Source of the DNA: a virus | Reading direction: 5' to 3' (one strand) | IMG/VR virus record: IMGVR_UViG_3300031552_000001 | Span: 64,001 to 128,000 of that record | Length of the DNA stretch: 64,000 nt | Notes under the pieces: model-generated | Database searches by the model: none | Told to the model about the DNA's origin: nothing | What the model saw: the letters and a program-made list of their open reading frames with translations, nothing else | In this document: positions 1 to 64,000 of the stretch, one piece after another | Position numbering within the stretch: the first letter of the stretch is position 1 | How the letters are laid out: the number at the start of each line of letters is the position of its first letter | Made by a program: the position numbers and the translations under genes

Positions 1-2451
1 CATGCCCATTAAAGCAGGAGTGGCGAGACTCTTCTCTAACTCCGGGCACTCTCCCATCTGATTCAGTACGTCCTTTGGAAGAGAGGGTTCTGTTTGAGAA
101 AGTATAGGGGAAACCCTGCCCACTGCTTTACTAGGCCCTATCCTCTTTACAATCTCAGCCCATTTCAGGTGGGACATTTTCGTCTCGTTCGACACCTTCA
201 ATAATTCTTCGGGGCTCCACCCGTGATGGATAACTCGAGCTACCTTCACCGCAGCAATGTCTACAGAAGCTGTCTTGGCTTTAACGAGATCTCCAGAGTT
301 TGACCTAATAACGTTCAGCTCCTTGCCGCTAGAAGAGTCCCTCCATGTTTTTTCTCTTCGTCTAGCCGAGCCTGCGCCAGCAAATAGCTCATCTAAATTG
401 GCAGAAGCGACTTTCATAGTTCCGCCTTCCTCCGAAGCTACACTGAACTCGTCCTCCAAAATCAAATCGGCTACTTTATCTGACCAGATAGATGCTAACT
501 TTTCACCGTGCGCCTCTTTCCGGACAACCGCTTTTTTGAATAACGGGTAGGCCATAACGGTCAATGACCTAAAAAATTTCGGATTGTCGTAATGAGCTAA
601 ATAAGCAGCCTTTGCTTGCTCCGGAGTTTGGAACCCTAGCATCACTTTATCTTCATCATACTTGCCGGCCTTTCGACCATTAATAAAATTCTGGTGTACG
701 ATATAGACGTTCTCGGGGTCCCAAGGGCCTACGTAAACGTCTAGCTTGTCTCCGTCTACTCCTCGAGTTCCCAGAATCTCCCCGTATGGAAGCTTCATAT
801 GAGTCTTCCAGCCCTTACCTTCTCGAATATCACCAGGCCGGTTCTCTACATGAATAGTCAAACCTTTAAGTTTTATGGTCCCTGTAAAGGGAAATTCTTT
901 TCGATTAGGTTTTGGAGGAGGGCCAATCTTGATGTTCTTTGCGCGCTTAAACGTTTCCTCTAAATCAGCAGAAGAGGTTTTCATGCGATTTGGGTGAATC
1001 GTTTCGTGGTCTAGTTCCTTATCAAACTTTTCTTTATCTATTTCCTTCTTAGCGCCTTTCAGTGCGGTAAGGCCGTCTGGTCCGTCCCCGTCTACCCCAA
1101 ATTCTACAGTACGAGAGCTGCCGTAACTACCTAACCTCTTCGTAGCTAAAAGAACCCTGTCCAAACTAGCTAATAAGTCAGGGTTCCCCTCAATGTGATA
1201 ATCCCTACGGTCTACTTCATAAGACCCTCCTTTAACAAACGCGCTATCAGATAATTCTGCGCGGGGGTCCGTACCTCCTTGAGCTTTTCGTAAGTAGTAG
1301 TCTACGGTTTCTCTACGGCGGCATACACTACCCGGGGGCTTAGGATTCTCGCCCCTACCACGCCTCAGATAAAAGTCCATTATTTGGCTTCTTCTATCTC
1401 GTATCGGTTGTTCTCTCGATGAGTCAACTCCAGCGGACTCTTCTTCGTCTAAAGTTCCTGCATTTGTTCTAAGTACTCCGTCTTCTATTGCTGTAGGGCT
1501 TTCCTGATTATCTGTACGCCCCATGATAAGGCGAGTGTCTGCTTCATCCATAGGGTCGATAGAGGCTGTCTTTACTTGGATGCGGCACCCACTTACACAT
1601 TCTTTGCAAGTACCGACTCCACAAGCTGCTTTGATCAACCCGATTCTATCCTCTTGTAGGTTGTACACCGTTTCTGCGTCTATTACGGATTGAGGAACAT
1701 AAGAGCCAGACGCTAGCTTACACATCACCTTTGCTGTTTTATCTGCTCCAATAAATACAAAACTAATATCAAAGAACCTCGGATGAGGGTTAATGACGGA
1801 TATTCTTCTACCGTCGTCCAATATTTTACCTAAACCAATATTCTTTACGCAGCTACAGTAGTCTTCTCTAGTTTTAGACTTGTGCCCACAAATCGAACAA
1901 ACGTCGTACGGAATTCGCGTACCCATACTTACATCAGGAAACTCGCCAGCAAGGATCCTATCAACAACGTCTTGCGCACCATTCTGAAGAGCCAGCGCCT
2001 TATCGATTAGAACTACCAACTCCACCCTATGCATCTTAGCGTTCCAACAAGCCACTGCTACTGTGCCGAACGCTCGATTAGGATCTTTGTTTTGGTGATG
2101 CTTAAAAGGAAGCGCGTTAAGAAATGTCCAGTACCCGTATGGAGGTATAGGTTTACCTGTAAAATCGTCTATAGGATGAGACTGCCCGCTATGTAGTCTG
2201 CAATCATGAACAAGGGAGGCTTCCGGAAAGTCGTCCCCGTTCACATTAGCTCCATAATATTCAGACGCCCCTAACGCGTTTACCAAAACCGCTAGCTTAT
2301 TAGGGTCTTTTTGATAGCCGTTTAACCATTCCTGTACGGGGGGCATAAGATGCTTAGCCTCTTTAACCATAGTAATCTGTGGCTCAAAGAGGCAAACCAA
2401 AGGCTCCCCGTCAGGGGCAGTGCCTTTGAAAGTTGCTAGCTTAGTGATCAT
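1..2451 (-). CDS. Putative prohead protease (HK97/assemblin-like fold) fused to an InPase-like domain; 3'-truncated by the window edge and absent from the ORF track
   Basis: ATG at 2451 overlaps the TAA of the upstream gene (TAATG), and the frame stays open to position 1 (817 codons). N-terminal part: NVNGDDFP, PFKHHQNKD, DVSMG, CSICGH...YCSC, FFDISFVFIGADKTAKV. Positions ~575-870 encode GLTIHVENRPG...YGEILGTRGVDGDKLDVYVG...YDEDKVMLGF...AYLAHY. Confidence 0.75.
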   Translation of the reverse strand, partial: MITKLATFKGTAPDGEPLVCLFEPQITMVKEAKHLMPPVQEWLNGYQKDPNKLAVLVNALGASEYYGANVNGDDFPEASLVHDCRLHSGQSHPIDDFTGKPIPPYGYWTFLNALPFKHHQNKDPNRAFGTVAVACWNAKMHRVELVVLIDKALALQNGAQDVVDRILAGEFPDVSMGTRIPYDVCSICGHKSKTREDYCSCVKNIGLGKILDDGRRISVINPHPRFFDISFVFIGADKTAKVMCKLASGSYVPQSVIDAETVYNLQEDRIGLIKAACGVGTCKECVSGCRIQVKTASIDPMDEADTRLIMGRTDNQESPTAIEDGVLRTNAGTLDEEESAGVDSSREQPIRDRRSQIMDFYLRRGRGENPKPPGSVCRRRETVDYYLRKAQGGTDPRAELSDSAFVKGGSYEVDRRDYHIEGNPDLLASLDRVLLATKRLGSYGSSRTVEFGVDGDGPDGLTALKGAKKEIDKEKFDKELDHETIHPNRMKTSSADLEETFKRAKNIKIGPPPKPNRKEFPFTGTIKLKGLTIHVENRPGDIREGKGWKTHMKLPYGEILGTRGVDGDKLDVYVGPWDPENVYIVHQNFINGRKAGKYDEDKVMLGFQTPEQAKAAYLAHYDNPKFFRSLTVMAYPLFKKAVVRKEAHGEKLASIWSDKVADLILEDEFSVASEEGGTMKVASANLDELFAGAGSARRREKTWRDSSSGKELNVIRSNSGDLVKAKTASVDIAAVKVARVIHHGWSPEELLKVSNETKMSHLKWAEIVKRIGPSKAVGRVSPILSQTEPSLPKDVLNQMGECPELEKSLATPALMGM

Positions 2452-3218
2452 TAGCCTAGTCTTGGGTCATCCGCGGGCACAGCCTCTGAACCTTCCCAGA
2501 ACTGCGCCTTGTTTTTTGCTGCTTCGTATTCCTTCTCGGCAGTTTCCATGTTCTTTTGAGCTGTAAGAACTTGGAGGTTGCTAAGCGAATTTGGGCCCCC
2601 AATAGAATCGCTGCCAGAGGGCACAGATCCCATTGGAACCTTACTCATAAAAAATTCCTTACCGCTTCTACGCTTATTGGCGTCTGTAAGCTGCTTGTGC
2701 GCACCTACCAAATTGCTAACTGTGCCTATGTCGACCCTTTCTTGATCTAAGATATTCTTCACAAAAGTTCCTGCCACTAGCGGGTCTTCGGCATATGCCG
2801 GGTTGAATCTGTAAAGAGTATTAAATGCGTCCTCCACCGCCCCTGGATCTGCGTCGGAAAGATGGGGATTTTTGTCTATCATAGTTTCGAATGACTTCGC
2901 CTTGTGGACCTTATTTTTAACTGCGTCCACTAACTTGCCTGAATAGTCAGTAGCGGTGCCTATCAACGCGCCCAGCCCAACGGAGCCTGCCAGCAAAGGG
3001 GCAACGTCATGAGCCTGTGCGTAAGCTCTCTCAAAAAATCCGGCTTCAGGGCCCAGCCCCTTCACTAAATTTTTCCACCCCAGTTTTTCTGCTGCTTCTT
3101 TTCTGAATTGAGAGTCGCTTTCGTATTTGGAAAGAAAAGAACTTACGTTTTTTCCAATCCTCTCAACTTGCTCTTCAGTAAGAAGACCTTCGGCAGCCAA
3201 CTTTTCGATCAAGTTCAC
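2451..3218 (-). CDS. Hypothetical head-module protein with K-x-A motifs and a Gly-rich hydrophobic segment
   Basis: The track ORF starts at 3281. A better start is GTG at 3218, preceded by AGGAG overlapping the upstream TAG. The protein then begins (M)NLIEKLAAEG. Confidence 0.7.
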   Translation of the reverse strand: MNLIEKLAAEGLLTEEQVERIGKNVSSFLSKYESDSQFRKEAAEKLGWKNLVKGLGPEAGFFERAYAQAHDVAPLLAGSVGLGALIGTATDYSGKLVDAVKNKVHKAKSFETMIDKNPHLSDADPGAVEDAFNTLYRFNPAYAEDPLVAGTFVKNILDQERVDIGTVSNLVGAHKQLTDANKRRSGKEFFMSKVPMGSVPSGSDSIGGPNSLSNLQVLTAQKNMETAEKEYEAAKNKAQFWEGSEAVPADDPRLG

Positions 3219-3226
3219 GTTTGCTC

Positions 3227-3484
3227 CTACTGAAATTTTGGGATTGAAGGCACTGCTCGAGCATTTGCTGCTTGGAGCCACGGTTGGGTAAGCCCGGCTT
3301 GCGAATTCCTAACCCCCTGAGATACTATCGGTGCCGCCGTAGCTGCTACCAACCCCGTACCGGCAAGCCCCTTCCAGTGTCTACCAGCAAATCCAAGCGT
3401 TTTTCTTCCAGCAAGCTGAAGAGCCTTACCTACAAACGCTTCCTTAGTAATCTTTTCCGCTACTCGGCTAGACCTAAGAAGCAT
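3227..3484 (-). CDS. Small basic/hydrophobic hypothetical protein (head module)
   Basis: 85 aa that tile between neighbours; contains EKITKEAF and the hydrophobic stretch LAGTGLVAATAAPIV. Confidence 0.55.
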   Translation of the reverse strand: MLLRSSRVAEKITKEAFVGKALQLAGRKTLGFAGRHWKGLAGTGLVAATAAPIVSQGVRNSQAGLTQPWLQAANARAVPSIPKFQ

Positions 3485-5063
3485 TGCGCAACCCCTCTTT
3501 TATTGCCTTATCCACCAAGTTGTATTGATTTTGGATGCGCCTATTTGTTTCAGAAAATACCGTATCGCCTTCCGCAAGTTTACACATCGAGGCATAGATC
3601 TTTGCTATAGGGTGATTCAAATTAGGCACTCGATAGCAGGCGGTTTTACAAATACCGTATTGAATAGAATCCGCCTCTGCCTTAATAAGATCCATCCCTT
3701 GCTTAGACAATTCACCGCAAAGTGAGGCAAAAGCCAATTTAACTTCCGATTCGTTTCCGTTCACTTCATGCATAAGATGAGCAACCTCGCCCAAATTGCC
3801 TCCATTCCACATATATTGGCTAACAGCCTTGTGAAGCTCTGCGGAAGCTTCCTTTTTCATCTCCTCATTCTTTGCAGAGGCGCTGAAGCACTCATCTAGC
3901 ATCTTAGCTAATTTCTGCCTGGTTCGAATAAGACTTCCATATGGATTAGCCCACGGATAATAGTCTCGCTTGGAAACTTCCTTCTTGATAGCTTCCAAGG
4001 AGTGAGCCTCCTGCGCAGCCTTTATAAGAAGTCCTGCATGAGGTCGGCGCGCCCTAATGTAGTCAAATGCCTGCTTCGTGAAAGAGCCCATTTTTATTCC
4101 TTCACCCCCTGGAGGGGCCGTTACAGCCCCCGCCGCGGGGGCAGGAATCTGTTCTTCGGGCATAGGAAGCTGCCCTGCCATGGCTTCTGGAGCAGCTTCC
4201 GCAGGAGCTCCCGCTACTCCAGCGTCAGGAGGAGGACCTTCTGGGGCAGGAGCAGGGACCGCCCCAGGTTGGCCTTGAGGATTCATTGCGTCTAGGGTTT
4301 GTTGCTGCACCTTCTGGAGTTCTTGTCTTTTTTTAGCGAGCTCTATTTCCCGTTGAATCTCTAACATCTGTTTATTGTAGCTGTCTCCGTCCTCGGCCGA
4401 CATAGGCTCTTCTTGAGGCATTGGCGCTGGTGCTTGGGGCATCATGCCCGGGGCTACATCAGCTTGTTTAGACTTTTCATCTCCCAAAACTCGGGAAAGA
4501 ACAGAAGAATAGTCATCCCCGTTAGCACTCGCGTGTTTTGAGGTAAGATCAAAAATACGGTCTAATACCAAGTCTCCACTTTCATTCTTAGAGCGCTGAG
4601 CACAAGCTACTTTCTCCAATCCAGGAGGCGCAAAATCAACGCCCAAAAATAGCTTAGATAGTGCAGCGTCGGCTTCCAAACCCGCCTGCCCTAACTTTAC
4701 AGAACCGCGGGCATAGTCGTCGGCCGCAGGACTCATAGTCTGGGGCCGAGCCCCGTTATTGATCTCCAATAAAATCTCACCCGGGTCCGCTACCGAAAAA
4801 TCAATATTCTTGTCTGAAGCATACTTCTCATTATCACTGAACAGTCTAGAAAACGTCTCTTGGTTCGCGAATTCGACAACTCTACGTACCTGATGGGTAG
4901 AAATACTGGGATGCTCCCTAGCAATTTTTACAATCGAGTCGTTTAGTGAGCTGCTCCCAGAGAGGTATTCCACCGCAGCCCGTCTTCCCAAGGACTGTAG
5001 GTCTGAAGGACTCAAAGCGGCGTAGGTACTTTTTGATTCTAGACCAAATGGAATGTCGCTCAT
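3474..5063 (-). CDS. Hypothetical virion/head protein rich in K-x-A motifs, with a Pro/Ala/Gln-rich linker
   Basis: 529 aa; GAGG before the ATG; motifs KIAR, KYAS, KVAC, KHAS, KQAD, KQAF, KEAS, KLAF, KTAC, KLAE. Confidence 0.75.
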   Translation of the reverse strand: MSDIPFGLESKSTYAALSPSDLQSLGRRAAVEYLSGSSSLNDSIVKIAREHPSISTHQVRRVVEFANQETFSRLFSDNEKYASDKNIDFSVADPGEILLEINNGARPQTMSPAADDYARGSVKLGQAGLEADAALSKLFLGVDFAPPGLEKVACAQRSKNESGDLVLDRIFDLTSKHASANGDDYSSVLSRVLGDEKSKQADVAPGMMPQAPAPMPQEEPMSAEDGDSYNKQMLEIQREIELAKKRQELQKVQQQTLDAMNPQGQPGAVPAPAPEGPPPDAGVAGAPAEAAPEAMAGQLPMPEEQIPAPAAGAVTAPPGGEGIKMGSFTKQAFDYIRARRPHAGLLIKAAQEAHSLEAIKKEVSKRDYYPWANPYGSLIRTRQKLAKMLDECFSASAKNEEMKKEASAELHKAVSQYMWNGGNLGEVAHLMHEVNGNESEVKLAFASLCGELSKQGMDLIKAEADSIQYGICKTACYRVPNLNHPIAKIYASMCKLAEGDTVFSETNRRIQNQYNLVDKAIKEGLRNAS

Positions 5064-5123
5064 GTGTTACCTCGTAATGCACAAGTTAGTGGCGTTCGCC
5101 GCGGCTCAACCCTAACATGAGGC

Positions 5124-8100
5124 CTAATTCGTGGGAAGATTAGGGGATGACGTAATGTCAAGATCGTCCATGGTATCCTCATAGTCTTCCTCGCTCACCA
5201 ACCCATGCTCCCTCTGTATCTCTTTAGTGGGAAGAATAACGTCCGCTCGAGGTCTTATGTAAAAAGAGGCTAGAAAACCAAATACCATCGCGTGGAATGA
5301 GTCGTCGGTCCTCCCAGCAGCGCACTTGTAAATATTCATCCTAAGCCTATCATTGTACTCCGAAAATATGTTCAACATATCTATAGCAAAAGGCTCTTCG
5401 AATTCTTCCCACCGAGGAAACCAAAATACATTAGCCCTTTTTATTGCGTTAAAAACGTCTGACATCACCTCAGTGCGGTGGCATAAATGTCTCGGCACCC
5501 CCAGCTGGGCATCAAACTTTACCTTCTTCTTAACATTACCGACCCATTGGTATTTCTTCACCTTATCAGCTCCGAAATATCTAACAAGCTCGTCATTTGG
5601 CCAAAAACCCCCTCCGTAGTCTACTCCAATTTTTTGAACGTTAAATTCTCTAACTAGGTGTCGTATCTTCTTTATTTGCACTGCGGGCTCTGATTCTACA
5701 CCTTCAAATCTATGCCAATAGAACCAAGTGAATCTCTCAGGAGCAAACGGCAAATATCCTCCTAGGCAAACTACCGTGTAACTATTCTCGCCCGACCCCC
5801 AGTCAATTCCCATGAATATCGGATACTGACTGCTGTACTGCTTCACGTCTTTATAAAACTGCATGGACAACTCGTCCCAGCAGTTTCTTCTAACATCTCT
5901 TCGAGTAAGAGGTCTGGTGCCGGAATCATAACTTCTTCCAAGAACCTCATTGTAGAACTTAGCTCTGCTGTACACTCTCTGCTTGTTGAGTATGTCGTTC
6001 CAATCCATCCACGGAACCATAAGCTGAGGTATTCTAAATCCCTCAAATGGATTCTCAGTATTAGGATTGGGGTTAATTGCGCTCCAGCAGGCGTCGGGAT
6101 CGTCAGGTCGTATAAGCTTTCTACACCGGCTACAGATAAGACCGTCCGGGCCTATATTTTCCTCATCCAAAACATTCCAATGCCAGGAGCTTCTATTTTT
6201 TGGGGTTCCGTGTCTTTTACAAGGTACCACCCATTCGTTCTGCGTAGAGAACCTAGACCAGTAATACTCTATGGAGTTGTCTAAGGATTTAGGAGTTCCG
6301 GCGTAAATAAAATATTTGAATGATGAGTGAGACGCGCACTCCTCAATAACCGGCACGTTGTCGAGCAGAATGTCTTGGAATTCATCGATAACAACCAAGT
6401 CTGAAGGAATTCCACGAGTGTTATGCACTACTAGACCGTCTGCTACAAAGCAGCCAGATTCTTCCACGGTTAAATCATATACGTCATCCACTCCTTCTTC
6501 AAACACGCCCTTGACTCGGACCCACGACCGGGACGGGTCGCATAATCCTTTCAGATAAGAATCGTTCAGTTTATAAGCTATAGATAACAGTACTCTACGA
6601 CCAATACTGTCTTTGACGTTGCCTGGTCTAAGTTGAATTCTATATCTCGTCCAAGCAGAATGAGTGCTTAGGCCGTAATGCTCTTTTAAGTACCTCCTTA
6701 ACAACGCGTAAGATACAGGAATTCTGTCTTTGTCGTCTTTGCTTCTAGTAGTCTTAACCTCACATTTTCTAAAATGCCCAATAAGGTGTAAGAGCCTCTC
6801 TGTGGGGTACTTAGTCAAAGACAACGTGTAGCTTACTTTAGCCTTTTTTGTAGACGGCCTCTTGCGATAAATAGCGCTTCGAATGCCAAAATTCCATAGC
6901 ATCCTAGCCAAGCCCTCTATCAATTCCTTGGATGCACTAGAGTATCCAGCTCTAGCCCCTCCGTCGTCAGGGCTACACCAGCCATCCCCCCAAAATAATG
7001 CCCGTAAAAAAGCGATCTTCTCCGACTTAGGGGCAGACCATATGGCACGCGGTATCTTCTTATACTCCGCTTTTTTACCGAATTCCCCTAAGCTCCATAA
7101 AAGAGCCTTAGCTCCGTTAATGCCCTGTCCTCGACGGTCGGAGTACAGCCCTACATTCCAGCACGTTTTAAACCCCGGTCTAGAGTCCTCTACTCGAGAA
7201 CCTACAGACAGCCCCACCCTACGCGCTTTTACTTCAAACTCCCTCAAGTATTTCTTGTCAGAATTTGTAAACCTAACAGAGGACGGCTTGTTACACTCGC
7301 CTTCTGCTAACATGGCCCCTATGAGCCAAGCCATGTCCTCACCAACACTCAAAAAGGCGCACTCCTTGCCTGAATGGTGCGGGGCAGCTACAAAATCGCT
7401 TTTGAGGAGGTCTTCTGCATTTACCCAGCCTCGTTGCGTAAGAATAGGGTGGTCAAAGCTGCACATTAGTGGAACAGGATAGTCAGTCTCTACTCTGACT
7501 ATCCTTTTTCTTGCGCTTAAATGGGGGTTTGTAGCTGTAGCAATATAAGGCTTACCTTCTGTTGTCGAGGTAACGACCCGAACAGCCTTTCCTGCTTCTG
7601 CTAACTCCTTAATAGAGGCCAATGACCCGTCTGCTAAGTGTATTAGGCTGCTGCCATGCAAGCATCGGTCCGCGTTCAAAAATGCAAATCGAAGAGTTAT
7701 TTGTGAGTGGTTAATGAACCTCTTCTCAAACACATTTTTGAGGAGTCGATTATTGGTAGTTTGCTTCAAGAAAGGGGAAAGCTCTATAGGCTCAGCAATT
7801 CGGTCCCTACTGAACACTTTAGTTTGTTGGTTAGAGGGACTGACATAGAGCGCTCGAAAATAAGGGTTCATAAGCAAGTATGAAAGAGACACATTTCCCA
7901 GTAGCGTGCTGTTGTGCGCTACCAGCCCCTCAACGACAAAATTATGAGTATCACCTACCTCAAAGTCTACGCACTTGCAAATTCCTACTGGGGTGATCTC
8001 GACAACCCTGTCCCAATAAAGATCGGTGTCGGTGTGCGCAGCTAAAACATCCACCAACCCTTGATCGCATAATGAATCAGACCTAAAAAAACGAACATAC

Positions 8101-9479
8101 TCCAATAACTTGTTTCGAGTGGGCGGGTACTTTAATGTGCGGCGAAGCCCATCTTTATGCAAACTCTTGCGCCTATTTTCATGCCAGTTATCTTCCCCTC
8201 TAGAAGCTAAAATCTGTGCAATTAGTTTATTGATTTCTTTCGGGTACGTATCGCGATTATTACTAGAAGAGCCCGTAGGGGGTTTTACCTTCTCAGATTT
8301 TCCTAACGCCCCTATATCTTTCAGTAGGCGTGTGGCGCCCTTCTGAGTCTCTACGCGCAGTATATAAGCGAATTTTCTTTCCCCTCTTTTCTTATAAATA
8401 GACGGCCAGTTTTCTCGTATTTTGGAAGGTATACCGAACTTCCAAAGCAGGGACTGCACCTGTCTAACAAGAAGCTTGGACATAGAGCAGTATTCTAAGC
8501 TATACTTAGACCGGCTGTTTTTCTTAATGTGGCCGTCAGTAGACCAAAGACGATTTAAAAACAGTGATGTTTGCCGCATACTAAGGTCAAACACCCAAGG
8601 CGGGATAAATTTAGTGTAAGAGCTACAATCCAGAAGCCCGTCCTCTCTCATCCATCTATAAATCTCCCCAACATGAATTTTAACTATCTTGGAACTTCGA
8701 GTTGCGTAGTCATAAATTTTACTAGAACCCCCTACATTTTTAACGTCTGAAATAAATTCTGAAAGCCTCTCTCCCGGAGTTTGCGTAAAGCACACTCCGT
8801 CTGTAAGTCCGCCGTCTCCAATCAAATAGGCAGTTAGCCTTACCCTACTTTCGGGCATTGTAACTGAACCCGTAAAGTCCCCCCCTTGCCGCACAGCAGC
8901 TATTCTGTCTCCTACTCTTAATTGAGATCCCTCCGTCCAGCCGTCCCAGGTTCTCATAGGGTGGGTTAATGCTATCTCTAAGGTACGCCCTTGCCGAGTT
9001 TTTACTCTTACACAAGGCTTTGATACCCGTTTAGACACCCAACTAACGGTACCTGAAGACAGGTGTGCCCCGTCTAGCGACATTGTTACAAGAGAGTCTC
9101 CGATCTTCACGTCCCCTGCGGCAATCAACTCCCCGTTTGCTCGGCTACACAAGCTGGAGATAGGTACGCACTTCTCGACTTGCCTTCCAGCCATCAATAT
9201 TTTGCGCTTAGAAGACGAGTTGTATATAGCTCTAAGATACTCCCTGCCTTTAAAACTGAAGTTAACTAACCTACCCCCTGAAGGGATCTTAAACGCCCCC
9301 TCCACGAAAGCAGAGGGGACGGCCGTCAACGCCCCTTCTCTCGTAAAAGAACCTATATCTATCTCCTCGTTTGCTCTTTTCTCCTTAGCCGATAAAGGAT
9401 CGTACCTATAGTCTTCCTCAGTATCGTAGAGGGAACTCGGACGGACATCAGGATTATCGGATAAGGCTACACGCAGCAT
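5124..9479 (-). CDS. terL: Terminase large subunit (GpA-like) with two inteins
   Basis: Splicing restores the Walker A region AGRQVEK|STLL and NADR|TRGIPSDLVVIDEFQD (Walker B). The C-terminal nuclease has MGIDWGSG and TDDSFHA. The start is placed at 9479 (GGAGG upstream) rather than 9548. Confidence 0.92.
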   Translation of the reverse strand: MLRVALSDNPDVRPSSLYDTEEDYRYDPLSAKEKRANEEIDIGSFTREGALTAVPSAFVEGAFKIPSGGRLVNFSFKGREYLRAIYNSSSKRKILMAGRQVEKCVPISSLCSRANGELIAAGDVKIGDSLVTMSLDGAHLSSGTVSWVSKRVSKPCVRVKTRQGRTLEIALTHPMRTWDGWTEGSQLRVGDRIAAVRQGGDFTGSVTMPESRVRLTAYLIGDGGLTDGVCFTQTPGERLSEFISDVKNVGGSSKIYDYATRSSKIVKIHVGEIYRWMREDGLLDCSSYTKFIPPWVFDLSMRQTSLFLNRLWSTDGHIKKNSRSKYSLEYCSMSKLLVRQVQSLLWKFGIPSKIRENWPSIYKKRGERKFAYILRVETQKGATRLLKDIGALGKSEKVKPPTGSSSNNRDTYPKEINKLIAQILASRGEDNWHENRRKSLHKDGLRRTLKYPPTRNKLLEYVRFFRSDSLCDQGLVDVLAAHTDTDLYWDRVVEITPVGICKCVDFEVGDTHNFVVEGLVAHNSTLLGNVSLSYLLMNPYFRALYVSPSNQQTKVFSRDRIAEPIELSPFLKQTTNNRLLKNVFEKRFINHSQITLRFAFLNADRCLHGSSLIHLADGSLASIKELAEAGKAVRVVTSTTEGKPYIATATNPHLSARKRIVRVETDYPVPLMCSFDHPILTQRGWVNAEDLLKSDFVAAPHHSGKECAFLSVGEDMAWLIGAMLAEGECNKPSSVRFTNSDKKYLREFEVKARRVGLSVGSRVEDSRPGFKTCWNVGLYSDRRGQGINGAKALLWSLGEFGKKAEYKKIPRAIWSAPKSEKIAFLRALFWGDGWCSPDDGGARAGYSSASKELIEGLARMLWNFGIRSAIYRKRPSTKKAKVSYTLSLTKYPTERLLHLIGHFRKCEVKTTRSKDDKDRIPVSYALLRRYLKEHYGLSTHSAWTRYRIQLRPGNVKDSIGRRVLLSIAYKLNDSYLKGLCDPSRSWVRVKGVFEEGVDDVYDLTVEESGCFVADGLVVHNTRGIPSDLVVIDEFQDILLDNVPVIEECASHSSFKYFIYAGTPKSLDNSIEYYWSRFSTQNEWVVPCKRHGTPKNRSSWHWNVLDEENIGPDGLICSRCRKLIRPDDPDACWSAINPNPNTENPFEGFRIPQLMVPWMDWNDILNKQRVYSRAKFYNEVLGRSYDSGTRPLTRRDVRRNCWDELSMQFYKDVKQYSSQYPIFMGIDWGSGENSYTVVCLGGYLPFAPERFTWFYWHRFEGVESEPAVQIKKIRHLVREFNVQKIGVDYGGGFWPNDELVRYFGADKVKKYQWVGNVKKKVKFDAQLGVPRHLCHRTEVMSDVFNAIKRANVFWFPRWEEFEEPFAIDMLNIFSEYNDRLRMNIYKCAAGRTDDSFHAMVFGFLASFYIRPRADVILPTKEIQREHGLVSEEDYEDTMDDLDITSSPNLPTN
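6420..7664 (-). mobile_element. Intein 2 of TerL (415 aa) with LAGLIDADG homing endonuclease
   Basis: Starts CLHGSS and ends VVHN before Thr. Block B is SFDHPI; motifs are LIGAMLAEGE and FLRALFWGDGW. Confidence 0.92.
7911..9170 (-). mobile_element. Intein 1 of TerL (420 aa) with LAGLIDADG homing endonuclease
   Basis: Starts CVPISS and ends VAHN before Ser. Block B is LTHPM; LAGLIDADG-like motifs are LTAYLIGDGG and FLNRLWSTDGH. Confidence 0.92.
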
Positions 9480-9512
9480 TAAATAGTCCTCCAAGAAAAA
9501 AGAAGACCTCTC

Positions 9513-9521
9513 TGGTATAAG
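9513..9521 (+). promoter_or_regulatory. Candidate extended -10 promoter (TGGTATAAG)
   Basis: TG-n-TATAAG ends 6 nt before the ATG at 9528, in a divergent region. A similar GGTATAAG occurs at 32742. Confidence 0.35.
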
Positions 9522-9527
9522 AGGGCC

Positions 9528-9893
9528 ATGACAACCTCCAAGAAACACCTAGCTAAAACCAGACTGCAATGGGTAGAGCATGCTCGACTAGGCATTCTCA
9601 GTGCTGTAGGGGAAGATGTCGTAAAACCCCAGTTTAGAGTATTCTCTACTGTAGATCCTCTTCGATTCATATTGAGCATTAACCTTACACTACCACTAGC
9701 AAAGAACACCAGGAAACCTCTGAGAGACTATATACGCGCATGGGCAGAAGAATTCGGCTGTGAAGTGCCTGTTATAGACATTCAAAACTCTAGAGTTCAA
9801 GCAGAGGTACTAACTAAAGAAAGAGTATGGAGTAGAGATGCAAAAGGTAAATTCACTAAGGGGGCAAGAAGGTTTGAACGCAGGCCTCGATGA
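9528..9893 (+). CDS. Hypothetical protein
   Basis: 121 aa; first gene of a plus-strand block. Confidence 0.6.
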   Translation: MTTSKKHLAKTRLQWVEHARLGILSAVGEDVVKPQFRVFSTVDPLRFILSINLTLPLAKNTRKPLRDYIRAWAEEFGCEVPVIDIQNSRVQAEVLTKERVWSRDAKGKFTKGARRFERRPR

Positions 9894-10491
9894 GTGCGGT
9901 ATGGGAGCCCTTTGCGGGCCCGTTACAGTTTGCGTTGCTGCCTTTCCGATAGGCCCATGCCCGGTAGAGGGCGTAGAAGACTCTAAGAAGCTGACATTCA
10001 AAAAGAGGATGGAGCTGGCGCCCGTTCTTATGAAGAAAGCGTCCTTCTTCAATATAGGATGGGCGCACCCCTCAGTAATAGATAAAGAGGGGCTGAGTGA
10101 GGCCTGGAGAAGAGCGAGTTTAGACGCCCTTGAGGGGCTCCCGAAAAACACCGACCTCCACATAGACGGGGTAAATACCATACAGGGGTATACGGGAGTG
10201 CAGACTGCGTACGTAGATGGAGACGACTTCATTTGGCAAATTTCCGCAGCCAGTGTGATAGCCAAAGCAGCTAGAGACTTAGAAATGATAGGAATGAGCC
10301 GATATTTTCCTCATTATAGATGGGAAAGAAACATGGGGTACGGCTCAGCAGCTCACATAGAGGCACTCATTAAGCTAGGCCCCAGCTTTTATCATCGAGG
10401 AAGGTACCTCGTCAAATTGTTTGAAAAGCATAAGGATAAAATAAACGTAGCTAAATGGGGTAAATGGATGGAATCCTGGATTCCGTACTGA
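9838..10491 (+). CDS. rnhB: Ribonuclease HII
   Basis: AGLDECGMGALCGPV, VEDSKKLT, IDG, GDD...ISAASVIAKAARD, NMGYGS..H. The true start may be slightly downstream. Confidence 0.93.
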   Translation: MQKVNSLRGQEGLNAGLDECGMGALCGPVTVCVAAFPIGPCPVEGVEDSKKLTFKKRMELAPVLMKKASFFNIGWAHPSVIDKEGLSEAWRRASLDALEGLPKNTDLHIDGVNTIQGYTGVQTAYVDGDDFIWQISAASVIAKAARDLEMIGMSRYFPHYRWERNMGYGSAAHIEALIKLGPSFYHRGRYLVKLFEKHKDKINVAKWGKWMESWIPY

Positions 10492-10503
10492 AAGGCAAGA
10501 CAT

Positions 10504-10974
10504 ATGACTAAAACACAAGACGCCATATACGAGCTAGTTTCGGCACAGTCCGCTCTCAATACGCCAACCCCGTCCTCGTGCCCGTCAAATTATGTGGAAC
10601 ACGCGTACGGTCATATTTCTAACGCTTTACGCATACTAACAGCCGACGAGACTATGAAATTGTCGCGTTGGACAGTCTCCATTGGAACTGAGAGGTTGTT
10701 ACAAAAAACCAGTTGGTGCACATTAGACAAGTCAGGGGAACTCAGTATAGACTTACTAGCATTTATCCGCGCTTTCGGATACGAAATACCTGATAGCCAC
10801 AAAGAAACTGTCGTAGAGGAAGTCGGACATCGTGTACGCTCAAGACTGCCTTTCTTACGTACTAACGCTCCCCCTATAGACACCATTAGCGCTATCAAAG
10901 CCATAATACTCAGCGAATTGAGCCAACTGGAAAGAGAAGGCTATTTCTGCGAGATGATCTGCTTACGCACTTAG
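10504..10974 (+). CDS. Hypothetical protein
   Basis: 156 aa ORF directly after rnhB. Confidence 0.55.
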   Translation: MTKTQDAIYELVSAQSALNTPTPSSCPSNYVEHAYGHISNALRILTADETMKLSRWTVSIGTERLLQKTSWCTLDKSGELSIDLLAFIRAFGYEIPDSHKETVVEEVGHRVRSRLPFLRTNAPPIDTISAIKAIILSELSQLEREGYFCEMICLRT

Positions 10975-10981
10975 CGTAAAG

Positions 10982-11001
10982 AGGATCATCTCCTTGATCC
11001 T
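10982..11001. terminator. Possible hairpin between convergent blocks
   Basis: AGGATCA-TCTCCT-TGATCCT; the U-tract is weak. Confidence 0.35.
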
Positions 11002-11194
11002 AGTGAAGAGCGGCTATTTTACTGAGTTCGTCTAGAAAAGACGACAGTACACTAGCGCTCTTCTCTACCTTTTCGGGGAGCTTCAAGCCCGTACTAGCAT
11101 TGTCCCAGTGTACTACGTCAGCGGGAGTAATGCCTGCTTTTCGCGCTCCAGCAGAGTGGAAGAATCTTCTTTGACGCTCACTTTTGTACGGCAT
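11000..11194 (-). CDS. Small phage protein (MPYKS...R-FF type) with C-terminal FLDELSKIA tag
   Basis: The MPYKSERQRRFF...WD..STGLKLPEKV pattern is one I recognise from small phage proteins. It ends SFLDELSKIAALH. Confidence 0.7.
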   Translation of the reverse strand: MPYKSERQRRFFHSAGARKAGITPADVVHWDNASTGLKLPEKVEKSASVLSSFLDELSKIAALH

Positions 11195-11199
11195 ATTTC

Positions 11200-12756
11200 T
11201 TAACTCGTAGACATTGCCATATAGCGCAACTCATCCAAAAATGAGCAAGCCAGTTTTTGAAAGTATAGAGGCCCACAAAAATTCTTCCAAGCTGTTTTCT
11301 CTATCTCACCTTTTTCAAGATGCCATCCACTAAATCTTGGTTGAAAAAGAGCACCCCTGTCCTCAGTTCCGAAACGCTTTGTCGCCCTCACTTTTGCTAC
11401 TCTCCCAATATATTTGTTCTGGTTTTTCAGCATATCCTTGCCCATAGCGTGAGGAAAGCCCCCTACTTGTCCTACAATAGGCCCGTCTTCTGTCCAAGAG
11501 TAGCTTACAGAGCCGGCTCTATCGTGAGGCTCTCCCGTTTTTCCACTTACGGCAGGGTGTATTTTCCTTACATAGACATCAAAATCCGGAATGATTTTTG
11601 CTTTTGTTGGGGCGCTAGAAGACTGCTGTTCCACAAGGACTACGCCCTCTCTTGTAAGGGGGTACTTGCCTGTTATTATGCTTTTAAGAAGGGAGGATTT
11701 ATCTTTGGGTGTTAATGCCATTTTCGGCATCCAAAGGTCTTTAATTTTTTCTTCTACCTCTTTAAGGATCTTTAACTTCTCCACAAAAGGTGCGTCCACT
11801 ACAGATTTACCCTTATGTCTTACAACGTCGAAAGGGAACGCATGTAAGGTCGCATCCAGCTCTTTTTGTTTATCTCTACTTTCCCATACCTTCGTATTGA
11901 GAAGGCCCCCTATCACCTCTGACGGCAATGCCTTCCCTTTAGAGTCTAACGCTATAGTTTCTCCTCGAAGTATAGTTTTATCCAATTCCTTAGGAACTTT
12001 GTCCTTCAGCAGCTCTGTCAGTTTATGCGTGTGTTCAATAAGGCCGGTCGGGGTCAGCTTTCCTACTCTATAGGAGAATACTCTTGGAGCGCGCCCGGCC
12101 TTCAAGTCTATTATAGAATGAGCCCCATCAAGCTTAGGCATCATAATCTGGTCAGTTCTATTTGGGTCTACTTTGTCAATGTCTACTTCTTTATAACTGG
12201 CCTTACCAGAAGGTATATCCGGCCTACGTTCTCTAGTAACTGTCTTGTTGTGTATGAACCACCTTCCAGCGTCATCTCTGCGGATAGAAAATTCTTCAGG
12301 GTGCCTTTTGTCGTATAGGTTAAATCTAAGCTTAGTTCCAGGTGAGTCATCAGGCGCCGCATGATAAACGTCGGCTTTTGTTCGCCGGCCTTTCTCTACG
12401 ACCCCCTTTCCGTATTCGGTAGATATACGACCCAAAAAATCCATATACGGAATAGTATGGTCGTAGGTGGGCACCAATAAAGAAGACTGGCCGGGCTTTG
12501 GGAGCTCTTTTCGTCTTGGTAATACAAAAGAGTGAGCAACGCCGGTCTCGGGGTTGCCTAAGCGTAAGTCTACATGCGGGCCGGCTCTTTCTGCTAAATG
12601 GGGGTGAGCGGACATCTCCCAAACTTCTGGTTTTACCACCTTAGGCAGAGCAGTCACCTTTCGTTTAGGCACTCCAGGACCTAAACCACCGTCTTGATAG
12701 TAACGACTTTCCCTTTTCGTAACCCTCGCTGCTATCTTCTCCAGACGGCTAAGCAT
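11200..12756 (-). CDS. lig: ATP-dependent DNA ligase with N-terminal LigD-like phosphoesterase domain
   Basis: Motif I PKLDG, III LRGE, IIIa FPFDV, IV EGVV, V KAKI, and OB-fold QPRF. The N-terminal HLAERAGPHVDLRLG resembles the LigD phosphoesterase H-x-A...H-x-D-x-R-L motif. Confidence 0.85.
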   Translation of the reverse strand: MLSRLEKIAARVTKRESRYYQDGGLGPGVPKRKVTALPKVVKPEVWEMSAHPHLAERAGPHVDLRLGNPETGVAHSFVLPRRKELPKPGQSSLLVPTYDHTIPYMDFLGRISTEYGKGVVEKGRRTKADVYHAAPDDSPGTKLRFNLYDKRHPEEFSIRRDDAGRWFIHNKTVTRERRPDIPSGKASYKEVDIDKVDPNRTDQIMMPKLDGAHSIIDLKAGRAPRVFSYRVGKLTPTGLIEHTHKLTELLKDKVPKELDKTILRGETIALDSKGKALPSEVIGGLLNTKVWESRDKQKELDATLHAFPFDVVRHKGKSVVDAPFVEKLKILKEVEEKIKDLWMPKMALTPKDKSSLLKSIITGKYPLTREGVVLVEQQSSSAPTKAKIIPDFDVYVRKIHPAVSGKTGEPHDRAGSVSYSWTEDGPIVGQVGGFPHAMGKDMLKNQNKYIGRVAKVRATKRFGTEDRGALFQPRFSGWHLEKGEIEKTAWKNFCGPLYFQKLACSFLDELRYMAMSTS

Positions 12757-12765
12757 ACAGACGCC

Positions 12766-13365
12766 TTACTCAGTTTCAGTAACCAAGAGATGATTAAGCG
12801 GTTCGCATGCTTTCCTAACGAACTTCTCTATGCCTACCAAAATAGCGGTATTTTTTGCCCTCTGGAACTGAACTACATAAGCCCCTAGTTCGGGCACTAG
12901 TTCTACAGCCGCGTCGCCGACCCACATGGCATCCACGGCATCTTTAATGAGTTGTTTTATATTTTCAGGAAAAGAAAGTGCAGAAGCTTCTTCAGATCTT
13001 CCAGGTGTGTAAACTAGCCCGGTGTGCCCACAATAGCCGCAGGCCTTTACCTCTCTGTTAGACACATCAACTACCGCTCCGCAATTTTTGCATTGAGGCT
13101 CATAGTGACCCTCTACCCACTTATCTTCTACGCCCGCCCTAGGAAACAAATGTAAAAGAACGTCATCTTCCTTAATCGTGTACTCAACAAAAAGCCGAGG
13201 TAGGTCAGTTATTTTTTCCAAAATTACGGGAGAGGCCGTCATAGGACGAGTACTCGCCGATACTTCAGATAAAGCATCCTTGGTATCGTAATACCACTCA
13301 GGCATCACCATTCCCGGCATCGCCTTCCTCACTTTCTTCGCGGAATTCACCTTCATCTGTTCCAT
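12766..13365 (-). CDS. Hypothetical protein with a zinc ribbon
   Basis: CKNCG...CGYCG; the true start is probably downstream of 13365. Confidence 0.65.
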   Translation of the reverse strand: MEQMKVNSAKKVRKAMPGMVMPEWYYDTKDALSEVSASTRPMTASPVILEKITDLPRLFVEYTIKEDDVLLHLFPRAGVEDKWVEGHYEPQCKNCGAVVDVSNREVKACGYCGHTGLVYTPGRSEEASALSFPENIKQLIKDAVDAMWVGDAAVELVPELGAYVVQFQRAKNTAILVGIEKFVRKACEPLNHLLVTETE

Positions 13366-14206
13366 CTCCGCTGTAAGAGCCAGAAGGCCCTACTAAATCG
13401 GAAATGGCAGGTATGGCTTCGTCTTTATGCGCCATTATCCAATGTCGCACTTCTTTGAGTTGCTCTTCATAGCCGCCACCCTCACCATAAAGAATATCGT
13501 ACAGAGATCGCAGCTCCCTACACAAAGCTGTGAGGGTTTTTACATTTCCATACCCATCAGCCTTGTACGCTAAGTGTTGTATTCTAAAAGAAATCTGTCG
13601 ATGGGAGTCTCTCAACGACTGTTTGTAATCATATTTTGGGTTCAAACCAGCTCTGAACAATGCTTGCTGCTCGCCACACAGCAACGGGGCCATGTAGTCG
13701 TCGTACGCCAAGTGATTACCAAGAAACAAATCCCACTCTACTCTAGTAAGGTTTCTCCTTCTCCAAAAATAGTGCTCGTAATAAATAATCATGCTCTCTG
13801 TAAGAGATTCAGATAGCCTATATTTCCTGCTCAACTTATCGGCGATTACGCTGTACGGAACATCCCCCATTAGAAGAATATGGAGGTCGTGCTGGTAGCT
13901 TTTATCCCCGTGCTCCCCGAATATATCAGTAAGCACTCTTTTCATCGGAGCGTCTGGGCGCCAAATAGTATATATACGCTCCTGCTTCATGAACTGAATT
14001 GTAGGAGCATGCCTTGCGTTATTAAAAAGGAAGTCAGGCGGAGCTTGAAAGGTTTCTAACAAGGTCTCCCAGCTTTCATCGCGAATGCTCATAAGCCCTA
14101 GATTGCGTAGAGTAGTGTTTATAGTGTCTAATGTAGGGGTTTTTTCTGGATCCCCCCAAGAAGACGCAAGAAGATACCGAATATAATACTCACTAGGGTG
14201 TCTCAA
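13298..14206 (-). CDS. Hypothetical protein, acidic C-terminus
   Basis: 302 aa ORF within the operon. Confidence 0.7.
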   Translation of the reverse strand: MRHPSEYYIRYLLASSWGDPEKTPTLDTINTTLRNLGLMSIRDESWETLLETFQAPPDFLFNNARHAPTIQFMKQERIYTIWRPDAPMKRVLTDIFGEHGDKSYQHDLHILLMGDVPYSVIADKLSRKYRLSESLTESMIIYYEHYFWRRRNLTRVEWDLFLGNHLAYDDYMAPLLCGEQQALFRAGLNPKYDYKQSLRDSHRQISFRIQHLAYKADGYGNVKTLTALCRELRSLYDILYGEGGGYEEQLKEVRHWIMAHKDEAIPAISDLVGPSGSYSGDGTDEGEFREESEEGDAGNGDA

Positions 14207-14231
14207 AGCTCGCCTCTATTCTGGTTCAGAG

Positions 14232-16259
14232 TTAATTAGAAAAACTCAGCTCTTTTTGCTGAAGAGACTGTAAACCTAAAATTACGTCTTCCAACGCCGC
14301 AAGCATTCGCTCTACGGCAACTTCTGGGACCTCTTTAAGGCCAATCCTAACCGCTAACAAAAGCTCGGCTAATTTAGACGACGCGGCTTGCAGCGCAGGC
14401 AATAGGTCAACGAAAGTAGAGACGTTTTCAGCGTTTAGAAACCCCAAACCCAAGATCTTGTCCGCTGTAAGCGCATCATCCAGTACAGTAGCTTCCTTAG
14501 CTAAAAAGTAATTGTAAATAGGGGGGTTTAGCTCCGACAGTTCCTTTTTTAGCTCTCCTCTGATGGAAGCTAGCTTCTCTCCTACAGAACCCAACACCTT
14601 GAGGCCCCCTACTGAAACTCTCTCCCCGCGTTGGGCTCTATCCAAAGCAGTTTTACAAAACGTCGGCTCCATGCCCAACGCTACCCCTAAGAACATCGCA
14701 TCTTTTCTGTTGACGAATTTGGTGTAGTCCGAGGCAACTTTAGCAATCGCGGGCCCTCTGAACGTAAATATGTCTGCGGTATCGCCTACTATATCCACCG
14801 TGCCAAGCTTGTTATCGAACGCGAGTTTCGAAAACATAGTAGGGTCAGAAACGAGCTCCGTTTTACCTCTCAGGGGCATCCAGTTTAAGAAATTGGGGAG
14901 CACCCACTCCGATTCCCCCATCTGTACTGGCTTGGCTAGTCCTTCTCCAAAAGAAAACGTTACTTGACCCCCTAGCTCTGTTTCCGCCAAGAAACGAACC
15001 CCTGTTGGGGACTGCATTGAGCTGATTACCGTCATCGGAACAAAAGCTTTTGCCGTACCGTGGTCTATGTAATAAAGAGTGCCGTACCCTTTTGGTATCC
15101 CTTTTGGTATATCAGTGGACTTACCGGCTACCTCACCCGCAATTGTTTCCTGAACAGCGTACTGGGACCCATTGGTGAATAGCGACAGAGGAAGTACCTG
15201 CAAATCCAATGTCATGATCTTTGGAAACACCCACCCTATAAGAGTGTTGCCGGTGCTATCTTGCACTTTCCAAATACCAAACGAATCGGCGGCCTTCACC
15301 TCTTCAGCTTCTAAGGTTTGCTTCACAGGAGCGTCAGGACTTACTGTAACAGAGCCGTCACTTTCCAGCCGTTCTTGCATGTCCTGATCACCCATCATGT
15401 CTTGGGCAACCGACATGGGCACCTCTTCCTGCTGAGGAGCAAACATGCCGTCCGTAGCCCACTTCACTAGCGCTCTGTTGGTTCCCAGCTTACTTAGCTG
15501 TACAACAGTAGGTTTAATATGATTGGCTACGAAAGAAGCTACTTTTTCTGGGTCTGAGGGCGATAGTCTAAGAGCAGAAGCAAACGCTGCCTTTACCCCT
15601 TCGTTTCCATTACGTACTGCCGCATTCATCGAAGGGTCTGATAATGCTTCTTTAAGTCTCGAAGCGTGACCTTCTTTAATACGCCCGTATAGCAACGGCA
15701 AAAGCGGAAGATTTTCAATTTCCTTTTGCGCACTTCCTACTTTCGCCCCTCCAGAACCAAAACCCCCAAACCCCGATCGAAGAGGGGGCTGCAAATCATT
15801 GACCAGAGAGGGGTCCATTGGTCGAAGCCTAGTAACGTCAAAAGCCTCTGGCCTCATAAGCATCTCTCGAAGTCGGCTCTCTGTTAGCCTGTAATACTTC
15901 TTACCACTAATAAAAATATCCAAAGGAGAGAGCATCTGCTCTTTTACGACAATAGGTATGTGCGCTTTGTCTAACCCGGACGTCTGCATTTCCTCTACAG
16001 TCATCGCCGTTTTAGGCCTAACCTCAATAGAGCCGAAAGCGTAGCCTCTCTCTTCATCTTGCTTGTCTATAAGTACATGTACTTCATACGTGCTCAGATA
16101 CGGAAGCTGCTTGTACGCCTCTTGAATAATCTCTTGGGGCCAGTTATCGACATTATCCCCTAATCTGGTAAGCATCCCAGCAAGCTTTTCAGTTCCCTCA
16201 AATTGGATAGGGGCGTCAAGGAACAGGGCTTCTTGTACAGACATGGTATTTCTCCTCAC
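14232..16259 (-). CDS. Hypothetical virion/head protein rich in K-x-A motifs
   Basis: 675 aa; KLAG, KVAS (twice), KLAF, KTAL, KLAS, KEAT, KLAE. Confidence 0.75.
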   Translation of the reverse strand: MRRNTMSVQEALFLDAPIQFEGTEKLAGMLTRLGDNVDNWPQEIIQEAYKQLPYLSTYEVHVLIDKQDEERGYAFGSIEVRPKTAMTVEEMQTSGLDKAHIPIVVKEQMLSPLDIFISGKKYYRLTESRLREMLMRPEAFDVTRLRPMDPSLVNDLQPPLRSGFGGFGSGGAKVGSAQKEIENLPLLPLLYGRIKEGHASRLKEALSDPSMNAAVRNGNEGVKAAFASALRLSPSDPEKVASFVANHIKPTVVQLSKLGTNRALVKWATDGMFAPQQEEVPMSVAQDMMGDQDMQERLESDGSVTVSPDAPVKQTLEAEEVKAADSFGIWKVQDSTGNTLIGWVFPKIMTLDLQVLPLSLFTNGSQYAVQETIAGEVAGKSTDIPKGIPKGYGTLYYIDHGTAKAFVPMTVISSMQSPTGVRFLAETELGGQVTFSFGEGLAKPVQMGESEWVLPNFLNWMPLRGKTELVSDPTMFSKLAFDNKLGTVDIVGDTADIFTFRGPAIAKVASDYTKFVNRKDAMFLGVALGMEPTFCKTALDRAQRGERVSVGGLKVLGSVGEKLASIRGELKKELSELNPPIYNYFLAKEATVLDDALTADKILGLGFLNAENVSTFVDLLPALQAASSKLAELLLAVRIGLKEVPEVAVERMLAALEDVILGLQSLQQKELSFSN

Positions 16260-17431
16260 TTCGAGAAAGTCGTAGTGGACAGCAGCTCAGCGAGCTGCCC
16301 GTTAAGAGACGCTAAAGCAGGCGCGGCTACAACAGGCGTTCCTGGAGCAGCGCAGGTAAAAGAGGATATTTGGGTTATCAAGCTGGTAAGAAAAGACACT
16401 AATTTATCCCCTTTGACGAAAGGAGACGTAGCTCCGTTACCGAGGTGTATTACTGGAGAGTCTAACTGAGCTTTAGTCGCACTTTTCAGAACGGCTTCCG
16501 TTTTTCCTTCTACTACTACCCGTGCGGACGTAGACCTTACAGCAGTCTCTTGCTGAGCTTCTGCCGTAAATGAGCTCCCTGCACTCAACTCTATAGAGCC
16601 GTCAGTGGCACCCATGACAATATCTCCCTCAGACACCGTCAGCCCCCAACTCTTTTTTACTTCCCATGCTATACTTCCTTCTTTGGAAATATCCATATGA
16701 GCTACTATAGCCGCGCCCTCTTCTCCAGACTCAAACACCTCCAACAGCAGTGTAGTAGCTTCGCTCTCCCCGTGGGAACCAATACTAAGCGTAGCAACAT
16801 GCCCTCGGTCGTTCCCTTTTTCCTTAACCTTCAAAGAAAATTTTGTTAAGGCCTCACCGTCCGTGGTCTGGTCATCTCTCTCTGTGCTCCACACGAGCTC
16901 TCCACCAAAGGTAAAAAGCTCATAGTTCTCACAAAAATCTCTAATGAAATTTCGAATAGGGACGTACATTCTTTGGGCTGTTGGAGTGGCCCCTATTTGT
17001 ACTACTCCCCCCCGTCTCAAAACTACAAAGTTCTCGTCTCTCGTTCGTAACATAATATCGCCGGGATTTAGGGTTTGTCTTCCTCCTCTAAAACCGTCAA
17101 AATCCATGTCATGAGCGGACTGAAAGCCTAAGACAAAAGGAGCAGCAAACCTGCCCCCGCTGGGGACACACACCCACACCATAGACCCTACTTCCGGTTG
17201 TGCGTAAACACCCTCTCCATTAGCGAAATGAAAATACGGGCTCATTACCTGTAAGTCAAAATACCTCTTATTTCCCAGTTCGCTAATGCAGTCTACACTC
17301 CAGCTCTCTATGTTAACGTTAATCACTCTACACGTTTCTATAGACGCTCCTCTCCATTCTGACTCTAATATGCTAACTGGTTGTGGAGGTCTGCCTGTAG
17401 GGCCTAAGTTATTTAAAGGGGTAGTTGGCAT
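16256..17431 (-). CDS. Baseplate spike/gpV/Gp5-OB-like protein
   Basis: N-terminal OB-like RVINVN...PEVGSMVWV, a beta-rich repeat region, and C-terminal FVKGDKLVSFLTSLITQI...PGTP, typical of baseplate assembly protein V-like genes. Confidence 0.65.
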   Translation of the reverse strand: MPTTPLNNLGPTGRPPQPVSILESEWRGASIETCRVINVNIESWSVDCISELGNKRYFDLQVMSPYFHFANGEGVYAQPEVGSMVWVCVPSGGRFAAPFVLGFQSAHDMDFDGFRGGRQTLNPGDIMLRTRDENFVVLRRGGVVQIGATPTAQRMYVPIRNFIRDFCENYELFTFGGELVWSTERDDQTTDGEALTKFSLKVKEKGNDRGHVATLSIGSHGESEATTLLLEVFESGEEGAAIVAHMDISKEGSIAWEVKKSWGLTVSEGDIVMGATDGSIELSAGSSFTAEAQQETAVRSTSARVVVEGKTEAVLKSATKAQLDSPVIHLGNGATSPFVKGDKLVSFLTSLITQISSFTCAAPGTPVVAAPALASLNGQLAELLSTTTFSK

Positions 17432-17450
17432 TGTATGGGGGCCTTTAGCT

Positions 17451-20400
17451 CTAATACGCCCAAGGGGTGTCAGAAGGCGGTTGACCGAATTCTTTTCCTA
17501 CAGCCATGCCGGGTATGGGGTGGGTACCGTGCAAAACAGACTTCCACCCTTTCGCTGCGGCATCCAGTATAGTGCTCTTCAAGCTCCTGCTTTGAAGTCT
17601 GGCAATCCAGTCAGTTTGTAGCTCCAACGGAAGCATGTTCACGCCCTGCAACACCGGCTTATACGTCACTTGTTTCTGCCCCGGCTTCAAGTTACGATTG
17701 AACGCCGCTATCTCCGAAGTAGCCGCATGATCTCCTCTAAGCAATGTGTCGTGATCTCCAGGGTCTACTACTTCGCTCAAATTAGTCATAGCCCTGACAA
17801 ACGTCTCCACATTACGTCTTCGAACAGGCCCCTCGTCTTTATATGCGTTCCAAATCTCGTCCGTTAGATACTGCTGCACAGTGTTTATATTAGTGCGCGC
17901 CAACATATCTCTTGGGTTTTTGGGGCCGTCAGAAAGAGCGTCCCCCGCCTTAACTTCTTGCCCCTTCTTTACGGATATTGACCTAGTTGCAGGCACATAG
18001 TGAGGCACGGCAGACTCTAAACTAGACGCCTTATTCGGAGACACCATGACTCTCCAGCCGCCTGCCGGGTCTTTCTCTATTTTCGACACTGACCCTTCTG
18101 TATCTGCTAAAGTAGCCGCCCCGGGAAGTTTTTTAGGCACGTTAAGCAACTGCTCCAGTCGATTAAATAGACTTGTAGCGCTAGTGCCTTTAGCTCCTAC
18201 AATTCCGCCGGTATGAAAAGAATTATGCGTGCGTATTTTATTAGCGCTAAACGCCCTACTTGCAGTAGACAAATCGTAAGTCCAACCGCTGTACTTTACT
18301 TCCCTTACAGACACCACTTTCGAATAATAAAGATCGGGATAAAGCTCTGGTCCCGCATATCTGCATAAAAAAGACCAAGCTTTTTTAAAAAGAGAAGTCA
18401 CTTTCTCAAAAACCCCAGGACTTTTAGAAGAAGACCACTCTCGAGTAATGCCTACGTATCTTCCATTGATTGCCCTTGTGTGAAAAGCAGCCTCTTGTTG
18501 TTCTTTATAAGCCTCTTTCGAAATCAGTGTGGTCCTTAAACACCCTGCGCAACTTACGAGCACCAAATCATACTTAGTGCTATTTCTATAGCCCCTAACA
18601 TCACGCACGGGTTCTGCGCATCCACAAAAACCACACTTGCCGGAGCCTGTTCTCGCCAACGTTGCGTGGTTGCCTTGCGCTATCAAGTAACTTCCGCTCT
18701 CCGTCCTCATTTCGTACATCGTATCGCAAGGCTCGTGCCTCTGTATTGTGTACACCGCGGTATATTCATACCCATCCCATACTTTTAGCCGCTCTGTAAC
18801 TTTTGTTTCCATCCCTCTATCTACAGAAACGTCGCTGTATACTTGATCCCAAAGAGATTTCAGAGTCAGTATAGATACCGCCCCGTCTGTAGTTTTTATG
18901 CGCACCTCAGAGTCTTCGGCTAAGCAGTTCATGGCTAACTGCGTTGCGGGCTCACCCAATGCCTGCGCAGCTATTACTCCGACGTTAGAGCCGGGAGAAT
19001 GTAGCTTTCCTTCTTCATTCAGACCGTAGCATTTGCTACATAAGCCCTTACCGTGAGCGCATTTTAGTGGAGATCTAACTTCCAGCTTAGTAATTTTGTT
19101 GTTTCTCAGCCGGCTCAGGAGATCGGGGGTCACTAAAGTACCTGCGGGCACTTTTCCTTTATCTATACCGGCCTTTACTCCCAAATCGATATCCTTAACA
19201 GTAAATCTGTCAAGAACGTCGTTGTTGTCTACGGGCAGAACCACGCCCTTAGTGGTGCCGCAATCATCATCCACTATCAGTTGATTCATAGCGGTATTCA
19301 CAAGATGTTTAGACATCTTACCGGGAGCCTGGGTACCCTGAACTCGGCCTATTGTGCCCATTCGAGCTCCGTGCATAGAGGCAAAGTAAGAGCCGATATC
19401 CAGCCCCTCTGAATAGGATTTAGGGATAGGGATCGGGACAGGTTCTCCCCTAGAATCGGCAACCAGCATAGGCGCCACAGTCATTTGCTTAAACTGAGAC
19501 CAACTGCCTCTAGCACCAGACTTCACCCAGTCGTACATTCTATTCTTGCTACGGTCTGCTCGTTTCTTGGCCACGCCGTGAATTTTATCTGCGGCAGAGG
19601 CATAAAGCTTTACGATCTCTTCCTTTCGTCTGATTGGACCATATGTCTTGGACCGTATTTTAGCTTCCTTGCCGGCAGCGTCTTTCAATACCTCATCTCG
19701 ATATTCACGGTCTGATAAGAAGTCATCTAGCCCAATAGACATCCCAGTAGCGTATTCGTTTCCGATATCCTTTAGCCGGTCAGCAACTACCCCAAAATCC
19801 TTCGGAGACTTCTTTGCAACTTCCGTAAGCAAAGAGTTCAAAGTCTTCTTATCGAGCATGAAAGAAGTGTCATTTAGTATCCTAGAGTCTCGAAGGTCTG
19901 TAGGTAAGGAGTGGTACAGCATAACTCTACCTACCGTAGTCTTTACGGGCCCTGCTGCTTTTTTGAACAGGGCGCCAAAGGGGTCTCCGTCCAACTCGTT
20001 TAGCTTAATAGGATCGGTAAGCCGAATACGGCCCTCCTTTACCGCTCTCGCGGCATCCGCCACAGAAGAGAAACGAACAGGATCCCTATCCTCTACTTCC
20101 GTAAGCTTATAAAGCCCCATCATTGATTCTTGAGTAGGCTTAGACATAAGGTAGCCGGTAGTAGGGCTAAACAAATTAAAGGAAGGCAGCATCTTTATCG
20201 CTTCCTTCACAGCCTTCTGACTCACAGGTACGAAAGCGCTCATTTTGTCACCGTCGAAGTCAGCGTTGAAACCCGAAGTGACTAACGGGTGGACTTGAAC
20301 AGCCTTTCCTTCAATAAGCCTAGGTCTAAATGCTTGTACTCCAAACTTATGTAAAACAGGGTCTCTCTTAATAATGATAGGACGTTCATCTACCACAACC

Positions 20401-23400
20401 TGCAAGGCATCCGCTGCCGCGGGATGGTTTTTCTTTACCATGTCTTGTGCATCCAGAGGCTTGTGCCCTAACTGCACTAAACGACGTATTACAAAAGGCT
20501 TATATAGCTCCGCCGCTGCTTTTCTTGGTAACCCTACTTCATCTAAACTAAGAGAAGGCTCAGGGGTGATAACTCCCCGCATAGACAGGTCTTGTCGCCT
20601 TCCTATGATTTTATCTTGGAAAAAACCCTCCTTAGGCTGCCCACCTTTCTCGCCAGACCCGGAGATAGTTTGCATTATAGCGTTTCTATGCTTGCCTTGA
20701 TGAACCCCTCCCGTAAGCATTACAGCTTTTAACCCGTCGTATAGAGCAGACTGAAGCTCTACTTTTTCTTCTGGGGGAAGTGCAGAATCGAACCCTTTCA
20801 GCTTCGAATTTACATGTCCTATGTGATTGTAAAGGCGGTTCACGTCATCGTACCGAATCACGCCATTATCCATAACTATGATAGGTCTGAAAACCGGAGG
20901 CAGCACCGGCAGATGCTTCATTGTGTACGCTTCAGAAGGGGACAAACCGGCCCTATCCAGGGCTCTTAGGTATTTAAGTTTTTTGTTGGCATCATTAAGC
21001 TTCGAAGCTCTAAGAGTAGGTAAACGATCTTCTATGTCTTTCTTCATCTTTTTTAGGTCTAGTGCTTTAACAGCGGCTACTATCGCTTGAGGGCCTGTCA
21101 TACCGTTTAGGCGCTCCCCTCCTGTAACTATGCGATTAAAGCTATTTTGGTTTAGACCAAGCAGAGAAGATATGGGCCCCTCAAATACAGGATTCGGCAT
21201 TCTTTCCGGAAGAGGAACATGCGACCATTTCGTACCGCGTACGCCGCCCGTAACTTTTGGATCAAATATACCTCCCACTTCCTCACGAGCATCCTTAGCC
21301 CACAACGCTCTACCCGCGTCAGCTAAGGCCCCATTGCTCATTTCTAAGACTTTTTTGTCGGTAAGGGGCTGTAGTATTAGGTTGTTACCCTCTTTGCTGA
21401 TATCTAGCCCCATTCCCTTGAGGTATCCTTCGAACTTTTTGAACACGAACGGCACTTTTGGGGTAGGCACTGAATCGCCTGCCTGTAGCTGAGTCCAAAA
21501 CTCATCGTTGAAATCCGACTTCAAGGTCTGCATTTCTCTGATGTTTTCTCTAGCGTTATGGGCCAGTAGGGCATACAGCCCCATTGCGTCCATAGTCTGT
21601 CCGCCTTTAGGTCCCCCACCGGAAGGAAGTAGGTTAGAGTCATACGCATCTCTAGATCGTACAGACAGCCCCTTATCGGCCGTATGGTGAAGCTTCAAAA
21701 TATATTGTGGGCCAGTAAGTACGTCAGGGAATTTTCTTCCCGTCTCGGGGTCATAGAGGTCCTCGGTGTCGCTCACGCCGTTCTTTTTCAGCTCATCTCT
21801 AAGATGGCGAGTGTAGTCTGTAATTTTCGGATCAAAATTATTGACGACGTAAGGCTTACCTTTTTTCTCAGCAAGCTTTGCAGCAGCAGTCTCCAACACT
21901 TGCCCCAAATTTATCCGGGTCGGGACCCCAGTCTGGTTTAGAAGCACCTCTACCGGCTTGCCTTCTTTTGTCTTAGGCATCTCGCTGTCTGGAATTACTC
22001 GAGTAACCACTCCCTTATTTCCATGACGACCAACTATCTTATCTCCCACGTCTGCGGGAACCTCGGCCCTAACATAGACGGTAGTGTTTTTTCCGTGTTT
22101 TGCTACCCTAGTGACTGTCCCGGGAACATCTTTGGTCCATCTAATCTCTCTAGGCTTCCACGGTCTAATAAGGCCTTTCGAAAATAGACCTAATTTCTGT
22201 TCGTCAGGAGTTACGTTTTCCTCCTTCAACACTCCAAATAGGATATCGTCTTTGTTTACAGTTTGTCCCTCTCTTATAATGGCGTCCTCATCCAGCTTAT
22301 CTGATTGCTCTTTCGTAACCTTACCGGCCATATAAGACATGAATTTCTTTTTATCTAACTGGATACTTTTTTCGGCCGTAACTTTTTCTCTAAATAAATG
22401 TTCGCTGTTTCCGCACCATCTAGGCTTCCCGTTCCTACGAACGTAAACGACTCCAGAGGGCACTGACACGCACCACACTTTAATAGGCTCTTTAAGTTTT
22501 GTAAGCTTGAGTTTAGAAAAATCAGAGGCATTAAGGTGAGGCGAGTGTTCCTCTCCAAGTATTGATACTCGGTAGGAATCTACCGTAGCGGTTACTACTT
22601 CTCCAGTAGACTTTGTAGAGGAATAGCCTGCTTTGCAGTGAATGGACCAATTAGCAGAGTACCCGCAGTGTAACGCTAACCGCTGCACATCGTCTCGTAG
22701 TCGAACACTAGAGGTAAAATATGACCCCTTCTTTTGCATAGAAAGTCCGCCGTCCCCTAAAAGCAGACCTTCCAAAAGTATGCGCGACTGCCTTTGGCTC
22801 AAAGACCAAACCCATTCTGGTAGGTACTTATCTACGGCTTTACCAAACTGACTAAGATAAGACGCCGCTTGCTTGCTAGACCAAAGCCAACGATCGCAGC
22901 TAGCCAAAGTCCCAAACCCTAACCGGGACGAAAGCTCTTTCAGAACTTTTTTTACTCTAGGCTTAAACTGCCGTATCGAGACCTTCGGGGACTTTTCGTT
23001 GCCCCCTCCTTTATAATCGCAGTGACCCTCTGCAATATACAACCCGAACAACAGGCACCAGTCGTCCATGTTTATAGAAAGTGGAGAGATTTCACGAGAA
23101 TTATATTCAGGACCATGGGGGTTACATTTTCTTATCGACGGCAACCTAAAGACATCTTGATCTGGGCCCGCATTCTCTGCTGTGCGAAGTAGTCTAACTC
23201 TTTTATTTAATAAAAGACTAGCTTCTACTTTTTCGAACACCTTCTTCTTAGACGGACTGACGTACAGTTTATGAGTAGGCGTAACGCAAATATCAAATTG
23301 ACGAGAGGAAGCCATCGCCATTGTGTCTGACAATCCATCATGAAACTCTATTATGCTTTGGTAAGACAGTTTTCCATCTTGAAGAGAAGCCACAAGGTCG

Positions 23401-25421
23401 GATTTTCTCAACTGATCCCTTGTTAACCACCCTCTGTTACTAAGAATCTCTGTACGGGCATCAAAACAGGTAAGTTTTTTAGCGGCCGTCTCAGACACCA
23501 CCACCCCGTCTTCGAAGTTCAACCCCTTCCACGGCATATAAGCCACTCTAAGATTCGTGCCCAGCGCCAGGGTGCCGTTCTTAGTAAAATTGATGTCAGC
23601 AACCACCTGCCCAGATGATACGTTGTCACCTACTTTAACCAAGGGGGTGCTGCTAAGAACACTTTTGTCGTCATTTAGAGGATAGTCATCGTACAGTTGA
23701 ACTTCTTTTTTCGACCCGTCTTTTGCCTTAACGATTATTGCATCTTTTTTAATCGACTCTACAACTCCATTAATGGGCGAGACGTGGCTTACAAAAGCAC
23801 CTAAACCCTGCTCAAAAGTGCGAGAGGGGCTATCACTTCTTGTCTGCACAAGAGGCTCCTCTCTGTCCTTTAGAGACACCGCCTGCTCTAATTGCCGAGA
23901 GGCGACCATAGTTCTATTGCCTTGGTTGTTTTGCAAAAACGGAATGATGTTTGCGGACAAGTCGAACATGCCTTTACTTGAAGCCAGTACGTAGTCTACG
24001 TCCTTTGGCTTCAGTACAGTCACCGTACCCTCCGAATCGGACACCTTCACAGAGTCCTTAACCGGCACGGGCTTACCCGCCTTCCATTCATATTGATCGG
24101 GGAATGCTAAATTAGACTTGAGAGCCTGATAGGGGTTTATGAACTCCCTTTTTCCAGTCTTCACGTTGAACACCGGAATTTTTAAGTCCTGGCCGTCCTT
24201 CACCACATGGGAAGCAAGCTGAAGTGTGACGCCGATGCGATCCGATTCTGGCGTATGGATTGGGTCCAAGAACCCTAAATGACTGGGGTTAATGGACTGA
24301 GCTTCTAGAGAAACCTCGTGGGTGGATTTGATCCCTCCCTCACCTGGAGCAAAAAGAGTAGTTCTACGATTACCTGAAATAAAACTTATAGGGTTGGTTT
24401 GAGTCGGTCTTTCAGACAGCACGGAACTTACAAAGAACTTGCGCAGGGGCTTACCAAAAACGTCGGGGTTGATAATGTCCCTAACTCGATCGTGCTTGTC
24501 TAACGTATTCCCTATCTTTCTTTTTACCCCTTTTTCTACCTGCCATTTCTCTAAACGCTCATTTATAAGGTCTTCCGCTGAGTAAAGATCCTTGAAGGAC
24601 AAGGAGTCTCTATCATCAGGCTCAACTTTTTGTTGAGACACCTGTAAGATTTTTTTGGAGCCCGCCAATAAAGACGCACCGTTGACTTTATCGTAGGGCT
24701 TCCCCAGTGTTAATTGGGTTGAGTCCGGGCGAAGCACCGTCTTATCAAACTCGCCTATAACTAACTTCTTAGCTTCTTCTACCGTTTCTGGATTAGAGCC
24801 TCTAACCGCTCTATAGAACTTTCTGAGAGCGTTCTCAGCATTTGTGCTCTTGTTAGCGCTCAGAATATCCTTTCCCCATGTTCTTTCTATGGAGTCGTCA
24901 TCTACCCCCATCGTCTTCAGAATAGGGTAAAGAGGTATTTGGGCCTCTCCATAGCGAAGGGTCATTTTTTGAGTTTTCGGACTGAAATCCATATCAAACG
25001 CCTTGCCCTTGGCTAGATTCCACTGAGAGGTGAGTTCTCCATTTCTTCGAATTCTGGTATAAACCCCCGACTTCATTCGAAATAGGTTATTTACCTGCCA
25101 CTCACTGCCATTGACGATATAGCTATAACGGCGAGTTATTTTTGGTAATTGAGCGACATTGACCACCTGTTTATCAACCACCTTACCTGTACTTTTATCC
25201 TTAAGCTCGAGTTCCGCGCGTATCGGAACAGTCCAGCTTCTGCCTTTTATTCTTGCGTCCTTTTGCTCTCGTATGTCGTCTATGTCCTTGTCGTCATCTA
25301 CCCACACCTTCTTTGCTACAAGAGTGTGCTGTTTTCCCTCGATAGGGAAATAATTCTGGATAGTACGAGCCGTTCTTTTTTTGAGACTCTCGAAAGCCTC
25401 TTCAGGAGAATAGTGCGCCAT
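17451..25421 (-). CDS. rpoBC: Single-chain DNA-directed RNA polymerase (beta-beta' fusion) with two inteins
   Basis: Beta motifs: NFEDG, GDKIVGRHGNKGVV, PTRINLGQVLE, KLHH. Beta' motifs: KIIGRRQD, RDPVLH, FNADFDGDKM (~20247-20267), GEPATQL, CGT...C.HGKGLCSKCYG. There is no stop codon at the beta/beta' junction (~21390). Confidence 0.95.
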   Translation of the reverse strand: MAHYSPEEAFESLKKRTARTIQNYFPIEGKQHTLVAKKVWVDDDKDIDDIREQKDARIKGRSWTVPIRAELELKDKSTGKVVDKQVVNVAQLPKITRRYSYIVNGSEWQVNNLFRMKSGVYTRIRRNGELTSQWNLAKGKAFDMDFSPKTQKMTLRYGEAQIPLYPILKTMGVDDDSIERTWGKDILSANKSTNAENALRKFYRAVRGSNPETVEEAKKLVIGEFDKTVLRPDSTQLTLGKPYDKVNGASLLAGSKKILQVSQQKVEPDDRDSLSFKDLYSAEDLINERLEKWQVEKGVKRKIGNTLDKHDRVRDIINPDVFGKPLRKFFVSSVLSERPTQTNPISFISGNRRTTLFAPGEGGIKSTHEVSLEAQSINPSHLGFLDPIHTPESDRIGVTLQLASHVVKDGQDLKIPVFNVKTGKREFINPYQALKSNLAFPDQYEWKAGKPVPVKDSVKVSDSEGTVTVLKPKDVDYVLASSKGMFDLSANIIPFLQNNQGNRTMVASRQLEQAVSLKDREEPLVQTRSDSPSRTFEQGLGAFVSHVSPINGVVESIKKDAIIVKAKDGSKKEVQLYDDYPLNDDKSVLSSTPLVKVGDNVSSGQVVADINFTKNGTLALGTNLRVAYMPWKGLNFEDGVVVSETAAKKLTCFDARTEILSNRGWLTRDQLRKSDLVASLQDGKLSYQSIIEFHDGLSDTMAMASSRQFDICVTPTHKLYVSPSKKKVFEKVEASLLLNKRVRLLRTAENAGPDQDVFRLPSIRKCNPHGPEYNSREISPLSINMDDWCLLFGLYIAEGHCDYKGGGNEKSPKVSIRQFKPRVKKVLKELSSRLGFGTLASCDRWLWSSKQAASYLSQFGKAVDKYLPEWVWSLSQRQSRILLEGLLLGDGGLSMQKKGSYFTSSVRLRDDVQRLALHCGYSANWSIHCKAGYSSTKSTGEVVTATVDSYRVSILGEEHSPHLNASDFSKLKLTKLKEPIKVWCVSVPSGVVYVRRNGKPRWCGNSEHLFREKVTAEKSIQLDKKKFMSYMAGKVTKEQSDKLDEDAIIREGQTVNKDDILFGVLKEENVTPDEQKLGLFSKGLIRPWKPREIRWTKDVPGTVTRVAKHGKNTTVYVRAEVPADVGDKIVGRHGNKGVVTRVIPDSEMPKTKEGKPVEVLLNQTGVPTRINLGQVLETAAAKLAEKKGKPYVVNNFDPKITDYTRHLRDELKKNGVSDTEDLYDPETGRKFPDVLTGPQYILKLHHTADKGLSVRSRDAYDSNLLPSGGGPKGGQTMDAMGLYALLAHNARENIREMQTLKSDFNDEFWTQLQAGDSVPTPKVPFVFKKFEGYLKGMGLDISKEGNNLILQPLTDKKVLEMSNGALADAGRALWAKDAREEVGGIFDPKVTGGVRGTKWSHVPLPERMPNPVFEGPISSLLGLNQNSFNRIVTGGERLNGMTGPQAIVAAVKALDLKKMKKDIEDRLPTLRASKLNDANKKLKYLRALDRAGLSPSEAYTMKHLPVLPPVFRPIIVMDNGVIRYDDVNRLYNHIGHVNSKLKGFDSALPPEEKVELQSALYDGLKAVMLTGGVHQGKHRNAIMQTISGSGEKGGQPKEGFFQDKIIGRRQDLSMRGVITPEPSLSLDEVGLPRKAAAELYKPFVIRRLVQLGHKPLDAQDMVKKNHPAAADALQVVVDERPIIIKRDPVLHKFGVQAFRPRLIEGKAVQVHPLVTSGFNADFDGDKMSAFVPVSQKAVKEAIKMLPSFNLFSPTTGYLMSKPTQESMMGLYKLTEVEDRDPVRFSSVADAARAVKEGRIRLTDPIKLNELDGDPFGALFKKAAGPVKTTVGRVMLYHSLPTDLRDSRILNDTSFMLDKKTLNSLLTEVAKKSPKDFGVVADRLKDIGNEYATGMSIGLDDFLSDREYRDEVLKDAAGKEAKIRSKTYGPIRRKEEIVKLYASAADKIHGVAKKRADRSKNRMYDWVKSGARGSWSQFKQMTVAPMLVADSRGEPVPIPIPKSYSEGLDIGSYFASMHGARMGTIGRVQGTQAPGKMSKHLVNTAMNQLIVDDDCGTTKGVVLPVDNNDVLDRFTVKDIDLGVKAGIDKGKVPAGTLVTPDLLSRLRNNKITKLEVRSPLKCAHGKGLCSKCYGLNEEGKLHSPGSNVGVIAAQALGEPATQLAMNCLAEDSEVRIKTTDGAVSILTLKSLWDQVYSDVSVDRGMETKVTERLKVWDGYEYTAVYTIQRHEPCDTMYEMRTESGSYLIAQGNHATLARTGSGKCGFCGCAEPVRDVRGYRNSTKYDLVLVSCAGCLRTTLISKEAYKEQQEAAFHTRAINGRYVGITREWSSSKSPGVFEKVTSLFKKAWSFLCRYAGPELYPDLYYSKVVSVREVKYSGWTYDLSTASRAFSANKIRTHNSFHTGGIVGAKGTSATSLFNRLEQLLNVPKKLPGAATLADTEGSVSKIEKDPAGGWRVMVSPNKASSLESAVPHYVPATRSISVKKGQEVKAGDALSDGPKNPRDMLARTNINTVQQYLTDEIWNAYKDEGPVRRRNVETFVRAMTNLSEVVDPGDHDTLLRGDHAATSEIAAFNRNLKPGQKQVTYKPVLQGVNMLPLELQTDWIARLQSRSLKSTILDAAAKGWKSVLHGTHPIPGMAVGKEFGQPPSDTPWAY
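18222..18926 (-). mobile_element. Mini-intein B in the RNAP beta' trigger loop (235 aa, no LAGLIDADG, Zn-ribbon insert)
   Basis: TQLAMN|CLAEDS...IRTHN|SFHTGG; internal CGFC...CAGC. Confidence 0.88.
22407..23468 (-). mobile_element. Intein A in the RNAP beta part (354 aa, LAGLIDADG, ends CGN)
   Basis: KKLT|CFDART...RWCGN|SEH; motifs LFGLYIAEGH and LLEGLLLGDGG. Confidence 0.9.
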
Positions 25422-25508
25422 TTGTGCTCCCGCGCTGTCTTTAGCGATGCCTAACCGCCTGAGCGCTTCAGCATCCTACACCAGTAAAAGAGGTTCCAGC
25501 AACAACCC

Positions 25509-25751
25509 TTGGTGAGAATAAGCGAGCTACTTCGACATAAGAAGAGTGAAGAGGCAATAGTGCCCTTACGTACGGAGACTGAAAAAATGGAAGAAAAATC
25601 GTCGTGCGAGATGTTTAAACAAGATTTGGATTCGATGGTGGGGGGTACGTTTCCAACAGACACTACGTCTGACTCTACAGAAGACAGTAACCAAAACCCC
25701 GAAACTGAACCCACAAACGAGAGCAGTAACGAAAAGACAGTAAATGATTAA
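25509..25751 (+). CDS. Small acidic hypothetical protein
   Basis: 80 aa, start uncertain, low-complexity acidic tail. Confidence 0.4.
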   Translation: MVRISELLRHKKSEEAIVPLRTETEKMEEKSSCEMFKQDLDSMVGGTFPTDTTSDSTEDSNQNPETEPTNESSNEKTVND

Positions 25752-25798
25752 GCTGTTTCTGCTTGGCTTACTCGCAGGCTTAATGTGGAGAATTTCCT

Positions 25799-26365
25799 AT
25801 GAACTCAAAAAAGCCCTTCATTCGTCCATCGATCAAGACGGAGAATAGCTCATCAGAAATACCACGAAGGGCCGCACCAAAAACTACAAAATCGATAAAT
25901 CTCGGCCCGTGCCTCCTATGTGGGGGCCTAGTTACAGGGCCAACTGCTATTCGACTAAAGCACGGCTGCGTATCAAATCGAAGAGGGATAGAATTCCTGC
26001 CACTACCATTTGACGACCAAACAATGGTTAAGTGGCTCTGTATCGGGTGCGCTCTGGATAACAACGTTGTCTCTGACGATGTTAGCGGGTTCTCTACCCT
26101 GTTAAACGGCCTAAAAAGCGACGGCCAGTGTTGCCTGTGTGGGCAAGTTATCGAACCCTACCCCCTAAAGGAGTGGTCTAGCGCAATACTGATAGAATTC
26201 GGAATGGCGGTTCAAAGTAATAAAGGGCCCTTTCATATTTTCCACCCCAGCAAGTCGGGCCATCTTCACTACTTCTGCCTGGATGACTTAAACCTGGAAC
26301 TGTGGAGGATAATAGAGAGAACAGACGAGCCTGATTACCAAAGGTATCTGCCGACATGCATATAG
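25799..26365 (+). CDS. Cys-rich hypothetical protein (two CxxC...H/C clusters)
   Basis: CLLC...HGC...CIGC and CCLC...HLHYFC, suggesting an internal duplication. Confidence 0.65.
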   Translation: MNSKKPFIRPSIKTENSSSEIPRRAAPKTTKSINLGPCLLCGGLVTGPTAIRLKHGCVSNRRGIEFLPLPFDDQTMVKWLCIGCALDNNVVSDDVSGFSTLLNGLKSDGQCCLCGQVIEPYPLKEWSSAILIEFGMAVQSNKGPFHIFHPSKSGHLHYFCLDDLNLELWRIIERTDEPDYQRYLPTCI

Positions 26366-26610
26366 GAAAATCCAAAGTGGTGCTGTGTGACCATTGCGGA
26401 AAGGCACTTACAGAGGAGGAAGCTGATAGTAGCACTCGCAACGGAAAGGTGCGCCACTTCTGCCGCGGTAATTGTATGAATGAATACTACCTCGAACAGC
26501 TAGGCAGTGAAGCTGAAAGACGCACCTACGAAAAGTACAGACACGAATACAACCTCATCTACAAGATGGTGTGCCCCGCCTGCAAATGGCGCTTAAAGAG
26601 ACTGCTATGA
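26356..26610 (+). CDS. Small zinc-finger protein (TRASH/YHS-like)
   Basis: CDHCG...HFCRGNC, then CPAC. Confidence 0.6.
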   Translation: MHIGKSKVVLCDHCGKALTEEEADSSTRNGKVRHFCRGNCMNEYYLEQLGSEAERRTYEKYRHEYNLIYKMVCPACKWRLKRLL

Positions 26611-26655
26611 TCCACCAAACGAGACTTCTATTTACAGCAAAGGAAGGATATTGCC

Positions 26656-26922
26656 ATGGTAGAGAAGATCTTAAATGCCCTCTTGGCCACAAGAAGAAGG
26701 GAACCTCAAACATTTGCCAGAATAATGAATTTCCTCGGCAAAGGAAGAGCGCCAATCGAATTTGATGCACCCGACATAGCAAGGCTTCCGTGGAAGGAAA
26801 CGTCTACTGGAAAATTTATCGTCCTCGTGAAAAACAAAAAGGTCGTCATGGCCTTAGGATGCCCGGAAGGAAAAAAGCCTTACGTTACGACGGTAGAATG
26901 CACAAACATCGTACCTCAATAA
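26656..26922 (+). CDS. Hypothetical protein
   Basis: AAGGAAGG upstream; the gene ends just before a terminator. Confidence 0.6.
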   Translation: MVEKILNALLATRRREPQTFARIMNFLGKGRAPIEFDAPDIARLPWKETSTGKFIVLVKNKKVVMALGCPEGKKPYVTTVECTNIVPQ

Positions 26923-26932
26923 CATCAAACAG

Positions 26933-26956
26933 GAAAAAGCCTCTCGGGGCTTTTTC
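26933..26956. terminator. Bidirectional intrinsic terminator
   Basis: GAAAAAGCC-TCTCGG-GGCTTTTTC between convergent genes. Confidence 0.8.
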
Positions 26957-26962
26957 TTAGCC

Positions 26963-27826
26963 CTACAAGGAAACAGTGGGCGTAGGTTTAGGCCCTAATG
27001 GAGCTGTAGGGACTCCACCTTCAATCAGAGGCATTCTAACAGGAGCGGGTGCTGCTCTGCGGGGGAGAGTTAAAGGGGCCCTAGCGGGAGCGGATTTAAT
27101 CTGAGATAAGGCTCGGCCCTTAGAACCGCCTCCTATAAGCCGATAAAGCTGTTCCTTATTTAGCCCTTGTTCAGACCTTCCTATCGCTTTTTTCATATAG
27201 GGAGTAAATTTACGCAGTCCCGATTCGGTTAAGTTAAGTACGTTACCGGCCATACCCCCCATACCCTCAGCCTCCCCTTTATGCATAGGAAGAACATCAA
27301 TAGCTTTTTCGCCTCGGATATTGGCCTTCCTAATGTCCTCTAATTGATAGCCCTTCGAAGCTCCAGCTCTTTGGAGCTCTTCTTTGATTGTAGCTTCTGC
27401 TCTACGTCCAGGCTCTCCTCCCGGTACGTATTCATGAAAAGTAGCCCGACCGCCTCTGCCTGTTCTTGCGAAGCCGTAAGTCTTAGCCAGCCTCGGAGAA
27501 TCTACGACCTTAGACATTTGTAGCTTGCGCCCTACCATCATAGGAGAAGCTATAGCGGAAGTGGGGTCATAGAGCTTACGAACCGCTACCCCATGCTCCG
27601 GGTGAGCTACCAAATCGGCTATTCCTTCGCTACCGCCTCCGAGGTGCTTGATGTGAGACCCCATAGCTGAGGGTTTCAACACTCCAGGGGTCTTTGCTAG
27701 TCGGCTAGCCTGCTCAAGCGCCCCACTGGTTCCTTTAGAGAACAGGTTCTTAATAAGACGGAAACCGGCTCTGGCTGAGATCTTCTCAAGCTCGTCTTTA
27801 AAAGCAAGTAAAGAAGTAGAATTCAT
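26963..27826 (-). CDS. Minimal protein-kinase-like protein with N-terminal FKDELEKIS tag
   Basis: LGGGSEGIADLV (Gly loop), VAVRKL, SPRLAKTYG, FHEYVPG, EDIRKANI (catalytic loop), AIDV. Confidence 0.6.
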   Translation of the reverse strand: MNSTSLLAFKDELEKISARAGFRLIKNLFSKGTSGALEQASRLAKTPGVLKPSAMGSHIKHLGGGSEGIADLVAHPEHGVAVRKLYDPTSAIASPMMVGRKLQMSKVVDSPRLAKTYGFARTGRGGRATFHEYVPGGEPGRRAEATIKEELQRAGASKGYQLEDIRKANIRGEKAIDVLPMHKGEAEGMGGMAGNVLNLTESGLRKFTPYMKKAIGRSEQGLNKEQLYRLIGGGSKGRALSQIKSAPARAPLTLPRRAAPAPVRMPLIEGGVPTAPLGPKPTPTVSL

Positions 27827-29835
27827 GCCGCTGCAGCCTCGGGCCCTCTCATGGGAGGTTTCTGCTCAGGCATAGGCTGAGCCGCAGAGTTCACATTAGC
27901 CCCTCTAGACTGCTGCATAAGCTGCAATATCAACGAATAGAGTTGAGGATTACTGCTTCTCATCTGCATAAGGTGCTGCTGCTTCTCCTGCTCGGGTAGC
28001 TGATTCAGCCAACTCACTACCTTATTCGCTATATCAAGAACCCCAAGTTGGGAAGGTTGATTAGACACCAATTGAGATTCACCAGAAGCAGTAGGGGATT
28101 CCTCCTGACTCATCTCCATAGGAGGCACCTGACCCGCTTGATTCATCATCCCGGTTTGAGCGTTTATGGCAGCACCTTGCGCTATAGGGCTAGACATGCC
28201 AGGCTGACCTGCGGCCGCCATACCCCCCTCTTGCATCGCTCTTTGGTCTTTTGGATCCATAGGGGCTACTTGTTGCTCCATCAAAATTTTCTGCGCTCTA
28301 GTTTGATACTTGATTTGAACCAGTTGGGCCTCACCTTGAATGCCTGCCTGAGCCAAAGCTTGAGACCTTTGATTTTCGAGCACTCTCTTTTGCTCTACGG
28401 ATATTAGCTCAGATTCTTTGACTGCATCCCAGTCCATGTCCTCAAGTAAAGACTTGTCAGACAACTTACCCGCTTGATTCATTTGCAAAAATAGGGCGCT
28501 ACGCTGCAAATCATCCGCCATTTTGAACCGTTTGTAATGTACAGGTACGGTCTCCCACCCCATATACGCGCCTATATTTGGCAGGATAAAATCAGTAACC
28601 AACTGTTTATGTTGTGTCCTTTGATCTAAAAAATGATTCTCCAAAATTCTCAGAGATACGTTTGAACCGCTATAGCTCATTCCACCGAAGACGAACTCTA
28701 TCGGGACTCCCATGCCTGCAATAATATGCTCTGCCCATACGCGATATTCTTGTGCCAACATTAAGGCTCTTCCATCGCCGCCTAAAGTCTGTTGGCCTAC
28801 TGGAATAGGAAGTAGTGGGATGTAGTTGTTATCTAACCTCCATCGAATAATCTCCTGCTCTATTTTGTCTCGCCATTGTGTAAGATTAACAGACGAATAT
28901 ACAGAAGCATCTGGAGAGGAGGTCTGTGGAAACAGCAAGCGTAATGGGACGATATGTTCTACTGCAATGGCTTCTTGGGCCTTACGCAATATTTGGAGGT
29001 AGAAAGCGTCTTTGAGAACAGGAAGAACCATGGGCATCCCCCACCCCTTGTCCTTTTGGGCAATGGTAGGGCGCTTCATGTGGTAAATGTTATCCCGACT
29101 AAACAATAACGCTTTATTCTGACGAAGGGCCTCAATAAACACTTGAGGAGTGCGCTCTATGATATGCCGCTTAGCCATTCGGACATCATTCGCAAGCATA
29201 GGAGGGATAACGTAGTAGTATCTGCTCTCTCCCGTAGCCTCATTGTGCTGAATTGTGACGTACTCCGGGTTCCACCTAATTAAATGAATATCCCTTACTG
29301 ATCGAACGTAATGATCTCTGACCTGAAACTCTTGGTGGTGGTCGCATCTTTGACAGTTACCTACAAACTTGTAATCTCTAAAAGTGTACTTCTGTTTTTC
29401 TACCCTAGACCGATGCCCGCAACTCTTGCAAATGAGAAGCTTATGGAAAGGGAATGAAATAGATATGAACGCGTTACCGTAAGCTTGATAGTCAAGCCCT
29501 GCTTCCACTTCAAACTTCTTGAAGTTTAAAACTGACCCAAAACAATACTCCCATTGCTTACGAAGCGGCTCGTTTTCTGTATCAAAGACTAAGTCAGTTA
29601 TGGGGTATTCTGCCATTTTAGAACAGACGGCGTTGATAAGCGGGTTAGTTAAAAAGTAATACCTGCACCAACGCAACATCGTTTTAAACGACGACGGCAA
29701 ATACGTATGAGCTATATCAAAAAAAGGAGAAGGGTATCTAATGGCCCCCAGGGCTTCACTAGTTAACGACCGTCCAGTATTCCTAGAGAATCGCATACCG
29801 CCAGAAGGACCGAATGTTAGAGCATCTATGCTCAT
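27823..29835 (-). CDS. Portal protein
   Basis: Size and position; NPLINAVCSKMAEY, WGMPMVLPVLKDAFYLQILRKAQEAIA, IIAGMGVP; coiled-coil and Q/M-rich C-terminus. Confidence 0.7.
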   Translation of the reverse strand: MSIDALTFGPSGGMRFSRNTGRSLTSEALGAIRYPSPFFDIAHTYLPSSFKTMLRWCRYYFLTNPLINAVCSKMAEYPITDLVFDTENEPLRKQWEYCFGSVLNFKKFEVEAGLDYQAYGNAFISISFPFHKLLICKSCGHRSRVEKQKYTFRDYKFVGNCQRCDHHQEFQVRDHYVRSVRDIHLIRWNPEYVTIQHNEATGESRYYYVIPPMLANDVRMAKRHIIERTPQVFIEALRQNKALLFSRDNIYHMKRPTIAQKDKGWGMPMVLPVLKDAFYLQILRKAQEAIAVEHIVPLRLLFPQTSSPDASVYSSVNLTQWRDKIEQEIIRWRLDNNYIPLLPIPVGQQTLGGDGRALMLAQEYRVWAEHIIAGMGVPIEFVFGGMSYSGSNVSLRILENHFLDQRTQHKQLVTDFILPNIGAYMGWETVPVHYKRFKMADDLQRSALFLQMNQAGKLSDKSLLEDMDWDAVKESELISVEQKRVLENQRSQALAQAGIQGEAQLVQIKYQTRAQKILMEQQVAPMDPKDQRAMQEGGMAAAGQPGMSSPIAQGAAINAQTGMMNQAGQVPPMEMSQEESPTASGESQLVSNQPSQLGVLDIANKVVSWLNQLPEQEKQQHLMQMRSSNPQLYSLILQLMQQSRGANVNSAAQPMPEQKPPMRGPEAAAA

Positions 29836-29843
29836 AGACCACC

Positions 29844-30650
29844 TTACCCGTAGTATTTTTGAATAGTGTTCAGTTGCTCCACAGCTTCACTGGGCGACGG
29901 GGCTCCAACAGCCGTCCTTACGCTGGCCCCAGACCTGACTCTATCTAAAACTCTGCCTAAGCGAGAGCCTAAGCTGGTGGCTCCGTACCAGAGCCCCATT
30001 GCTGGCGCGATACCTAACCCGCTACCTAAAATCATTCCCCCAGCGCTACCTAGCTCCCCTATTCCCTTCTCTAAGGCCCCTCCTTCGCCTGTAGGAGTGG
30101 CCTTCTGCGCGTTCACAACACTTGGGATTCCCATGCCCGCAAAGCCTACGGTCATCCCTTTGCTACCTACAGGGAGATACTTCGTGAGGTTTCCAGCTCC
30201 TGTCCACCCTTTTCGTGATAACTCCTCAGCAACCGATCTAGCTTTACCCGCATTCGGAGAAGTGCCTAACAAGTGCTCCCCGCCCCCCAATAGTTTCTTA
30301 TATGCTCTAGGATTGGTGGTCTTTAAAGAAGTAGCGGCCTCACTGGCGCTTCCAAACCCCAAGGCCTTTGCTCGTTGCTCCATACCGTGTAAAGGGGTAG
30401 AAGCTTCCCAGCCCTCACGCAGCCCCTTTATTGGAGAAAAAGCCCGCCGAGCGCCTTCAGCCCCCCCTCTAAATAACCCATTTTTACCTCGACTAATTTT
30501 ACCAACCGCTTTTAAGGACAACCGTGTAGGGTTTCTTAACGCAGTTGTAGAAAGGTACTTTCCTATACGTCGAAGAATCTGCCCCTGCGCCAGTTTTTGC
30601 AGCTCTTCCGAAAACACATCAAACATAACTGGTGTTAAGGTTTCACCCAC
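29844..30650 (-). CDS. Gly/Ala-rich basic protein with hydrophobic segments and N-terminal FSEELQKLA tag
   Basis: 268 aa immediately upstream of portal; segment GMILGSGLGIAPAMGLWYG. Confidence 0.65.
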   Translation of the reverse strand: MGETLTPVMFDVFSEELQKLAQGQILRRIGKYLSTTALRNPTRLSLKAVGKISRGKNGLFRGGAEGARRAFSPIKGLREGWEASTPLHGMEQRAKALGFGSASEAATSLKTTNPRAYKKLLGGGEHLLGTSPNAGKARSVAEELSRKGWTGAGNLTKYLPVGSKGMTVGFAGMGIPSVVNAQKATPTGEGGALEKGIGELGSAGGMILGSGLGIAPAMGLWYGATSLGSRLGRVLDRVRSGASVRTAVGAPSPSEAVEQLNTIQKYYG

Positions 30651-31510
30651 GTTTTCAACTCCTCGAGCTGCTCTACAAGCTGCTTGTTCCGAAGCTGCAT
30701 ATATTCGTAAGCTACCATAAGCTTAGCCGCCTGGACGTCCTCCGTTATCGTTTCATCCAGATTTAAAGAGTCTACGCCCTTACTTTTCATTCCGAGAAAC
30801 TTTGCTTCTACCAGCTTGGGATCGTACCTGAGAAATTTTTCTATATCCCTACCCGCCTTATCTGGGACCTTGGGATTAGGTTTCATGTTAAGCGGGTGTT
30901 CGTCCGAAAATCTTGCGGTACAGAAGTCGCATCGCCCGTCGAGGTCATCGCTGTCGACGTTTCCGCAGACTTTGCACACATAGGAGGGTCGGGACAACTT
31001 TCCTTGGGCAAAATCCAATGGAGCCGGTAAGTAGGTGACCCCTTCGTCGAGTGCGCAGGCCGCAACATACCTTTGAGGCTCATCATTATAGACCTCTTTT
31101 CGGATAGTGTTAGCTATGTCTACTCCCGCCATTAGCTGCGACAGTGTACAGCGCTGCGCAATATCGAATCTGGGAATATTGTTATTGAGAGCCTGTATAA
31201 TTTTTTCGAAGATGTGCCATTCTTTCCAAAAGCCAACTGTAGACGTTAGCGTTCGTACAGCTTGTATCTTCTGCCAATTTTGCTCGCTTATGGAGGTAGC
31301 TTTAAACGTATCGAGAATTTCTTGCTTTAGCGTAGTGGGCTCCCATTCCATCCAAGACGCTCCGAACTTTTCCAAAAGCACCATTGTAAGCACTACAGGG
31401 TGCGCGTCATGAAAACTAAACAGTCGAATGATGGGCTCTAAGGAAGCCTGAACAGGAGCTGGAACTTTACTTACGTCCAGCCCCCATTTAACCATAGGAA
31501 CTGAATTCAT
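30635..31510 (-). CDS. Hypothetical protein with a zinc ribbon
   Basis: CKVCG...CDFC; lies in the head operon. Confidence 0.7.
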   Translation of the reverse strand: MNSVPMVKWGLDVSKVPAPVQASLEPIIRLFSFHDAHPVVLTMVLLEKFGASWMEWEPTTLKQEILDTFKATSISEQNWQKIQAVRTLTSTVGFWKEWHIFEKIIQALNNNIPRFDIAQRCTLSQLMAGVDIANTIRKEVYNDEPQRYVAACALDEGVTYLPAPLDFAQGKLSRPSYVCKVCGNVDSDDLDGRCDFCTARFSDEHPLNMKPNPKVPDKAGRDIEKFLRYDPKLVEAKFLGMKSKGVDSLNLDETITEDVQAAKLMVAYEYMQLRNKQLVEQLEELKTWVKP

Positions 31511-31519
31511 CTATTAACC

Positions 31520-32659
31520 TCAAACGATCTGTGCCACTTCACTTTGTTCAGGATGATCTGAGGCCATTCTGCATATGAGTTTCTTTTGGGGAGTCGGCAT
31601 AGAATCAAAAATGGCTACCGGGTTTTTCTGAAACTCCTTACACACATCCTCTGTAAATACTTTTTTTAGCTCACAAAGACGATTCTGGGCTAAGTCTGTA
31701 AGCTGTTCCGTAGTTACCCTATCATTACCCCCATCCCAAAGTACTTCGGCAGTTTTATTTATTCCAAAGGTAGAAGCCCATGGGTCTAGAACGTAGTTAT
31801 CCCAAAGGCGGTCGAGCCCCTCCTTCACATCGAACCTTCGAAGAGCCTCAGCGTACACATCAGGCTCTATAGAAGACCTCTTCTCAAAAAGTTCCTCTAA
31901 AAATAGCCGAGAATCCCCCTTAGGGTCACACGCTACCTTACGCATCTCTACAGCAGCTTTAAGATGGCCTTCGGAAGCCCACCCAACAGCGCCTAAGTCG
32001 GAAATCTCAGGGTCTAATGGATACCCCATAGAACAAGCTTTAGCAGCCAACTTCGTTGCGTATTGCCTCCGGATTTCGGGCTCCATTCGCTTCTTTTCGT
32101 CTTGGAAGTATTCCTCTGCTTTCTTTACAAGATCCCAGGAGTAGATAGGGTAGCAGTGACGACCGTCTGGTAAAACTACAGCGTAATCTTCAGACCGCCT
32201 CGATTGTGCCTGCTTTACTTTTATCTGCGGACGCTTACCTGTAATGTCTACCGCCCCTTTCCGCACAGACCCTACTTTATCTAATGACTTATCGCAGTTG
32301 GGGGCCAACATAGCCAGCTTCCGTAAAGCGGGCGGCCCCTCGATGCCGAATGCGGCACACTTAGAAGAAAGATTCCAGGCTGCTGTCTTTTGCGCTTCTT
32401 CAGGAAGCTTGTCTCCATGCTCCATGAAGTAAATAACTGACATTGCCGTCGTACCGGGATCGTGACAGGCAAACTTATGTAGAACATCCCCGCCATCAAT
32501 TGCTACAAGAGCAAAATCTGCGTGATCAAGCTTTTCTAGTGGTTTAATATCGGCCTCTTTGATAACACCAGGCAAAGAATCCGGTGTGGGGAACTTACTT
32601 TTTAGAGTATCTCCATGATCATCGTACCAGTCCAATACGACTCCGCTCATTCTTCCCAT
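31520..32659 (-). CDS. Hypothetical head-module protein rich in K-x-A motifs
   Basis: AGGAG upstream; KEAD, KTAA, KLAM, KQAQ, KKAE, KLAA, KVAC, KTAE. Confidence 0.75.
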   Translation of the reverse strand: MGRMSGVVLDWYDDHGDTLKSKFPTPDSLPGVIKEADIKPLEKLDHADFALVAIDGGDVLHKFACHDPGTTAMSVIYFMEHGDKLPEEAQKTAAWNLSSKCAAFGIEGPPALRKLAMLAPNCDKSLDKVGSVRKGAVDITGKRPQIKVKQAQSRRSEDYAVVLPDGRHCYPIYSWDLVKKAEEYFQDEKKRMEPEIRRQYATKLAAKACSMGYPLDPEISDLGAVGWASEGHLKAAVEMRKVACDPKGDSRLFLEELFEKRSSIEPDVYAEALRRFDVKEGLDRLWDNYVLDPWASTFGINKTAEVLWDGGNDRVTTEQLTDLAQNRLCELKKVFTEDVCKEFQKNPVAIFDSMPTPQKKLICRMASDHPEQSEVAQIV

Positions 32660-32740
32660 AACAATCTCCTAAGCGAACACATGTTGCTTATTAGCTACAC
32701 AAATACAGGTTCGTAGCTACCGAAAAACTCGGAATTTCGT

Positions 32741-32750
32741 GGGTATAAGT
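32741..32750 (+). promoter_or_regulatory. Candidate -10 element of the replication operon (GGGTATAAGT)
   Basis: Lies in a divergent intergenic region upstream of the AAGGAGG and GTG at 32788; matches the 9513 element. Confidence 0.35.
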
Positions 32751-32787
32751 ATCCTGTACCTACGTTTAATTCCAAGGAGGTTTCTTT

Positions 32788-33237
32788 GTGGATCACGAAT
32801 TGATATCTCAATGCATCAACGGGGAAAGACATCGAGACTGCGAATATTGCCACGAGCATCCGTCTAGAGGGGGCGAATGTTGCTTTGGTTCTAGGCATGA
32901 ATACGGAGACCCCGATTGTTATCAGTGCGCTCTTCAAGAAGACTGCGCTCGAGCAACGCACACACACGAACGCGAATACCCTTCTCGAAGGATAATATAC
33001 CCAAGTACCCCTTCGGCCAAGGCTATGGTTCGCAATACGCCCATGTATAAGCAAAAACTCTCCACAACGCCAAATAACTCGCCGTTGCTGCCGCAATCCT
33101 CATCTAGCGTAGATCCGATAGAAATTAACCCCAAACATGGGCTAGTGCAGCAATTCCTGCTAGTTGGGGCATGGGGAGCCATAGAGGGGTTCTTCTCCCT
33201 AGCGCTCGATTTTCTAAGAAAGAAGAGACCACAATAA
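32788..33237 (+). CDS. Cys-rich hypothetical protein with a C-terminal hydrophobic helix
   Basis: AAGGAGG ribosome-binding site; CEYC...CC...CYQC...C. Confidence 0.7.
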   Translation: MDHELISQCINGERHRDCEYCHEHPSRGGECCFGSRHEYGDPDCYQCALQEDCARATHTHEREYPSRRIIYPSTPSAKAMVRNTPMYKQKLSTTPNNSPLLPQSSSSVDPIEINPKHGLVQQFLLVGAWGAIEGFFSLALDFLRKKRPQ

Positions 33238-33249
33238 CATACATAGATT

Positions 33250-33684
33250 ATGTGCGTAGAAACCAAACCAGCATTGTATGACTTCCGTAAGGCACTTATA
33301 AAGCTCCGTTCTGCGTCTCAATGGCACACCCCACAAGAGTTTAGTTATCAGGTGGGTCTGTACTTCAAAAGCTACAAGAGGATAGAAGAGGGAGGAGAGC
33401 TGCCAGCCAAAAGCACATTAGAAAGGATTTTTGCGAGGCTTAGGCCCTCTAAAGAAGTAGAAGCTAAAATATGGGAGTTATGGGCTAGAGCGAGACTAGA
33501 ACGAGACGGAGTTTATTTGCCAGAACCCTTTCCCTGTGAGTCTGACCTTGACGACGTTTCAGAAAAAATAAAGAGCGAGGTAATTTACATTCTTAAACAA
33601 GAAGGGGTTTACTTGAGGAAGACGGCGGAGAAGGTAATTCGTAATAGGATAGCTATGATTCTCAAGTCGATGCTCGGAGAGTAA
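33250..33684 (+). CDS. Putative XRE-like helix-turn-helix protein
   Basis: QEFSYQVGLYFKSYKRIEEGGELPAKSTLERIF fits the XRE HTH spacing. Confidence 0.45.
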   Translation: MCVETKPALYDFRKALIKLRSASQWHTPQEFSYQVGLYFKSYKRIEEGGELPAKSTLERIFARLRPSKEVEAKIWELWARARLERDGVYLPEPFPCESDLDDVSEKIKSEVIYILKQEGVYLRKTAEKVIRNRIAMILKSMLGE

Positions 33685-33685
33685 C

Positions 33686-36049
33686 GTGACCTCTTACCGA
33701 TACTTAGTTAAGGACCCAGACAAGGCGTATATATCAAACAATCTGTGGCTCCCCAAAAAATCAATAAACCAGTCAGTAGTAAAAGCTGCCCTTACCTTCT
33801 CTCTCAATGATGAAGAAGTGGTAGTAGACGAGCTTACCGGGGAGGCCATAGGCACAAAAACAAAAACCTTACGATTATGGGACGAGACAGAGCGTCACAT
33901 TATCACCCCCAAAGAATTTATTTCTCCTAGCAACTACCCCAACTTCCCGTGTGAATTTGAACAAATACCTCCTCCAGATTTCGAACAGGTACGAATAGAT
34001 GATCGTATAGAGCTAAGAAATGAAGAGCAACAAAGAGCGTACGAGGCCCTGTTACAAGACGGAAACGGCACACTGCACGTAAGTTGCGGCAAAGGGAAAA
34101 CGGTAATCGCGCTAAAAGTTGCCGCCACCCTTAAAGTGCCCACTATTGTGATAGTAAACAGCACGGCCTTACTTGAGCAGTGGAAAGAGGAAATAACAAA
34201 ACACTTGGGAGTACAAAGCATAGGGGTTCTACAAGGGCAACTACAGGACTGGAAAGGGCGCCCTATCGTGTTGTCTATGGTTCACACTCTTTCAAATAGA
34301 AGAAAGATGTGGTCTTCGGACTTCAAGCGTTACTTCGGGTTAGCGATATACGATGAGTGCTTTACTTCTGACACTTTAATTGACGACACTCCCATACAAA
34401 AAATTAGGGTAGGTGATACTGTTAGCAGTTACTCTGAAGCAGATGAAAGCCTATGCCGAAAAAAAGTGCTGCGTGTATTCAAGAAAAAACCCTTCAAACT
34501 CATAAGAATACAAGCCGAAGGCAAAAACGTAATTTGCACCCCCAATCACCCTTTCTTGACTGAAAAAGGGTGGGCTAATGCGGAGAACTTGACATGCGGG
34601 TCTGTGGTGCTATGCGCCATAAAGCATCGAAGCTTTATAGGAAAGGAAGGAAGGCGTGACCCCTCCAAAAGTCATAGTCTCTGTTTGCAAAGAGTGCGGA
34701 ACTCAAACAGTAAAAACGGGAAAAGCTGGGTTAGAGCAAGTGAGAAGGGGCGCAGTGTACTGCTCCCGACAATGCGCTCAACGTCACCTACATCGGGAGA
34801 GATCAAAGAGGATGTCAGAAACAAATCGAAAATACGCCTCAGAGAGAATGAAAAAGAACAACCCGATGAAAAGAAAAGAAGTGCGCGAGAAAATGAAATC
34901 TACACTAAGGGCGATGGGGTGGAAGCCCCCTGTTCAAGGAGGGAACGGAAGAACTCCCCCGGCGGCTCAACAGCTTTTAGCTTGCGCCCTGGGCTGGCCC
35001 ATGGAAGTAGCTATTGGGATTCAAAACGCGAGGGCAAAGCACAGCGCGAATGTATACAAACTCGATATCGGGAACAGGGCGTTGAAGCTGGGAATAGAAG
35101 TAGACGGGTATTCCCATTGCTCCCTTACGAGAAAAAAGCAAGACAAGAAGAAAGAGAAAATCTTAGCTGGGTTAGGGTGGACAGTATTGAGATTCTCGAA
35201 CCGGGAAGTGACGGAACATTTGGCGGATTGTGTCCAGACGGTTTTGTCTACAATCTCGAAGTTGAAGATACGCACACCTACTTAGCCAATGGTTTTGTAG
35301 TTCATAATTGCCACCACATGTCAGCTCCTGTTTTTGTACTAAGTGCTGACATGTTTTACGGAAAAAGAATTTCCCTGACTGCTACTGCTTCCAGAACAGA
35401 TGGACTAGAGACCGTTTACCAGTATCATCTGGGCAGAGTGATTCACAAAAATTTGTCGCAAGACCTTATTCCTCATACAGTTTTTCATGTGCTTCACTGG
35501 AAAATGCCTCCTGAGCACAAAAAGCTGGTCATAGATCGGAATAAAGAAGTAAGTACCCCCCGAGTTAGGACTTACCTTGGAAAGCTAGAGTGGAGAAATA
35601 ACCTAATCTACGAATACCTGGCCCAAGATCTAAAAAACGGAAGAAGTATTTTGGTGCTGAGCCACAGCGTAGACCATGTGGAAGTATTGCATAACTACCT
35701 GAGTGCGGCCGGGGCAGGTATGATTGTAGGAAAAACCCCTCAAGAAAGCCGAATGGCTATTTTGAGAAATGGTAATCCCGTATTTGGTACTTTTCAGTTA
35801 GCTAGAGAGGGATTAAATAAGCCCTCTCTAGATACCCTGTATGTGGTCACCCCTTTCAATAACTCCAACGACCTGCAACAGGCTTGGGGGCGAATTCAAC
35901 GAAGACATGAGGGTAAAAAGGAGCCTCTAATCAGGGTTTTTGAAGACCGGGCGTTTCAATGCTGTTTTAGGTCTTGCCGAGGACTACGAAACGTTCTTAA
36001 GAAGTTCGGCTATCCGTACACGAAAGAGGAGTGGGTAAAGTATGAGTGA
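33686..36049 (+). CDS. Superfamily 2 helicase (UvsW/Rad25-like) with an intein in motif II
   Basis: SCGKGKT; YDE|CHH after splicing; LTATASRTDG; REGLNKP; QAWGRIQR. Confidence 0.9.
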   Translation: MTSYRYLVKDPDKAYISNNLWLPKKSINQSVVKAALTFSLNDEEVVVDELTGEAIGTKTKTLRLWDETERHIITPKEFISPSNYPNFPCEFEQIPPPDFEQVRIDDRIELRNEEQQRAYEALLQDGNGTLHVSCGKGKTVIALKVAATLKVPTIVIVNSTALLEQWKEEITKHLGVQSIGVLQGQLQDWKGRPIVLSMVHTLSNRRKMWSSDFKRYFGLAIYDECFTSDTLIDDTPIQKIRVGDTVSSYSEADESLCRKKVLRVFKKKPFKLIRIQAEGKNVICTPNHPFLTEKGWANAENLTCGSVVLCAIKHRSFIGKEGRRDPSKSHSLCLQRVRNSNSKNGKSWVRASEKGRSVLLPTMRSTSPTSGEIKEDVRNKSKIRLRENEKEQPDEKKRSARENEIYTKGDGVEAPCSRRERKNSPGGSTAFSLRPGLAHGSSYWDSKREGKAQRECIQTRYREQGVEAGNRSRRVFPLLPYEKKARQEERENLSWVRVDSIEILEPGSDGTFGGLCPDGFVYNLEVEDTHTYLANGFVVHNCHHMSAPVFVLSADMFYGKRISLTATASRTDGLETVYQYHLGRVIHKNLSQDLIPHTVFHVLHWKMPPEHKKLVIDRNKEVSTPRVRTYLGKLEWRNNLIYEYLAQDLKNGRSILVLSHSVDHVEVLHNYLSAAGAGMIVGKTPQESRMAILRNGNPVFGTFQLAREGLNKPSLDTLYVVTPFNNSNDLQQAWGRIQRRHEGKKEPLIRVFEDRAFQCCFRSCRGLRNVLKKFGYPYTKEEWVKYE
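34358..35308 (+). mobile_element. Intein (317 aa) in helicase motif II, lacking an in-frame endonuclease
   Basis: CFTSDT, block B CTPNHPF, block F VYNLEVEDTHTY, ends VVHN before Cys. Confidence 0.92.
34656..35285 (+). CDS. DUF559/Vsr-like endonuclease with Zn finger and NUMOD3-like segment, nested in the +1 frame of the intein
   Basis: CKECG...YCSRQC; KNNPMKRKEVREKMKS; YKLDIG...GIEVDGYSH...DKKKEKILAGLGWTVLRFSN; purine-rich AGGAAGGAAGG before the GTG. Confidence 0.85.
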   Translation: MTPPKVIVSVCKECGTQTVKTGKAGLEQVRRGAVYCSRQCAQRHLHRERSKRMSETNRKYASERMKKNNPMKRKEVREKMKSTLRAMGWKPPVQGGNGRTPPAAQQLLACALGWPMEVAIGIQNARAKHSANVYKLDIGNRALKLGIEVDGYSHCSLTRKKQDKKKEKILAGLGWTVLRFSNREVTEHLADCVQTVLSTISKLKIRTPT

Positions 36050-36476
36050 CATTGATTGGACAAAACTTGTAGTAGTTACTGCATTGCACGGAGAGAAGTG
36101 TTTAGGGTGGCTACCAGAGGAGATAAAAGACCCAAAAGCTTACCTCGAAGAGAAGGTCACTAAAGGCGAGCCGATAGTCCTACACGAGGCCAGAAACCTC
36201 ATAGGGCAGGTTAGCCCTAGTTACGACCAATCCACGGGTAAACTTATGGGAATAGGAAGAATGATCCTTTTAACGCCGTTTGACGCGCTAATAGGACCGC
36301 TCCCTTCTCTCTTTCTGATTCCTTCCACTTGGTACTTTCCCGGAGAGTTTGAACACGTAAGGGCCAAAGTAGAAGGCCTATTGCGCCAAGCTGTAGAGTT
36401 TGAGACCAGTCTAGCTGCTGCTGAAGCCGGGATTATACGCCCCGTTTCTGGCATCGAACCTAGGGGGCTTCAGTGA
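36042..36476 (+). CDS. Hypothetical protein
   Basis: 144 aa; GAGGAG upstream; overlaps the helicase stop. Confidence 0.65.
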   Translation: MSDIDWTKLVVVTALHGEKCLGWLPEEIKDPKAYLEEKVTKGEPIVLHEARNLIGQVSPSYDQSTGKLMGIGRMILLTPFDALIGPLPSLFLIPSTWYFPGEFEHVRAKVEGLLRQAVEFETSLAAAEAGIIRPVSGIEPRGLQ

Positions 36477-37252
36477 CCGAATCTTCTCTCGTTCCTTGGA
36501 CTCCTGAGTGGAAAGAGGAGAAGCTTTTTCATTTGTACGAACAATGGAAGCATTGCGATAGCTGCCCTATAAGCCAGGTAAGAAATAACATCGTATTTGG
36601 AATGGGCAATGCTGACGCCCGAATAATGTTCATCGGAGAGGCTCCTGGAGAAGAAGAAGACAAACAAGGGGAGCCTTTTTGCGGGGCGTCGGGTCAGCTA
36701 TTTAGGGCTTTGCTCGAGCAGGCGCGTATTTCTTGGAAAGACATCTACGTCACCAACGTTATCAGTTGTAGGCCTGTAGACGAAAATGGAAAGAACCGAG
36801 ACCCTTCCATAGCAGAGAGGAATGCATGCCTCCCTAGAGTACACGAGATAATTTACATTGTGGACCCCTGGTTCATAGTGCCTGTAGGTAAAATTGCCCT
36901 GAAGGCATTAGCCAAAGGAAGAGATTGGGGTATTCTAGAACACAGAAGTCGCGTGTTTAGCGCCCCTCATGCTTCTGCCAGATTGGTTGGCGACAGAAAT
37001 AGCGCAGAAATTCAAGGAAGAGTTTTTCCCCGTAAGGATACAGAAAAAAGGGTAGTTAACCTAGAGTACGACCTCATACCGATACTTCACCCAGCTTACC
37101 TTCTAAGAGAAGATAGCTATGACGAAAAGAAGAAGAGGTTTCCTTCGGACGGCATAACTCAAAAAACGTTCGAAGATCTAAAGAAGATTAAGAAGTATCT
37201 GCTGTCTCTTGAAGAGGAGTATACCTCAGTGCCGAGGTTCAACTTACCATAA
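36473..37252 (+). CDS. udg: Uracil-DNA glycosylase, family 4 (Fe-S type)
   Basis: [39 protein letters not shown]. Confidence 0.92.
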
Positions 37253-37261
37253 GGTGAGACA

Positions 37262-37807
37262 ATGATCAGACCATCAATTAGAGTAGCCCCTAAACCTGTT
37301 AGAGAGCCTAAAGGCTTACCTAAACCCAAATCGAGGGTAAAAGAAGAAACCCCTGGACATGCCTTAGCTGAAAAAGCGGTAGAGGAGTTTGAAAATCAAA
37401 GAAGAGTGCTTTCTGAGATGAAAGAGGACTGGGCTGCTAACTTTCCAGAAGCTAATGAGGCCTATCAAGATATACTTCGACAAGAAGACGTTGTTATGGA
37501 GGCCCTTTCGGCCGCTAAAGTTCTAGTAGCTGAGATAAAAACCAGCATTGGAGAGTTCAAAGCAACCAGGAAGTTCGAAAAACCTCATTACGACAAAAAA
37601 GAAGTCAAAAACATTTTAGCTTCCCTAGAAAACAAAGTGGCTATCTTAGAGGATTTATTCGAAAGTGGAATCGTATCCTCAGTAGAGTTTGACCGCGAGG
37701 CCTCCCTTGCGTGGTTTGCACAACGTCCCTCTTATTCGGAGATATTCAAACCCGCGTTTACGGAAGAGAACGAAAAGTCTTGCGCGGTCTCTGTACCGAA
37801 AATTTGA
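37262..37807 (+). CDS. Hypothetical protein, basic Pro-rich N-terminus
   Basis: 181 aa in the operon. Confidence 0.7.
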   Translation: MIRPSIRVAPKPVREPKGLPKPKSRVKEETPGHALAEKAVEEFENQRRVLSEMKEDWAANFPEANEAYQDILRQEDVVMEALSAAKVLVAEIKTSIGEFKATRKFEKPHYDKKEVKNILASLENKVAILEDLFESGIVSSVEFDREASLAWFAQRPSYSEIFKPAFTEENEKSCAVSVPKI

Positions 37808-37812
37808 GTCTT

Positions 37813-38310
37813 ATGAAAAACAACATCTCTGAAGTCTTTGACGTTGGGATGTTGGACTGTGTGGTGCGTCACAGGAGCTGGAATATAGATCTGGGAAGCA
37901 CAAGAGCCACAAGAAACCAACACCTACACACATCTATACCGGAGAACATCATGTCTGCATTAGAAGAACACCTAGGAGACGGTTTAGCGAAAGTAACCGT
38001 AGGGTGCGAACTAGCGCACAACAAAGAATTTGGGTGCAAAGCGCAATCCTTCGTCAGCGTGTCTGTAACTTGCGGAAATAACGAACACGACATTAACGCC
38101 GTGCATGGAATAGTCCAATCTCTAGCCCGACAACTAACGAATACCGACTTAGAGGCTATGAAGCTAGACCGAGATGCTCATATGACAGGCTCAGCAACTA
38201 CCGCACGGGTGTCTTCCCCCCCAGGAGGACGCGTGTCCTCTCCACCTAAAGCGCAGGGTCCTGCCCTTACGGCTAAAGCGGAAGTTAATAGACCTTCCTT
38301 CCGGAGGTGA
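37813..38310 (+). CDS. Hypothetical protein
   Basis: The track ORF starts at 37711; the ATG at 37813 avoids overlap with the upstream gene. Confidence 0.6.
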   Translation: MKNNISEVFDVGMLDCVVRHRSWNIDLGSTRATRNQHLHTSIPENIMSALEEHLGDGLAKVTVGCELAHNKEFGCKAQSFVSVSVTCGNNEHDINAVHGIVQSLARQLTNTDLEAMKLDRDAHMTGSATTARVSSPPGGRVSSPPKAQGPALTAKAEVNRPSFRR

Positions 38311-38654
38311 CAATGTACGTAAGAACGGATAGTGATCACACCGCAATAGATTCAATAGAGGCTGTTGAAGGTAGTTTCGAATACAGGCCAGGTATGCGCT
38401 CAGTGCCTTTAGTAGAGGTTACTATGATGTATGCCAATAGTGCTACTAAAGTCACGTATGGCACGTGCCCTGTTAACTCGTTCAGCCTTAAAACTTTAGA
38501 GGCTCTTCTGGAGTTTATCCGCTGTGCTGAGCAAGACTTTGGAGAAGCTGTGTTTCGGGGCGGAACACTTGGCGCCTCCGGCTCTATAGCATCTCAAGAA
38601 GGAGCTGAATCTAATGAAGGGCTGCCCAAAGGTCTAGGAGAGGGGGGCTCTTAA
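38307..38654 (+). CDS. Hypothetical protein
   Basis: 115 aa, coupled to both neighbours. Confidence 0.65.
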   Translation: MTMYVRTDSDHTAIDSIEAVEGSFEYRPGMRSVPLVEVTMMYANSATKVTYGTCPVNSFSLKTLEALLEFIRCAEQDFGEAVFRGGTLGASGSIASQEGAESNEGLPKGLGEGGS

Positions 38655-40249
38655 TGGCTGCACTAGAAGACCGCGTGCTGACCAAAATACTCACTAGCAG
38701 ATCTTTAGAACTAGCCCTAAAAAGAGGATTAACAGAAGAACATTTCCTAAATCCAGAATCAAAAATCATATACAGGTTTCTACGACAACACTGGTTTGAC
38801 CCAAAGACTTGTGGAGAGCTCCCAACCATAGAAAGAGTTAGGCAAAGGTGGCCCGCCTTTACGCTTACGGCTACCACCATAATGGAAGAAGGGGGCCTGT
38901 CTACTCTCATAGATGACCTAAAAATGAAGTCGTTCGAATCCGACGCATGGGCCATGTCGGACTATTATCGAGAACTCCTCGATGAGGACCCGGTAAACGC
39001 TGTACGGGTAATGAAAAAACACTTCTTGGAAATGGAGGCTAAGCTAAATACTTCAAGTAACTACGAAGGTATGGGGCTGCAAAGCATACTAACTATGGCC
39101 AAGGAGCACTACAAAGGCGCTCAAAACGGCTCCATTTACGGAATACCTTGGCCATGGGAATGTTTGACCAATGACACTCTTGGTAAGCGAGCAGGGGATT
39201 TCACCGTATTTTACGGTAGAATGAAGTCTCTTAAAACTTGGGTCTTACTTTATTGCGCTATCGTAGACTACTTGTTCCACAACAAACGAGTGCTAATATG
39301 GTCCCGAGAAATGTCACCCGAGAAGCTGGGGCTGCGCGTCGCTTCTTTGCTGTCTGGAGTAGATTATCAGCTTTTTAAGAAAGGCCTGTTGCCTCCTAAA
39401 ATAAGAGACAGGTGCTTCCTTGCTTTAGAGTCTCTTGTAGCGGGCAGACCTCTTCACGACATTGGAAAGGGGGGCGATTTTTCTACTCGAGACCTTCGCA
39501 TACTATCTGGCAGACAGGCTCCCCACACTCTAGACGGGTTAAAGAAAGAAGTAGATGAGTTCGAGCCCCACGTTATTTACTTAGACAGCTTCTACCACTT
39601 GGACACGGAAAAGTCTTTAAAGACAAATCAAAGATGGCAGAGAGTGGCTGTAATAGCCGAAGACGTAAAGTCCTACGCTGAAACCGCTGGGCTACCCATA
39701 GTAGCAGTACACCAGGCCAACAGAGCGGGAGAGAAAACATACGGCAATACATTAGCAGACCTAGCAGATGCAGATGTTATTGCCCGAGAAGCGGACCTTA
39801 TCATTAGAATATTGAAGCCTCCAGGAGCTCCCCGAGAGCTTTACGAAGAAGAATACGAGGAAGAGATAGCTCGGCTTTTGAAGGCAAAAGCTAAACCTAA
39901 ACTCCCTGTTGGCGTTCGCCGTCCAAAACTCAGGCTAAGAGAAGAACATATGGAAGACGACATAATGCTAGACAGAATTGCGCAACATGCTGGGAATCCT
40001 AGAGTAGGAAGCGAGCTTGCTCTAGTAATGGGAGGAAACAGAGAAGGCACCTTAGAGGCTTTCATAATCAAAGCGATTCCTGCCTACAACTTTAGTTTGA
40101 TAACGGATTCTCCCGATATGAGTAGAATAAAAGACTGGGTAAAAGCCGACGATGCTAAAGACGACACGTCTGTCATAAAAGGCAAGAAAGATAAGCCCGC
40201 GGATACGGCAGCTTGGGGGAAGGCGCTGGCTGAATCAGGTATCAAATGA
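38654..40249 (+). CDS. dnaB: DnaB-like (SF4) replicative helicase
   Basis: GIPWPW..L, deviant Walker A YGRMKSLKT, WSREM, IYLDSFY, VAVHQANR, D...EAD; adjacent to primase. Confidence 0.8.
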   Translation: MAALEDRVLTKILTSRSLELALKRGLTEEHFLNPESKIIYRFLRQHWFDPKTCGELPTIERVRQRWPAFTLTATTIMEEGGLSTLIDDLKMKSFESDAWAMSDYYRELLDEDPVNAVRVMKKHFLEMEAKLNTSSNYEGMGLQSILTMAKEHYKGAQNGSIYGIPWPWECLTNDTLGKRAGDFTVFYGRMKSLKTWVLLYCAIVDYLFHNKRVLIWSREMSPEKLGLRVASLLSGVDYQLFKKGLLPPKIRDRCFLALESLVAGRPLHDIGKGGDFSTRDLRILSGRQAPHTLDGLKKEVDEFEPHVIYLDSFYHLDTEKSLKTNQRWQRVAVIAEDVKSYAETAGLPIVAVHQANRAGEKTYGNTLADLADADVIAREADLIIRILKPPGAPRELYEEEYEEEIARLLKAKAKPKLPVGVRRPKLRLREEHMEDDIMLDRIAQHAGNPRVGSELALVMGGNREGTLEAFIIKAIPAYNFSLITDSPDMSRIKDWVKADDAKDDTSVIKGKKDKPADTAAWGKALAESGIK

Positions 40250-41304
40250 GTGTTTTGGGTTTAGCTGATTCTATCGCCCAACAATACTTAAGAAGAGTAA
40301 GGATAAAGAGCGAATTCATTTCTGCTGTATGCCCCTTTCATAAAGAAGGCACAGAATCACATCCGTCCTTTTGGGTTAATCGACAAACAGGTCATTGGGG
40401 TTGCTTTACCTGCGAGGCTCATGGAGGGGGTCTTAAATGGCTACTCAAAGACCTGGGCGTAGGCACTGCGGGCTTTGCAGAAAGGCTGAAAGAGGCAGAA
40501 AAGCAGGCAAGCAAGACCGCCGATCTAGAAAAAAGCCGAACCAGAAGGAAAAATAAGAAGTCTTTTGCAGGAGAGTATACACTGCCAGACGCGCTTTTGG
40601 GGGTATTTGATTTCCTTCCTTTAGACTTAGTGGATGCTGGCTTCGACAAAAAAATCCTTAAAGAATATGACGTCGGATACGACCGTAGAAATAACCGCAT
40701 CACTTTCCCCATAAGGGATCTGTTTGGGAACCTTGTAGGTATCTCAGGCAGAGCTACTTTGATAGGGGACGAGCCGAAGTACCTAGTCTATAACGGCAAG
40801 AGGGTGCTTGACGGAAAAGAAACCATGGGGGAGCTTGGAGAATGGTACCCGGAGTATAGCAATGAGAGTGTACGAGATAACTTATGGGGTATGGATAAGC
40901 GCTACAACGCGCTTCTAAATAACGAGAGCGGAGAAGAGTACCTGATAGTAGTCGAAGGATATAAAGCGGCTTTATGGTTAATACAGCATAGGTGGATAAA
41001 TACAGTGGCTCTTATGGGGTCTAGAATGTCTCCGTGCCAAGAAAGAATAATACGGAAGCTAGGTGTGCCCGTTTTCGTATTGCTGGACAATAACCTCCCT
41101 GGAAGAGAAGGAAGCCGAAATATATGTCAGAGGCTCGCAGTAAGTACCTTTCCAGTGTATGAGGTTCGTTACGATCGGGACTGTGAAAGCAGTACCCAAC
41201 CAGATGACCTTGACGAAGAGGAAATCACAAAGGCGCTCAACAGTGCAATCAGAGTTGGAGGAAGAAGCTATGCAAGAACAAGAAAAAAGCACTCAACAGT
41301 ATGA
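40246..41304 (+). CDS. dnaG: DNA primase (CHC2 Zn finger + TOPRIM)
   Basis: CPFHKE...PSF...WGCFTC; RITFPIRD..G..VGISGR; KYL; VVEGY; LLDNN. Confidence 0.9.
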   Translation: MSVLGLADSIAQQYLRRVRIKSEFISAVCPFHKEGTESHPSFWVNRQTGHWGCFTCEAHGGGLKWLLKDLGVGTAGFAERLKEAEKQASKTADLEKSRTRRKNKKSFAGEYTLPDALLGVFDFLPLDLVDAGFDKKILKEYDVGYDRRNNRITFPIRDLFGNLVGISGRATLIGDEPKYLVYNGKRVLDGKETMGELGEWYPEYSNESVRDNLWGMDKRYNALLNNESGEEYLIVVEGYKAALWLIQHRWINTVALMGSRMSPCQERIIRKLGVPVFVLLDNNLPGREGSRNICQRLAVSTFPVYEVRYDRDCESSTQPDDLDEEEITKALNSAIRVGGRSYARTRKKHSTV

Positions 41305-42472
41305 TTCATGGGACGATGATCTTAGAGAGCATCAACAATCCCAACACAAACCTGGCGGGAAAAAATACGGGTTCTTCTGGAAGCTTTCAGAAACCCCCGT
41401 TAAATTTCACCCCGTGCTACCAGAACCGCTCTACACTCACCCCACAAGCGGGAGGAAACACCCCTTCCGAACAGGATTTCGGCACTTTGTTCCTGGAAGA
41501 GGGAAAGCGTCCGGTACTTATGTGGAATGCGCATACGAACGGGACAAAACTTCTCCGTGTGTCGTACACGCCTATGCATATCCTGAACTGTATAATCTTA
41601 CTAACGTGAAAAGAGACGCAGCACTCGCAGATTGTAAAGCAAACCCGTACTTCGCTATTGGCGGTTTCGTAGAAGAAGAATTTCACCTTGTCGTAGAAAA
41701 AGAAAACGGTAAAGAATATAATAGGCGGGTTTTATGTACAGGTAGAGGGTGTGAAGAATGTCAAAAAGGCAGCCTTATAGTTTTTGGCAAAAAGGGTTTT
41801 TTGGAGATGAGCCCTAGCCAGTGGCAACAGTCGCTTCACCCATGCAACAAGCAAATAGAAAATAGCTTTTGCGCCTGCGGAGGAGACTTATTCGTATCGT
41901 GCTTCTGCTGCACAAATTGCGGGAAGGTAATTTTGGACGTTAGCCTCGCCTGCGACCGATGCAACGGCCAGAACCTGTCAATAGATGTAGAAAGCAAGCA
42001 AGTAACCTGCATGGATTGCCAACGAAGCTGGTCTGCCCTGTACACAGAACACAAGCAGATTTACGAAGAGAGCCTAGACGTTCATAAATGCAAGGATTGC
42101 GGGCATGAGGGGTTCTTACGAGCCGAGAGGTTCTGTTCACAAGAGGGATGCAAAGGCTTCCCTATGTCTATTTTCGATGCTCAGATAACGCTGCATAAAA
42201 GTGGCGAGAAGACAAGTACTAAAGTGTTTGTGGACACGTACTCTATTCAGCCATTAGACGAAAGATTGTTCCTTCCTGAATTTCAAGGCAATGACGAAAT
42301 AGCGTCCAAAATAGTGGAAGCACATAAGAAGGCCTTGAATCTAGAGTACCTGCTTCAGCCAAAAAACATCGAAGACCAGTGTCATGATTTAGGACGACCA
42401 AACCCGTTTACGTCCCAATCAAGGGCTCAAAGCTTTGCTCGTTACGACGGCGAAGGTTCGTCTGGAACGTAG
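41270..42472 (+). CDS. Cys-rich protein, possibly an ssDNA-binding/annealing protein
   Basis: Lies between primase and polymerase. It has aromatic-rich N-terminal strands and at least five CxxC pairs. The ATG at 41270 follows GGAGG. Confidence 0.55.
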   Translation: MQEQEKSTQQYDSWDDDLREHQQSQHKPGGKKYGFFWKLSETPVKFHPVLPEPLYTHPTSGRKHPFRTGFRHFVPGRGKASGTYVECAYERDKTSPCVVHAYAYPELYNLTNVKRDAALADCKANPYFAIGGFVEEEFHLVVEKENGKEYNRRVLCTGRGCEECQKGSLIVFGKKGFLEMSPSQWQQSLHPCNKQIENSFCACGGDLFVSCFCCTNCGKVILDVSLACDRCNGQNLSIDVESKQVTCMDCQRSWSALYTEHKQIYEESLDVHKCKDCGHEGFLRAERFCSQEGCKGFPMSIFDAQITLHKSGEKTSTKVFVDTYSIQPLDERLFLPEFQGNDEIASKIVEAHKKALNLEYLLQPKNIEDQCHDLGRPNPFTSQSRAQSFARYDGEGSSGT

Positions 42473-42473
42473 C

Positions 42474-42761
42474 ATGGGTTGGACCAAGCATCCTGGGACG
42501 GTTAATTCTTACAGGAACGCTAGGTCGCAGGCATACGCCGACATCAAAAAGTTATCGAAGCGCCTTCGAGTAGAGCTGGAAGATCCCAGCGACATTCACG
42601 GAGCCGAGCTTTACTCGTTGGCGTATGCTTTGCATAGCGAGCTAAGAAGGTTTGTCTGGTTTAGGCGGGCAGTTGGAGGGCACGAATGGGTAGATACTCG
42701 CCCTTTTGTGAATCTTTTACTGGAATCGTTTCCACAATTCAAATGGAGCGTGCATGTTTAA
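42474..42761 (+). CDS. Hypothetical protein
   Basis: In-frame ATG at 42474, right after the previous stop. Confidence 0.55.
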   Translation: MGWTKHPGTVNSYRNARSQAYADIKKLSKRLRVELEDPSDIHGAELYSLAYALHSELRRFVWFRRAVGGHEWVDTRPFVNLLLESFPQFKWSVHV

Positions 42762-45078
42762 ACTTGTTCCTCCTCCTGTATACATAGATACCGACGAAAG
42801 GGCTCAGGATCTTCTTCATACGTCGTTGAGGAAAGTAAAAGAAGAGCCCAAAAGCCTCATTGGTTTTGATACTGAAACTCACGGTAAGAAGATTCCCATC
42901 AAAATGGGCACGAAATGCCCTTTAGACTGGATGTCGGATACCGTAACCTTCTGGTCTTTGTCCTTTAGATACAGAGGCGAGCCTTTCCGTTTTTGTATAC
43001 TAGGAGAATACCTACAGTACTTCTCAAGTCTACTAGAGAACCCTGAAGCGTGGCTTGCCTGCTGGAACGCTAAATACGACGCCCACGTGTCATACAACAG
43101 CGGCATAAATATTTGGAACGCAAACGTAATCGACGGCTTAGCGCTAGCAGGACTTCACGACGAGAACAAAAAGCAAAGGGGTTTAAAGGTCTGCGCACGA
43201 GATTGGGCAGGCTTGTCCATGACGAAATATCAGGACCTCTTTCCAAACAGAGATAAATTCGGAAGGAAAATAAAGGAATTCGAAACCTCATTGTTAGACC
43301 TAGTAGAAGACGGGTACGCTGAGCAGGTAGCTGATTACGCATCCTACGACGCGTTTTGCCATTTAGAAACAGTTGAGTGGGTAATCGCTCGTCTTCAAAA
43401 TACCCTCATAGACGCTGATTATAGTTTGTGGGATTACTACTTGAGCATGGAGAAGGACGTCACCGAAGTTCTGTGGAGGATGGAACGTCGAGGCCTCTAC
43501 ATGGACTTAGACTATCTGAGGTCTCAAGTGCCTCTTATAGACGAAGAGATGCTGAAGATAGAGTCGGACATTAACAATGCAGCTAACGGCGTGATCAACA
43601 TAGGTTCTCCTGTTCAGCTTACCAAGTTTTTCTTTGGCAGCGAGATTGATGGAGGGCTAAATCTAACTCCCATAAAAATGACAAAAGGCGATAAGCCTTC
43701 TGTAGATAAAGAAGTGTTAGAGCTATTATCTAGTTCAGGTTATGACGTTGCTAAGAAAATTTTGCGGCACCGACATCTAGCTAAAACAAAAAGCACCTAC
43801 TTAACTTCTTTGATAGCGTTAGCCGAGCACTACGGGGACTGTCGCATCCACCCCAACTTCAACCAGTTTGGAGCTGCCACAGGTAGGTTTTCTACCGATT
43901 CCCCGAATAGTCAGAACTTTCCGAGGCCTGACAATGACGAATTTGGTATCCGAAAGGCTTTCATAGCTCCTCCAGGGCATAAACTGATTGTAGCTGACTA
44001 CGAACAGCTTGAAATGAGAATTATGGCTCATATGTCTGGGGACAGGTCTATGATTCAAGCCATACTGGAAGGCAAAGACTTGCACTCATTCACTGTGTCT
44101 AGAATGGTCCCTAACGTTACATATGAAGAAGTAGACGAAGCAAAAAACCAAAAGGATAAAGACAAGTCGGCCATGACAGGCGAGCAAAAACACCTGCTGC
44201 AAGCACGACAAGACAATAAAGCCATCGGTTTCGGTATTATCTACGGAGCAGGCCCGCCCAGAATAGCTCAAGCAATAGAAATCCCAGAAGAAGATATCGA
44301 GAAACGTATAAAGAGACTGACTGCTGAAGAACTGACGGCCTCTAGTGTCGACATAAAGAGGAAGAGGACTCTTAGCGGCAGAATAGAAAGAGCCATTCAA
44401 AATAATCCGCTGTTGACTCCAGAAAAAGCCACGGTCTTAGTGGCACGTCAGTCCATAGCGGCAGAAAAAATACAGGCGTACTTCGATACCTTTCCTGGTG
44501 TCTATGAGTACATGAAAGCCGTCCCTGAAGAATGTAGACAAACAATGGAATGGTCAGAAGCCTTCCACGGGGAAGCGTCCAAGCCAAAAGGTAGACCAAA
44601 AGGCTCTAATGGCGACCTTATAGATGACGGAGTCGAATACGACTGGGACATGGATTATTGGATTCCAGGTCAAACAGAAAAGCTTACCAGAACAGGTCAT
44701 TTGAAGAAGTTCGGGTATGTAAAAACCCTGTGCGGGCGATACCGGCGCTTAGAGGATATCAACCATACCAACTACCGATTCAAGTCTGAAGCAGAAAGGC
44801 AGGCAGTGAATACTACGATTCAAGGCTCTGCCGCTGACATCACTAAAGCGGCAATGCTAAGGATAGAAAAGAACCCTGAACTAAACCTTATGGGGGTGCA
44901 GCTACTTAATCAAATACACGACGAGTTAGTGCTACAAGTCCCAGAAGAAAATGCCGAAAGAGCTCTGCCTATAGTGAAAGAGTGCATGGAGCATCCATTC
45001 TCAAAGGGGAAAGAGGCTTTGGTAGTCCCTATTCCTTCCGACGCAAAAATAGTCAATTCGTGGGCAGAGGCGAAGTAG
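42754..45078 (+). CDS. polA: DNA polymerase family A (3'-5' exo + pol, no 5'-3' exo)
   Basis: Exo I GFDTET, Exo II NAKYD, Exo III YASYD; motif A ADYEQLEMR; motif B RQDNKAIGFGIIYG; motif C IHDEL. Confidence 0.96.
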   Translation: MFKLVPPPVYIDTDERAQDLLHTSLRKVKEEPKSLIGFDTETHGKKIPIKMGTKCPLDWMSDTVTFWSLSFRYRGEPFRFCILGEYLQYFSSLLENPEAWLACWNAKYDAHVSYNSGINIWNANVIDGLALAGLHDENKKQRGLKVCARDWAGLSMTKYQDLFPNRDKFGRKIKEFETSLLDLVEDGYAEQVADYASYDAFCHLETVEWVIARLQNTLIDADYSLWDYYLSMEKDVTEVLWRMERRGLYMDLDYLRSQVPLIDEEMLKIESDINNAANGVINIGSPVQLTKFFFGSEIDGGLNLTPIKMTKGDKPSVDKEVLELLSSSGYDVAKKILRHRHLAKTKSTYLTSLIALAEHYGDCRIHPNFNQFGAATGRFSTDSPNSQNFPRPDNDEFGIRKAFIAPPGHKLIVADYEQLEMRIMAHMSGDRSMIQAILEGKDLHSFTVSRMVPNVTYEEVDEAKNQKDKDKSAMTGEQKHLLQARQDNKAIGFGIIYGAGPPRIAQAIEIPEEDIEKRIKRLTAEELTASSVDIKRKRTLSGRIERAIQNNPLLTPEKATVLVARQSIAAEKIQAYFDTFPGVYEYMKAVPEECRQTMEWSEAFHGEASKPKGRPKGSNGDLIDDGVEYDWDMDYWIPGQTEKLTRTGHLKKFGYVKTLCGRYRRLEDINHTNYRFKSEAERQAVNTTIQGSAADITKAAMLRIEKNPELNLMGVQLLNQIHDELVLQVPEENAERALPIVKECMEHPFSKGKEALVVPIPSDAKIVNSWAEAK

Positions 45079-45080
45079 CT

Positions 45081-45347
45081 GTGACCATCACGGATATTAT
45101 CAATGCCGTTTCTTCGCGGCTAGATGTAGACCGAAAACTCACTGCCGGATTCGTATTTGAGGTCGTAAATGAGACGATACAGGCTCTTGAATCCGGCAAG
45201 TCAGTTAAGATCAAAGGGCTGGGCACTTTTACGTGGAAGCCGGTATCAAAACGCTCTGGAACTGGGGTTCGGTCGGGAACTTATGTGCCAGAAGGAAAAA
45301 AGTTGAAGTTCGTTCCAGCTAAAAAATTCAGAAGTAGAAGACCATAA
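45081..45347 (+). CDS. HU/IHF-like DNA-binding protein
   Basis: GTG start; VKIKGLGTF...R.G...T...LKFVPAKKF. Confidence 0.8.
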   Translation: MTITDIINAVSSRLDVDRKLTAGFVFEVVNETIQALESGKSVKIKGLGTFTWKPVSKRSGTGVRSGTYVPEGKKLKFVPAKKFRSRRP

Positions 45348-45369
45348 CTCTACACAGGAGGCTAGCATC

Positions 45370-45633
45370 ATGCCGAAAGACTGCGACAAAAAAGTACTTG
45401 TTGAGGTTTTGATATGCCCCGCTCACGGGGTTACGGCTCTTGCCATTAACCACAATATAACGACGTCTTCAAAGTGCTGCGTCCTGTGGGACGTGCAAGA
45501 CAGCTTTGTCGTAACAGCAGAAAACGTAAAAAACGCACTAAAAGATAAGGTGTCGCAGAAAGACATTACATTTTCAACAAAAGCGGCCGCGGAGCGTAAA
45601 TGTGGCTCAAAAACTAAAAAGAAACGAGGGTAA
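45370..45633 (+). CDS. Hypothetical protein
   Basis: AGGAGG ribosome-binding site; 87 aa. Confidence 0.6.
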   Translation: MPKDCDKKVLVEVLICPAHGVTALAINHNITTSSKCCVLWDVQDSFVVTAENVKNALKDKVSQKDITFSTKAAAERKCGSKTKKKRG

Positions 45634-46258
45634 AATGACTACTGATCTACAAAAAACATACTATGTTCATGCCTACGTTGGAGAAACAGGAGGACGAGCA
45701 ACGTTAGCTCTCACCCCCACCAGAAAATTTGCCACAGCTGGGGCGCCACCCACTACTGAAGTCGCTACTTTAACACCCCAGGCGTTTATGGCCACGGCAG
45801 CTTGGTGTAACCCAAACGATAGGTTTAGGTTTTGCAAAGCAAAAGGCAGAAAAATAGCTACAGGCCGTATGAACAAAAACAAGAAAGCTATACTCGTTGG
45901 AAGCTTCAACGGGACTCTTACTAGGAAAATTTTGCTGGATGCGCTTTCCTCCTTATCAGACGTTATGCAAGGAGATGAACGAGGAGCCCACTGGGAAGGA
46001 GTGCCTCGGTGGGCGCGAAATCAAACTCTGCACTTAGAAACCCCTAACAAAGAAGGAGCTACCATGAACAAATACGGGGTTGAGCTGGACGACTCTAAAG
46101 TCGATGACCTTCAAACAAAAACGGCGTCTGGGGACGGTAAGAAAAGATGTGCTTGTGGTAACGAGCTAGACGATGGAGGGGCGTGCCCGTTCCACGGTAC
46201 AGAGCCCCTGGAAAAAGCGTCTGCTGTTTCTCCTTGCAAGGATTGCGATAAGGAGTAG
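45602..46258 (+). CDS. Hypothetical protein with a probable in-frame internal start at 46064 (small Zn-finger KTAS protein)
   Basis: AAGGAG-5nt-ATG at 46064 gives MNKYGVELDD...KTASG...CAC...CPFHGTEP. Confidence 0.6.
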   Translation: MAQKLKRNEGKMTTDLQKTYYVHAYVGETGGRATLALTPTRKFATAGAPPTTEVATLTPQAFMATAAWCNPNDRFRFCKAKGRKIATGRMNKNKKAILVGSFNGTLTRKILLDALSSLSDVMQGDERGAHWEGVPRWARNQTLHLETPNKEGATMNKYGVELDDSKVDDLQTKTASGDGKKRCACGNELDDGGACPFHGTEPLEKASAVSPCKDCDKE

Positions 46259-46260
46259 CT

Positions 46261-47583
46261 ATGATTCAAAAAGCTAAAAAGGGGGCGACTCCGCCCCCTA
46301 AGGGCAAATCGATCTCTTCATCTAAACGCCCCTCTAAAGTAGACAAAGGGGGTGATCGCCCCCTAAGCGCTTCAGAAAAAGTGCAAGCATACGTTAAGTC
46401 CGTTAGCGTGAACCCTAGATACAAAGGGAAAGTGCAGGTTAGATTAGCCAAAGATTACAAAACACCCTTTAACTTACGCAGGCCTACCGGACTGCTGTCT
46501 CTAGACTTAGCCCTTGGTGGGGGTTTTCCTGCCGGCGGGTGTTCTCAAGTATACGGGGCTCGATCTTCTGGAAAAACGCACATATGCTTCTGTGTAGCTG
46601 GGCAGATACAAAAACACTACGGAAACAACTCGGTTATCTTAATCGCCATGAGCGAAATGAGGTCAGACGTAGGTTTCGCTCGAATGTCCGGGGTGTGTGT
46701 CAGGTATTCAGACTATGAAATAGAGGAATACGACAAGATACGAAAAAACAAAGGACTACCTCCTTTCACTAGCGAAGAAAGGGCGGATTTACAAAAACAA
46801 ATAGGCGAGGTAATTTTTACTGGAGGAAACACGGGAGGGGACGTTCTTGATGGCACGTTAGAAGCGCTAGATCGTATGGGAAACGTGTGCCAACTAGTTA
46901 TTGTAGACTCGTTGGGCTCTCTTCTTACACCAGACCAGGAGGCGAAATCCGTAAGTGACAAGCATTACGGGGGGAGCTCTGGGTTACTGACCATATGGCA
47001 AAACAAGCTACAGCCTAAATTTGTCAATGACCTCCCTGACGGTACCATGCTCGAGACTACTATTCTCGGCATCAATCAAGTGCGTGCCCTTATCGGCAGT
47101 CCTATGCCCAACAGCACCAGGCCCGCCGCAGGCGCGAAATCATGGGAACACGCTCAACTAACTAATGTAGAGCTCAAAACGTCTGAGCCGTTATGGGCAG
47201 ATACTAAGCACAATGAACAAAGCGGCAAAGTTATAAAGTGGGGAGTCAAAAAGGGTAAGGCGGGTACACATGATGGAGCAAAGGGGGAGTTTGATTGGTA
47301 CTATTTTCCTCATCACGACCCTGTGTTCTGGAAAGACGTAGTCGAGAACAGCGTATCCTATGGGGCAGATAAGATCTCCGATCTCATCAACGTCTGTAAG
47401 AAGCTAGGAGTCATAGAGATGGGCGGGCCCTGGAGGTATATAAAAGACGATGCAGGAAACTTACTGGTCCGTACTCAAGGCGACGAGCCTCTTGTAGAGC
47501 GCGTACTAGAAGACCCAGAATTAGAGGCTAGACTCCGGGAATCCTGCTTAAAATCATCAGGCTTAACAGTAAGGTACAAGTAA
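46261..47583 (+). CDS. recA: RecA/UvsX-like recombinase
   Basis: PTGLLSLDLALGGGFP.G, GARSSGKT, VIVDSLGSL, INQVR, KKGK. Confidence 0.92.
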   Translation: MIQKAKKGATPPPKGKSISSSKRPSKVDKGGDRPLSASEKVQAYVKSVSVNPRYKGKVQVRLAKDYKTPFNLRRPTGLLSLDLALGGGFPAGGCSQVYGARSSGKTHICFCVAGQIQKHYGNNSVILIAMSEMRSDVGFARMSGVCVRYSDYEIEEYDKIRKNKGLPPFTSEERADLQKQIGEVIFTGGNTGGDVLDGTLEALDRMGNVCQLVIVDSLGSLLTPDQEAKSVSDKHYGGSSGLLTIWQNKLQPKFVNDLPDGTMLETTILGINQVRALIGSPMPNSTRPAAGAKSWEHAQLTNVELKTSEPLWADTKHNEQSGKVIKWGVKKGKAGTHDGAKGEFDWYYFPHHDPVFWKDVVENSVSYGADKISDLINVCKKLGVIEMGGPWRYIKDDAGNLLVRTQGDEPLVERVLEDPELEARLRESCLKSSGLTVRYK

Positions 47584-48068
47584 TGCGCATACTATGCCCT
47601 GTCTGCGGGGACATAACAAAATCGGTTAACCGAGACTGCTTTAAGAAGCTACTCTCTACGGGTATTACTCCCAAATGCCCGTTTTGTAATGAAGAAGCTC
47701 GCAGGGAATACACCAAGAGGGGCATTACTGACAGCCAAAAAAGAAGCAGAAACCAAGAAAAGAGAGTAGCCAGAAGAGAAGGGGGGAGGAGGCAGCCTTG
47801 CTCAGGCGCAATGGACGGATTTGAGGGGGACGTTAGGCGAGTAGGTAAGTTTCGAGGAGAGTGCAAATTTACTAGGGCCGCATCGTATAGGCTAAAATTA
47901 GAAGATTTGAAAAAGATAGAGCATCAAGCTTGTGGCTCGGAACTGCCAGTCTTTGACCTTGAATTTCAGTCAGAATCTCCTGCTAAACGGTATGTCGTGT
48001 TGCCTGAGTGGGTTTATGAAACCCTGATGGTTGAATCTGGAAGGCGAGACTCTTCTGAAGGAGGTTAA
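47583..48068 (+). CDS. PD-(D/E)xK nuclease (Hjc-like) with N-terminal zinc ribbon
   Basis: CPVC...CPFC; QE..VA...QPCSGA...GDV...GECK. Confidence 0.6.
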   Translation: MRILCPVCGDITKSVNRDCFKKLLSTGITPKCPFCNEEARREYTKRGITDSQKRSRNQEKRVARREGGRRQPCSGAMDGFEGDVRRVGKFRGECKFTRAASYRLKLEDLKKIEHQACGSELPVFDLEFQSESPAKRYVVLPEWVYETLMVESGRRDSSEGG

Positions 48069-48885
48069 ATTGTTAGAATCTATACGAACAATAGATGACC
48101 TTACTCGAGCGCTGAAGGGAGATGGCTTTGATATAGTACAGCATTACCTTAACCAAGTAACTGTACAGGCGGATATAGAGGACTACCTGCTCTGGCTGTA
48201 CGATAATGAGGTAACCACTGACATAGTAGCTAAGTTAAGAAGAGAAAGAACCCGCGCTTTAGGGATCCATCCCTCCTCGGCGTCCAAAGTAGGTGTGTGT
48301 CTTCTAAAGCTCTACTATGAATGCACCCACGAGGTTCCTCCGGGATCGGCGTACAACCAGAAGTCTCAACTCACTTGGGATATAGGCACACTTCTTCATG
48401 AGACGTGCCAACAATGGTTTCGTGATATGTATGGGGACCAGTTTCAAAGTGAAGTAAGTCTAAAAAATGACGACGGCACTATCTGTAGCCATACCGATGG
48501 TATTTTCTCCTTTACGTATTACAAGTTCATCTTAGAGATAAAATCGATAAAAGAAGGAGGAAACTACGGATGGGAAAAGGTGCAGTCGAAACCGCAAGTA
48601 GACCATGTTCGACAAGCCCACTTCTATATGAAGCTCAGCAATACCCCTTATGCGCTAGTGCTGTACCTCAATAAAAACGCCGGAGAGTTCAAGGAGCATG
48701 CGGTATACTTCAACCAATCAATATGGGATGACCTTCAAAACAATGTAATAGACCCCGTTGTATCCGCCGCGTACAAAAAAGGACCACGCGTTCCGGCCAA
48801 GCCTGGTTGGCATTGTAAGTGGTGCGCGTTTCAGCACGGATGTCCTGAAAAGAGAAGAGGAACTGTTGATCATGCAAAATGGTGA
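48031..48885 (+). CDS. Cas4/RecB-like PD-(D/E)xK exonuclease
   Basis: HPSS...C, GTLLH, HTDG, LEIKS, Q..FYM, CKWCAF..GC (four-Cys Fe-S arrangement). Confidence 0.75.
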   Translation: MNLEGETLLKEVKLLESIRTIDDLTRALKGDGFDIVQHYLNQVTVQADIEDYLLWLYDNEVTTDIVAKLRRERTRALGIHPSSASKVGVCLLKLYYECTHEVPPGSAYNQKSQLTWDIGTLLHETCQQWFRDMYGDQFQSEVSLKNDDGTICSHTDGIFSFTYYKFILEIKSIKEGGNYGWEKVQSKPQVDHVRQAHFYMKLSNTPYALVLYLNKNAGEFKEHAVYFNQSIWDDLQNNVIDPVVSAAYKKGPRVPAKPGWHCKWCAFQHGCPEKRRGTVDHAKW

Positions 48886-49618
48886 ACCTAACGACGCCTT
48901 TCTCACAGATGAGAACGAAGGTATAAGTGCTTATACCTTCGCTGATAGGGTAACAGCCCGAATTCAAAAGTTGGGGGTAGGTAACTACGAAAGACCGAGG
49001 CTTGAAGAAGATCACGAGGGGGTGATCCTTCATCTGAAGCGCGGGGACTATTTTGATGGCCGCCTTCCTATAATCATCAGGAAACTGACTTTAGATCAGC
49101 TCTCTGCTCTATATTCCCTGTACTCTAACTGGTTCGGCTATATCACCACTCAGTTCATGATGATTGCTGCCGAACGGTCTGAGGCTACCTGCCAAAAAGA
49201 GTTTTTGATAAACCATCTTAAAAACCACTACAGGACCCCCTATGCGGGGAAGAAGCTACCTGAAACGGCGGTAACAGACGCAGCAAAGACGGACAAGCGT
49301 TACGTTTTAGCGAACGCTAGGTACGAAGAGCTCACGGCTATTTACAACATGCTGGAGGCTATGAAAGAAGTAGCCAACCAAGACATGAAGGTAATTAGTC
49401 GAGAGGTGACTATACAGCAAGAGAAGGCCAGAAAAGACTTGCTATTACACGGATTCGGAAATCGCGGAAAAGACTATTCGGACTTTCAAAACGCGGTCTC
49501 TGATACAGAGTGGGGGGCCCAGAAGGAGCATCATGGTTCAACGCCCGGCACTACGTCTAAGAAACCAGGAAGGGTTTACCCCAAGCCAGAAATCAAACGG
49601 CCAAGAGCCCTTCGATAG
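48872..49618 (+). CDS. Helical protein, possibly a UvsY-like recombination mediator
   Basis: KLPETAVTDAAKTDKRY...YEELTAIYNMLEA loosely resembles UvsY; located in the recombination module. Confidence 0.35.
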   Translation: MQNGEPNDAFLTDENEGISAYTFADRVTARIQKLGVGNYERPRLEEDHEGVILHLKRGDYFDGRLPIIIRKLTLDQLSALYSLYSNWFGYITTQFMMIAAERSEATCQKEFLINHLKNHYRTPYAGKKLPETAVTDAAKTDKRYVLANARYEELTAIYNMLEAMKEVANQDMKVISREVTIQQEKARKDLLLHGFGNRGKDYSDFQNAVSDTEWGAQKEHHGSTPGTTSKKPGRVYPKPEIKRPRALR

Positions 49619-50159
49619 TCTCACGTTGGTTACAGACCTCCCTCCTTCAGTAAACGCATTGTATCAACATCGAAGGGGCGGAAAACTAGCCCTTACGGAA
49701 ACGGCCTATCGATTTAGAGAGTCCGTAAAAGCAGTAGTTACTACCAATTTAGCTAAAGTACTCACCTTTCCTACGGGTCCAGAAGTTATATACAGATTTG
49801 ACATTACCCTTTACTTCGAGCAGTTAGAGAACCCTGGCTGGTTTGAGTTTTGGGAGCGAGATGTTTTCTATCAAAAGGACTCTAAGGACGGAAAGCATAA
49901 GAAAGGGAGTCTAAAATACAAGAAGGGGGAAAGGAAAGCAGTAAGTCGATATAAGCAAATCGATTACGACAATCGCATTAAGTTTTTGCAGGATTGTGTA
50001 TCGAAATCGATAGGTATACCTAATGACTCACAAATCTTTGTAGGGCACCAAGAAAAAAGGGAAGACCCGCGCGACCCAAGAGCGGAAGTTACTGTAACGG
50101 TAGAGAAGGACCCTTCTCGATTCTTTCACGAAAGGAGAGGTGATGGCTTCCGCCCCTGA
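49533..50159 (+). CDS. rusA: RusA-like Holliday junction resolvase
   Basis: PPSVNALY and DYDNRIKFLQDCV...ND.QI; contains a basic insertion. Confidence 0.75.
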   Translation: MVQRPALRLRNQEGFTPSQKSNGQEPFDSLTLVTDLPPSVNALYQHRRGGKLALTETAYRFRESVKAVVTTNLAKVLTFPTGPEVIYRFDITLYFEQLENPGWFEFWERDVFYQKDSKDGKHKKGSLKYKKGERKAVSRYKQIDYDNRIKFLQDCVSKSIGIPNDSQIFVGHQEKREDPRDPRAEVTVTVEKDPSRFFHERRGDGFRP

Positions 50160-50478
50160 CATAACCCTAGATTTAACAGAATTGAATCATACTGAGTTGG
50201 TTTTACTGGCCAAGTGGTGTGGGCTACCTGCTTCCCGAGGCATTCCCCGAGAAGTAATAATCGAGTCTCTTGAAACATTTCAGCCTATAAGCGCGGCTAT
50301 CCCGTTTGATGAAAAAAGGCGCTGCTTATCCACATGGATAACCAGAAACTGGAGCATAGTACGGATGCAGGTGCCAAAAAAGGTATGCCCGCGATGTGAT
50401 TTGTGCAAAGACCTTCAAATACTAGATTGCTACACGGTGAATGAGGACCTAATAAAGCCCAAACGGCCGAGGAGATAA
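50140..50478 (+). CDS. Hypothetical protein (small helical domain + Cys cluster)
   Basis: AGGAGAGG upstream; CPRCDLC...C. Confidence 0.65.
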   Translation: MMASAPDITLDLTELNHTELVLLAKWCGLPASRGIPREVIIESLETFQPISAAIPFDEKRRCLSTWITRNWSIVRMQVPKKVCPRCDLCKDLQILDCYTVNEDLIKPKRPRR

Positions 50479-51819
50479 ATGGTAGGCCAGTGTCGTCAGT
50501 GCAAACATTTGTTGGGGTGCCCTCTTTTACTCGGAAGTAATAAGGTATTTGACGAAACCCTACTTCTCAATGAAGAGGACCCGCCGTGTAGTAGCTTTGA
50601 GGAGGTAGTAGGGGCTCGAGAAAAAAACGTTAGGGAGTGGTGCTACGCTTCTTTTGGCTTGGGCTACCTCAGAGCATTACACGGTCTTCCAGAACTAATG
50701 ATGGAGGGTTTAAGACAAGGAGAAAAGGACGAACAGATGTATGAGAACATACCCGATTTTTCAGACCCCATTCTACTTAGAGAAGGGATGACTGCTGTAG
50801 ATAGAGAGGAAGTTCTTAGGTACCAAACAGATGAAAACGGGCAAGTCATAATAGAAAAAGACTCCGAAGGAGTAGAGCATAAGCTAGCTAGGCCTGAATA
50901 CCACATAAAGGCCTACGCCTGCGACCCTGATAGACCCATAGGATTGGAAAAAGAAGTTGCTTGGGCGTGGAATATCAATCAAATAATTGACCACATCCTA
51001 AAGCGTGAGGCAGAACTAGGCCTCGTAGTTAAAGTGAGAAAGTCGGCTAAGAAGCCGGCAAATCAACCACAAGAAAGTGAGAAAAGCATGGCCGGAAGAG
51101 AAGTACGTACAACCATTCGAAGGGGGCCTCCAAGCTCAACGCCTCAAGCTCCTGCTCCTTCCACGCAAGCCCCGGTACAGCAAGCTCCGGCATCGGTACA
51201 GGCTCCTGCCCCTAGAGCCAATCCTCGCCCTCCTGCCGCTTCGGCTCAAGGTCCTAGGCCGATGCCTAGACCCGCCCCAGCTGCTTCAGGGGGTAGAGTG
51301 GCCAATCCTCCTACAAGAAGGTCTCCTACACCTTCGGCGGGTCCTGCTAGAGCTCCGGCTCCTTCAGCCCCTCCGTCGGGAGGATCTGTAGCTACCCAAG
51401 GCCCCGGCATATCAGAAGAGTCGCTGGTTGCTTTGGTGGAGCAGTGTGTTGCTAAAACTCTAGACATTAGAGTCAAGGATATTCTAGAAAAGGCCCAAAA
51501 GAACTACGACCTTACGGCATCCTGCTGCGAAAAAATCCTGGACGCCATTACCATCGTCCATGATATCGCAGGACAAACAGGCGGTACGTTCCAAATTAAA
51601 AGGGTAGACGCGGAAAACAACTACCTCGTGAAGCCTGACGGAACTTTTGAGATGGAAGCTCCTCAACTGTTTCCTCATCCTTCAAAAGTGTTCGCCTACG
51701 TTGAGGGGTCTGCTTACGACCCCGAAAACATGCAAGCGGTAGACGCTGACCTGCCCCAAGAGTATTACGACGACACAGCCGCCCCAGGAGGTGAATACGC
51801 CCAAGAGGGGGAAGCTTAG
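50479..51819 (+). CDS. Hypothetical protein with a long Pro/Ala low-complexity linker
   Basis: N-terminal CRQC..., (A/Q)PAP repeats at ~51130-51400, acidic C-terminus. Confidence 0.75.
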   Translation: MVGQCRQCKHLLGCPLLLGSNKVFDETLLLNEEDPPCSSFEEVVGAREKNVREWCYASFGLGYLRALHGLPELMMEGLRQGEKDEQMYENIPDFSDPILLREGMTAVDREEVLRYQTDENGQVIIEKDSEGVEHKLARPEYHIKAYACDPDRPIGLEKEVAWAWNINQIIDHILKREAELGLVVKVRKSAKKPANQPQESEKSMAGREVRTTIRRGPPSSTPQAPAPSTQAPVQQAPASVQAPAPRANPRPPAASAQGPRPMPRPAPAASGGRVANPPTRRSPTPSAGPARAPAPSAPPSGGSVATQGPGISEESLVALVEQCVAKTLDIRVKDILEKAQKNYDLTASCCEKILDAITIVHDIAGQTGGTFQIKRVDAENNYLVKPDGTFEMEAPQLFPHPSKVFAYVEGSAYDPENMQAVDADLPQEYYDDTAAPGGEYAQEGEA

Positions 51820-51878
51820 AGGCAACGGCCTATGCGTCGTTGCCTTCAGTAACTATTTCTACTGACTCCCTAGCGAGT

Positions 51879-51998
51879 ATGTCGTTAGAAGAGCTTCAGA
51901 ATTTTGCGTCTAAGGTAGGAGTTGGATACTTCGATCTCGGACAAGAGGCTCTCCTCGAAAAGATAATACTGTCGGGAGAGCCAGTCTTACCCTATTAA
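51879..51998 (+). CDS. Possible 39-aa peptide
   Basis: MSLEELQNFASKVGVGYFDLGQEALLEKIILSGEPVLPY; fills the gap before the terminator. Confidence 0.3.
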   Translation: MSLEELQNFASKVGVGYFDLGQEALLEKIILSGEPVLPY

Positions 51999-52000
51999 CA

Positions 52001-52028
52001 GAAGCCCGCATAAAGCGGGCTTCTTTTT
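52001..52028 (+). terminator. Intrinsic terminator of the replication operon
   Basis: GAAGCCCGC-ATAAA-GCGGGCTTC followed by TTTTT. Confidence 0.85.
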
Positions 52029-52034
52029 AGCTAT

Positions 52035-52475
52035 TTACTTTTTTGATAGAGAGACAAAGTACAAAGCCGTCCCCGCTATCCCCACTACTACTCCACCGCC
52101 AGCTACGAAATAGGGCCAAGTAGGACCACCGGCGCCGTCTATCGCCCTCTTTTCTGCTTCGTGCCAGTTCTTCTCTGTCCTTTTAAGCCTAGCATTCACT
52201 GTTGCATTATCATTCTTCAGTGCAGTGATTACTAAGTCTAACTGAGTTACTTGCTTCGCGCAGCTTTCCTCTAGCTTTTTGAAGTCCTCTACTTGCTGCG
52301 TCAACGCCCACAACTCGTCATCCATACGCAATAGTTTTTTGTACTCTTCAAACGTGTAGTATCTGACTTCTTCCTTATTAGGTAGCTTTAGAGAAGTGCC
52401 CGGAGGCATATAGTGGAGCTCCACCGTAAGTGGATCTGCCAATAGACTCATAGATAGTAATACCGCAGTTAACAT
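52035..52475 (-). CDS. Exported coiled-coil protein with C-terminal TM (spanin-like candidate)
   Basis: N-terminal signal-like MLTAVLLSMSLLA, a coiled coil, and C-terminal TM YFVAGGGVVVGIAGTALYFV. Confidence 0.55.
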   Translation of the reverse strand: MLTAVLLSMSLLADPLTVELHYMPPGTSLKLPNKEEVRYYTFEEYKKLLRMDDELWALTQQVEDFKKLEESCAKQVTQLDLVITALKNDNATVNARLKRTEKNWHEAEKRAIDGAGGPTWPYFVAGGGVVVGIAGTALYFVSLSKK

Positions 52476-52943
52476 TTAGCCCCTCCTTCCGTTCACCACT
52501 GTAAGCTCTTTCCAGCCCGCCACTTTGGCTAAGAGGCGAGCTCTCTCCTTCATTTCAGCCTCATTAGCTGCCAGCCTGTCTTTTATGTTTGCAATGTCAA
52601 CGGACAAACTACTGACAGCTTTCATTGCGGACTCTCTATCTACCTTATTTTTTGCAAGCTCCGCGTCTTCTGCTAGTCGAGCTTTCTCCTCCTCTTGAAC
52701 CCTAAGCTCGTATTCTAACTGAGCAGACTTCCGTTTTGCCATTACGGCTCTCCAGCCCAATAGAGCGAAGCCGATAGAAATAACCGCAGTGATGACTATG
52801 TAAACGACAAAGGAAGACCCCTTCGAGCCCTCCTCCGCCGTCTTCTTTGCTGCCTTATCAGCTAAGCTCAGCAATACCTTTTCGAGCCCTCCTGGCTCGT
52901 TGGATTTTTCTTCAGCCACGTGCTTCTTCCGTTTTGTCGACAA
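52476..52943 (-). CDS. Single-TM + coiled-coil protein (i-spanin-like candidate)
   Basis: TM FVVYIVITAVISIGFALLGW followed by a coiled coil. Confidence 0.55.
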   Translation of the reverse strand: MSTKRKKHVAEEKSNEPGGLEKVLLSLADKAAKKTAEEGSKGSSFVVYIVITAVISIGFALLGWRAVMAKRKSAQLEYELRVQEEEKARLAEDAELAKNKVDRESAMKAVSSLSVDIANIKDRLAANEAEMKERARLLAKVAGWKELTVVNGRRG

Positions 52944-53424
52944 CCTTAGAGTCGGAAGTATATTCGTGGATTGCTACAGATAGCGGGCCAGATAGGAGGA
53001 TAGTAAGGGCATCTACCCAACTCAGTCCAAACGCCAGATTAGATACAAGAGCCGCGGCAGAGCCTAAGCCTATCGTGCTGTACTTAAGGATTCGCTTGCC
53101 GTCCTGAGATTTGAACCAAGACAAGTTCTTAGCCAGCACTTTAAGTAAGCTAAGCAGCAGCTTAAATACCGCCGCAAGAAGCAACGCCACTAGTAGGCTA
53201 GTCGGTCGATCGTCGTTCTCTCGGTTTGCAATATCTTTGGCCGCGGAAACCACAGACGCCCCATCTTTCACAACGTCAGTGGGGGTAGCGTCGGCTTCCA
53301 CTACAGCGGTAGTTTCCGCAGCGTCTACCTTACCGTCCTGATTCGTATCCAAAGACTCTTGAGAAAAAGCCGCAGTAGGTGCAAGAACCAAACAAAACGT
53401 CAATAATAGGTGTTTCATAACCAC
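52912..53424 (-). CDS. Multi-TM membrane protein (holin-like candidate)
   Basis: AAGGAG ribosome-binding site; signal-like N-terminus and 2-3 hydrophobic helices. Confidence 0.55.
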   Translation of the reverse strand: MVMKHLLLTFCLVLAPTAAFSQESLDTNQDGKVDAAETTAVVEADATPTDVVKDGASVVSAAKDIANRENDDRPTSLLVALLLAAVFKLLLSLLKVLAKNLSWFKSQDGKRILKYSTIGLGSAAALVSNLAFGLSWVDALTILLSGPLSVAIHEYTSDSKVVDKTEEARG

Positions 53425-53566
53425 TCCTTTTGAGAAACAGTACCCCTATTTAGTACACCCCCTGATGTCCGGTCTCAAGTGCTATAAACCTGCAATTTTG
53501 GCATACTTCATGGGATAAGAAAAATGGAGAACAAGACGATGTTCTTCGTTTCCTGGAGGAACCCAC

Positions 53567-54448
53567 ATGAAGCGTATAACTCTTATTCTTGCAGCAGTTT
53601 TGGCTAGTTGCGGCACAGCCAATGTTCGCAGTTTTCCATGTTCGATCGAAGACAACGAAGATGGAAGCTACACCCTTTCCTGCTCTAACGGCACAAGCGT
53701 CACCGTCTCCAATGGCAAAGACGGTAAAGACGGAGAGTCTTGCTCAGTGTCCGAGCCCGAAGCTGGTACGAAGCTCATCTCGTGTACAGACGGGACGTCC
53801 GTTTCAGTGCATGACGGCGAGCAGGGTCAGACAGGCTACTCGTGCTCAGTGGTGGACAATGGCAACGGCACATCCACTGTTGGGTGCGAAGATGGTACCA
53901 GCGCTACCGTAAAAGACGGTGAGCTGTGTGAAGTGACACCGAACGGCGATGGCACAAATGTTATTGTCAGTTGCCCAAATGATTACATCGTAGAGGGGTC
54001 TGCTATAATAGAAGGCGACGTAGACATACGAGACTCGGTAACATTGGCCCTTATCAAAAACTACAGCCGCATTACGGGCGACCTATACATAGCTAACATC
54101 ACAAATATCTCACTTCCAAATTTGGTCGAGGTTGGAGGCGCCCTGTCAATCAGCTATAGCGAAATCGTTGAAACCATAGATCTACCGGCCCTAGTTTCCG
54201 TAGCAAAAGACCCAAACGGCTCTGGAGTCACTGGTTTGAGAATAGGGGGCAATACCAAATTACGATCCGTCAACCTAAACTCCCTAGAAGAAGTGGGAGG
54301 GGCGGACTTGCCCACAATGCCACTGGAAGTCAGAATACAAGACAATCCTCAATTGCCGTCATGTTGGGCTGACGCCCTCTTGGCGCAAATAACAACCGTC
54401 GGGGACGTTTATCAATCAGGTAACGACGATACAGCAACCTGCGACTAG
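53567..54448 (+). CDS. Lipoprotein with Cys-bridged beta repeats and a receptor-L/LRR-like domain
   Basis: Lipobox LAS-C; four C-x-V-x-x-N-x-x-G...C-x-DG repeats; L-P-N-L-x-x-V-G-G-x-L-x-I repeats; GGAGG ribosome-binding site. Confidence 0.8.
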   Translation: MKRITLILAAVLASCGTANVRSFPCSIEDNEDGSYTLSCSNGTSVTVSNGKDGKDGESCSVSEPEAGTKLISCTDGTSVSVHDGEQGQTGYSCSVVDNGNGTSTVGCEDGTSATVKDGELCEVTPNGDGTNVIVSCPNDYIVEGSAIIEGDVDIRDSVTLALIKNYSRITGDLYIANITNISLPNLVEVGGALSISYSEIVETIDLPALVSVAKDPNGSGVTGLRIGGNTKLRSVNLNSLEEVGGADLPTMPLEVRIQDNPQLPSCWADALLAQITTVGDVYQSGNDDTATCD

Positions 54449-54455
54449 AATATCT

Positions 54456-54478
54456 GGAGCCCTAATTGGGCTCCTTTT
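54456..54478 (+). terminator. Intrinsic terminator
   Basis: GGAGCCC-TAATT-GGGCTCC-TTTT directly after the lipoprotein stop. Confidence 0.85.
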
Positions 54479-54482
54479 AGCT

Positions 54483-54749
54483 CTAAATAGCGTAATTCAA
54501 CTCAATTTCTAAATCTACCCCTCCAGTATGCCACTCTAGCTGAAGTCCTCCTTTTACTGTAGGTACGATAGTAGGCTCCGGAACTCCTGTATCAAGTAGT
54601 GCAGATATAAGAAATACGGCTTGCTCCGCTACAATAGGGTTGACTCGGGCCGCTCCGTACGAGTCCCAATTGCTATCCAACTCAAGAAGCTCGTTTATTC
54701 GGCGAGTTACAGCATCTAAACGCCCGCTCTGCTTTGAAGGCGGCTCCAT
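54483..54749 (-). CDS. Small protein with NWDSYGA motif
   Basis: LDSNWDSYGA...P...PT..GGLQLEWH is a recurrent small-protein pattern of unknown function. Confidence 0.65.
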   Translation of the reverse strand: MEPPSKQSGRLDAVTRRINELLELDSNWDSYGAARVNPIVAEQAVFLISALLDTGVPEPTIVPTVKGGLQLEWHTGGVDLEIELNYAI

Positions 54750-54768
54750 TGCTTCAAGAACGCCTATC

Positions 54769-55098
54769 CTAAAATTCAGCTAGAGCTTCCTTATTTGATA
54801 GAGACTCATCTTCAAATTTTAAAGACAGCAACTCATCTGCGTAAGCATTGGCCGCGCCTTGATGATTCTCTATCTGTAGCTGTAGAGACCTAAGGCGCGC
54901 TTCTGCTTGAGTTATCTGATTTCTCAAAGCCTGAACGTCTTTAATAGACTGTTGGGCTGCATCAGACTCTTTTTTTAGCTTCCCCAACAACCTCCGTTCG
55001 TTCTTCTCCAATGAATCGGGGTCTTCAGTTAGCTTTTTTATGCTATCGCTGAGGTAGGCTTGAAATTTTTCCGGGTTAGGTCTTTTCTGGTCTGACAT
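54769..55098 (-). CDS. Coiled-coil protein after the tail fibre (possible fibre chaperone)
   Basis: GGAG ribosome-binding site; heptad pattern; position. Confidence 0.55.
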   Translation of the reverse strand: MSDQKRPNPEKFQAYLSDSIKKLTEDPDSLEKNERRLLGKLKKESDAAQQSIKDVQALRNQITQAEARLRSLQLQIENHQGAANAYADELLSLKFEDESLSNKEALAEF

Positions 55099-55108
55099 GT
55101 AATCTCCG

Positions 55109-58100
55109 TCAATTAGTTTCTAGCAAGTCTAGCCGTTTTTTTAACTCTTGAATTTCTCGTTCTTTTTGAAACAGATGCAAGTACAAATCTTCTATTTTCT
55201 CGACTGCAAACAGCACCTGATCGAACAGGCCCATTGGTTTTTTTAAATGAGAGTTAGGTAAGCTCCATACCTTCTTTGCATAATCCTCTAGTTCTTCCAA
55301 GCTCATAAATTGGTATAGGGCCGCTTTGTCACTTTTATACTTTTCAACTTTACCTGTAAACGCCTTTTCAAAAACGTAGTCAGGCCAGATTTGAGATCCT
55401 CCATTTAGATAAATGTTCGTAGCCACATTTATAGTGCCGGAGCCCATATCCCCGCTTCCAGGGTTACCGACTACAATGCCGTCGGAAGACACTCTAACAG
55501 TTCCGCCATCTGTATAAACAGCATAGTTGGTAGTGGCTCCTGATGCCCCTACTCTTAGACCGTAAGCCGTAGTGGCTATCGTAGCGCCTAATCCGGCATC
55601 AACATTGCAAACTATTCCGTAAGCTGAAGATAGCGAACTAGAACTTCGACCAGTAACACCTAAAGATACAGACAGCCCGGTAAGTACAGACATACTTACA
55701 GCGGAAGTTCCAGCAGGGGTCCAATTATTGGTAAAATAAGCTCCGATTTGATCCCCTATACTACCCTCACCGCTAGTAGCATCATGGTTTGCGCGGAACC
55801 CGACTATACTGCTGGTTTCATTCGCCGGAACAGAAGTATCAACGGTAAAAAATCCAGTACTTCCAGTGTGCGCGTTGTCATTATAAGTATGGGAGAAACT
55901 CCAAGGATGCTCTGCCAACGTATCACTGCTGTCTGAGCTGAAAGAACATCCGTGCGCGTAAAACCTATCCCAAAGATAAGAAGAACTTCCAAGGTCTAAT
56001 ACGTCTGTTACTGCTGGGCTGAGTTCATCGGCAGTAAGCTTCAATTTGGCAACACTTCCTACATACCACTCCCATTGATTGCTCGCTGCAACGTAAGTTT
56101 CATAATCTCCCGTGTCCCACTGAATTAATGGATTAGTGGCGTCTCTTTTTATCTGAAATGCGATAGACGGCGTGCCACTTATAAGCATATTTAGGGCTAC
56201 GTCGCCTGAAGAAGTAAGAGGGGCGGAAAATCCCTCTACCCCAGTGACTAAATCGCCAAACCTGACATCTCCGTCATTCGTATAGATAGCGTAATCAGTC
56301 GTACCACCTGTAATGTTGTCTACATACAGACCTGCGTGGGTGCCGCTTTCGTTTGCAAATGTTCCGTCAGTAAGACGAAGAATGCTATGAAGGCCTGTAT
56401 TGTTAACAGCAGTAGATTTCTGAAAACGAAGCCACACAGCAGATGCGTTGAATGCGGCCGCCCCTGTATGAGCCATATCGTAATCAAGCGTCAAACCTGC
56501 TGAGCCCGTAGGAGTCGCGCCATTCTCAGAAAGAGTAAACGAGGCTCCTAGCCCTAACGTAGTGCTGTCTAGAGAGTCAGAAACTTCCGAAATGATTCTG
56601 TCGCCAAACCTCACCAAACCTGCATTGGTGTAGATGGCGTAATTGTTTCCACTTCCTGCAGGGTCTCCAGGTATTCCCGTACCTGCATAAAGGATGTCCT
56701 CTATGAGAATACCAATATGGTCCCCTATGATTCTTGTGGAGCTCGCCGTTTGATGGTTGACGTGCACGCCCGTAAGCGCAGTAATGTAGTCGTATCCAGC
56801 ATAGTCGGTGCCGTCTCCACTAAGGTCTCCAGAGAGCTCCAGAAACGTAATGCCCGAGCCCCAGAAGCCTTTTGATGCCGACGTAGCTGACCAATCGCAG
56901 TTTAGCTTCAGCAAAGTTACGCCGTCATAGCCATCGACTGCTGCGCCTGGGACGTTGTTGACAAACGAGAGCTCGTTCATCGCCATTCCTACGTTTCCAG
57001 GGTCCGTAGTAAAGTTGAACTCTAGCTTTTGACCAGTCCATACGCTCGAGTCAGAACTGCCCCACAACTTGTACCTATCTGTTGCGTCTACAAACAAATC
57101 GATGAGAGCGTGAGTAGAGTCGAAAGAATCGTGGTTGGTAATATGCCCAAGGGCGGTGACGGCTAATTTCTTGACGTCGTTAACATCCCTGACAGATATA
57201 AGTTCATGAGGGTCAGTTAGGGTGGCACTTGATGAATCTGCTGTGCTGCGCAGATACATTCTTGTTTCTGCTGTGGAGTAGCCCCACATGTTAATAGTAT
57301 CTGGACGGATGTCTTTATGCCTACCCCATGACCTGGTGTCGTCAGCAGAACTACCCGTCTTCTCGGCATCGTCATACGAGTAGTGCTCCTCATTCAATCT
57401 AGAATCAATGTGCTCTAGGTTAATACGATAATCGCCATAGAGCACATCATCTATTGAAGTGACAGAGGGGCCCCATATCCGTAAAACAGCTCTAGCAACC
57501 GTATCGTCGGCCTCTTGATTGAAACGAACGTCGCTCTGGAATATTGCGGGGTTATTATCCGTAGCTTCTCTAAAAGTAGTCCCTTTGAGATACACTACTT
57601 CAAAAACCTCTCCCACATCGGGGAGGGCGTCCGAGTCCGTACTAGGAAACCGGAGGAAGGGGTTCAATATGAAATCACCATCCGTTGATATTGTCAACGT
57701 GCCTATAGAGCCGCCCGTAGTGGCAGGATTTAGTATAGCCGAGCCCCAATCAGAGGCGATCACTTGAATGGTCTCAGGGTCTATAACCTTGTCTACTCGA
57801 TACGTGCCGTTATTGTTGAACGGTGAGTCGATAGTAGAACTAGCCCAAGTAACAAGGTCTCCTACCTGCAATGCGGGCGATGCAGTAAAGTCTTCTCCTG
57901 CGCATACAATACGATTGCCTAACTCTATTCTGGTAGGTACTATCGAAGAGCGCTTCGCTACAGGAGTATTCTCCAAACGAGGAGTACCCGCTGTAGCAGT
58001 CGTTACGTTCTCGAAAACACCGTCCACTACGACTTTGGTGGCAGTCCTTTCACATACCTCAAAGGCTATACCCGAATCGGTGATGGCTATCACGTCTCCT

Positions 58101-59134
58101 GTAGCAGGGTCGATATTCTCTATTGCCGCCTCGCTACTGGCCCCTAACCCTCCTCGAATCTCTACAATCTTGAGAGGCTTACCGTTAAGGACAGCCGCCC
58201 CTCCTGTAAAGGCACTACTGACAAGATAATAGGCTCCAGCTTCGTATGTAGCCTCAGAGAGGGCGTTAAACGCGGCAGAGGTACAGATCTGCTTGCCGGA
58301 CCCGTCTGTGGCTGTAGAGAACGTCCCTGTCACACCAGTCACGTCCGGAACATACAGGACCTTTGTGAGTTCCCTACCTTCGGAATCCAAAATAGAGAAG
58401 AACTTCTGGAGCTCCGCTACGCTAGGTGTTGAAGTCCTTCCAGCGTAGGCTAACAGATCGCCGCTAAGTTGTATGCCGTGTACGGCTCCCGGCACGGAGT
58501 AAGAGGCCACATCGAAGCTGTCTCTAGAGGCCACTCTCTTCTTACTTAGCTGACCCTCGTTCCTGTCATTGTTAATAGCTAACGAGGCAAGAGCTCTATT
58601 GAATACCCTAGCTTCGAAGCTCTCCCCCTCTGCCATCGCCATCTGGCCTGGAGTGGCCACTTGGCGATCAGGGTCCACGTGTTGAGCTTGAGTTAAGTCT
58701 CCGGCGTACGCTTCTGTTTCAGGAAACAGACCCAAGTTCAGCAAAACGTCGGTAGGGCTAGAAGAGGGGTCCGTCTCGATTTTTAGATAGCTAGTATCTC
58801 CGGCAGTGGGGCTCTGCAATTTCAGAAAACCGTTGTCATTATAAGCAACGGTTACCCCCGCGCCCGAGTTAATCTGACTGATTACCTCACTCAACGGGAG
58901 GGTGCTAGCGTAGCTAAAGCTAATCGTATGCGGCGTGCTGTCTACGTTCAACAAAAAAGAACGGCCGTCAAGATCGTATCCGGCAGCAGTTTCCCTCTGA
59001 ATTCCTAAGATCGTGGCGTTTTCTCTTATCGTTCTTGGCAAAAGAACCGGCTGCCCAGCCACTACGGAGGGAAGGATAGGCCATGACCCAATAAAAGAGC
59101 CTGCGTTAGCGTGTCGCCCTTGAAAAGACATCAC
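55109..59134 (-). CDS. Tail fibre/spike with C-terminal intramolecular-chaperone-like domain
   Basis: 1341 aa, G/S/T-rich beta repeats; C-terminal WPDYVF...SLEELE...LP...EKIEDLYLHL + coiled coil. Confidence 0.8.
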   Translation of the reverse strand: MMSFQGRHANAGSFIGSWPILPSVVAGQPVLLPRTIRENATILGIQRETAAGYDLDGRSFLLNVDSTPHTISFSYASTLPLSEVISQINSGAGVTVAYNDNGFLKLQSPTAGDTSYLKIETDPSSSPTDVLLNLGLFPETEAYAGDLTQAQHVDPDRQVATPGQMAMAEGESFEARVFNRALASLAINNDRNEGQLSKKRVASRDSFDVASYSVPGAVHGIQLSGDLLAYAGRTSTPSVAELQKFFSILDSEGRELTKVLYVPDVTGVTGTFSTATDGSGKQICTSAAFNALSEATYEAGAYYLVSSAFTGGAAVLNGKPLKIVEIRGGLGASSEAAIENIDPATGDVIAITDSGIAFEVCERTATKVVVDGVFENVTTATAGTPRLENTPVAKRSSIVPTRIELGNRIVCAGEDFTASPALQVGDLVTWASSTIDSPFNNNGTYRVDKVIDPETIQVIASDWGSAILNPATTGGSIGTLTISTDGDFILNPFLRFPSTDSDALPDVGEVFEVVYLKGTTFREATDNNPAIFQSDVRFNQEADDTVARAVLRIWGPSVTSIDDVLYGDYRINLEHIDSRLNEEHYSYDDAEKTGSSADDTRSWGRHKDIRPDTINMWGYSTAETRMYLRSTADSSSATLTDPHELISVRDVNDVKKLAVTALGHITNHDSFDSTHALIDLFVDATDRYKLWGSSDSSVWTGQKLEFNFTTDPGNVGMAMNELSFVNNVPGAAVDGYDGVTLLKLNCDWSATSASKGFWGSGITFLELSGDLSGDGTDYAGYDYITALTGVHVNHQTASSTRIIGDHIGILIEDILYAGTGIPGDPAGSGNNYAIYTNAGLVRFGDRIISEVSDSLDSTTLGLGASFTLSENGATPTGSAGLTLDYDMAHTGAAAFNASAVWLRFQKSTAVNNTGLHSILRLTDGTFANESGTHAGLYVDNITGGTTDYAIYTNDGDVRFGDLVTGVEGFSAPLTSSGDVALNMLISGTPSIAFQIKRDATNPLIQWDTGDYETYVAASNQWEWYVGSVAKLKLTADELSPAVTDVLDLGSSSYLWDRFYAHGCSFSSDSSDTLAEHPWSFSHTYNDNAHTGSTGFFTVDTSVPANETSSIVGFRANHDATSGEGSIGDQIGAYFTNNWTPAGTSAVSMSVLTGLSVSLGVTGRSSSSLSSAYGIVCNVDAGLGATIATTAYGLRVGASGATTNYAVYTDGGTVRVSSDGIVVGNPGSGDMGSGTINVATNIYLNGGSQIWPDYVFEKAFTGKVEKYKSDKAALYQFMSLEELEDYAKKVWSLPNSHLKKPMGLFDQVLFAVEKIEDLYLHLFQKEREIQELKKRLDLLETN

Positions 59135-59140
59135 AACCTC

Positions 59141-59770
59141 CTACTCAAAGCGTAAATCCCATCTCAGCTCGAGGGTAAAGTCCGACGTTTTTGTCATACC
59201 ACCAAAAGCCTTGTAAGCCACAGGGGCATTCGTAGCTATAGCTGGATTAAGAACTGTCTCCACCACCCCGGGAGTATACGCGTTGTCTTCATACCCATCA
59301 TTAGGGTTTCCTGGAGTGGCCGGATTCACATCAGCGAATAGACCGGCTTCTGATATGGTTACGGGAATTCCGGCTATCGTTATCTCTGACAAAGAAAACT
59401 CTTTTATAAAACGAACAGAGGAGGTAGTGGGAAACTCCACACTTTGAATTTCCGCAAGGTAGTAAGAGGAGGTAGCGAGAAGAGAAGAATTCAGGGAAGC
59501 TACTGTAGGAGCTTCTAACTGAGCTCCGCTACCTAAACCCACCCAGCGTATTCTTCGTTGCGTATATGGCACATCATTCGTGCCGAGCGTTTTCCATGTC
59601 ACCAGCTTACTTAACCAGTTACGGCCTGTGACAGTAAAGACGTTATGCCCTTCTCGTCTAGAGCCTGGGACTAGCTTTCCTCCACAGCGCAGCAGTGCGC
59701 TGAAATTTCCGATTACCTGTATGTTGGAGAACGTTCGCATGGCCACCTCAAAACACCAATTCCCACTCAA
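59141..59770 (-). CDS. Tail/baseplate structural protein (paralogue A)
   Basis: GHNVFTVTG...L.W...PYTQRR.R.VG.G.G...I.E.GLF...YK.F...K...FTLE.RW. Confidence 0.65.
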   Translation of the reverse strand: MSGNWCFEVAMRTFSNIQVIGNFSALLRCGGKLVPGSRREGHNVFTVTGRNWLSKLVTWKTLGTNDVPYTQRRIRWVGLGSGAQLEAPTVASLNSSLLATSSYYLAEIQSVEFPTTSSVRFIKEFSLSEITIAGIPVTISEAGLFADVNPATPGNPNDGYEDNAYTPGVVETVLNPAIATNAPVAYKAFGGMTKTSDFTLELRWDLRFE

Positions 59771-60281
59771 TTTCCAACGTGAATCCGTTGAATTTCAATA
59801 AGGGATCGAATTTTTTATAGAATGCCGGTGTGTTAGTAGGAGAAGATACAGAAAGCACTCCTCCAGGAGAAGAATCGAAATACAACCCCACCTCTGAAAT
59901 CTTAATAGCCAACACTCCGTACGGCGCCTGCACCTCAGAGGAGGTAAATTCCGCTTTTACTTTTACAGAAGTAGACGAGGGGAAAACATTCAATGAAGGA
60001 CTGAGCTCTTTTAAATATACCCCAGAAGAAATTTGAAGAGGGGAAGCCAGGGCTACAACGTTTTTATCTTCTGGTTGAGAGCCGTTTCCAACACCTACGT
60101 ATCTAGCTCTACGCTGAGTATAAGGAACGTCTGGGTCCGAAATAGTATTCCAAGCCACCAAGCTGGTTAATAGGTCTGCTCCGTCTGTAGTCATAACATT
60201 ATGCCCAGAGCGAACGGAATCCGGAACCACTCTACCGGAGAGGTCTCTCATGAATATCTTAACGTTGTTTTTTACACTCAC
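59748..60281 (-). CDS. Tail/baseplate structural protein (paralogue B)
   Basis: Same motif order as 59141-59770. Confidence 0.65.
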   Translation of the reverse strand: MSVKNNVKIFMRDLSGRVVPDSVRSGHNVMTTDGADLLTSLVAWNTISDPDVPYTQRRARYVGVGNGSQPEDKNVVALASPLQISSGVYLKELSPSLNVFPSSTSVKVKAEFTSSEVQAPYGVLAIKISEVGLYFDSSPGGVLSVSSPTNTPAFYKKFDPLLKFNGFTLEIEWELVF

Positions 60282-63200
60282 GGCTTTCTCCGAAACGCGA
60301 TGAAGTCGTAGTAATTGGCATCCGGAGTCACCATTGTTTCCAGGACAGTGATCGTTGAGGGGTCAGTAAATGTCAGCTCTCTATCATGGTTCGGTTCTGT
60401 GCCAGCAGCACCGATAAGCCTGAGCTTATCCCCTTTTTCAAAACCAAGCTTGTAGGTAGCAGCATCCGCGGGCCCTTCAAATAAATAAGGAATGTGGGCG
60501 TAAGAAGGATGAAGCTGAAGAGTGTTAGAGCTTGTGACTTGTAACTTGTTATTGATTATAGGCCTGGACACCATAACAAAGAACTCGGCATCTGAGGGAC
60601 TAGGGTTCTCTAGGCTTCCATAAAAATCTCTCCCGTATGGAGCTCTTAGGAAATCGATCTTTTGGCCTCCGGGTGAGGGCTCTGATGTCGTACTTACGCT
60701 ATCAATTTTGACTCTGCCGCTATTGATATACTCGGTAATGAGAAATTTTCCGTCATTGGACGGATCGTTCGAATCACTCACGTTTACGGTTAAGCCTACC
60801 ATACCAGGAGTAAACACGTCTCTCCACTCAGAGGAAAGCCCTATGCCGTAAGCTGTGCCGTATCCCGCCTCCATGATATAACCGGCAGGAGATGCGCTAT
60901 AGTAAAAACGCATCCGCTCCATCCTACGCTTATGGAGAAACGGCCTAACCACTCTGAATCTTTGCCCCGAAGCAGAAGTTAACGCAAGTTCAGAACCGTC
61001 TGTGTTTCTCAACAAGACTCGGTCTTCTTCAAGGTAAGGAGCAACGGGCTTTTCTAACCAATCTACCCCTGTCTCGAGAACTGCGCTAGGGTGCCATACC
61101 TTAACAACATACGTAGAGTTGTACGCTACGATTCTATAAATTCCCGCGTTTAATCCCCCAACAAACTCTAGCTCCCTACCAATAGAAGAGGGGGACATCC
61201 CCGACAGACCTCCTATAGTGGAAACACCGGAAACAGGGGTGTTAACTGCGGCAGTTGACCCCCCTCTCACTATAGAATCTATCAAATACTCCCCTTTGTT
61301 TACTCCGTCCTCTATACAAAGAAAATCCCCCACCCTAACATGGTTCCTCAAAAATCCAGCCAGGGAGGACTGCACGATATCGGTGCCGTCTGTTACTAAG
61401 TCCGTCTCCCAAAGTACAGTAGGGTTTTCTCTCCTTAAAATGCAGCAGGCAAGCCCAGACCCGTACTGAAACGCAGTCGCATCTAGCGCAGTTTTTGCGA
61501 GCTCGGCCGTTACGTACTGATCGGGGTCTACAGAACACGCAACCCACCCTAGCTTTAGAGTGTTGGCGTCTATCACCTCTTCTATTTCATACATCCCCGG
61601 AGTCGTAGAAGACGATCCCGCCTGTCCAGGCAAAATTGCTAAAATATCGCCCTCTTGGGGAGGTAATCGCCCTTCGTCAAAAGTAGGAAACCCACTAGTT
61701 GCATCGTGTTTTCTTGGACGTATGTAGTCCACATCCCACCCAGTTACGGAAGTAGCATGAACGTCTCCACTAACGTTTACAGTCTCCACGTCAGTTAAAA
61801 GCTGCGGCGTTCTAGTCCCAAAAGGATACGACCCTACGTTCCATAAAACACTACCTTGATGATTGAGATCGTTCGCCCTAGCCGTAGCTTCTAAACCCCA
61901 AGGGTTGTCATAGAATTTCAATGTACTGCCGATACCAAGAGCTTCAGTAACCACTACGTCGTCTGAAAGCTCCAGCAAAGCCGCGCTAATAATATTGACG
62001 TACGTCGGTTTTATAGCCCTGATGAACTCAAGAGCAAATTGAGCGTCGTTAGAGTCAAAAACGCTACTATCCACAACGACTTTGAATGTGAAAAACTTCA
62101 AAATCTCCAACCCATAAAGGGACCTGGACCACCATAGAGGGTCTTTCACATAATCCGATACAGTAACCCCCTTAGATATGGGAGCAAACCTCGATATAGC
62201 ATCCCCTGCTTTGTATAACTCTGTAGTGACTGGGTTGGTTTCCAACCCCACTAGGGTGGGGTATAGGTACACCCGTCTGAAACCTGTTCTCCCCCCATTC
62301 TCGTCTAGGTCTTCTACGAGAACTCTCCCTAACACTGTTCCGGCCGTATCGACCGAGAAGTTCTCTTGAACTTCTAAGATAATCCCGTCTTCTTCCGCGA
62401 AAGGCAATCCCAATAAAATTTGAAGGCCCAGCCTCATGTTAGCTACGGTAGGACCATTGGTGTACGCAAATACCAGCCCTTTAACAGCACTCAAGTACGG
62501 AGCGCGCGTTCTTTTCTGCGTAAGGTCGTCCCTGGACAAATCTACCAAACGCCCGAAGTTTCGCTCAATTACGGCCGAGTTATCATACAGAGCACACTCT
62601 GCCCAAAAACGATCTGGTGCAGGGGACTCTAAGCTGAATAGCCCTCCTACAAAAGTCAGGTAGCCAGCTTCTATGAAATAGTCGAGGTTTTCTCTTAGAA
62701 CTACAGGAGGATCTTCTATACTCTCCTGCAACACAGGAGCGCTTACCAATTCGGTGGGTACTTTTATTGCCGAGTTATGAATTACCTTCTTAGCCTTAAA
62801 CACTATCCCGAATTTAGAAAATGGACGAGTACTAAGATTGATTCCTGGAGGTATAAAGCTAATAAGAGCCCCTGCTGCCGCGTCTACGTCTTCATCAGAA
62901 GCGGAAGTGGGGACTAGCTTTAATTCTCTAACTACTCTCTGGAAAATAGTCCGGTCTACATCCCTTCCTGTCTTTCCTCTTTCAACCCATTGTATTGACG
63001 GATTGCCAGAGTCCGCTCCAGAAGCTAACAAATTACTTATGACAACAGAATCTTCGCTAACATACTGTCGTATTTTGTAAGTTCCTGGATTATCTCCGTT
63101 GAGAACCTCTATATGCCCGCCTACAGAAGTGGGCCTCATATTCTGTAGCCCGCTTATAGTGACTACACCCCCGGATTCTACTATGCTGGCGTCACTGCCT

Positions 63201-63970
63201 TCGTTTTCCGCAGAACCCAAATCTCCTAACGTAAACTCAAACCCTAACCTGTCGCCAGAGGCACCTACAATTTGAGCGTAAATCTCAGCAGACAGGCCTA
63301 GGTCAGAGCGCACTACATCAAACACTACTAAATCCCCAGCACGAACCCCTTCTTCCTCGAAATTTGAGCCGGGCACGTGAAGTAGATGAGGTATTCTCCA
63401 CGAGGCTCCTACTATACCTTCTGGTATCGCACTCTCATTAACAACGGCTAAGGAAAACCTACGGGCCAAAATAAAGCTGATAGACGAGCCGTTTTGGAAA
63501 AACGGTAAGGGCCCTCCGGGCGGATCGGAGGGATAAACCAAAGTGACTGTTGTGGCCCCTCCTATTGATTTAATCTTATAAGACCCTACATCCAACCCTG
63601 AGCGAATAGTTACGTAGTCTCCCTCTTGAGCATCTGCAAAAGGAGAGCTCGCAGAGCTGACTACGTTAGACCCTAGAGAGGTAACCAAATCTGAGCCGGA
63701 ATGCAGCTCATAGCTTTGATTGACCACCCTCTCCAAGACATATGAGGAGTCATTGACTACGATAATTCTGCCTTTGGGGCCGTAGTTTCCCAAAAGGTTC
63801 GTAAAGTCCGTACGATCTCCGTCCCCTACATCCCCTAACGGGGTATAAAAAATAGAGGTAGTACCTACTCCAGGGGTAACCCCTATATTTCCTGACGAAC
63901 CCCCCGTTCCGCTGTCTGTCTTACCTACGATTATTCTTTGGTCATAAAATTCGGTCAAGTTAGTGACCAT
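60278..63970 (-). CDS. Large baseplate wedge-like structural protein
   Basis: 1230 aa; repeated GD-x-h-x-I-x-x-G-x-N-x-G-x-Y-x-I modules; AYTNGPT..N...GL.ILLGLPF; IRAIKPTYV. Confidence 0.65.
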   Translation of the reverse strand: MVTNLTEFYDQRIIVGKTDSGTGGSSGNIGVTPGVGTTSIFYTPLGDVGDGDRTDFTNLLGNYGPKGRIIVVNDSSYVLERVVNQSYELHSGSDLVTSLGSNVVSSASSPFADAQEGDYVTIRSGLDVGSYKIKSIGGATTVTLVYPSDPPGGPLPFFQNGSSISFILARRFSLAVVNESAIPEGIVGASWRIPHLLHVPGSNFEEEGVRAGDLVVFDVVRSDLGLSAEIYAQIVGASGDRLGFEFTLGDLGSAENEGSDASIVESGGVVTISGLQNMRPTSVGGHIEVLNGDNPGTYKIRQYVSEDSVVISNLLASGADSGNPSIQWVERGKTGRDVDRTIFQRVVRELKLVPTSASDEDVDAAAGALISFIPPGINLSTRPFSKFGIVFKAKKVIHNSAIKVPTELVSAPVLQESIEDPPVVLRENLDYFIEAGYLTFVGGLFSLESPAPDRFWAECALYDNSAVIERNFGRLVDLSRDDLTQKRTRAPYLSAVKGLVFAYTNGPTVANMRLGLQILLGLPFAEEDGIILEVQENFSVDTAGTVLGRVLVEDLDENGGRTGFRRVYLYPTLVGLETNPVTTELYKAGDAISRFAPISKGVTVSDYVKDPLWWSRSLYGLEILKFFTFKVVVDSSVFDSNDAQFALEFIRAIKPTYVNIISAALLELSDDVVVTEALGIGSTLKFYDNPWGLEATARANDLNHQGSVLWNVGSYPFGTRTPQLLTDVETVNVSGDVHATSVTGWDVDYIRPRKHDATSGFPTFDEGRLPPQEGDILAILPGQAGSSSTTPGMYEIEEVIDANTLKLGWVACSVDPDQYVTAELAKTALDATAFQYGSGLACCILRRENPTVLWETDLVTDGTDIVQSSLAGFLRNHVRVGDFLCIEDGVNKGEYLIDSIVRGGSTAAVNTPVSGVSTIGGLSGMSPSSIGRELEFVGGLNAGIYRIVAYNSTYVVKVWHPSAVLETGVDWLEKPVAPYLEEDRVLLRNTDGSELALTSASGQRFRVVRPFLHKRRMERMRFYYSASPAGYIMEAGYGTAYGIGLSSEWRDVFTPGMVGLTVNVSDSNDPSNDGKFLITEYINSGRVKIDSVSTTSEPSPGGQKIDFLRAPYGRDFYGSLENPSPSDAEFFVMVSRPIINNKLQVTSSNTLQLHPSYAHIPYLFEGPADAATYKLGFEKGDKLRLIGAAGTEPNHDRELTFTDPSTITVLETMVTPDANYYDFIAFRRKP

Positions 63971-64000
63971 GCTGAATTCTTGCCATCTTCTCTGAAAATT

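Follow-up and report, generated by a model that had tools for sequence, protein, structure and literature searches.

Why should a set of otherwise unrelated phage proteins carry the same short peptide at their ends, and what would that peptide do? The question was raised by a window of 64,000 nucleotides, the whole stretch of DNA analysed here, which lies within a phage genome of 192,137 bp. A preliminary description had listed six such peptides and read them, together with dense Lys-x-Ala (K-x-A) sites in head proteins, as a candidate terminal code for capsid targeting and proteolysis. Each of the six peptides was confirmed in place (Table 1). The tag, which is present on many unrelated proteins, has a helical core of 9 residues, F-x-D-E-L-x-K-I-A. 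The consensus across the copies is F-x-D-E-L-x-K-I-[AGS] and the fuller form is [AS]-F-x-[DE]-E-[LI]-x-K-[ILV]-[AGS]. The helix is amphipathic, its hydrophobic positions being i, i+4, i+7, and i+8. We found no description of the F-x-D-E-L-x-K-I-A tag in the literature.

Table 1. Positions in the window of the tags, the K-x-A-rich proteins, and associated head-module features
Feature	Position	Strand	Protein and remarks
Remainder of 1055-residue protein in the window	1..1641	-	InPase domain, residues 523-641 (PF18823, E 9e-31)
Prohead-protease domain, N-terminal ~250 residues	1642..2451	-	1055-residue protein, genome 63284-66451
Short N-terminal tag (M)NLIEKLAA	3192..3218	-	Protein at 2451-3218; IEKLAA at 3192-3209(-)
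K-x-A-rich 529-residue head-module protein	3474..5063	-	12 sites vs 4.6 expected
C-terminal tag FLDELSKIA	11012..11038	-	64-residue MPYKS-module protein at 11000-11194; K-S-A precedes
C-terminal tag FLDELRYMA	11215..11241	-	Ligase at 11200-12756; K-L-A precedes
Reduced N-terminal tag MLSRLEKIA	12730..12756	-	LigD-phosphoesterase/ATP-ligase; LEKIAA at 12727-12744(-)
K-x-A-rich 675-residue protein	14232..16259	-	14 sites vs 3.6 expected
N-terminal tag FKDELEKIS, residues 9-17	27776..27802	-	287-residue kinase-like protein at 26963-27826
Probable portal protein	27823..29835	-	Sits between two tagged genes
N-terminal tag FSEELQKLA	30588..30614	-	268-residue protein at 29844-30650
K-x-A-rich 379-residue protein	31520..32659	-	12 sites vs 3.2 expected

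A weight matrix of the tag, applied at a threshold of at least 16 bits, gave 10 matches in the genome versus 0.18 expected from shuffled proteins. This count is partly circular because the matrix was built from 9 of those 10 matches. Independent of the matrix training were the 197-kb relative G001, which contained 7 tags against 0.1 expected, and 80 capsid-gene loci, which contained 66 matches. All 66 were on the capsid strand, and 58 were within 25 residues of an ATG. Shuffle controls for the tag counts gave 0.04-0.4 matches, compared with the 7-10 seen. All 10 genome tags are on the strand of the structural genes and 8 of them occur no further in than residue 31 of an ORF that is called from its most upstream start. 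The strict pattern was absent from all other frames of the window. Five further copies lie beyond the window, one at genome 62210-62515 and the other four in a run of adjacent genes at 145618-147612. One tagged cluster has a sigma-factor-like gene next to it.

The likeness among the tagged proteins of the 192-kb genome is confined to a tag region of 13-24 residues, and 5 of the 7 tagged G001 proteins have no homologue in that genome. The same short peptide thus stands at the termini of otherwise unrelated proteins of one phage. The copies use differing synonymous codons, which indicates that the peptide, rather than a DNA element, is under selection. The tag shows almost no variation at F, D, E, and L across capsid proteins of 67-93% identity. 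The conservation on which the preliminary description had made its reading depend was borne out: the tag is retained at the termini of orthologues and moves among unrelated proteins.

The tagged proteins differ in how the peptide is kept. Orthologues of the kinase-like protein, the body of which matches protein kinases, retain A-F-x-D-E-L-E-K-I-[AS]-A-R-A-G. A more distant orthologue clade has F-W-x-x-x-[LIM]-W-K-x-A-A in place of the tag; no second protein with this variant, which might have pointed to co-variation of the tag with a partner, was found in the flanks available. The ligase protein matches PF01068 and PF13298 in Pfam. Its C-terminal tag has lost its own Lys, and its homologues, which include fusions to InPase, GNAT, and kinase modules, retain M-x(1-5)-L-S-K-[IL]-A-A at the N-terminus. 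The 64-residue protein is basic and belongs to the widespread MPYKS family, in which only 6 of 150 representatives carry the tag, always following the ~45-residue module. Judging from its orthologues, 28 of which start with M-x(1-3)-[LIV]-[VI]-[ED]-K-L-[AS], the protein at 2451-3218 would use a GTG start at 3218. The 268-residue protein likely starts at an ATG four codons upstream (MFDVF...). Part of the cargo had been called membrane-active in the preliminary description. Gly/Ala-rich hydrophobic stretches are indeed present in some tagged proteins, but these segments, the only basis of the label, are under the usual transmembrane threshold.

The four head proteins that had been credited with about 8-10 K-x-A sites each contain even more, 12-22 per protein. 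The ORF at 1-2451 has 18 in its window part and 22 across the complete 1055-residue protein. Within-protein shuffles predicted 3-7 sites, so that the enrichment is strong and specific (z 4.0-6.3, p<=0.002), and these proteins rank 1, 2, 3, and 5 by K-x-A z-score among 120 proteins tested. The plus-strand proteins, whose replication enzymes had been judged by eye to carry few K-x-A, contain 86 sites versus 89 expected, which is the chance level. Replication and tail proteins were also at chance, and non-head proteins gave no K-x-A signal. In eight head-module proteins, K-x-A ranked first for enrichment among the 400 X-x-Y patterns (118 vs 43.8, z 11), and no X-x-E pattern was among the eight most enriched of the 400 listed for this set. 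This ranking is partly circular because the eight proteins were picked by their K-x-A z-scores, a selection that does not affect the G001 orthologues, the per-family ratios across loci, or the per-protein shuffles. In the G001 head orthologues, K-x-A was found 55 times versus 32 expected (z 4.1), and only W-x-W, with two counts, ranked higher. The G001 orthologue of the 675-residue protein has 14 sites versus 7.4 expected, and that of the 379-residue protein has 17 versus 7.0, the top z of its genome. By family across loci the enrichment was 1.9-3.7-fold, reaching 3.7-fold over 34 loci in the family of the 529-residue protein, compared with 0.8 for terminase and sheath; the p-values across loci overstate independence because the sequences are homologous. 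The lysines of K-x-A were more conserved than other lysines in five of five families, marginally so in the low-complexity 505-residue family. Ordinary K-x-A sites require almost no surrounding context, and L-x-K is enriched around them (57 vs 32).

The tag and the K-x-A sites are arranged in a regular geometry. N-terminal tags terminate in K-[ILV]-[AGS]. Among 41 internal or C-terminal tags, 29 (71%) have a K-x-A within 8 residues upstream, as against a background of 4%. The K-x-[AGS] at the tag end is retained in 27 of 29 tags with at least 38 downstream residues; of the 12 tags at the extreme C-terminus, only 5 retain it. Since a K-x-A is present at the tag end and usually upstream too, the tag would be excised in either position. 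This pattern and the K-x-A enrichment of head proteins fit a tag bounded by K-x-A as the putative cut motif of the prohead protease. The terminal copies are real, but in many relatives, including many ligase homologues and fused ORFs, the tag lies at the junction of fused domains with K-x-A on each side. The preliminary reading is supported in part: K-x-A enrichment, tag conservation, the gp21-fold protease described below, and excision geometry agree with it, the tag is not confined to termini, and the packaging, cleavage, and delivery that it proposed are still predictions.

The candidate cutting enzyme is encoded in the same head module. The 1055-residue multi-domain protein, which extends past the window start, has an N-terminal domain whose terminus, ...GADKTAKVMCKLAS, contains two K-x-A sites. 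This domain matched the head maturation protease family phrog_18299 (E 1e-5), and a Pfam search of it returned no protease match. The best PDB match of its AlphaFold model was T4 gp21 (5jbl_B, Z 9.5, rmsd 2.9 A over 131 residues), with herpesvirus proteases next (Z 5.4-8.5). The head module thus encodes a prohead protease of the gp21/assemblin fold, its gene being 4.7 kb upstream of that for the capsid protein. Conservation of the domain extends over 44 loci, with a variable remainder of the protein. Five residues, H82, H118, H119, D173, and S175, do not vary among 22 orthologues and include the candidates for a catalytic Ser and His. The InPase domain, of a class described in PMC5512222, has K-x-A sites on its flanks. 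It is most likely that Lys-x-Ala is cut by the phage's own head-maturation protease. In the major capsid protein, of which metagenomes hold >2000 relatives, K25 and A27 are invariant.

On these data, we lean towards reading the tag as a capsid-targeting propeptide of the T4 kind, new in sequence and removed under a Lys-x-Ala rule. Most likely, the portable amphipathic helix would steer proteins into the assembling prohead, presumably through a binding partner, and the maturation protease would then remove it by cutting after Lys-x-Ala, with Ala, Gly, or Ser predicted at P1 and Ser or Ala favoured at P1'. By analogy, the tag probably acts as a signal of the T4 type, to load into the capsid and then clip. 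The same protease would chop the K-x-A-studded scaffold-like head proteins, trim ~27 residues off the major capsid protein, and split multi-domain proteins at junctions bearing the tag. The predicted cargo includes the LigD-type phosphoesterase/DNA ligase, the small protein-kinase-like enzyme, the basic 64-residue MPYKS-module protein, and several small orphan proteins, all of which would be carried inside the head and probably reach the host together with the DNA. More broadly, the tag may stand at either terminus of a protein or between fused domains, with Lys-x-Ala on either side, while the cargo changes (DNA-repair ligase, protein kinase, pyrophosphatase arrays, small basic proteins). Cutting would be the task of a gp21-fold protease that has gained herpesvirus-like Ala specificity and a Lys requirement and is fused to effector domains. 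It is an even call whether the clade as a whole, uncultured ~190-kb myoviruses, uses one excisable 9-residue address peptide with flanking Lys-x-Ala to load enzymes for injection.

The junction copies and the resemblance of the tag half L-x-K-x-A to the context of ordinary sites would also be expected if the tag were a linker, or an element that the K-x-A protease recognises with high affinity, and served only the processing of propeptides and fused proteins, with no role in capsid loading. We consider this unlikely. Ordinary sites are nearly context-free, yet the tag hardly varies at its F, D, E, and L, which argues for a second function of the tag. The removal of 13-17 residues from small proteins would have no evident purpose unless the peptide had acted earlier. 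Moreover, prohead proteases of the gp21 fold act within proheads, as established for T4 and SPN3US, and their substrates are therefore already located there. In the AlphaFold model of the kinase-like protein, the tag and K-I-S lie within one long helix (residues 3-31, pLDDT 86-97); this helix would need unfolding for cleavage and could instead belong to the fold, which counts against the favoured reading as a clipped propeptide.

Amphipathic helices of this spacing are common among docking motifs, and the tag might dock to a shared partner unrelated to the capsid, such as a phage RNA polymerase or sigma factor, a host hub protein, or the membrane, with the nearby K-x-A being incidental. The neighbouring sigma-factor-like gene and the Gly/Ala-rich stretches agree with this idea, but it is improbable: all copies are within structural-gene blocks on the capsid strand, and neither the frequent upstream K-x-A nor the decay of the downstream site only where nothing follows the tag would be expected of incidental sites. 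For the membrane in particular, the acidic D-E pair makes a targeting helix unlikely. It is very improbable that the motif has no function and reflects chance or composition, a DNA-level repeat, or an ancestral N-terminal domain of paralogues. Although the motifs are short, were defined post hoc, and occur in Lys/Ala/Glu-rich proteins, such an origin is contradicted by the shuffles, by the unbiased scan of 400 patterns that picks out K-x-A, by the codon variation, and by the carriers, which are a ligase, a kinase fold, and orphans with no similarity beyond the tag.

A capsid-targeting propeptide has precedents. Mullaney and Black reportedly described the T4 capsid targeting sequence on internal proteins in 1996. 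Internal proteins that are not otherwise related reach the scaffolding core by means of this sequence (PMC3012670), which is present on IPI-III and Alt and is removed by the prohead protease gp21 (PMC3012670, PMC9958956). The present system shares with T4 a short common leader on unrelated proteins, bounded by the putative cut motif of a gp21-fold protease, a similar arrangement of head genes (protease, scaffold-like proteins, capsid protein), and cargo thought to be delivered alongside DNA. In contrast to T4, the tag has no similarity to the T4 leader, its 9-residue core usually comes after 2-8 residues and not from Met1, the predicted cut is after Ala/Gly/Ser with Lys at P3 and not after Glu, copies are also found at C-termini and fused-protein junctions with a site on each side, and a DNA ligase and a kinase-like enzyme are among the predicted cargo. 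The tag would thus work like the T4 system, yet by sequence it is not a member of it. In SPN3US, N-terminal propeptides are removed at a three-residue motif (PMC10052503), and many head and ejection proteins of phiKZ, 201phi2-1, and SPN3US (gp175, gp245; PMC10052503) are processed in this manner, with several sites per propeptide and self-trimming of the protease at its C-terminal side, much as is predicted here. Their motif, however, is the Glu-ending A-x-E and not K-x-A, no shared address peptide is defined in those phages, and the protease here is the N-terminal domain of a multi-domain protein of 550 to 2000 residues.

Other systems resemble the present one in part. Maturation sites of herpesvirus assemblin are [VLI]-x-Ala | Ser. 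The protease fold is common to both, as would be Ala at P1 and the Ser preference at P1', whereas P3 is predicted to be Lys here and not aliphatic, in a phage system with many substrates. Encapsulin and microcompartment peptides are short, terminal, and often helical, are found on unrelated cargo, and bind the shell interior; the encapsulin shell has the HK97 fold, and peptides of both kinds may be at either terminus. Despite this likeness, no protease is known to take them off, and their role is in compartments of cells rather than in virions. In line with the polyvalent proteins of Iyer et al. (2017, PMC5512222), one 1055-residue ORF among the head genes combines a protease-fold domain with the PF18823 InPase, and the ligase fusions to InPase, GNAT, and kinase fit the idea of capsid-packaged effector arrays. 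The main processing enzyme in that paper is, by contrast, a zincin-like metallopeptidase, and term searches of it found neither a prohead-protease fusion nor a linker or tag peptide.

If the tag acts in this way, a simple sequence rule would predict, for an abundant uncultured phage clade, the orphan genes whose products the virion delivers, a first-strike toolkit against host defences that is otherwise invisible in metagenomes. The gp21/assemblin protease family would gain a new specificity, Lys at P3 and Ala at P1, linking Ala-cutting herpesvirus and Glu-cutting phage proteases within one fold. A two-sided, position-independent tag could also be used as a portable means of bringing foreign proteins into capsids.

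Pfam, PHROG, and PDB sequence searches with the protein at 27823-29835 gave no match, and its ten best named clusters in a protein atlas were all portal families (scores 0.92-0.93); its assignment as a portal protein is probable and serves as a lead only. Mass spectrometry of virions of Salmonella phage Arash, a cultured distant relative, detected RNA polymerase beta and beta', a sigma factor, and two RNA ligases among 116 listed "virion" proteins, of which some enzymes, according to the authors, may be abundant infection proteins persisting in purified particles (PMC10585845). The capsid protein of Arash is 26% identical to that of the present phage and shows K-E-A at a similar N-terminal distance by eye, unaligned, and three Arash head proteins are likewise rich in K-x-A.

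A six-frame check of the window recovered, each at the position it had been assigned, all peptides from which the preliminary description had proposed a short tag shared by unrelated proteins (F-x-[DE]-E-L-x-K-[IL]-[AS]), and the strict pattern had no further occurrence in the six frames. A weight matrix gave 10 matches of at least 16 bits in the genome against 0.18 expected, every one on the minus strand; with ORFs begun at the most upstream start, eight fall among the first 31 residues and two are C-terminal. Nine of the ten matches also served to build the matrix, which makes the genome count partly circular, and the independent tests are G001, a relative with a complete genome, and the IMG/VR loci around the capsid gene. 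G001 (196,807 bp) contained 7 matches against 0.1 expected, and five of these seven tagged proteins have no homologue in the 192-kb genome. The 80 capsid-gene loci (984 kb) contained 66 matches of at least 15 bits, all on the capsid strand and 58 within 25 residues of an ATG, with the consensus M-x(2-8)-[AS]-F-x-D-E-L-x-K-I-[AGS]. The tag also proved to be conserved in orthologues, as close relatives of the kinase-like protein retain A-F-x-D-E-L-E-K-I-[AS]. Its hydrophobic residues are spaced at i, i+4, i+7 and i+8, often with another at -3 or -4, and in the kinase-like protein it lies within a confident helix of the AlphaFold model. A literature search found the motif strings in no relevant paper among those it covered.

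Beyond the window there are five copies, one on a protein of ~90 residues encoded 2.7 kb upstream of the capsid gene and four on consecutive small genes at 145.6-147.6 kb. Two further head-module proteins begin with weaker copies, and the N-terminus of the sigma-factor-like protein resembles the tag only weakly (11.8 bits). Conservation in the ~90-residue family is limited to the tag and to a C-terminal N-Y...P-P-P motif (K-P-T-N-Y-S-x-V ... V-P-P-P-P-V-R-T), and the Pro/Ser/Gly-rich stretch between them is variable and apparently disordered. The family of the 64-residue protein carries the tag on only 6 of 150 representatives, always behind its N-terminal module. This module (~45 residues, M-P-Y-K-S-x-A-Q-R-R-F-F-H) is very widespread and in most cases has a Lys-rich tail behind it; in a few long proteins (P0293, P0312, P0401, P0411) 5-13 separate stretches match the 64-residue query, which may reflect chance or low complexity. 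The label 'membrane-active', previously attached to some carriers, was not established, because their hydrophobic segments peak at 1.3-1.6 (19-residue Kyte-Doolittle), below the usual threshold of 1.6. The tagged 268-residue minus-strand gene at window 29844-30650 is taken as real from its context and its tag; a 284-residue open frame (window 29866-30720, plus strand) runs antisense to nearly all of it.

Scans of viral contigs with two tagged proteins singly as queries found no relatives, and an alignment-based scan of viral contigs found only two. More distant kinase-like orthologues form a variant clade with an F-W-x-x-x-[LIM]-W-K-x-A-A leader; tblastn with such a protein against cultured phages gave no match, and a co-variation test found no second protein with an F-W-x-x-x-W-K-x-A-A leader in the variant-clade flanks covered. 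Salmonella phage Arash and a 157-kb high-GC relative both lack the strict DNA pattern of the tag, which is therefore clade-restricted.

The four proteins described as rich in K-x-A (window 1-2451, 3474-5063, 14232-16259 and 31520-32659) indeed contain 12-22 sites versus 3-7 expected (z 4.0-6.3). They rank 1, 2, 3 and 5 of the genome by K-x-A z-score, and four neighbouring head-module proteins are also within the ten highest. When all 400 X-x-Y patterns were compared in the head set, K-x-A was found 118 times versus 43.8 expected (z 11; next pattern z 4.7), a ranking that is partly circular because the set was selected by K-x-A scores. The G001 orthologues gave 55 versus 32 expected (z 4.1), second only to W-x-W with its two counts. 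The K-x-A enrichment is specific, as all other proteins lacked such a signal in the 400-pattern scan. L-x-K and K-x-x-S were likewise enriched, which extends the site to [L]-x-K-x-A-[SA]. In the 80 loci, the families of these head proteins were 1.9-3.7-fold enriched in K-x-A, and terminase, sheath and tail proteins were at or under expectation. Site lysines were more conserved than other lysines in five of five families tested (0.66 vs 0.45, 0.42 vs 0.19, 0.50 vs 0.14, 0.99 vs 0.80, and only 0.43 vs 0.37 in the low-complexity 505-residue family). Three proteins encoded immediately upstream of the capsid gene, a helical one of 118 residues and acidic ones of 237 and 505 residues, contain 5, 11 and 15 sites and look like scaffold proteins destined for degradation. 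The 237-residue protein begins with its own conserved peptide, M-N-x-F-L-A-E-M-Y-x-T followed by D-V-E-K-L-A, which may be a second kind of leader. In the capsid protein, K25 and A27 are invariant within ...G-K-D-K-I-A|E-Y-G-G.

The first domain of the 1055-residue protein is conserved in 44 loci, the remainder varying from about 300 to 1800 residues, and matches the PHROG 'head maturation protease' family. PDB sequence searches with this domain returned nothing useful. The best structural match of its AlphaFold model (pLDDT 66.6) was T4 gp21 (5jbl_B; Z 9.5, rmsd 2.9 A, 131 residues); herpesvirus proteases came next (Z 5.4-8.5), and unrelated MCE-domain matches at Z ~6 mark the background. Invariant His and Ser residues are present. 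Two K-x-A sites end the protease domain, and the downstream InPase domain (PF18823) is also flanked by sites, an arrangement that resembles the self-trimming of SPN3US gp245 (PMC10052503). The whole protein fits the class of 'polyvalent proteins', which Iyer et al. predicted to be capsid-packaged (PMC5512222). It is quite likely that K-x-A is the motif of the protease.

Tag and site are coupled. The last residues of N-terminal tags are K-[ILV]-[AGS]. In the ligase homologues the tag stands directly behind the enzyme body (...W-H-L-D-K-G-x-I-E-K-x-A|F-L-D-E-L...), either C-terminally or with a further domain of 38-470 residues behind it. K-x-A occurs within 8 residues upstream of 29 of the 41 internal or C-terminal tags (background 4%), and of the 29 tags that have a further domain behind them 27 retain their own K-x-[AGS], compared with only 5 of the 12 at the extreme C-terminus; these counts come from related sequences, which inflates the p-value. 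Fused ORFs of relatives run tag, domain, tag and kinase-like body, or carry two tandem tags. Cuts on either side of the tag, which would release the neighbouring domains and discard the tag, are the simplest reading. A weak point is one carrier whose predicted cut site falls within a long helix.

The main rival explanation takes the tag as a pure cleavage cassette that has no targeting role, which we consider unlikely. A role in targeting is slightly favoured, and the most likely mechanism, which we consider reasonably probable, would be a capsid-targeting propeptide in the style of T4 that has a new sequence and is cut by a Lys-x-Ala rule. Synonymous codons differ between tag copies, which points to selection on the peptide and rules out a DNA or RNA element. 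A compositional artefact was ruled out by the shuffle controls and the 400-pattern scan, and shared descent by the carriers of the 192-kb genome, which have no similarity to each other beyond the tag.

Features discussed in the text, with coordinates in the window or in the whole genome
Feature	Position	Strand	Remarks
Large terminase, 1474-residue ORF	window 5124-9548	-	two inteins with LAGLIDADG endonuclease domains (PF14890, PF14528)
64-residue tagged protein	window 11000-11194	-	widespread family starting M-P-Y-K-S-x-x-Q-R-R-F-F
391-residue protein	window 16256-17431	-	weak matches to VgrG/baseplate-spike domains PF04717 and PF10106, under curated cut-offs
Fused RNA polymerase beta/beta', single 2656-residue ORF	window 17451-25421	-	within structural-gene block
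Major capsid protein	genome 58631-59758		phrog_2522; just beyond window
~90-residue tagged protein	genome 62210-62479	-	upstream of capsid gene
Acidic 237-residue scaffold-like protein	genome 62481-63194	-	21 orthologues
1055-residue protein	genome 63284-66451		first ~250 residues are protease-fold domain
Sigma-factor-like protein	genome 144810-145604	-	phrog_351, E 1e-13; immediately downstream of a run of four tagged small genes

The window covers bases 64001-128000 of one 192,137-bp phage contig, and its minus-strand block contains the structural and packaging genes as well as the LigD-phosphoesterase/ATP-ligase; the tail sheath gene, like the capsid gene, is just beyond it. Most of the tagged or K-x-A-rich proteins had no family match in PHROGs or Pfam. 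One minus-strand product is a probable portal protein, a lead only, and a PDB sequence search with it returned nothing useful. The fused RNA polymerase ORF has K-x-A at chance level (15 vs 15.5) and no clear tag. The capsid protein has more than 2000 metagenome relatives at E<=1e-10 (120 listed relatives are 70-93% identical), which makes this a large clade of phages that have not been cultured. Among cultured phages the closest are Arash and Vibrio phages D69, D148 and D181, with only 26-27% capsid-protein identity.

Mass spectrometry detected RNA polymerase beta and beta', both abundant, a sigma factor and two RNA ligases in Arash virions (PMC10585845). Upstream of the Arash capsid gene, three head proteins are rich in K-x-A, which is the top pattern of one of them (10 vs 3.0 expected); head-region proteins at 145210-148976 and 174466-175335 of OQ632216.1 gave 10 vs 3.0, 7 vs 3.2, 8 vs 3.1 and 8 vs 3.5. 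By-eye comparison placed K-E-A in the Arash capsid protein at about the same distance from the N-terminus. These observations are indirect support from a cultured relative. Arash lacks the F-x-D-E-L tag, so the cut rule may predate the tag.

The homologous RNA polymerase region of Vibrio phages D181 and D148 is broken into several ORFs, with a homing endonuclease. Two small plus-strand gene islands break the long minus-strand structural block, one separating the terminase from the 64-residue gene (window 9838-10974) and the other separating the RNA polymerase from the kinase-like gene (window 25799-26922).

Follow-up and report, generated by a model that had tools for sequence, protein, structure and literature searches.

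A 192-kb genome of an uncultured tailed phage encodes the beta and beta' parts of a bacterial-type RNA polymerase in a single protein that carries two inteins. The gene lies in the 64,000-nt stretch of this genome that was analysed here (the window; Table 1). To our knowledge, multisubunit-type phage polymerases are known only as the fragmented sets of phiKZ and AR9 or as divergent single chains (crAss-like phages, YonO, and P23-45). The literature that we searched (the mReC paper and its tables, jumbo-phage reviews, the comparative study of Iyer and Aravind, the Arash paper, and keyword searches) contains no description of such a fused beta-beta' polymerase from a phage, which is not proof of absence. 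We infer activity, sigma binding, packaging, and timing, and consider it reasonably likely that the protein is an alpha-less, sigma-dependent polymerase that is made late, packaged, and delivered as a single chain.

Table 1. Features of the polymerase gene, its neighbours, and the sigma-70-family gene (window positions unless marked otherwise)
Feature	Position	Strand	Remarks
Fused beta-beta' RNA polymerase gene	17451..25421	(-)	2656 codons plus stop; zero internal stops in 7971 nt
N-extein, beta-like, residues 1-651	23469..25421	(-)	Protrusion/lobe, Rif-pocket region, fork loop; Pfam Rpb2_2, Rpb2_3; E. coli beta alignment
Intein 1, residues 652-1005	22407..23468	(-)	354 aa; Cys start, two LAGLIDADG motifs, ...CGN then Ser+1
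Middle extein, residues 1006-2165	18927..22406	(-)	Beta flap and catalytic barrel, beta/beta' junction, beta' clamp to trigger loop
Junction of beta C-terminus and beta' N-terminus, GLDISKEGNNLILQPL, residues 1338-1353	21363..21410	(-)	Alignment of relatives
Short loop VTGGVRGTKW in place of beta' N-terminal Zn-binding domain	21219..21272	(-)	Alignment
NADFDGD catalytic Mg-binding motif, residues 1719-1725	20247..20267	(-)	E. coli alignment
LFKKAA motif, residues 1818-1823	19953..19970	(-)	Variable loop; candidate targeting/cleavage site, lead only
Intein 2, residues 2166-2400	18222..18926	(-)	235 aa; mini-intein, CxxC...CxxC insert, Cys1...THN then Ser+1
C-extein, residues 2401-2656	17451..18221	(-)	Beta' C-terminal part, without SI3 and C-terminal tail
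Central spike/VgrG-gpV-like protein, 391 aa	16256..17431	(-)	19 nt downstream of polymerase, same strand
287-aa protein between portal and polymerase	26963..27826	(-)	N-terminal tag AFKDELEKISA
Portal protein homologue, 670 aa	27823..29835	(-)	Upstream of polymerase; tblastn Arash gp204, 31% identity, E 2e-85
Sigma-70-family gene	144811-145605 (genome)	(-)	Outside the 64-kb window, about 55 kb from polymerase gene

Results

One reading frame from beta to beta'

An earlier inspection of the DNA without database searches (the sequence-only reading) had described one frame running from beta into beta'. The stop-free frame indeed matches Rpb2_2, Rpb2_3, and Rpb2_6 followed by Rpb1_1 to Rpb1_5, as well as Intein_splicing and LAGLIDADG_3; nine Pfam Rpb1/Rpb2 families are matched, seven of them above the Pfam curated cut-off. 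Placing the inserts by alignment to intein-free relatives yields a spliced protein of 2067 aa, exactly the figure given before. The beta/beta' junction is kept in every aligned relative, including gp206 of phage Arash and protein 0261 of phage D69.

Alignment to the E. coli subunits places GDK..GRHGNKG with its two active-site lysines (residues 1126-1137) on beta 1063-1074, the bridge helix and trigger loop on beta' 768-805 and 915-945, and four cysteines of the second Zn site on beta' C814, C888, C895, and C898. The flap and clamp are also kept and a flap-tip-like helix is seen. The catalytic motifs look bacterial, at about 32% identity to E. coli beta', and a 22-sequence family alignment contains numerous invariant columns, among them NADFDGD (with its DFDGD core invariant throughout), GDK, and the residues of the second Zn site. 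The alignment thus bears out the motifs listed in the sequence-only reading (NADFDGD, flap-tip-like helix, trigger loop, and second Zn site), and equally the reported loss of the beta' N-terminal Zn cysteines: the region of E. coli beta' 66-97 (N-terminal Zn-binding domain, CxC...CxxC) is absent here and in all aligned relatives, and a short loop takes its place. In bacteria, this domain contacts sigma and upstream DNA, and the geometry of the holoenzyme may therefore differ. The compactness stressed in the sequence-only reading needs qualifying: the protein is roughly 640 residues shorter than E. coli beta plus beta', but about 415 of these belong to inserts specific to the E. coli lineage, which we take to be those named beta i4, beta i9, and beta' SI3. 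The unusual losses are smaller and concern the beta N-terminus, the beta' Zn-binding domain, beta' 146-176, and the beta' C-terminal tail.

Intein 1 is inserted in beta (KKLT/SEH; the slash marks the insertion site or splice junction) and displays the class 1 features C...TPTH...GN/S, with Gly instead of His as the penultimate residue; Gly before the terminal Asn is tolerated by many inteins. Intein 2 sits inside the beta' trigger loop (TQLAMN/SFHTGG) and displays C...THN/S. Both fit class 1 by Cys1, block B, terminal Asn, and Ser+1, and are predicted to splice. Judged by its sequences, the fused-polymerase family is unusually rich in large intein-sized insertions, with at least one in 105 of 244 members and nine or more sites occupied.

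Gene order and a sigma-70-family protein

The tail gene previously noted 19 nt from the polymerase can now be specified: the AlphaFold model of the next gene product (17431; pLDDT 76) has its top Foldseek matches among the spikes of eCIS, T6SS VgrG, R2 pyocin, phi92, and P2 gpV, and the protein has weak Pfam matches to DUF2345 and Phage_base_V. Across 82 related loci, the order of portal, polymerase, central spike, and terminase is conserved on one strand, with the spike directly downstream of the polymerase in 75 (same strand in 75/75) and the portal upstream in 62. PHROGs returned no family for five proteins neighbouring the polymerase, and no Pfam match to the 675-, 302-, 276-, and 287-aa proteins or the portal exceeded the threshold. 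A terminator-like hairpin (26933-26956) follows the gene of the 287-aa protein. A recurrent sigma-70-like motif (GAAAA, 15-17 nt, GGTATAAGA) is found mostly on the plus strand outside the late block; none of the GGTATAAGA type occurs upstream of the polymerase gene, and positions 12000-30000 hold fewer sigma-70-like sites than shuffled sequences.

The sequence-only reading saw neither an alpha nor a sigma gene, which is correct for the window, but the search for sigma-like genes that it proposed for the rest of the genome uncovers a presumably cognate sigma-70-family gene homologous to Arash gp10 (tblastn, E 4e-24). The gene product matches Pfam Sigma70_r3 (1e-10), the profile of its family matches RpoS, SigA, SigB, and FliA in the PDB, and a fold search with the predicted model (pLDDT 83) matches sigma factors over about 250 columns. 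The same family is present in all five other fusion-carrying genomes, and on the same contig in the three with large contigs. The gene came to light only with Arash gp10 as query and was missed by canonical-domain searches: Sigma70_r2 (PF04542) has zero matches in the genome, and those of Sigma70_r4 are confined to a helix-turn-helix protein of 87 aa and a ParB-like protein. Searching the related loci with the single sigma protein also returned nothing, which reflects a limit of that method; homologue and profile searches recovered the family.

Searched over the whole 192-kb genome, which is complete, the alpha and omega domains (PF01000, PF01193, and PF01192) have no match, in contrast to matches in each of 14 control genomes. 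The genome holds one polymerase set only, with a single beta' catalytic domain and no second polymerase. The best reading of these results is an alpha-less, sigma-dependent polymerase that would bind the phage sigma; alternatively, the fused enzyme may use alpha of the host.

A large family of uncultured phages

The same beta-beta' fusion is found in at least 150 clusters at 50% identity and in 211 IMG/VR contigs, but gives only 6 matches among 185,579 species genomes, all of them phage-sized MAG contigs. The family is abundant in metagenomes from many environments. All members of the fully fused clade are uncultured, and the cultured relatives are Arash and the Vibrio phages D69, D148, and D181. 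By sequence, the polymerase is a member of a very large metagenomic phage family. The sequence-only reading had described it as a distinct, bacterial-like minimal phage polymerase; it is real, single-chained, and of neither the phiKZ/AR9 nor the crAss type, but not a one-off.

In a beta' tree, the fused proteins form one clade with Arash and D69 (SH-aLRT 100). Its stem is long (1.19 changes per column, support 100), and the six bacteria in the tree, which represent several phyla, fall outside, as do three phages that encode beta and beta' separately. The phylogeny proposed earlier thus separates the family from bacteria, but Arash and D69 fall inside it. Given that the tree comes from a quick search of 32 rows with long branches, the nesting of Arash (itself on a long branch) and D69 among fused members is provisional. 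On this provisional placement inside the fused clade, the split of beta' in Arash and D69 looks secondary, which is relevant to the debate on the primitive or derived state of split polymerases in phages.

The Arash polymerase (OQ632216, PMC10585845) consists of gp206 (beta and the N-terminal part of beta') and gp216 (the C-terminal part of beta'), with gp10 as sigma. Arash and the Vibrio phages share with the fused family the beta-to-beta' junction, the loss of the beta' Zn-binding domain, a portal gene directly upstream, a homologous sigma, and one clade in the beta' tree. However, Arash and D69 are only about 30% identical to the polymerase described here, and in them a break in beta' past the catalytic barrel leaves two genes (1525 + 606 aa). 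Our chain runs through this loop uninterrupted; the position equivalent to the Arash break is at about residue 1821. Arash and D69 also have AADYDGD in the active site and a degenerate trigger loop, while both are bacterial-like here, and they lack inteins at the sites occupied in our polymerase.

Discussion

Comparison with known polymerases

The enzymes of mReC (multisubunit-RNAP-encoding Caudovirales; Weinheimer and Aylward 2020, PMC7481178) likewise come from large tailed phages and have bacterial-like, reduced beta and beta'. Their entries, as far as the tables were available to us, are two separate proteins, some with two sets per contig (PMC7481178). Three phage isolates, Carin-5 (Cobetia), 1.031.O (Vibrio), and RHph_Y65 (Rhizobium), stood in for the published mReC sequences and fall outside the fused clade. 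They have separate beta and beta' genes, located among DNA-metabolism genes and not between portal and spike. The mReC and isolate proteins measure about 1000 + 900 aa, and in some a sigma gene is adjacent.

The phage-encoded enzymes of phiKZ and AR9 also have two barrels and lack alpha and omega; of the two sets in these phages, the virion carries one (PMC7598289, PMC13282480). Their beta and beta' are each divided into two to three polypeptides in two paralogous sets, and they use gp68 or gp226, with no sigma-70 homologue. We rejected membership in this type given the single, unfragmented set and the true sigma-70-family protein found here. The polymerases of crAss-like phages (gp66), YonO, and the tape-measure-fused enzyme of P23-45 do resemble ours in combining both barrels in one polypeptide, and two of them, from crAss-like phages and P23-45, are carried in the virion (PMC7481178; bioRxiv 10.1101/2022.12.01.518664). 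They are, however, barely detected by beta/beta' profiles and lack most bacterial modules; the strong Pfam beta/beta' homology of our protein led us to reject the crAss type as well.

Natural rpoB-rpoC fusions occur in Helicobacter and Wolbachia and, as in the engineered E. coli beta::beta', join the beta C-terminus to the beta' N-terminus to give one functional chain. These are full-size cellular enzymes still using alpha2 and omega, whereas the phage lineage has no alpha or omega genes and its termini are trimmed at the junction. A recent capture of such a bacterial rpoBC, with no phage lineage of its own, could account for the bacterial-looking catalytic motifs and the identity to E. coli beta'. 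Yet the long-stemmed clade outside all six bacteria, the restriction of matches among species genomes to phage-sized contigs, the conserved portal and spike synteny, and the family-wide Zn-domain loss and trimmed termini make this origin very improbable, and we rejected it. That the frame is an artefact of assembly or annotation, or a pseudogene in decay, is less probable still: nothing speaks for it, the frame is free of stops, and catalytic columns are invariant. The same junction recurs in more than 150 independent protein clusters from many samples, so the fusion is no assembly artefact, and this explanation was rejected too.

Packaging and delivery

Mass spectrometry of Arash virions yielded more spectra for gp206 than for any other protein (3516), the major capsid protein included, and likewise detected gp216 and sigma gp10 (PMC10585845). 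The same proteome lists 116 'virion' proteins, ribonucleotide reductases and primase among them (PMC10585845), so that proteins of the lysate were likely carried over and packaging does not follow from abundance alone. By analogy with Arash, the polymerase described here is probably carried in the virus particle, and the earlier suggestion that it might be virion-borne gains plausibility from the abundance of the polymerase pieces and sigma in the Arash preparations. Whether the protein falls within a family that is already characterised has a divided answer, as Arash has been studied by proteomics and no member biochemically.

According to our preferred reading, the gene would encode an active DNA-dependent RNA polymerase of the bacterial two-barrel type with beta and beta' in one polypeptide, from which both inteins must splice out before the mature chain can form. 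This chain would need neither alpha nor omega, the covalent link taking over from the alpha dimer as assembly platform, and would obtain promoter specificity from the phage-encoded sigma-70-family protein. The position in the late morphogenesis block and the Arash virion preparations suggest late synthesis of the enzyme and its incorporation into the head; entering the next cell together with the DNA, it would start transcription there. Newly made enzyme would probably serve later gene classes too, because the genome has no other polymerase gene.

A real, sigma-dependent polymerase might instead remain unpackaged, with the host polymerase transcribing early genes and the phage enzyme middle and late ones, following a T7-like logic in which the gene's location would be historical. 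The GAAAA/GGTATAAGA motif could be read by the host polymerase, its lack upstream of the polymerase gene agrees with this scheme, and the Arash proteome looks contaminated with enzymes. We regard the scheme as possible but rather unlikely, as a gene for middle and late transcription would be unexpected within a conserved late block, so close to the spike and always on its strand, and as gp206 spectra exceed those of the major capsid protein in Arash.

A lead on how packaging might occur comes from the LFKKAA motif, which lies exactly where beta' is divided between two genes in Arash and D69. The L-x-K-x-A-A pattern is kept, as ELEKxAA, at the N-terminus of the sigma family, and several unrelated proteins encoded by this phage have the form F-x-[DE]-E-L-x-K-[IV]-[AS] at their termini. 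In the 22-row alignment, about 10 of the 12 rows having the loop carry L-x-K-x-A-A, although these rows are related and do not form an independent statistic. It is conceivable, if doubtful, that polymerase and sigma are recruited into the capsid, or processed there, via this shared motif. If it were a head-protease or targeting site, the enzyme would be delivered as one chain or cut into the two pieces that Arash and D69 encode separately, and the family would represent a self-contained transcription system of natural origin, made up of core and sigma without alpha and injected along with the DNA.

The fused family represents a third solution among phage polymerases: a single chain that is well conserved and bacterial-like, measures about 2050 aa, and is accompanied by a true sigma but by neither alpha nor omega. 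If active as read, it would indicate that a covalent beta-beta' link can stand in for the alpha platform in nature, provide structural studies and orthogonal transcription with a compact pair of core and sigma, and add a third strategy of polymerase delivery next to those of N4 and phiKZ.

A single-chain beta-beta' polymerase with two inteins

The source virus record, of which the window covers positions 64001-128000, comprises 192,137 bp and is rated complete by CheckV. The polymerase gene is one uninterrupted open frame, whose product matches Pfam Rpb2 domains 2, 3 and 6, then Rpb1 domains 1 to 5, as well as Intein_splicing and LAGLIDADG_3; PHROGs divides the polymerase over two 'unknown function' families of ~1200 positions each, one beta-like and the other beta'-like. 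The borders of the two inserts were set by alignment with intein-free relatives. Intein 1 interrupts beta between KKLT and SEH, and intein 2 lies within the trigger loop, flanked by TQLAMN and SFHTGG. Subtracting both leaves 2067 aa, the spliced length already given by the sequence-only reading.

In an alignment with the E. coli subunits, the spliced chain corresponds to residues 45-1340 of beta, followed by 173-939 and 1154-1365 of beta'. It retains NADFDGD along with GDK..GRHGNKG of beta, and also has the bridge helix, the trigger loop, a flap-tip-like helix and the four cysteines of the second Zn site. Beta and beta' are joined directly via ...GLDISKEGNNLILQPL..., with loss of the final four residues of beta and the initial 14 of beta'. 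The alignment bears out the reported absence of the beta' N-terminal Zn-binding cysteines, as a short loop stands in place of E. coli 66-97. Further stretches absent are 1-32, 220-358, 939-1047 and 1169-1210 of beta, and 146-176, about 965-1182 and 1366-1407 of beta'. The description of the enzyme as compact holds in that ~640 residues are missing, but is partly an effect of the yardstick, since ~415 of them belong to beta i4, beta i9 and beta' SI3, which we take to be lineage-specific inserts of E. coli. Rifampicin-pocket positions Q513, D516, H526, S531 and L533 are E, T, G, T and F, and from these residues the polymerase is predicted to be rifampicin-insensitive.

Insertions of at least 120 aa, located from BLAST segment ends and regarded as putative inteins, occur in 105 of 244 fused polymerases (P0002-P0262) at nine or more sites, most commonly next to NADFDGD (47) and around the trigger loop (41), and also in the beta catalytic barrel (30) and in beta around 386-421 (21). 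The TerL homologue of the window phage probably contains two inteins as well: its Pfam matches comprise two stretches each of Intein_splicing and LAGLIDADG_3 plus one of Hint, and the Arash TerL match to it is fragmented.

Features of the polymerase locus and of the genome
Feature	Position	Strand	Remarks
Polymerase gene	window 17451-25421	-	2656 codons
Intein 1	residues 652-1005		starts Cys; two LAGLIDADG motifs; ends CGN, then Ser
Intein 2	residues 2166-2400		starts Cys; CxxC...CxxC insert; ends THN, then Ser
LFKKAA	polymerase residues 1818-1823		variable loop at Arash split site
TerL homologue	window 5124-9548	-	1474-aa frame
Terminal-motif carrier	window 11000-11194		C-terminal
DNA ligase, terminal-motif carrier	window 11200-12756	-	C-terminal
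Three small frames	window 25799-26922	+	188, 84, 88 aa
Terminator-like hairpin	window 26933-26956		3' of 287-aa gene
287-aa protein, terminal-motif carrier	window 26963-27826		N-terminal
Terminal-motif carriers	genome 62210-62515, 145618-146580, 147394-147612
Sigma gene	genome 144811-145605	-	264 codons
87-aa helix-turn-helix protein	genome 162570-162833	+
Promoter-like motif	genome 24371, 29546, 96742 (window 32742), 157803, 176001, 179161, 179997, 186601, others	mostly +	GAAAA-N15-17-GGTATAAGA
Palindromes	genome 22763-22811, 178053-178101		outside window

A viral family distinct from bacterial polymerases

A word-indexed search with the polymerase found 315 proteins. Among the best 120, almost all measure 2040-2110 aa or are longer and contain intein domains; some reside on contigs of up to 217 kb. 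In an exhaustive HMMER scan with residues 1014-2165, junction included, the best 150 representatives of 50% identity clusters all match at 38-62% identity, in most cases across the beta/beta' junction, and nearly all have 2000-4700 aa, the few shorter ones looking incomplete. IMG/VR holds 211 contigs encoding a relative. Since 185,579 species genomes yielded only 6 matches, each on a phage-sized contig binned into a MAG, the family is viral and is not carried as a prophage by known isolates.

Within the GenBank phage collection, identity to the polymerase does not exceed ~30%, the best matches being Vibrio phages D69, D148 and D181 and Salmonella phage Arash. These cultured phages have the same junction and likewise lack the Zn domain, but encode beta and the N-terminal part of beta' in a ~1525-aa gene and the remainder in a separate ~606-aa gene, split near residue 1821 of the window polymerase, where the chain runs unbroken. 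In a beta' tree (32 rows, 836 columns, LG+C20+F+G4, quick search), the fused proteins, Arash and D69 form one clade (SH-aLRT 100, stem 1.19) apart from six bacteria (support 100); phages whose beta and beta' genes are separate (Rhizobium phage RHph_Y65, Vibrio phage 1.031.O and Cobetia phage Carin-5) fall outside. Because Arash and D69 are placed among fused members, their beta' split looks secondary, a provisional reading given their long branch. The annotation of Carin-5 (L109) gives 'subunit beta' for each of its two large polymerase genes; the product of the first, of 1083 aa, bears NLDYDGD and is therefore beta'. A sigma gene is located immediately upstream.

We class the fused family as a phage-encoded two-barrel RNA polymerase. 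In the table entries of multisubunit-RNAP-encoding Caudovirales (mReC) covered here, beta and beta' are separate proteins only (PMC7481178), and a fused form of this kind is mentioned neither in that paper nor in the jumbo-phage reviews and the comparative jumbo-phage study consulted. Apart from gene annotations and the Arash proteome, the literature searched contains no description of the family.

A conserved morphogenesis neighbourhood and a phage sigma factor

At 82 related loci, the portal gene is followed after 1-2 kb, occupied by a few small genes on the opposite strand, by the polymerase, homologues of a 391-aa and a 675-aa protein and, further on, terminase, all on the polymerase strand except one terminase match. 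Arash likewise has its portal just upstream of the polymerase. The gene 19 nt downstream is indeed a tail gene: the 391-aa product, with weak DUF2345 and Phage_base_V matches in Pfam, is a central spike whose model resembles the eCIS, VgrG, R2 pyocin, phi92 and P2 gpV spikes. No strong terminator-like hairpin was seen in this gap; a terminator-like hairpin lies beyond the 287-aa gene. Since small reverse genes intervene between the portal operon and the polymerase, two or three of them also in the related contigs L010 and L011, a separate transcription unit probably begins with the polymerase gene. The morphogenesis block contains a gene for an ATP-dependent DNA ligase whose N-domain is a 3'-phosphoesterase of LigD type.

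The genome encodes a single beta' catalytic domain, and a genome-wide search for alpha and omega found none. Neither alpha nor sigma is present in the window, as had been stated, but a sigma gene homologous to Arash gp10, an annotated sigma factor, lies elsewhere in the genome. Its product matches Sigma70_r3 (Pfam), a PDB search with the family profile hits RpoS, SigA, SigB, FliA and sigma-F across regions 2 to 4, and the predicted model (pLDDT 83) has sigma-factor matches across ~250 columns. This sigma family is found in 5/5 other genomes with a fused polymerase, and in the three whose contigs exceed 160 kb it shares a contig with the polymerase. Separately, the 87-aa protein, encoded outside the window, is hardly more than a helix-turn-helix resembling sigma-70 region 4 (Pfam E 5.5e-8); it may be a minimal sigma, the target of an anti-sigma or simply a regulator.

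The promoter-like motif occurs repeatedly between genes in regions other than the late block, and 15 of its 66 near-matches fall within the intergenic 7% of the genome. The two near-identical palindromes, each with two tandem TGACTACAT copies per arm and a short hairpin in the middle, look like operators or an origin.

Proposed packaging and infection cycle

The sequence features are shown directly; activity, sigma binding, packaging and timing of the polymerase are all inferred here. The main rival to a packaged enzyme is a non-packaged middle or late polymerase, with early transcription driven by the host. In virion mass spectrometry of Arash, gp206 (beta and the N-terminal part of beta') tops the spectra with 3516, and the proteins identified include gp216 (the remainder of beta'; 1210 spectra) and sigma gp10 (PMC10585845). 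Carry-over is likely, however, because obvious replication enzymes are among the 116 proteins called virion-associated (PMC10585845).

A lead on targeting or processing comes from F-x-[DE]-E-L-x-K-[IV]-[AS], a candidate capsid-targeting signal or protease site: all 6 genome matches lie at most 40 residues from a protein end (~30% expected by position), including those in the ligase and in the 287-aa protein, whose gene is located between those of portal and polymerase. Sigma members conserve an N-terminal E-L-E-K-x-A-A, and 58 of 83 have a loose motif form, confined to the first 70 residues. Where Arash splits beta', polymerases of the subclade around the window phage have a variable loop containing L-x-K-x-A-A, kept in ~10 of the 12 aligned rows having the loop; as these rows are related, the conservation is suggestive only. 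Two carriers of the terminal motif are encoded beside the sigma gene, and two sigma relatives have two or three copies of the N-terminal sigma motif.

We propose that the polymerase would be expressed late, together with the morphogenesis genes, and that, once both inteins are spliced out of the precursor, the chain would fold into an alpha-free core kept together by the covalent link. This core would associate with the phage sigma, be packaged, enter with the DNA and start early transcription. As the genome encodes no other polymerase, newly made enzyme would stay in use afterwards.

Follow-up and report, generated by a model that had tools for sequence, protein, structure and literature searches.

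Contiguous inteins with out-of-frame or antisense endonucleases have been described in actinophages (Gosselin, Arsenault & Gogarten, bioRxiv 10.1101/2025.01.02.630785), where three types were reported, namely an antisense LAGLIDADG, an antisense VSR-like and a same-strand 'frame 3' endonuclease VII-like enzyme, the hosts being actinophage DNA polymerase, minor capsid, terminase and thymidylate synthase. Free-standing genes for Vsr-like or GIY-YIG nucleases located between the halves of split inteins were reported by Dassa et al. 2009 (PMC2677866), who also predicted invasions of inteins by endonuclease genes; the split elements occur mainly in phages and in DNA-metabolism genes, and the 3' end of the nuclease gene overlaps the C-terminal intein half by 6-69 bp. 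The prototype of the EDxHD homing endonucleases, I-Bth0305I, is encoded in a recA group I intron and carries NUMOD-type helix-turn-helix modules (Taylor et al. 2011, PMC3239194; PDB 3R3P), and Arsenault et al. 2025 (PMC11855218) described an out-of-frame HNH nuclease in a ShiLan-type insertion of a phage methylase.

In this study we analysed a window of 64,000 nucleotides (positions 64,001 to 128,000 of IMG/VR virus record IMGVR_UViG_3300031552_000001), in which an intein-bearing helicase gene had been predicted to contain, in the +1 frame of the intein, a complete endonuclease gene. The positions originally assigned to the helicase, the intein and the +1 ORF all hold when compared with the ORF list, Pfam matches and alignments (Table 1). 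Based on the findings below, we consider it probable that the locus represents a mobile intein in helicase motif II (DE|xH), whose homing endonuclease is a separate, overprinted +1 cistron rather than an in-frame domain, the activities of these products being predicted.

Results

Table 1. Features of the intein-bearing helicase locus (positions in the window).
Feature	Position	Strand	Basis and remarks
Helicase precursor	33686..36049	+	ResIII + Helicase_C, split by intein; ORF list, Pfam, PHROG
N-extein, last residues being motif II YDE	33686..34357	+	Alignment A1 against the intein-free allele P0002 (YDE-AHH)
Intein assigned to class 1, 317 aa, Cys1 ... His-Asn	34358..35308	+	Pfam Intein_splicing, blocks, intein-free alleles
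N-terminal Hint half, intein residues 1-92	34358..34633	+	AlphaFold2, conserved blocks A + B
Frame-0 linker, residues 93-267, predicted disordered	34634..35158	+	AlphaFold2, dN/dS, mini-intein alleles
Purine-rich Shine-Dalgarno-like run GGAAAGGAAGGAAGG just 5' of nuclease start	34640..34654	+	Sequence
Predicted homing-endonuclease ORF, +1 frame, 209 aa, GTG start, TAG stop	34656..35285	+	ORF list, DUF559, AlphaFold2
Four-Cys zinc ribbon (C11, C14, C36, C40)	34686..34775	+	Alignment conservation
Vsr-like/DUF559 predicted catalytic core, residues ~130-200	35043..35255	+	K135, D137, E148, D150, H154, D163 and GW..RF.N conserved columns
Predicted dual-coding stretch	35159..35285	+	Frame 0: intein C-terminal strands, most of block F included; +1: nuclease last strand + helices
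C-extein + Helicase_C, first residue being the Cys+1 nucleophile	35309..36049	+	CHH completes DExH box; Pfam, alignment

The helicase and its intein

The host gene encodes a jumbo-phage SF2 helicase as an intein-interrupted precursor of 787 aa (ORF list), with matches to ResIII (7e-14), Helicase_C (4.5e-7) and the DNA helicases of PHROG 16 (2.5e-39). Intein-free relatives of ~467 aa share up to 81% identity with its C-extein and up to 80% with the spliced helicase protein. The insertion point lies within motif II (YDE|C...VHN|CHH), and intein-free homologues align across the site, as illustrated by YDE-AHH in P0002 against YDE|intein|CHH in the window.

All of the residues associated with splicing were found, i.e. 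C1 (34358), the block B motif TPNH, the terminal VVHN and Cys+1, and in an alignment of 54 sequences (A3) there is no variation at C1, T61, H64 and N317, whereas H316 is kept in at least 90%. On the basis of this residue pattern, the match to Pfam Intein_splicing (PF14890; E 4.8e-15 to 1e-14, 55-56 bits against a cut-off of 35.8) and the in-frame insertion relative to intein-free homologues, the element is identified at the sequence level as a class-1 Hint intein. Across 34358-35308 frame 0 holds no stops and the third frame holds 29, so that the host gene does not show a break of the Dassa type in the window; since the host frame runs without a stop or restart, the contiguous intein should splice in cis.

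AlphaFold2 modelled the N-terminal half of the intein with beta strands at block-mean pLDDT values of 93-98, and this half and the C-terminal strands together make up a complete class-1 Hint domain. The middle part of frame 0, which had been read as disordered, was indeed modelled at a pLDDT of 44-55, its sole secondary structure being a short helix at approximately residues 102-104, and this linker is missing from the mini-intein alleles P0057 and P0080.

Two inteins with in-frame LAGLIDADG are present in the same genome, and an HNH intein occurs at the Walker A site in the same helicase family. When the RNAP mini-intein of this genome was checked, no alternative-frame ORF was found in it, and a plus-strand ORF (6883-7482) inside the 1474-aa gene of the same genome has no Pfam match.

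The nuclease encoded in the +1 frame

The +1 ORF, which ends 23 nt ahead of the intein end, matches Pfam DUF559 (PF04480) at 8e-11 (42 bits against a cut-off of 20.6) and 1996 proteins of the library at E <= 1e-3, and its AlphaFold2 model has a mean pLDDT of 92.1. A profile search against the PDB returned 3HRL (DUF559) at 2e-10 and 3R3P (I-Bth0305I) at 3e-3, and these two structures were also the best Foldseek matches, both with a probability of 1.00, with the Vsr structures 1VSR and 1CW0 lower down; a single-protein phmmer search against the PDB matched 3HRL only, the link to I-Bth0305I being made via profile and fold searches. Residues E148, D150, H154 and D163, which show little or no variation among 62-72 sequences, correspond in alignment to E, D, H and D of 3HRL. 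As judged by Pfam, profile and Foldseek, the modelled fold is Vsr-like (EDxHD-type), and cleavage activity is predicted.

The zinc ribbon is probably a DNA-binding module: C11, C14 and C36 are invariant and C40 is kept in at least 90% of the 62 sequences of alignment A2, all four Cys residues are invariant in alignment A4, and relatives carry 1-4 copies of the ribbon. Of the domains originally read into this protein, the zinc finger (as a four-Cys ribbon) and the DUF559/Vsr-type nuclease were recovered, but the NUMOD3-like element was not, as no Pfam match to NUMOD3 was obtained at E <= 0.1; the nuclease also has a conserved helix, TNRKYAS.RM..NNPM.

A start codon is found shortly (2-33 codons) before the first CxxC/zinc ribbon in 71 of the 72 non-redundant loci, and a Shine-Dalgarno-like motif accompanies the nuclease start in 50 of the 72, against a background of 24%. 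The GTG start of the window, whose counterpart in the alignment with L004, the closest relative, is an ATG, has its nearest AGG just 1 nt away, and a +1-frame stop sits just upstream of it. RNA structure around the start is unremarkable (folding z = 0.30), and no sigma-70-like promoter was found 5' of the ORF; the phage may use other promoters.

Selection, stop avoidance and the extent of dual coding

Comparison of homologues shows the nuclease frame to be under purifying selection, with pN/pS of 0/0.23 between L003 and L007, dN/dS of 0.14 between L008 and L009, and pN of 0.15 and pS of 0.79 between the window and L004. The average conservation of the nuclease exceeds that of the intein and of the exteins. 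In the core, identity and dN/dS of the intein frame are indistinguishable from those of the non-coding third frame.

The signal that homologues give for the intein frame is stop avoidance. Expected stops were computed for a constant nuclease protein under the codon usage of the exteins, which gave 11.8 for the intein frame of the window, where none is seen (P(0) ~8e-7; 3e-4 to 8e-21 per locus), and the double open frame, correctly recognised in the original prediction, is therefore not a matter of chance. At nuclease codon position 3, a T before AA, AG or GA would create such a stop, and this combination is found in 0/41 instances in the window as opposed to 31/114 elsewhere, and across loci in 0/3306 as opposed to 3045/9115 (33%); in the exteins, used as a control, the corresponding figures are 29.9% and 29.3%. 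A chance double ORF arising from purine-rich composition was rejected on the basis of the stop statistics and the extein control.

True dual coding had been claimed for 630 nt, and this holds for ~125 nt (35159-35285) and not for the ~500-nt linker. Only in this shorter stretch, comprising the ~40 last codons of the nuclease, are folded parts of both proteins predicted to be encoded, and the ~500 nt constitute in the intein frame a stop-free, disordered read-through linker without protein-level constraint. Sequence and models alike bear out that VRVDSIEILE (35171-35200) and LGWTVLRFSN (35172-35201) are specified by the same bases in two frames and that intein block F overlaps the nuclease tail. 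Within the overlap, block-mean pLDDT values are 86-98 for the intein and 94-98 for the nuclease (76 in its last 9 residues), and the entropy of nuclease codon position 3 falls from 1.61 to 1.20 bits. Over the same stretch the window and L004 share 95% identity in the intein frame as opposed to 82% in that of the nuclease, and at nuclease residues 198-202 most intein-frame residues are less variable than those of the nuclease.

Relatives and distribution

Of the 91 loci that were compared first, 89 had the +1 layout, 72 of these being non-redundant; in them the host frame stays open at -1 as counted from the nuclease, and the motifs T..H and VHN|C lie on its upstream and downstream side, respectively. 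Carriers include cultured Vibrio (e.g. CP-T1), Pseudomonas (e.g. MR14) and Corynebacterium (e.g. phi673) phages. All 16 full-length matches in prokaryote MAG contigs (profile search, 12-sequence alignment) are in the same register. Members of the family occur in at least 282 stretches of IMG/VR and in 40 phage records of GenBank, and in each of these 40 records one helicase-type CDS covers the nuclease; since a CDS of its own is annotated for the nuclease in none of the GenBank phage records searched, phage annotations probably lack a whole class of mobile nucleases. Hosts across the relatives are DExH helicases and one clamp loader, in many phage groups, and the nuclease ORF is always wholly within the intein, its stop lying 8-65 nt before the intein end.

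Other arrangements were also encountered: a free-standing nuclease next to an intein-free helicase (L080), a split intein with the host gene broken in two (L087), a one-frame fusion of the N-terminal intein half to the nuclease (L010, protein P0123), in which the C-extein frame is still open through the nuclease, the two mini-inteins mentioned above, which are nuclease-less, and truncated nuclease fossils. In the helicase clade of the window 110 of 120 proteins are intein-free, the 8 alleles with the window-type intein correspond to 8 state changes on the extein tree, and one intein-bearing allele lies at a distance of 0.03 from an intein-free one; precise loss fits this sporadic distribution as well as gain. 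Pairwise identities of the nuclease, the N-terminal intein half and the extein are weakly correlated (Spearman r 0.06-0.17), the identities being saturated and some boundaries approximate.

Discussion

In the mechanism that we propose, ribosomes translating the helicase would make the precursor, which would yield a helicase of ~470 aa by cis splicing, and occasional internal initiation at 34656 would produce the nuclease. During co-infection the latter would cut intein-free alleles of the DE|AHH type, and repair would copy intein and nuclease together, i.e. homing. We infer that the 3' overlap may 'frame-lock' the layout, in that no simple pair of indels would bring the nuclease into frame without harm to its catalytic C-terminus or to the C-terminal strands of the intein, which would explain the persistence of the overprint across a large, old family. 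A wider reading is put forward more tentatively, as a possibility, namely that the +1 overprint, instead of being a passing accident that leads to a split or in-frame intein, is a stable, selected end-state of a very large family aimed at the DExH/Walker-B motif of many ATPase families and frame-locked by the 3' segment, and that internal initiation at a Shine-Dalgarno site within intein codons, occluded by helicase-translating ribosomes, determines how much nuclease is made.

As the window is part of a metagenome-derived virus record, an in-frame endonuclease domain could in principle have been shifted by two compensating indels during sequencing or assembly, but this is extremely improbable given that the same +1 register is present in 72 non-redundant, independently assembled loci, isolate phage genomes included, and that stop avoidance is perfect; moreover, an in-frame version is unreachable by two indels because the C-terminus of the nuclease overlaps the conserved C-terminal strands of the intein. 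The conserved register, the selection, the stop avoidance and the relatives, all of them sequence evidence, argue for the central claim of the original prediction, which was of an out-of-frame and separately translated endonuclease gene sheltered in a contiguous intein. The manner of its translation might be otherwise, with a +1 ribosomal frameshift out of the intein frame, and no internal initiation, giving a fusion of the N-extein, the N-terminal intein half and the nuclease. Exactly such a fusion is encoded in one frame at L010, which may however be a simple mutation or sequencing error, and we regard frameshifting as highly unlikely in view of the start codon present in 71 of 72 loci, the enrichment of Shine-Dalgarno-like motifs there and the +1-frame stop that shortly precedes the start of the window's nuclease.

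Homing endonucleases often degenerate once fixed, mini-inteins and truncated nuclease fossils occur among the relatives and the start in the window is a GTG, all of which would be expected if the locus were a decaying relic, i.e. a mini-intein with a junk linker whose nuclease has ceased to be made or to function in this phage. Against this, the ORF is intact with every conserved catalytic and zinc-binding residue kept, its model reaches a pLDDT of 92, selection on the nuclease frame is strong, also relative to the closest relative of the window, and homing targets still exist, since most alleles of the clade are intein-free; decay is thus a very unlikely explanation. Free-standing phage endonucleases can act in marker exclusion or in the cutting of host DNA, and a nuclease co-opted for some benefit to the phage other than the homing of its own intein, such as cutting competitor phage genomes or host DNA, would be in keeping with its free-standing position beside the intein-free helicase of L080 and with its higher average conservation. 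Co-option appears very improbable as the explanation of the locus, because the ORF lies always wholly inside the intein, so that nuclease and intein travel as one unit, and because its scattered occurrence among exteins that hardly differ is a classic signature of homing; co-option and homing are not mutually exclusive. The reading as a mobile intein with a separately initiated, overprinted nuclease is the one retained here.

Overprinting of an endonuclease within an intein is thus not confined to a few actinophages. The family shows every stage of the gene breaking envisaged by Dassa, i.e. free-standing, overprinted contiguous, fused to the N-terminal intein half, split intein and mini-intein, and with all of these side by side, how split inteins arose can be tested directly in cultured phages. 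The locus also provides an unusually clean natural overlap, in which one frame is fully constrained and the other only against stops apart from a short dual-coding segment, and the family might supply compact cis-splicing inteins that tolerate long inserts, as well as new Vsr-like site-specific nucleases.

Comparison with known systems

The original prediction considered this mobile-element architecture to be undescribed, a view that does not survive the out-of-frame and antisense cases in 10.1101/2025.01.02.630785 and the split-intein ones in PMC2677866. The literature that could be searched contained no case of a Vsr-like nuclease on the same strand and in the +1 frame of a DExH-helicase intein; the combination of same strand, +1 frame, Vsr-like fold and DExH helicase is new, and the general category of layout is already described.

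With the actinophage inteins of Gosselin and colleagues the locus shares an intein frame that is open and unstructured in its middle part, a complete endonuclease ORF in another frame and a proposed origin from a free-standing endonuclease gene invading an intein. It matches none of their three types, however, being same-strand, +1 and Vsr-like with a helicase as host, and the last ~40 codons of its ORF overlap the C-terminal splicing strands. The fractured genes of Dassa et al. have the same nuclease lineage, position in the intein and 3' overlap, and L087 has exactly their arrangement, whereas the nuclease gene of the window is fully overprinted and not intergenic.

I-Bth0305I, the top structural match (probability 1.00, TM 0.60 by target), has in common with the nuclease the Vsr-like catalytic fold and a modular N-terminal DNA-binding region followed by a C-terminal nuclease; in contrast, the family described here has 1-4 zinc ribbons and resides in an intein in an overlapping frame, and sequence similarity between the two is weak. 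The ShiLan insertion likewise conceals a GTG-start endonuclease ORF out of frame and keeps the host frame stop-free, but it encodes an HNH nuclease and is without a splicing domain, whereas here a complete intein would remove the insertion from the protein. Canonical LAGLIDADG and HNH inteins have the same Hint splicing ends and likewise interrupt a conserved catalytic motif; their endonuclease belongs to the intein polypeptide itself, whereas in the present locus it is predicted to be a separate protein encoded in another frame.

Results

The window derives from a 192,137-bp IMG/VR virus record, 100% complete by CheckV, whose source is a jumbo phage. The insertion point of its helicase intein is motif II, the DExH box, and the Pfam intein splicing domain matches the intein above cut-off in two parts, N-terminal and C-terminal. 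Across the intein, the helicase/intein frame (frame 0) contains no stops and the third frame 29, while the +1 frame holds the nuclease ORF (see table). The coordinates of the original prediction were all correct, including those of the co-encoded segment that reads VRVDSIEILE in the intein and LGWTVLRFSN in the nuclease. An RNase HII homologue (Pfam 6.5e-27) is located at 9838-10491 (+), between the structural and replication gene blocks.

Features of the helicase locus in the window
Feature	Coordinates	Strand	Remarks
Helicase precursor ORF, 787 aa	33686-36049	+	ResIII and Helicase_C domains; PHROG DNA-helicase match
Intein, 317 aa	34358-35308	+	Inserted between YDE and CHH; Cys first (34358), His-Asn last (35308)
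Nuclease ORF, 209 aa, +1 frame	34656-35285	+	GTG start after purine run; DUF559 above cut-off

Conservation of the overlapping frames

The identical layout was found by tblastn in Corynebacterium phage phi673, Pseudomonas phage MR14 and Vibrio phage K391, at a nuclease identity of 42-45% and with the helicase annotated as one CDS in each. GenBank phage records matching the nuclease place it under a single helicase-type CDS in 40/40 cases and annotate it separately in 0/40. Scanning IMG/VR with the nuclease alignment yielded at least 282 relatives; in 89/91 loci compared, the host frame stays open in the -1 register to the nuclease, which is flanked by block B (T..H) on the upstream side and VHN/C on the downstream side, and the register is identical in 16/16 full-length matches on prokaryote MAG contigs.

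Two open frames over one stretch could arise through sequencing error or by chance. An intein-frame stop requires a T-ending nuclease codon directly before one that starts with AA, AG or GA. With the nuclease protein fixed and synonymous codons resampled, approximately 8-12 intein-frame stops are expected in the window, and P(0) is ~8e-7 with the codon usage of the extein (the helicase parts flanking the intein). T-ending codons occupy 0/41 stop-creating junctions in the window (31/114 elsewhere) and 0/3306 over 72 non-redundant loci (3045/9115 elsewhere), so that the stop avoidance which the original prediction proposed to examine in homologues is complete in the intein frame, while the exteins flanking these inteins show no avoidance by that measure (29.9% vs 29.3%). 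Chance is ruled out by the resampling probability, the junction counts and the extein control, and sequencing error by the register shared among relatives together with the controlled stop avoidance. For the 72 loci surveyed, the N-terminal end of each intein was placed by a simple motif rule, which may have misplaced it at a few of them; the frame and stop statistics are independent of these boundaries and hence unaffected.

Extent of dual coding

Purifying selection on the nuclease frame is strong in the overlap core, as seen between loci L003 and L007 (pN 0, pS 0.23), L008 and L009 (dN/dS 0.14), and the window and its closest relative, L004 (pN 0.15, pS 0.79). Nucleotide differences in the core fall mostly at nuclease codon position 3, and in the window-L004 comparison both the intein frame and the third frame are 38% identical, the former with an apparent dN/dS >1. 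AlphaFold2 modelled the intein frame with block-mean pLDDT values of 93-98 (residues 1-92) and 86-98 (residues 268-317); residues 100-265 scored 44-52 with almost no secondary structure, which bears out the claimed disordered centre. This whole middle is absent from the natural mini-inteins of helicases P0057 and P0080 at the identical site. Given its non-coding-like evolution, low pLDDT and absence from mini-inteins, the frame-0 middle is a stop-free read-through spacer rather than a further functional stretch of protein.

In the final ~125 nt (35159-35285), frame 0 encodes the intein C-terminal strands up to and including most of block F, and the +1 frame the nuclease's last beta strand and helices, both modelled confidently by AlphaFold2. 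Here nuclease third-position entropy drops from 1.61 to 1.20 bits, intein-frame residues near the nuclease C-terminus mostly vary less than nuclease ones, and the window and L004 are 95% identical in the intein frame and 82% in the nuclease frame. True dual coding, originally claimed over 630 nt, is thus confined to these ~125 nt; the suggested frame-specific dN/dS comparison likewise upheld selection on the nuclease frame, but found the intein-frame core to resemble the non-coding third frame.

The nuclease and its start

The nuclease model has a mean pLDDT of 92.1 (AlphaFold2). A four-Cys zinc ribbon (C11, C14, C36, C40; one to four copies among relatives) is followed by a conserved helix, TNRKYAS.RM..NNPM, an RGGNG motif and a catalytic core in which K135, D137, E148, D150, H154, D163 and GW.V.RF.N are invariant or nearly so. 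The family profile matched PDB entries 3HRL (DUF559; 2e-10) and 3R3P (the I-Bth0305I homing-endonuclease catalytic domain; 3e-3), and Foldseek ranked 3R3P and 3HRL top, both at probability 1.00, with Vsr further down the list. These matches place the nuclease in the Vsr-like/EDxHD lineage, as delineated by Dassa et al. 2009 (PMC2677866) and Taylor et al. 2011. The zinc finger and DUF559/Vsr-type nuclease were therefore correctly foreseen; the NUMOD3-like part was not recovered, as the Pfam scan of the window detected no NUMOD3.

A start codon lies 2-33 codons before the first CxxC in 71/72 loci (65 being ATG), the window GTG aligns with the L004 ATG, and an SD-like motif, often within intein codons for D-E-V, occurs in 50/72 loci against a 24% background. 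These features point to independent internal initiation as the probable source of the nuclease.

Hosts and evolutionary states

Hosts in the wider family are varied DExH ATPases, namely ResIII/Helicase_C, XPB-like, SNF2-like and DinG-like helicases and one clamp-loader subunit, with insertion almost always after xDE. In the latter case (L005:2100-4319, IMGVR_UViG_3300036764_000334), the intein and a +1 nuclease with four zinc-ribbon repeats occupy a clamp-loader/DnaX-like AAA+ gene (LLDE/C...VHN/CHML), which looks like an extein switch between ATPases sharing a DE-x-H Walker B motif. Three loci (L108, L111, L112) continue VHN/SSI and not VHN/CHH, implying a putative Ser+1 nucleophile and probably a different host protein. 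One helicase (L061:814-3969) combines a canonical LAGLIDADG intein, situated further upstream, with an overprinted Vsr-like one at motif II.

Within the window's helicase clade, 110/120 proteins lack an intein, six carry the full element and two a mini-intein; the remaining two have a different intein at the Walker A motif (S/CGKGKT), with an in-frame HNH domain in P0084 and as a mini-intein in P0070. The intein-free allele P0002 is 81% identical over the C-extein and 80% over the spliced protein, its site reading DE-AHH. Eight state changes are needed on the extein tree to account for the eight alleles with a motif-II intein, each of which has an intein-free protein as its nearest relative (distance 0.03 in one pair), as expected for an element that homes actively or is lost repeatedly.

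Other states predicted by the gene-breaking model were also present. A free-standing nuclease gene lies directly upstream of an intein-free DEAH helicase (L080:1500-4200). L087:1500-3771 is a true split intein/fractured gene, in which a stop closes the N-terminal half, the nuclease occupies the +1 frame, the host frame contains stops and the C-terminal intein half restarts at a new Met (MFKRVESVEIY). In L010:588-2893 (JGI 3300037810), N-extein, N-terminal intein half and nuclease form a 496-aa one-frame fusion overlapping the C-extein ORF by 31 nt, the frame of the latter still lacking stops along the nuclease. The fusion stems from a recent frameshift or a sequencing error, or else marks an intermediate on the way to a split intein. 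On five prokaryote MAG contigs (L114, L115, L126, L131, L169) the nuclease frame survives only in its C-terminal part (for example, residues 174-209 at 75% identity), a fossil of a deleted endonuclease that persists because it is co-encoded with the intein's C-terminal strands.

Elsewhere in the window, a 1474-aa ORF (5124-9548, -) harbours two canonical inteins whose LAGLIDADG domains are in frame (Intein_splicing 5e-25, LAGLIDADG_3 2e-31), and a giant RNA-polymerase ORF (17451-25421) a mini-intein (18222-18926, -) with an in-frame Cys-rich insert, over which every one of the other five frames is interrupted by at least 9 stops. One genome thus carries in-frame, mini and overprinted intein types.

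Discussion

From sequence and models we infer a scheme in which the helicase mRNA would be translated straight through the element and, since all catalytic intein residues are present, the precursor would splice in cis. A small share of ribosomes may start at 34656 to release free nuclease, which would cut intein-free alleles of co-infecting relatives, with repair copying the whole intein and nuclease unit. The stop of the nuclease ORF invariably falls inside the intein, 8-65 nt short of its end, and the two therefore always travel together. The co-encoded 3' segment may lock the register, which would account for the strict +1 relation over deep divergence.

The architecture had been put forward as undescribed; the concept of an out-of-frame intein endonuclease is, however, not new. 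Gosselin, Arsenault & Gogarten (bioRxiv 10.1101/2025.01.02.630785) described actinophage inteins whose endonuclease gene is either antisense (LAGLIDADG or VSR-like) or on the same strand in frame 3 (endonuclease VII-like), in polymerase, capsid, terminase and thymidylate synthase genes, and proposed the same origin as that suggested for the window element. Dassa et al. (PMC2677866) reported split inteins whose halves flank a Vsr-like endonuclease gene, with a short overlap at its 3' end, and Arsenault et al. (PMC11855218) an out-of-frame HNH gene within a non-splicing insertion. The window element differs from the types of Gosselin et al. in combining a Vsr-like nuclease with a same-strand, +1 position and a helicase host. 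As the concept is published and full-text literature searches returned no account of helicase inteins with a Vsr-like endonuclease in the +1 frame of the same strand, we rate this combination as a new form of a described concept.
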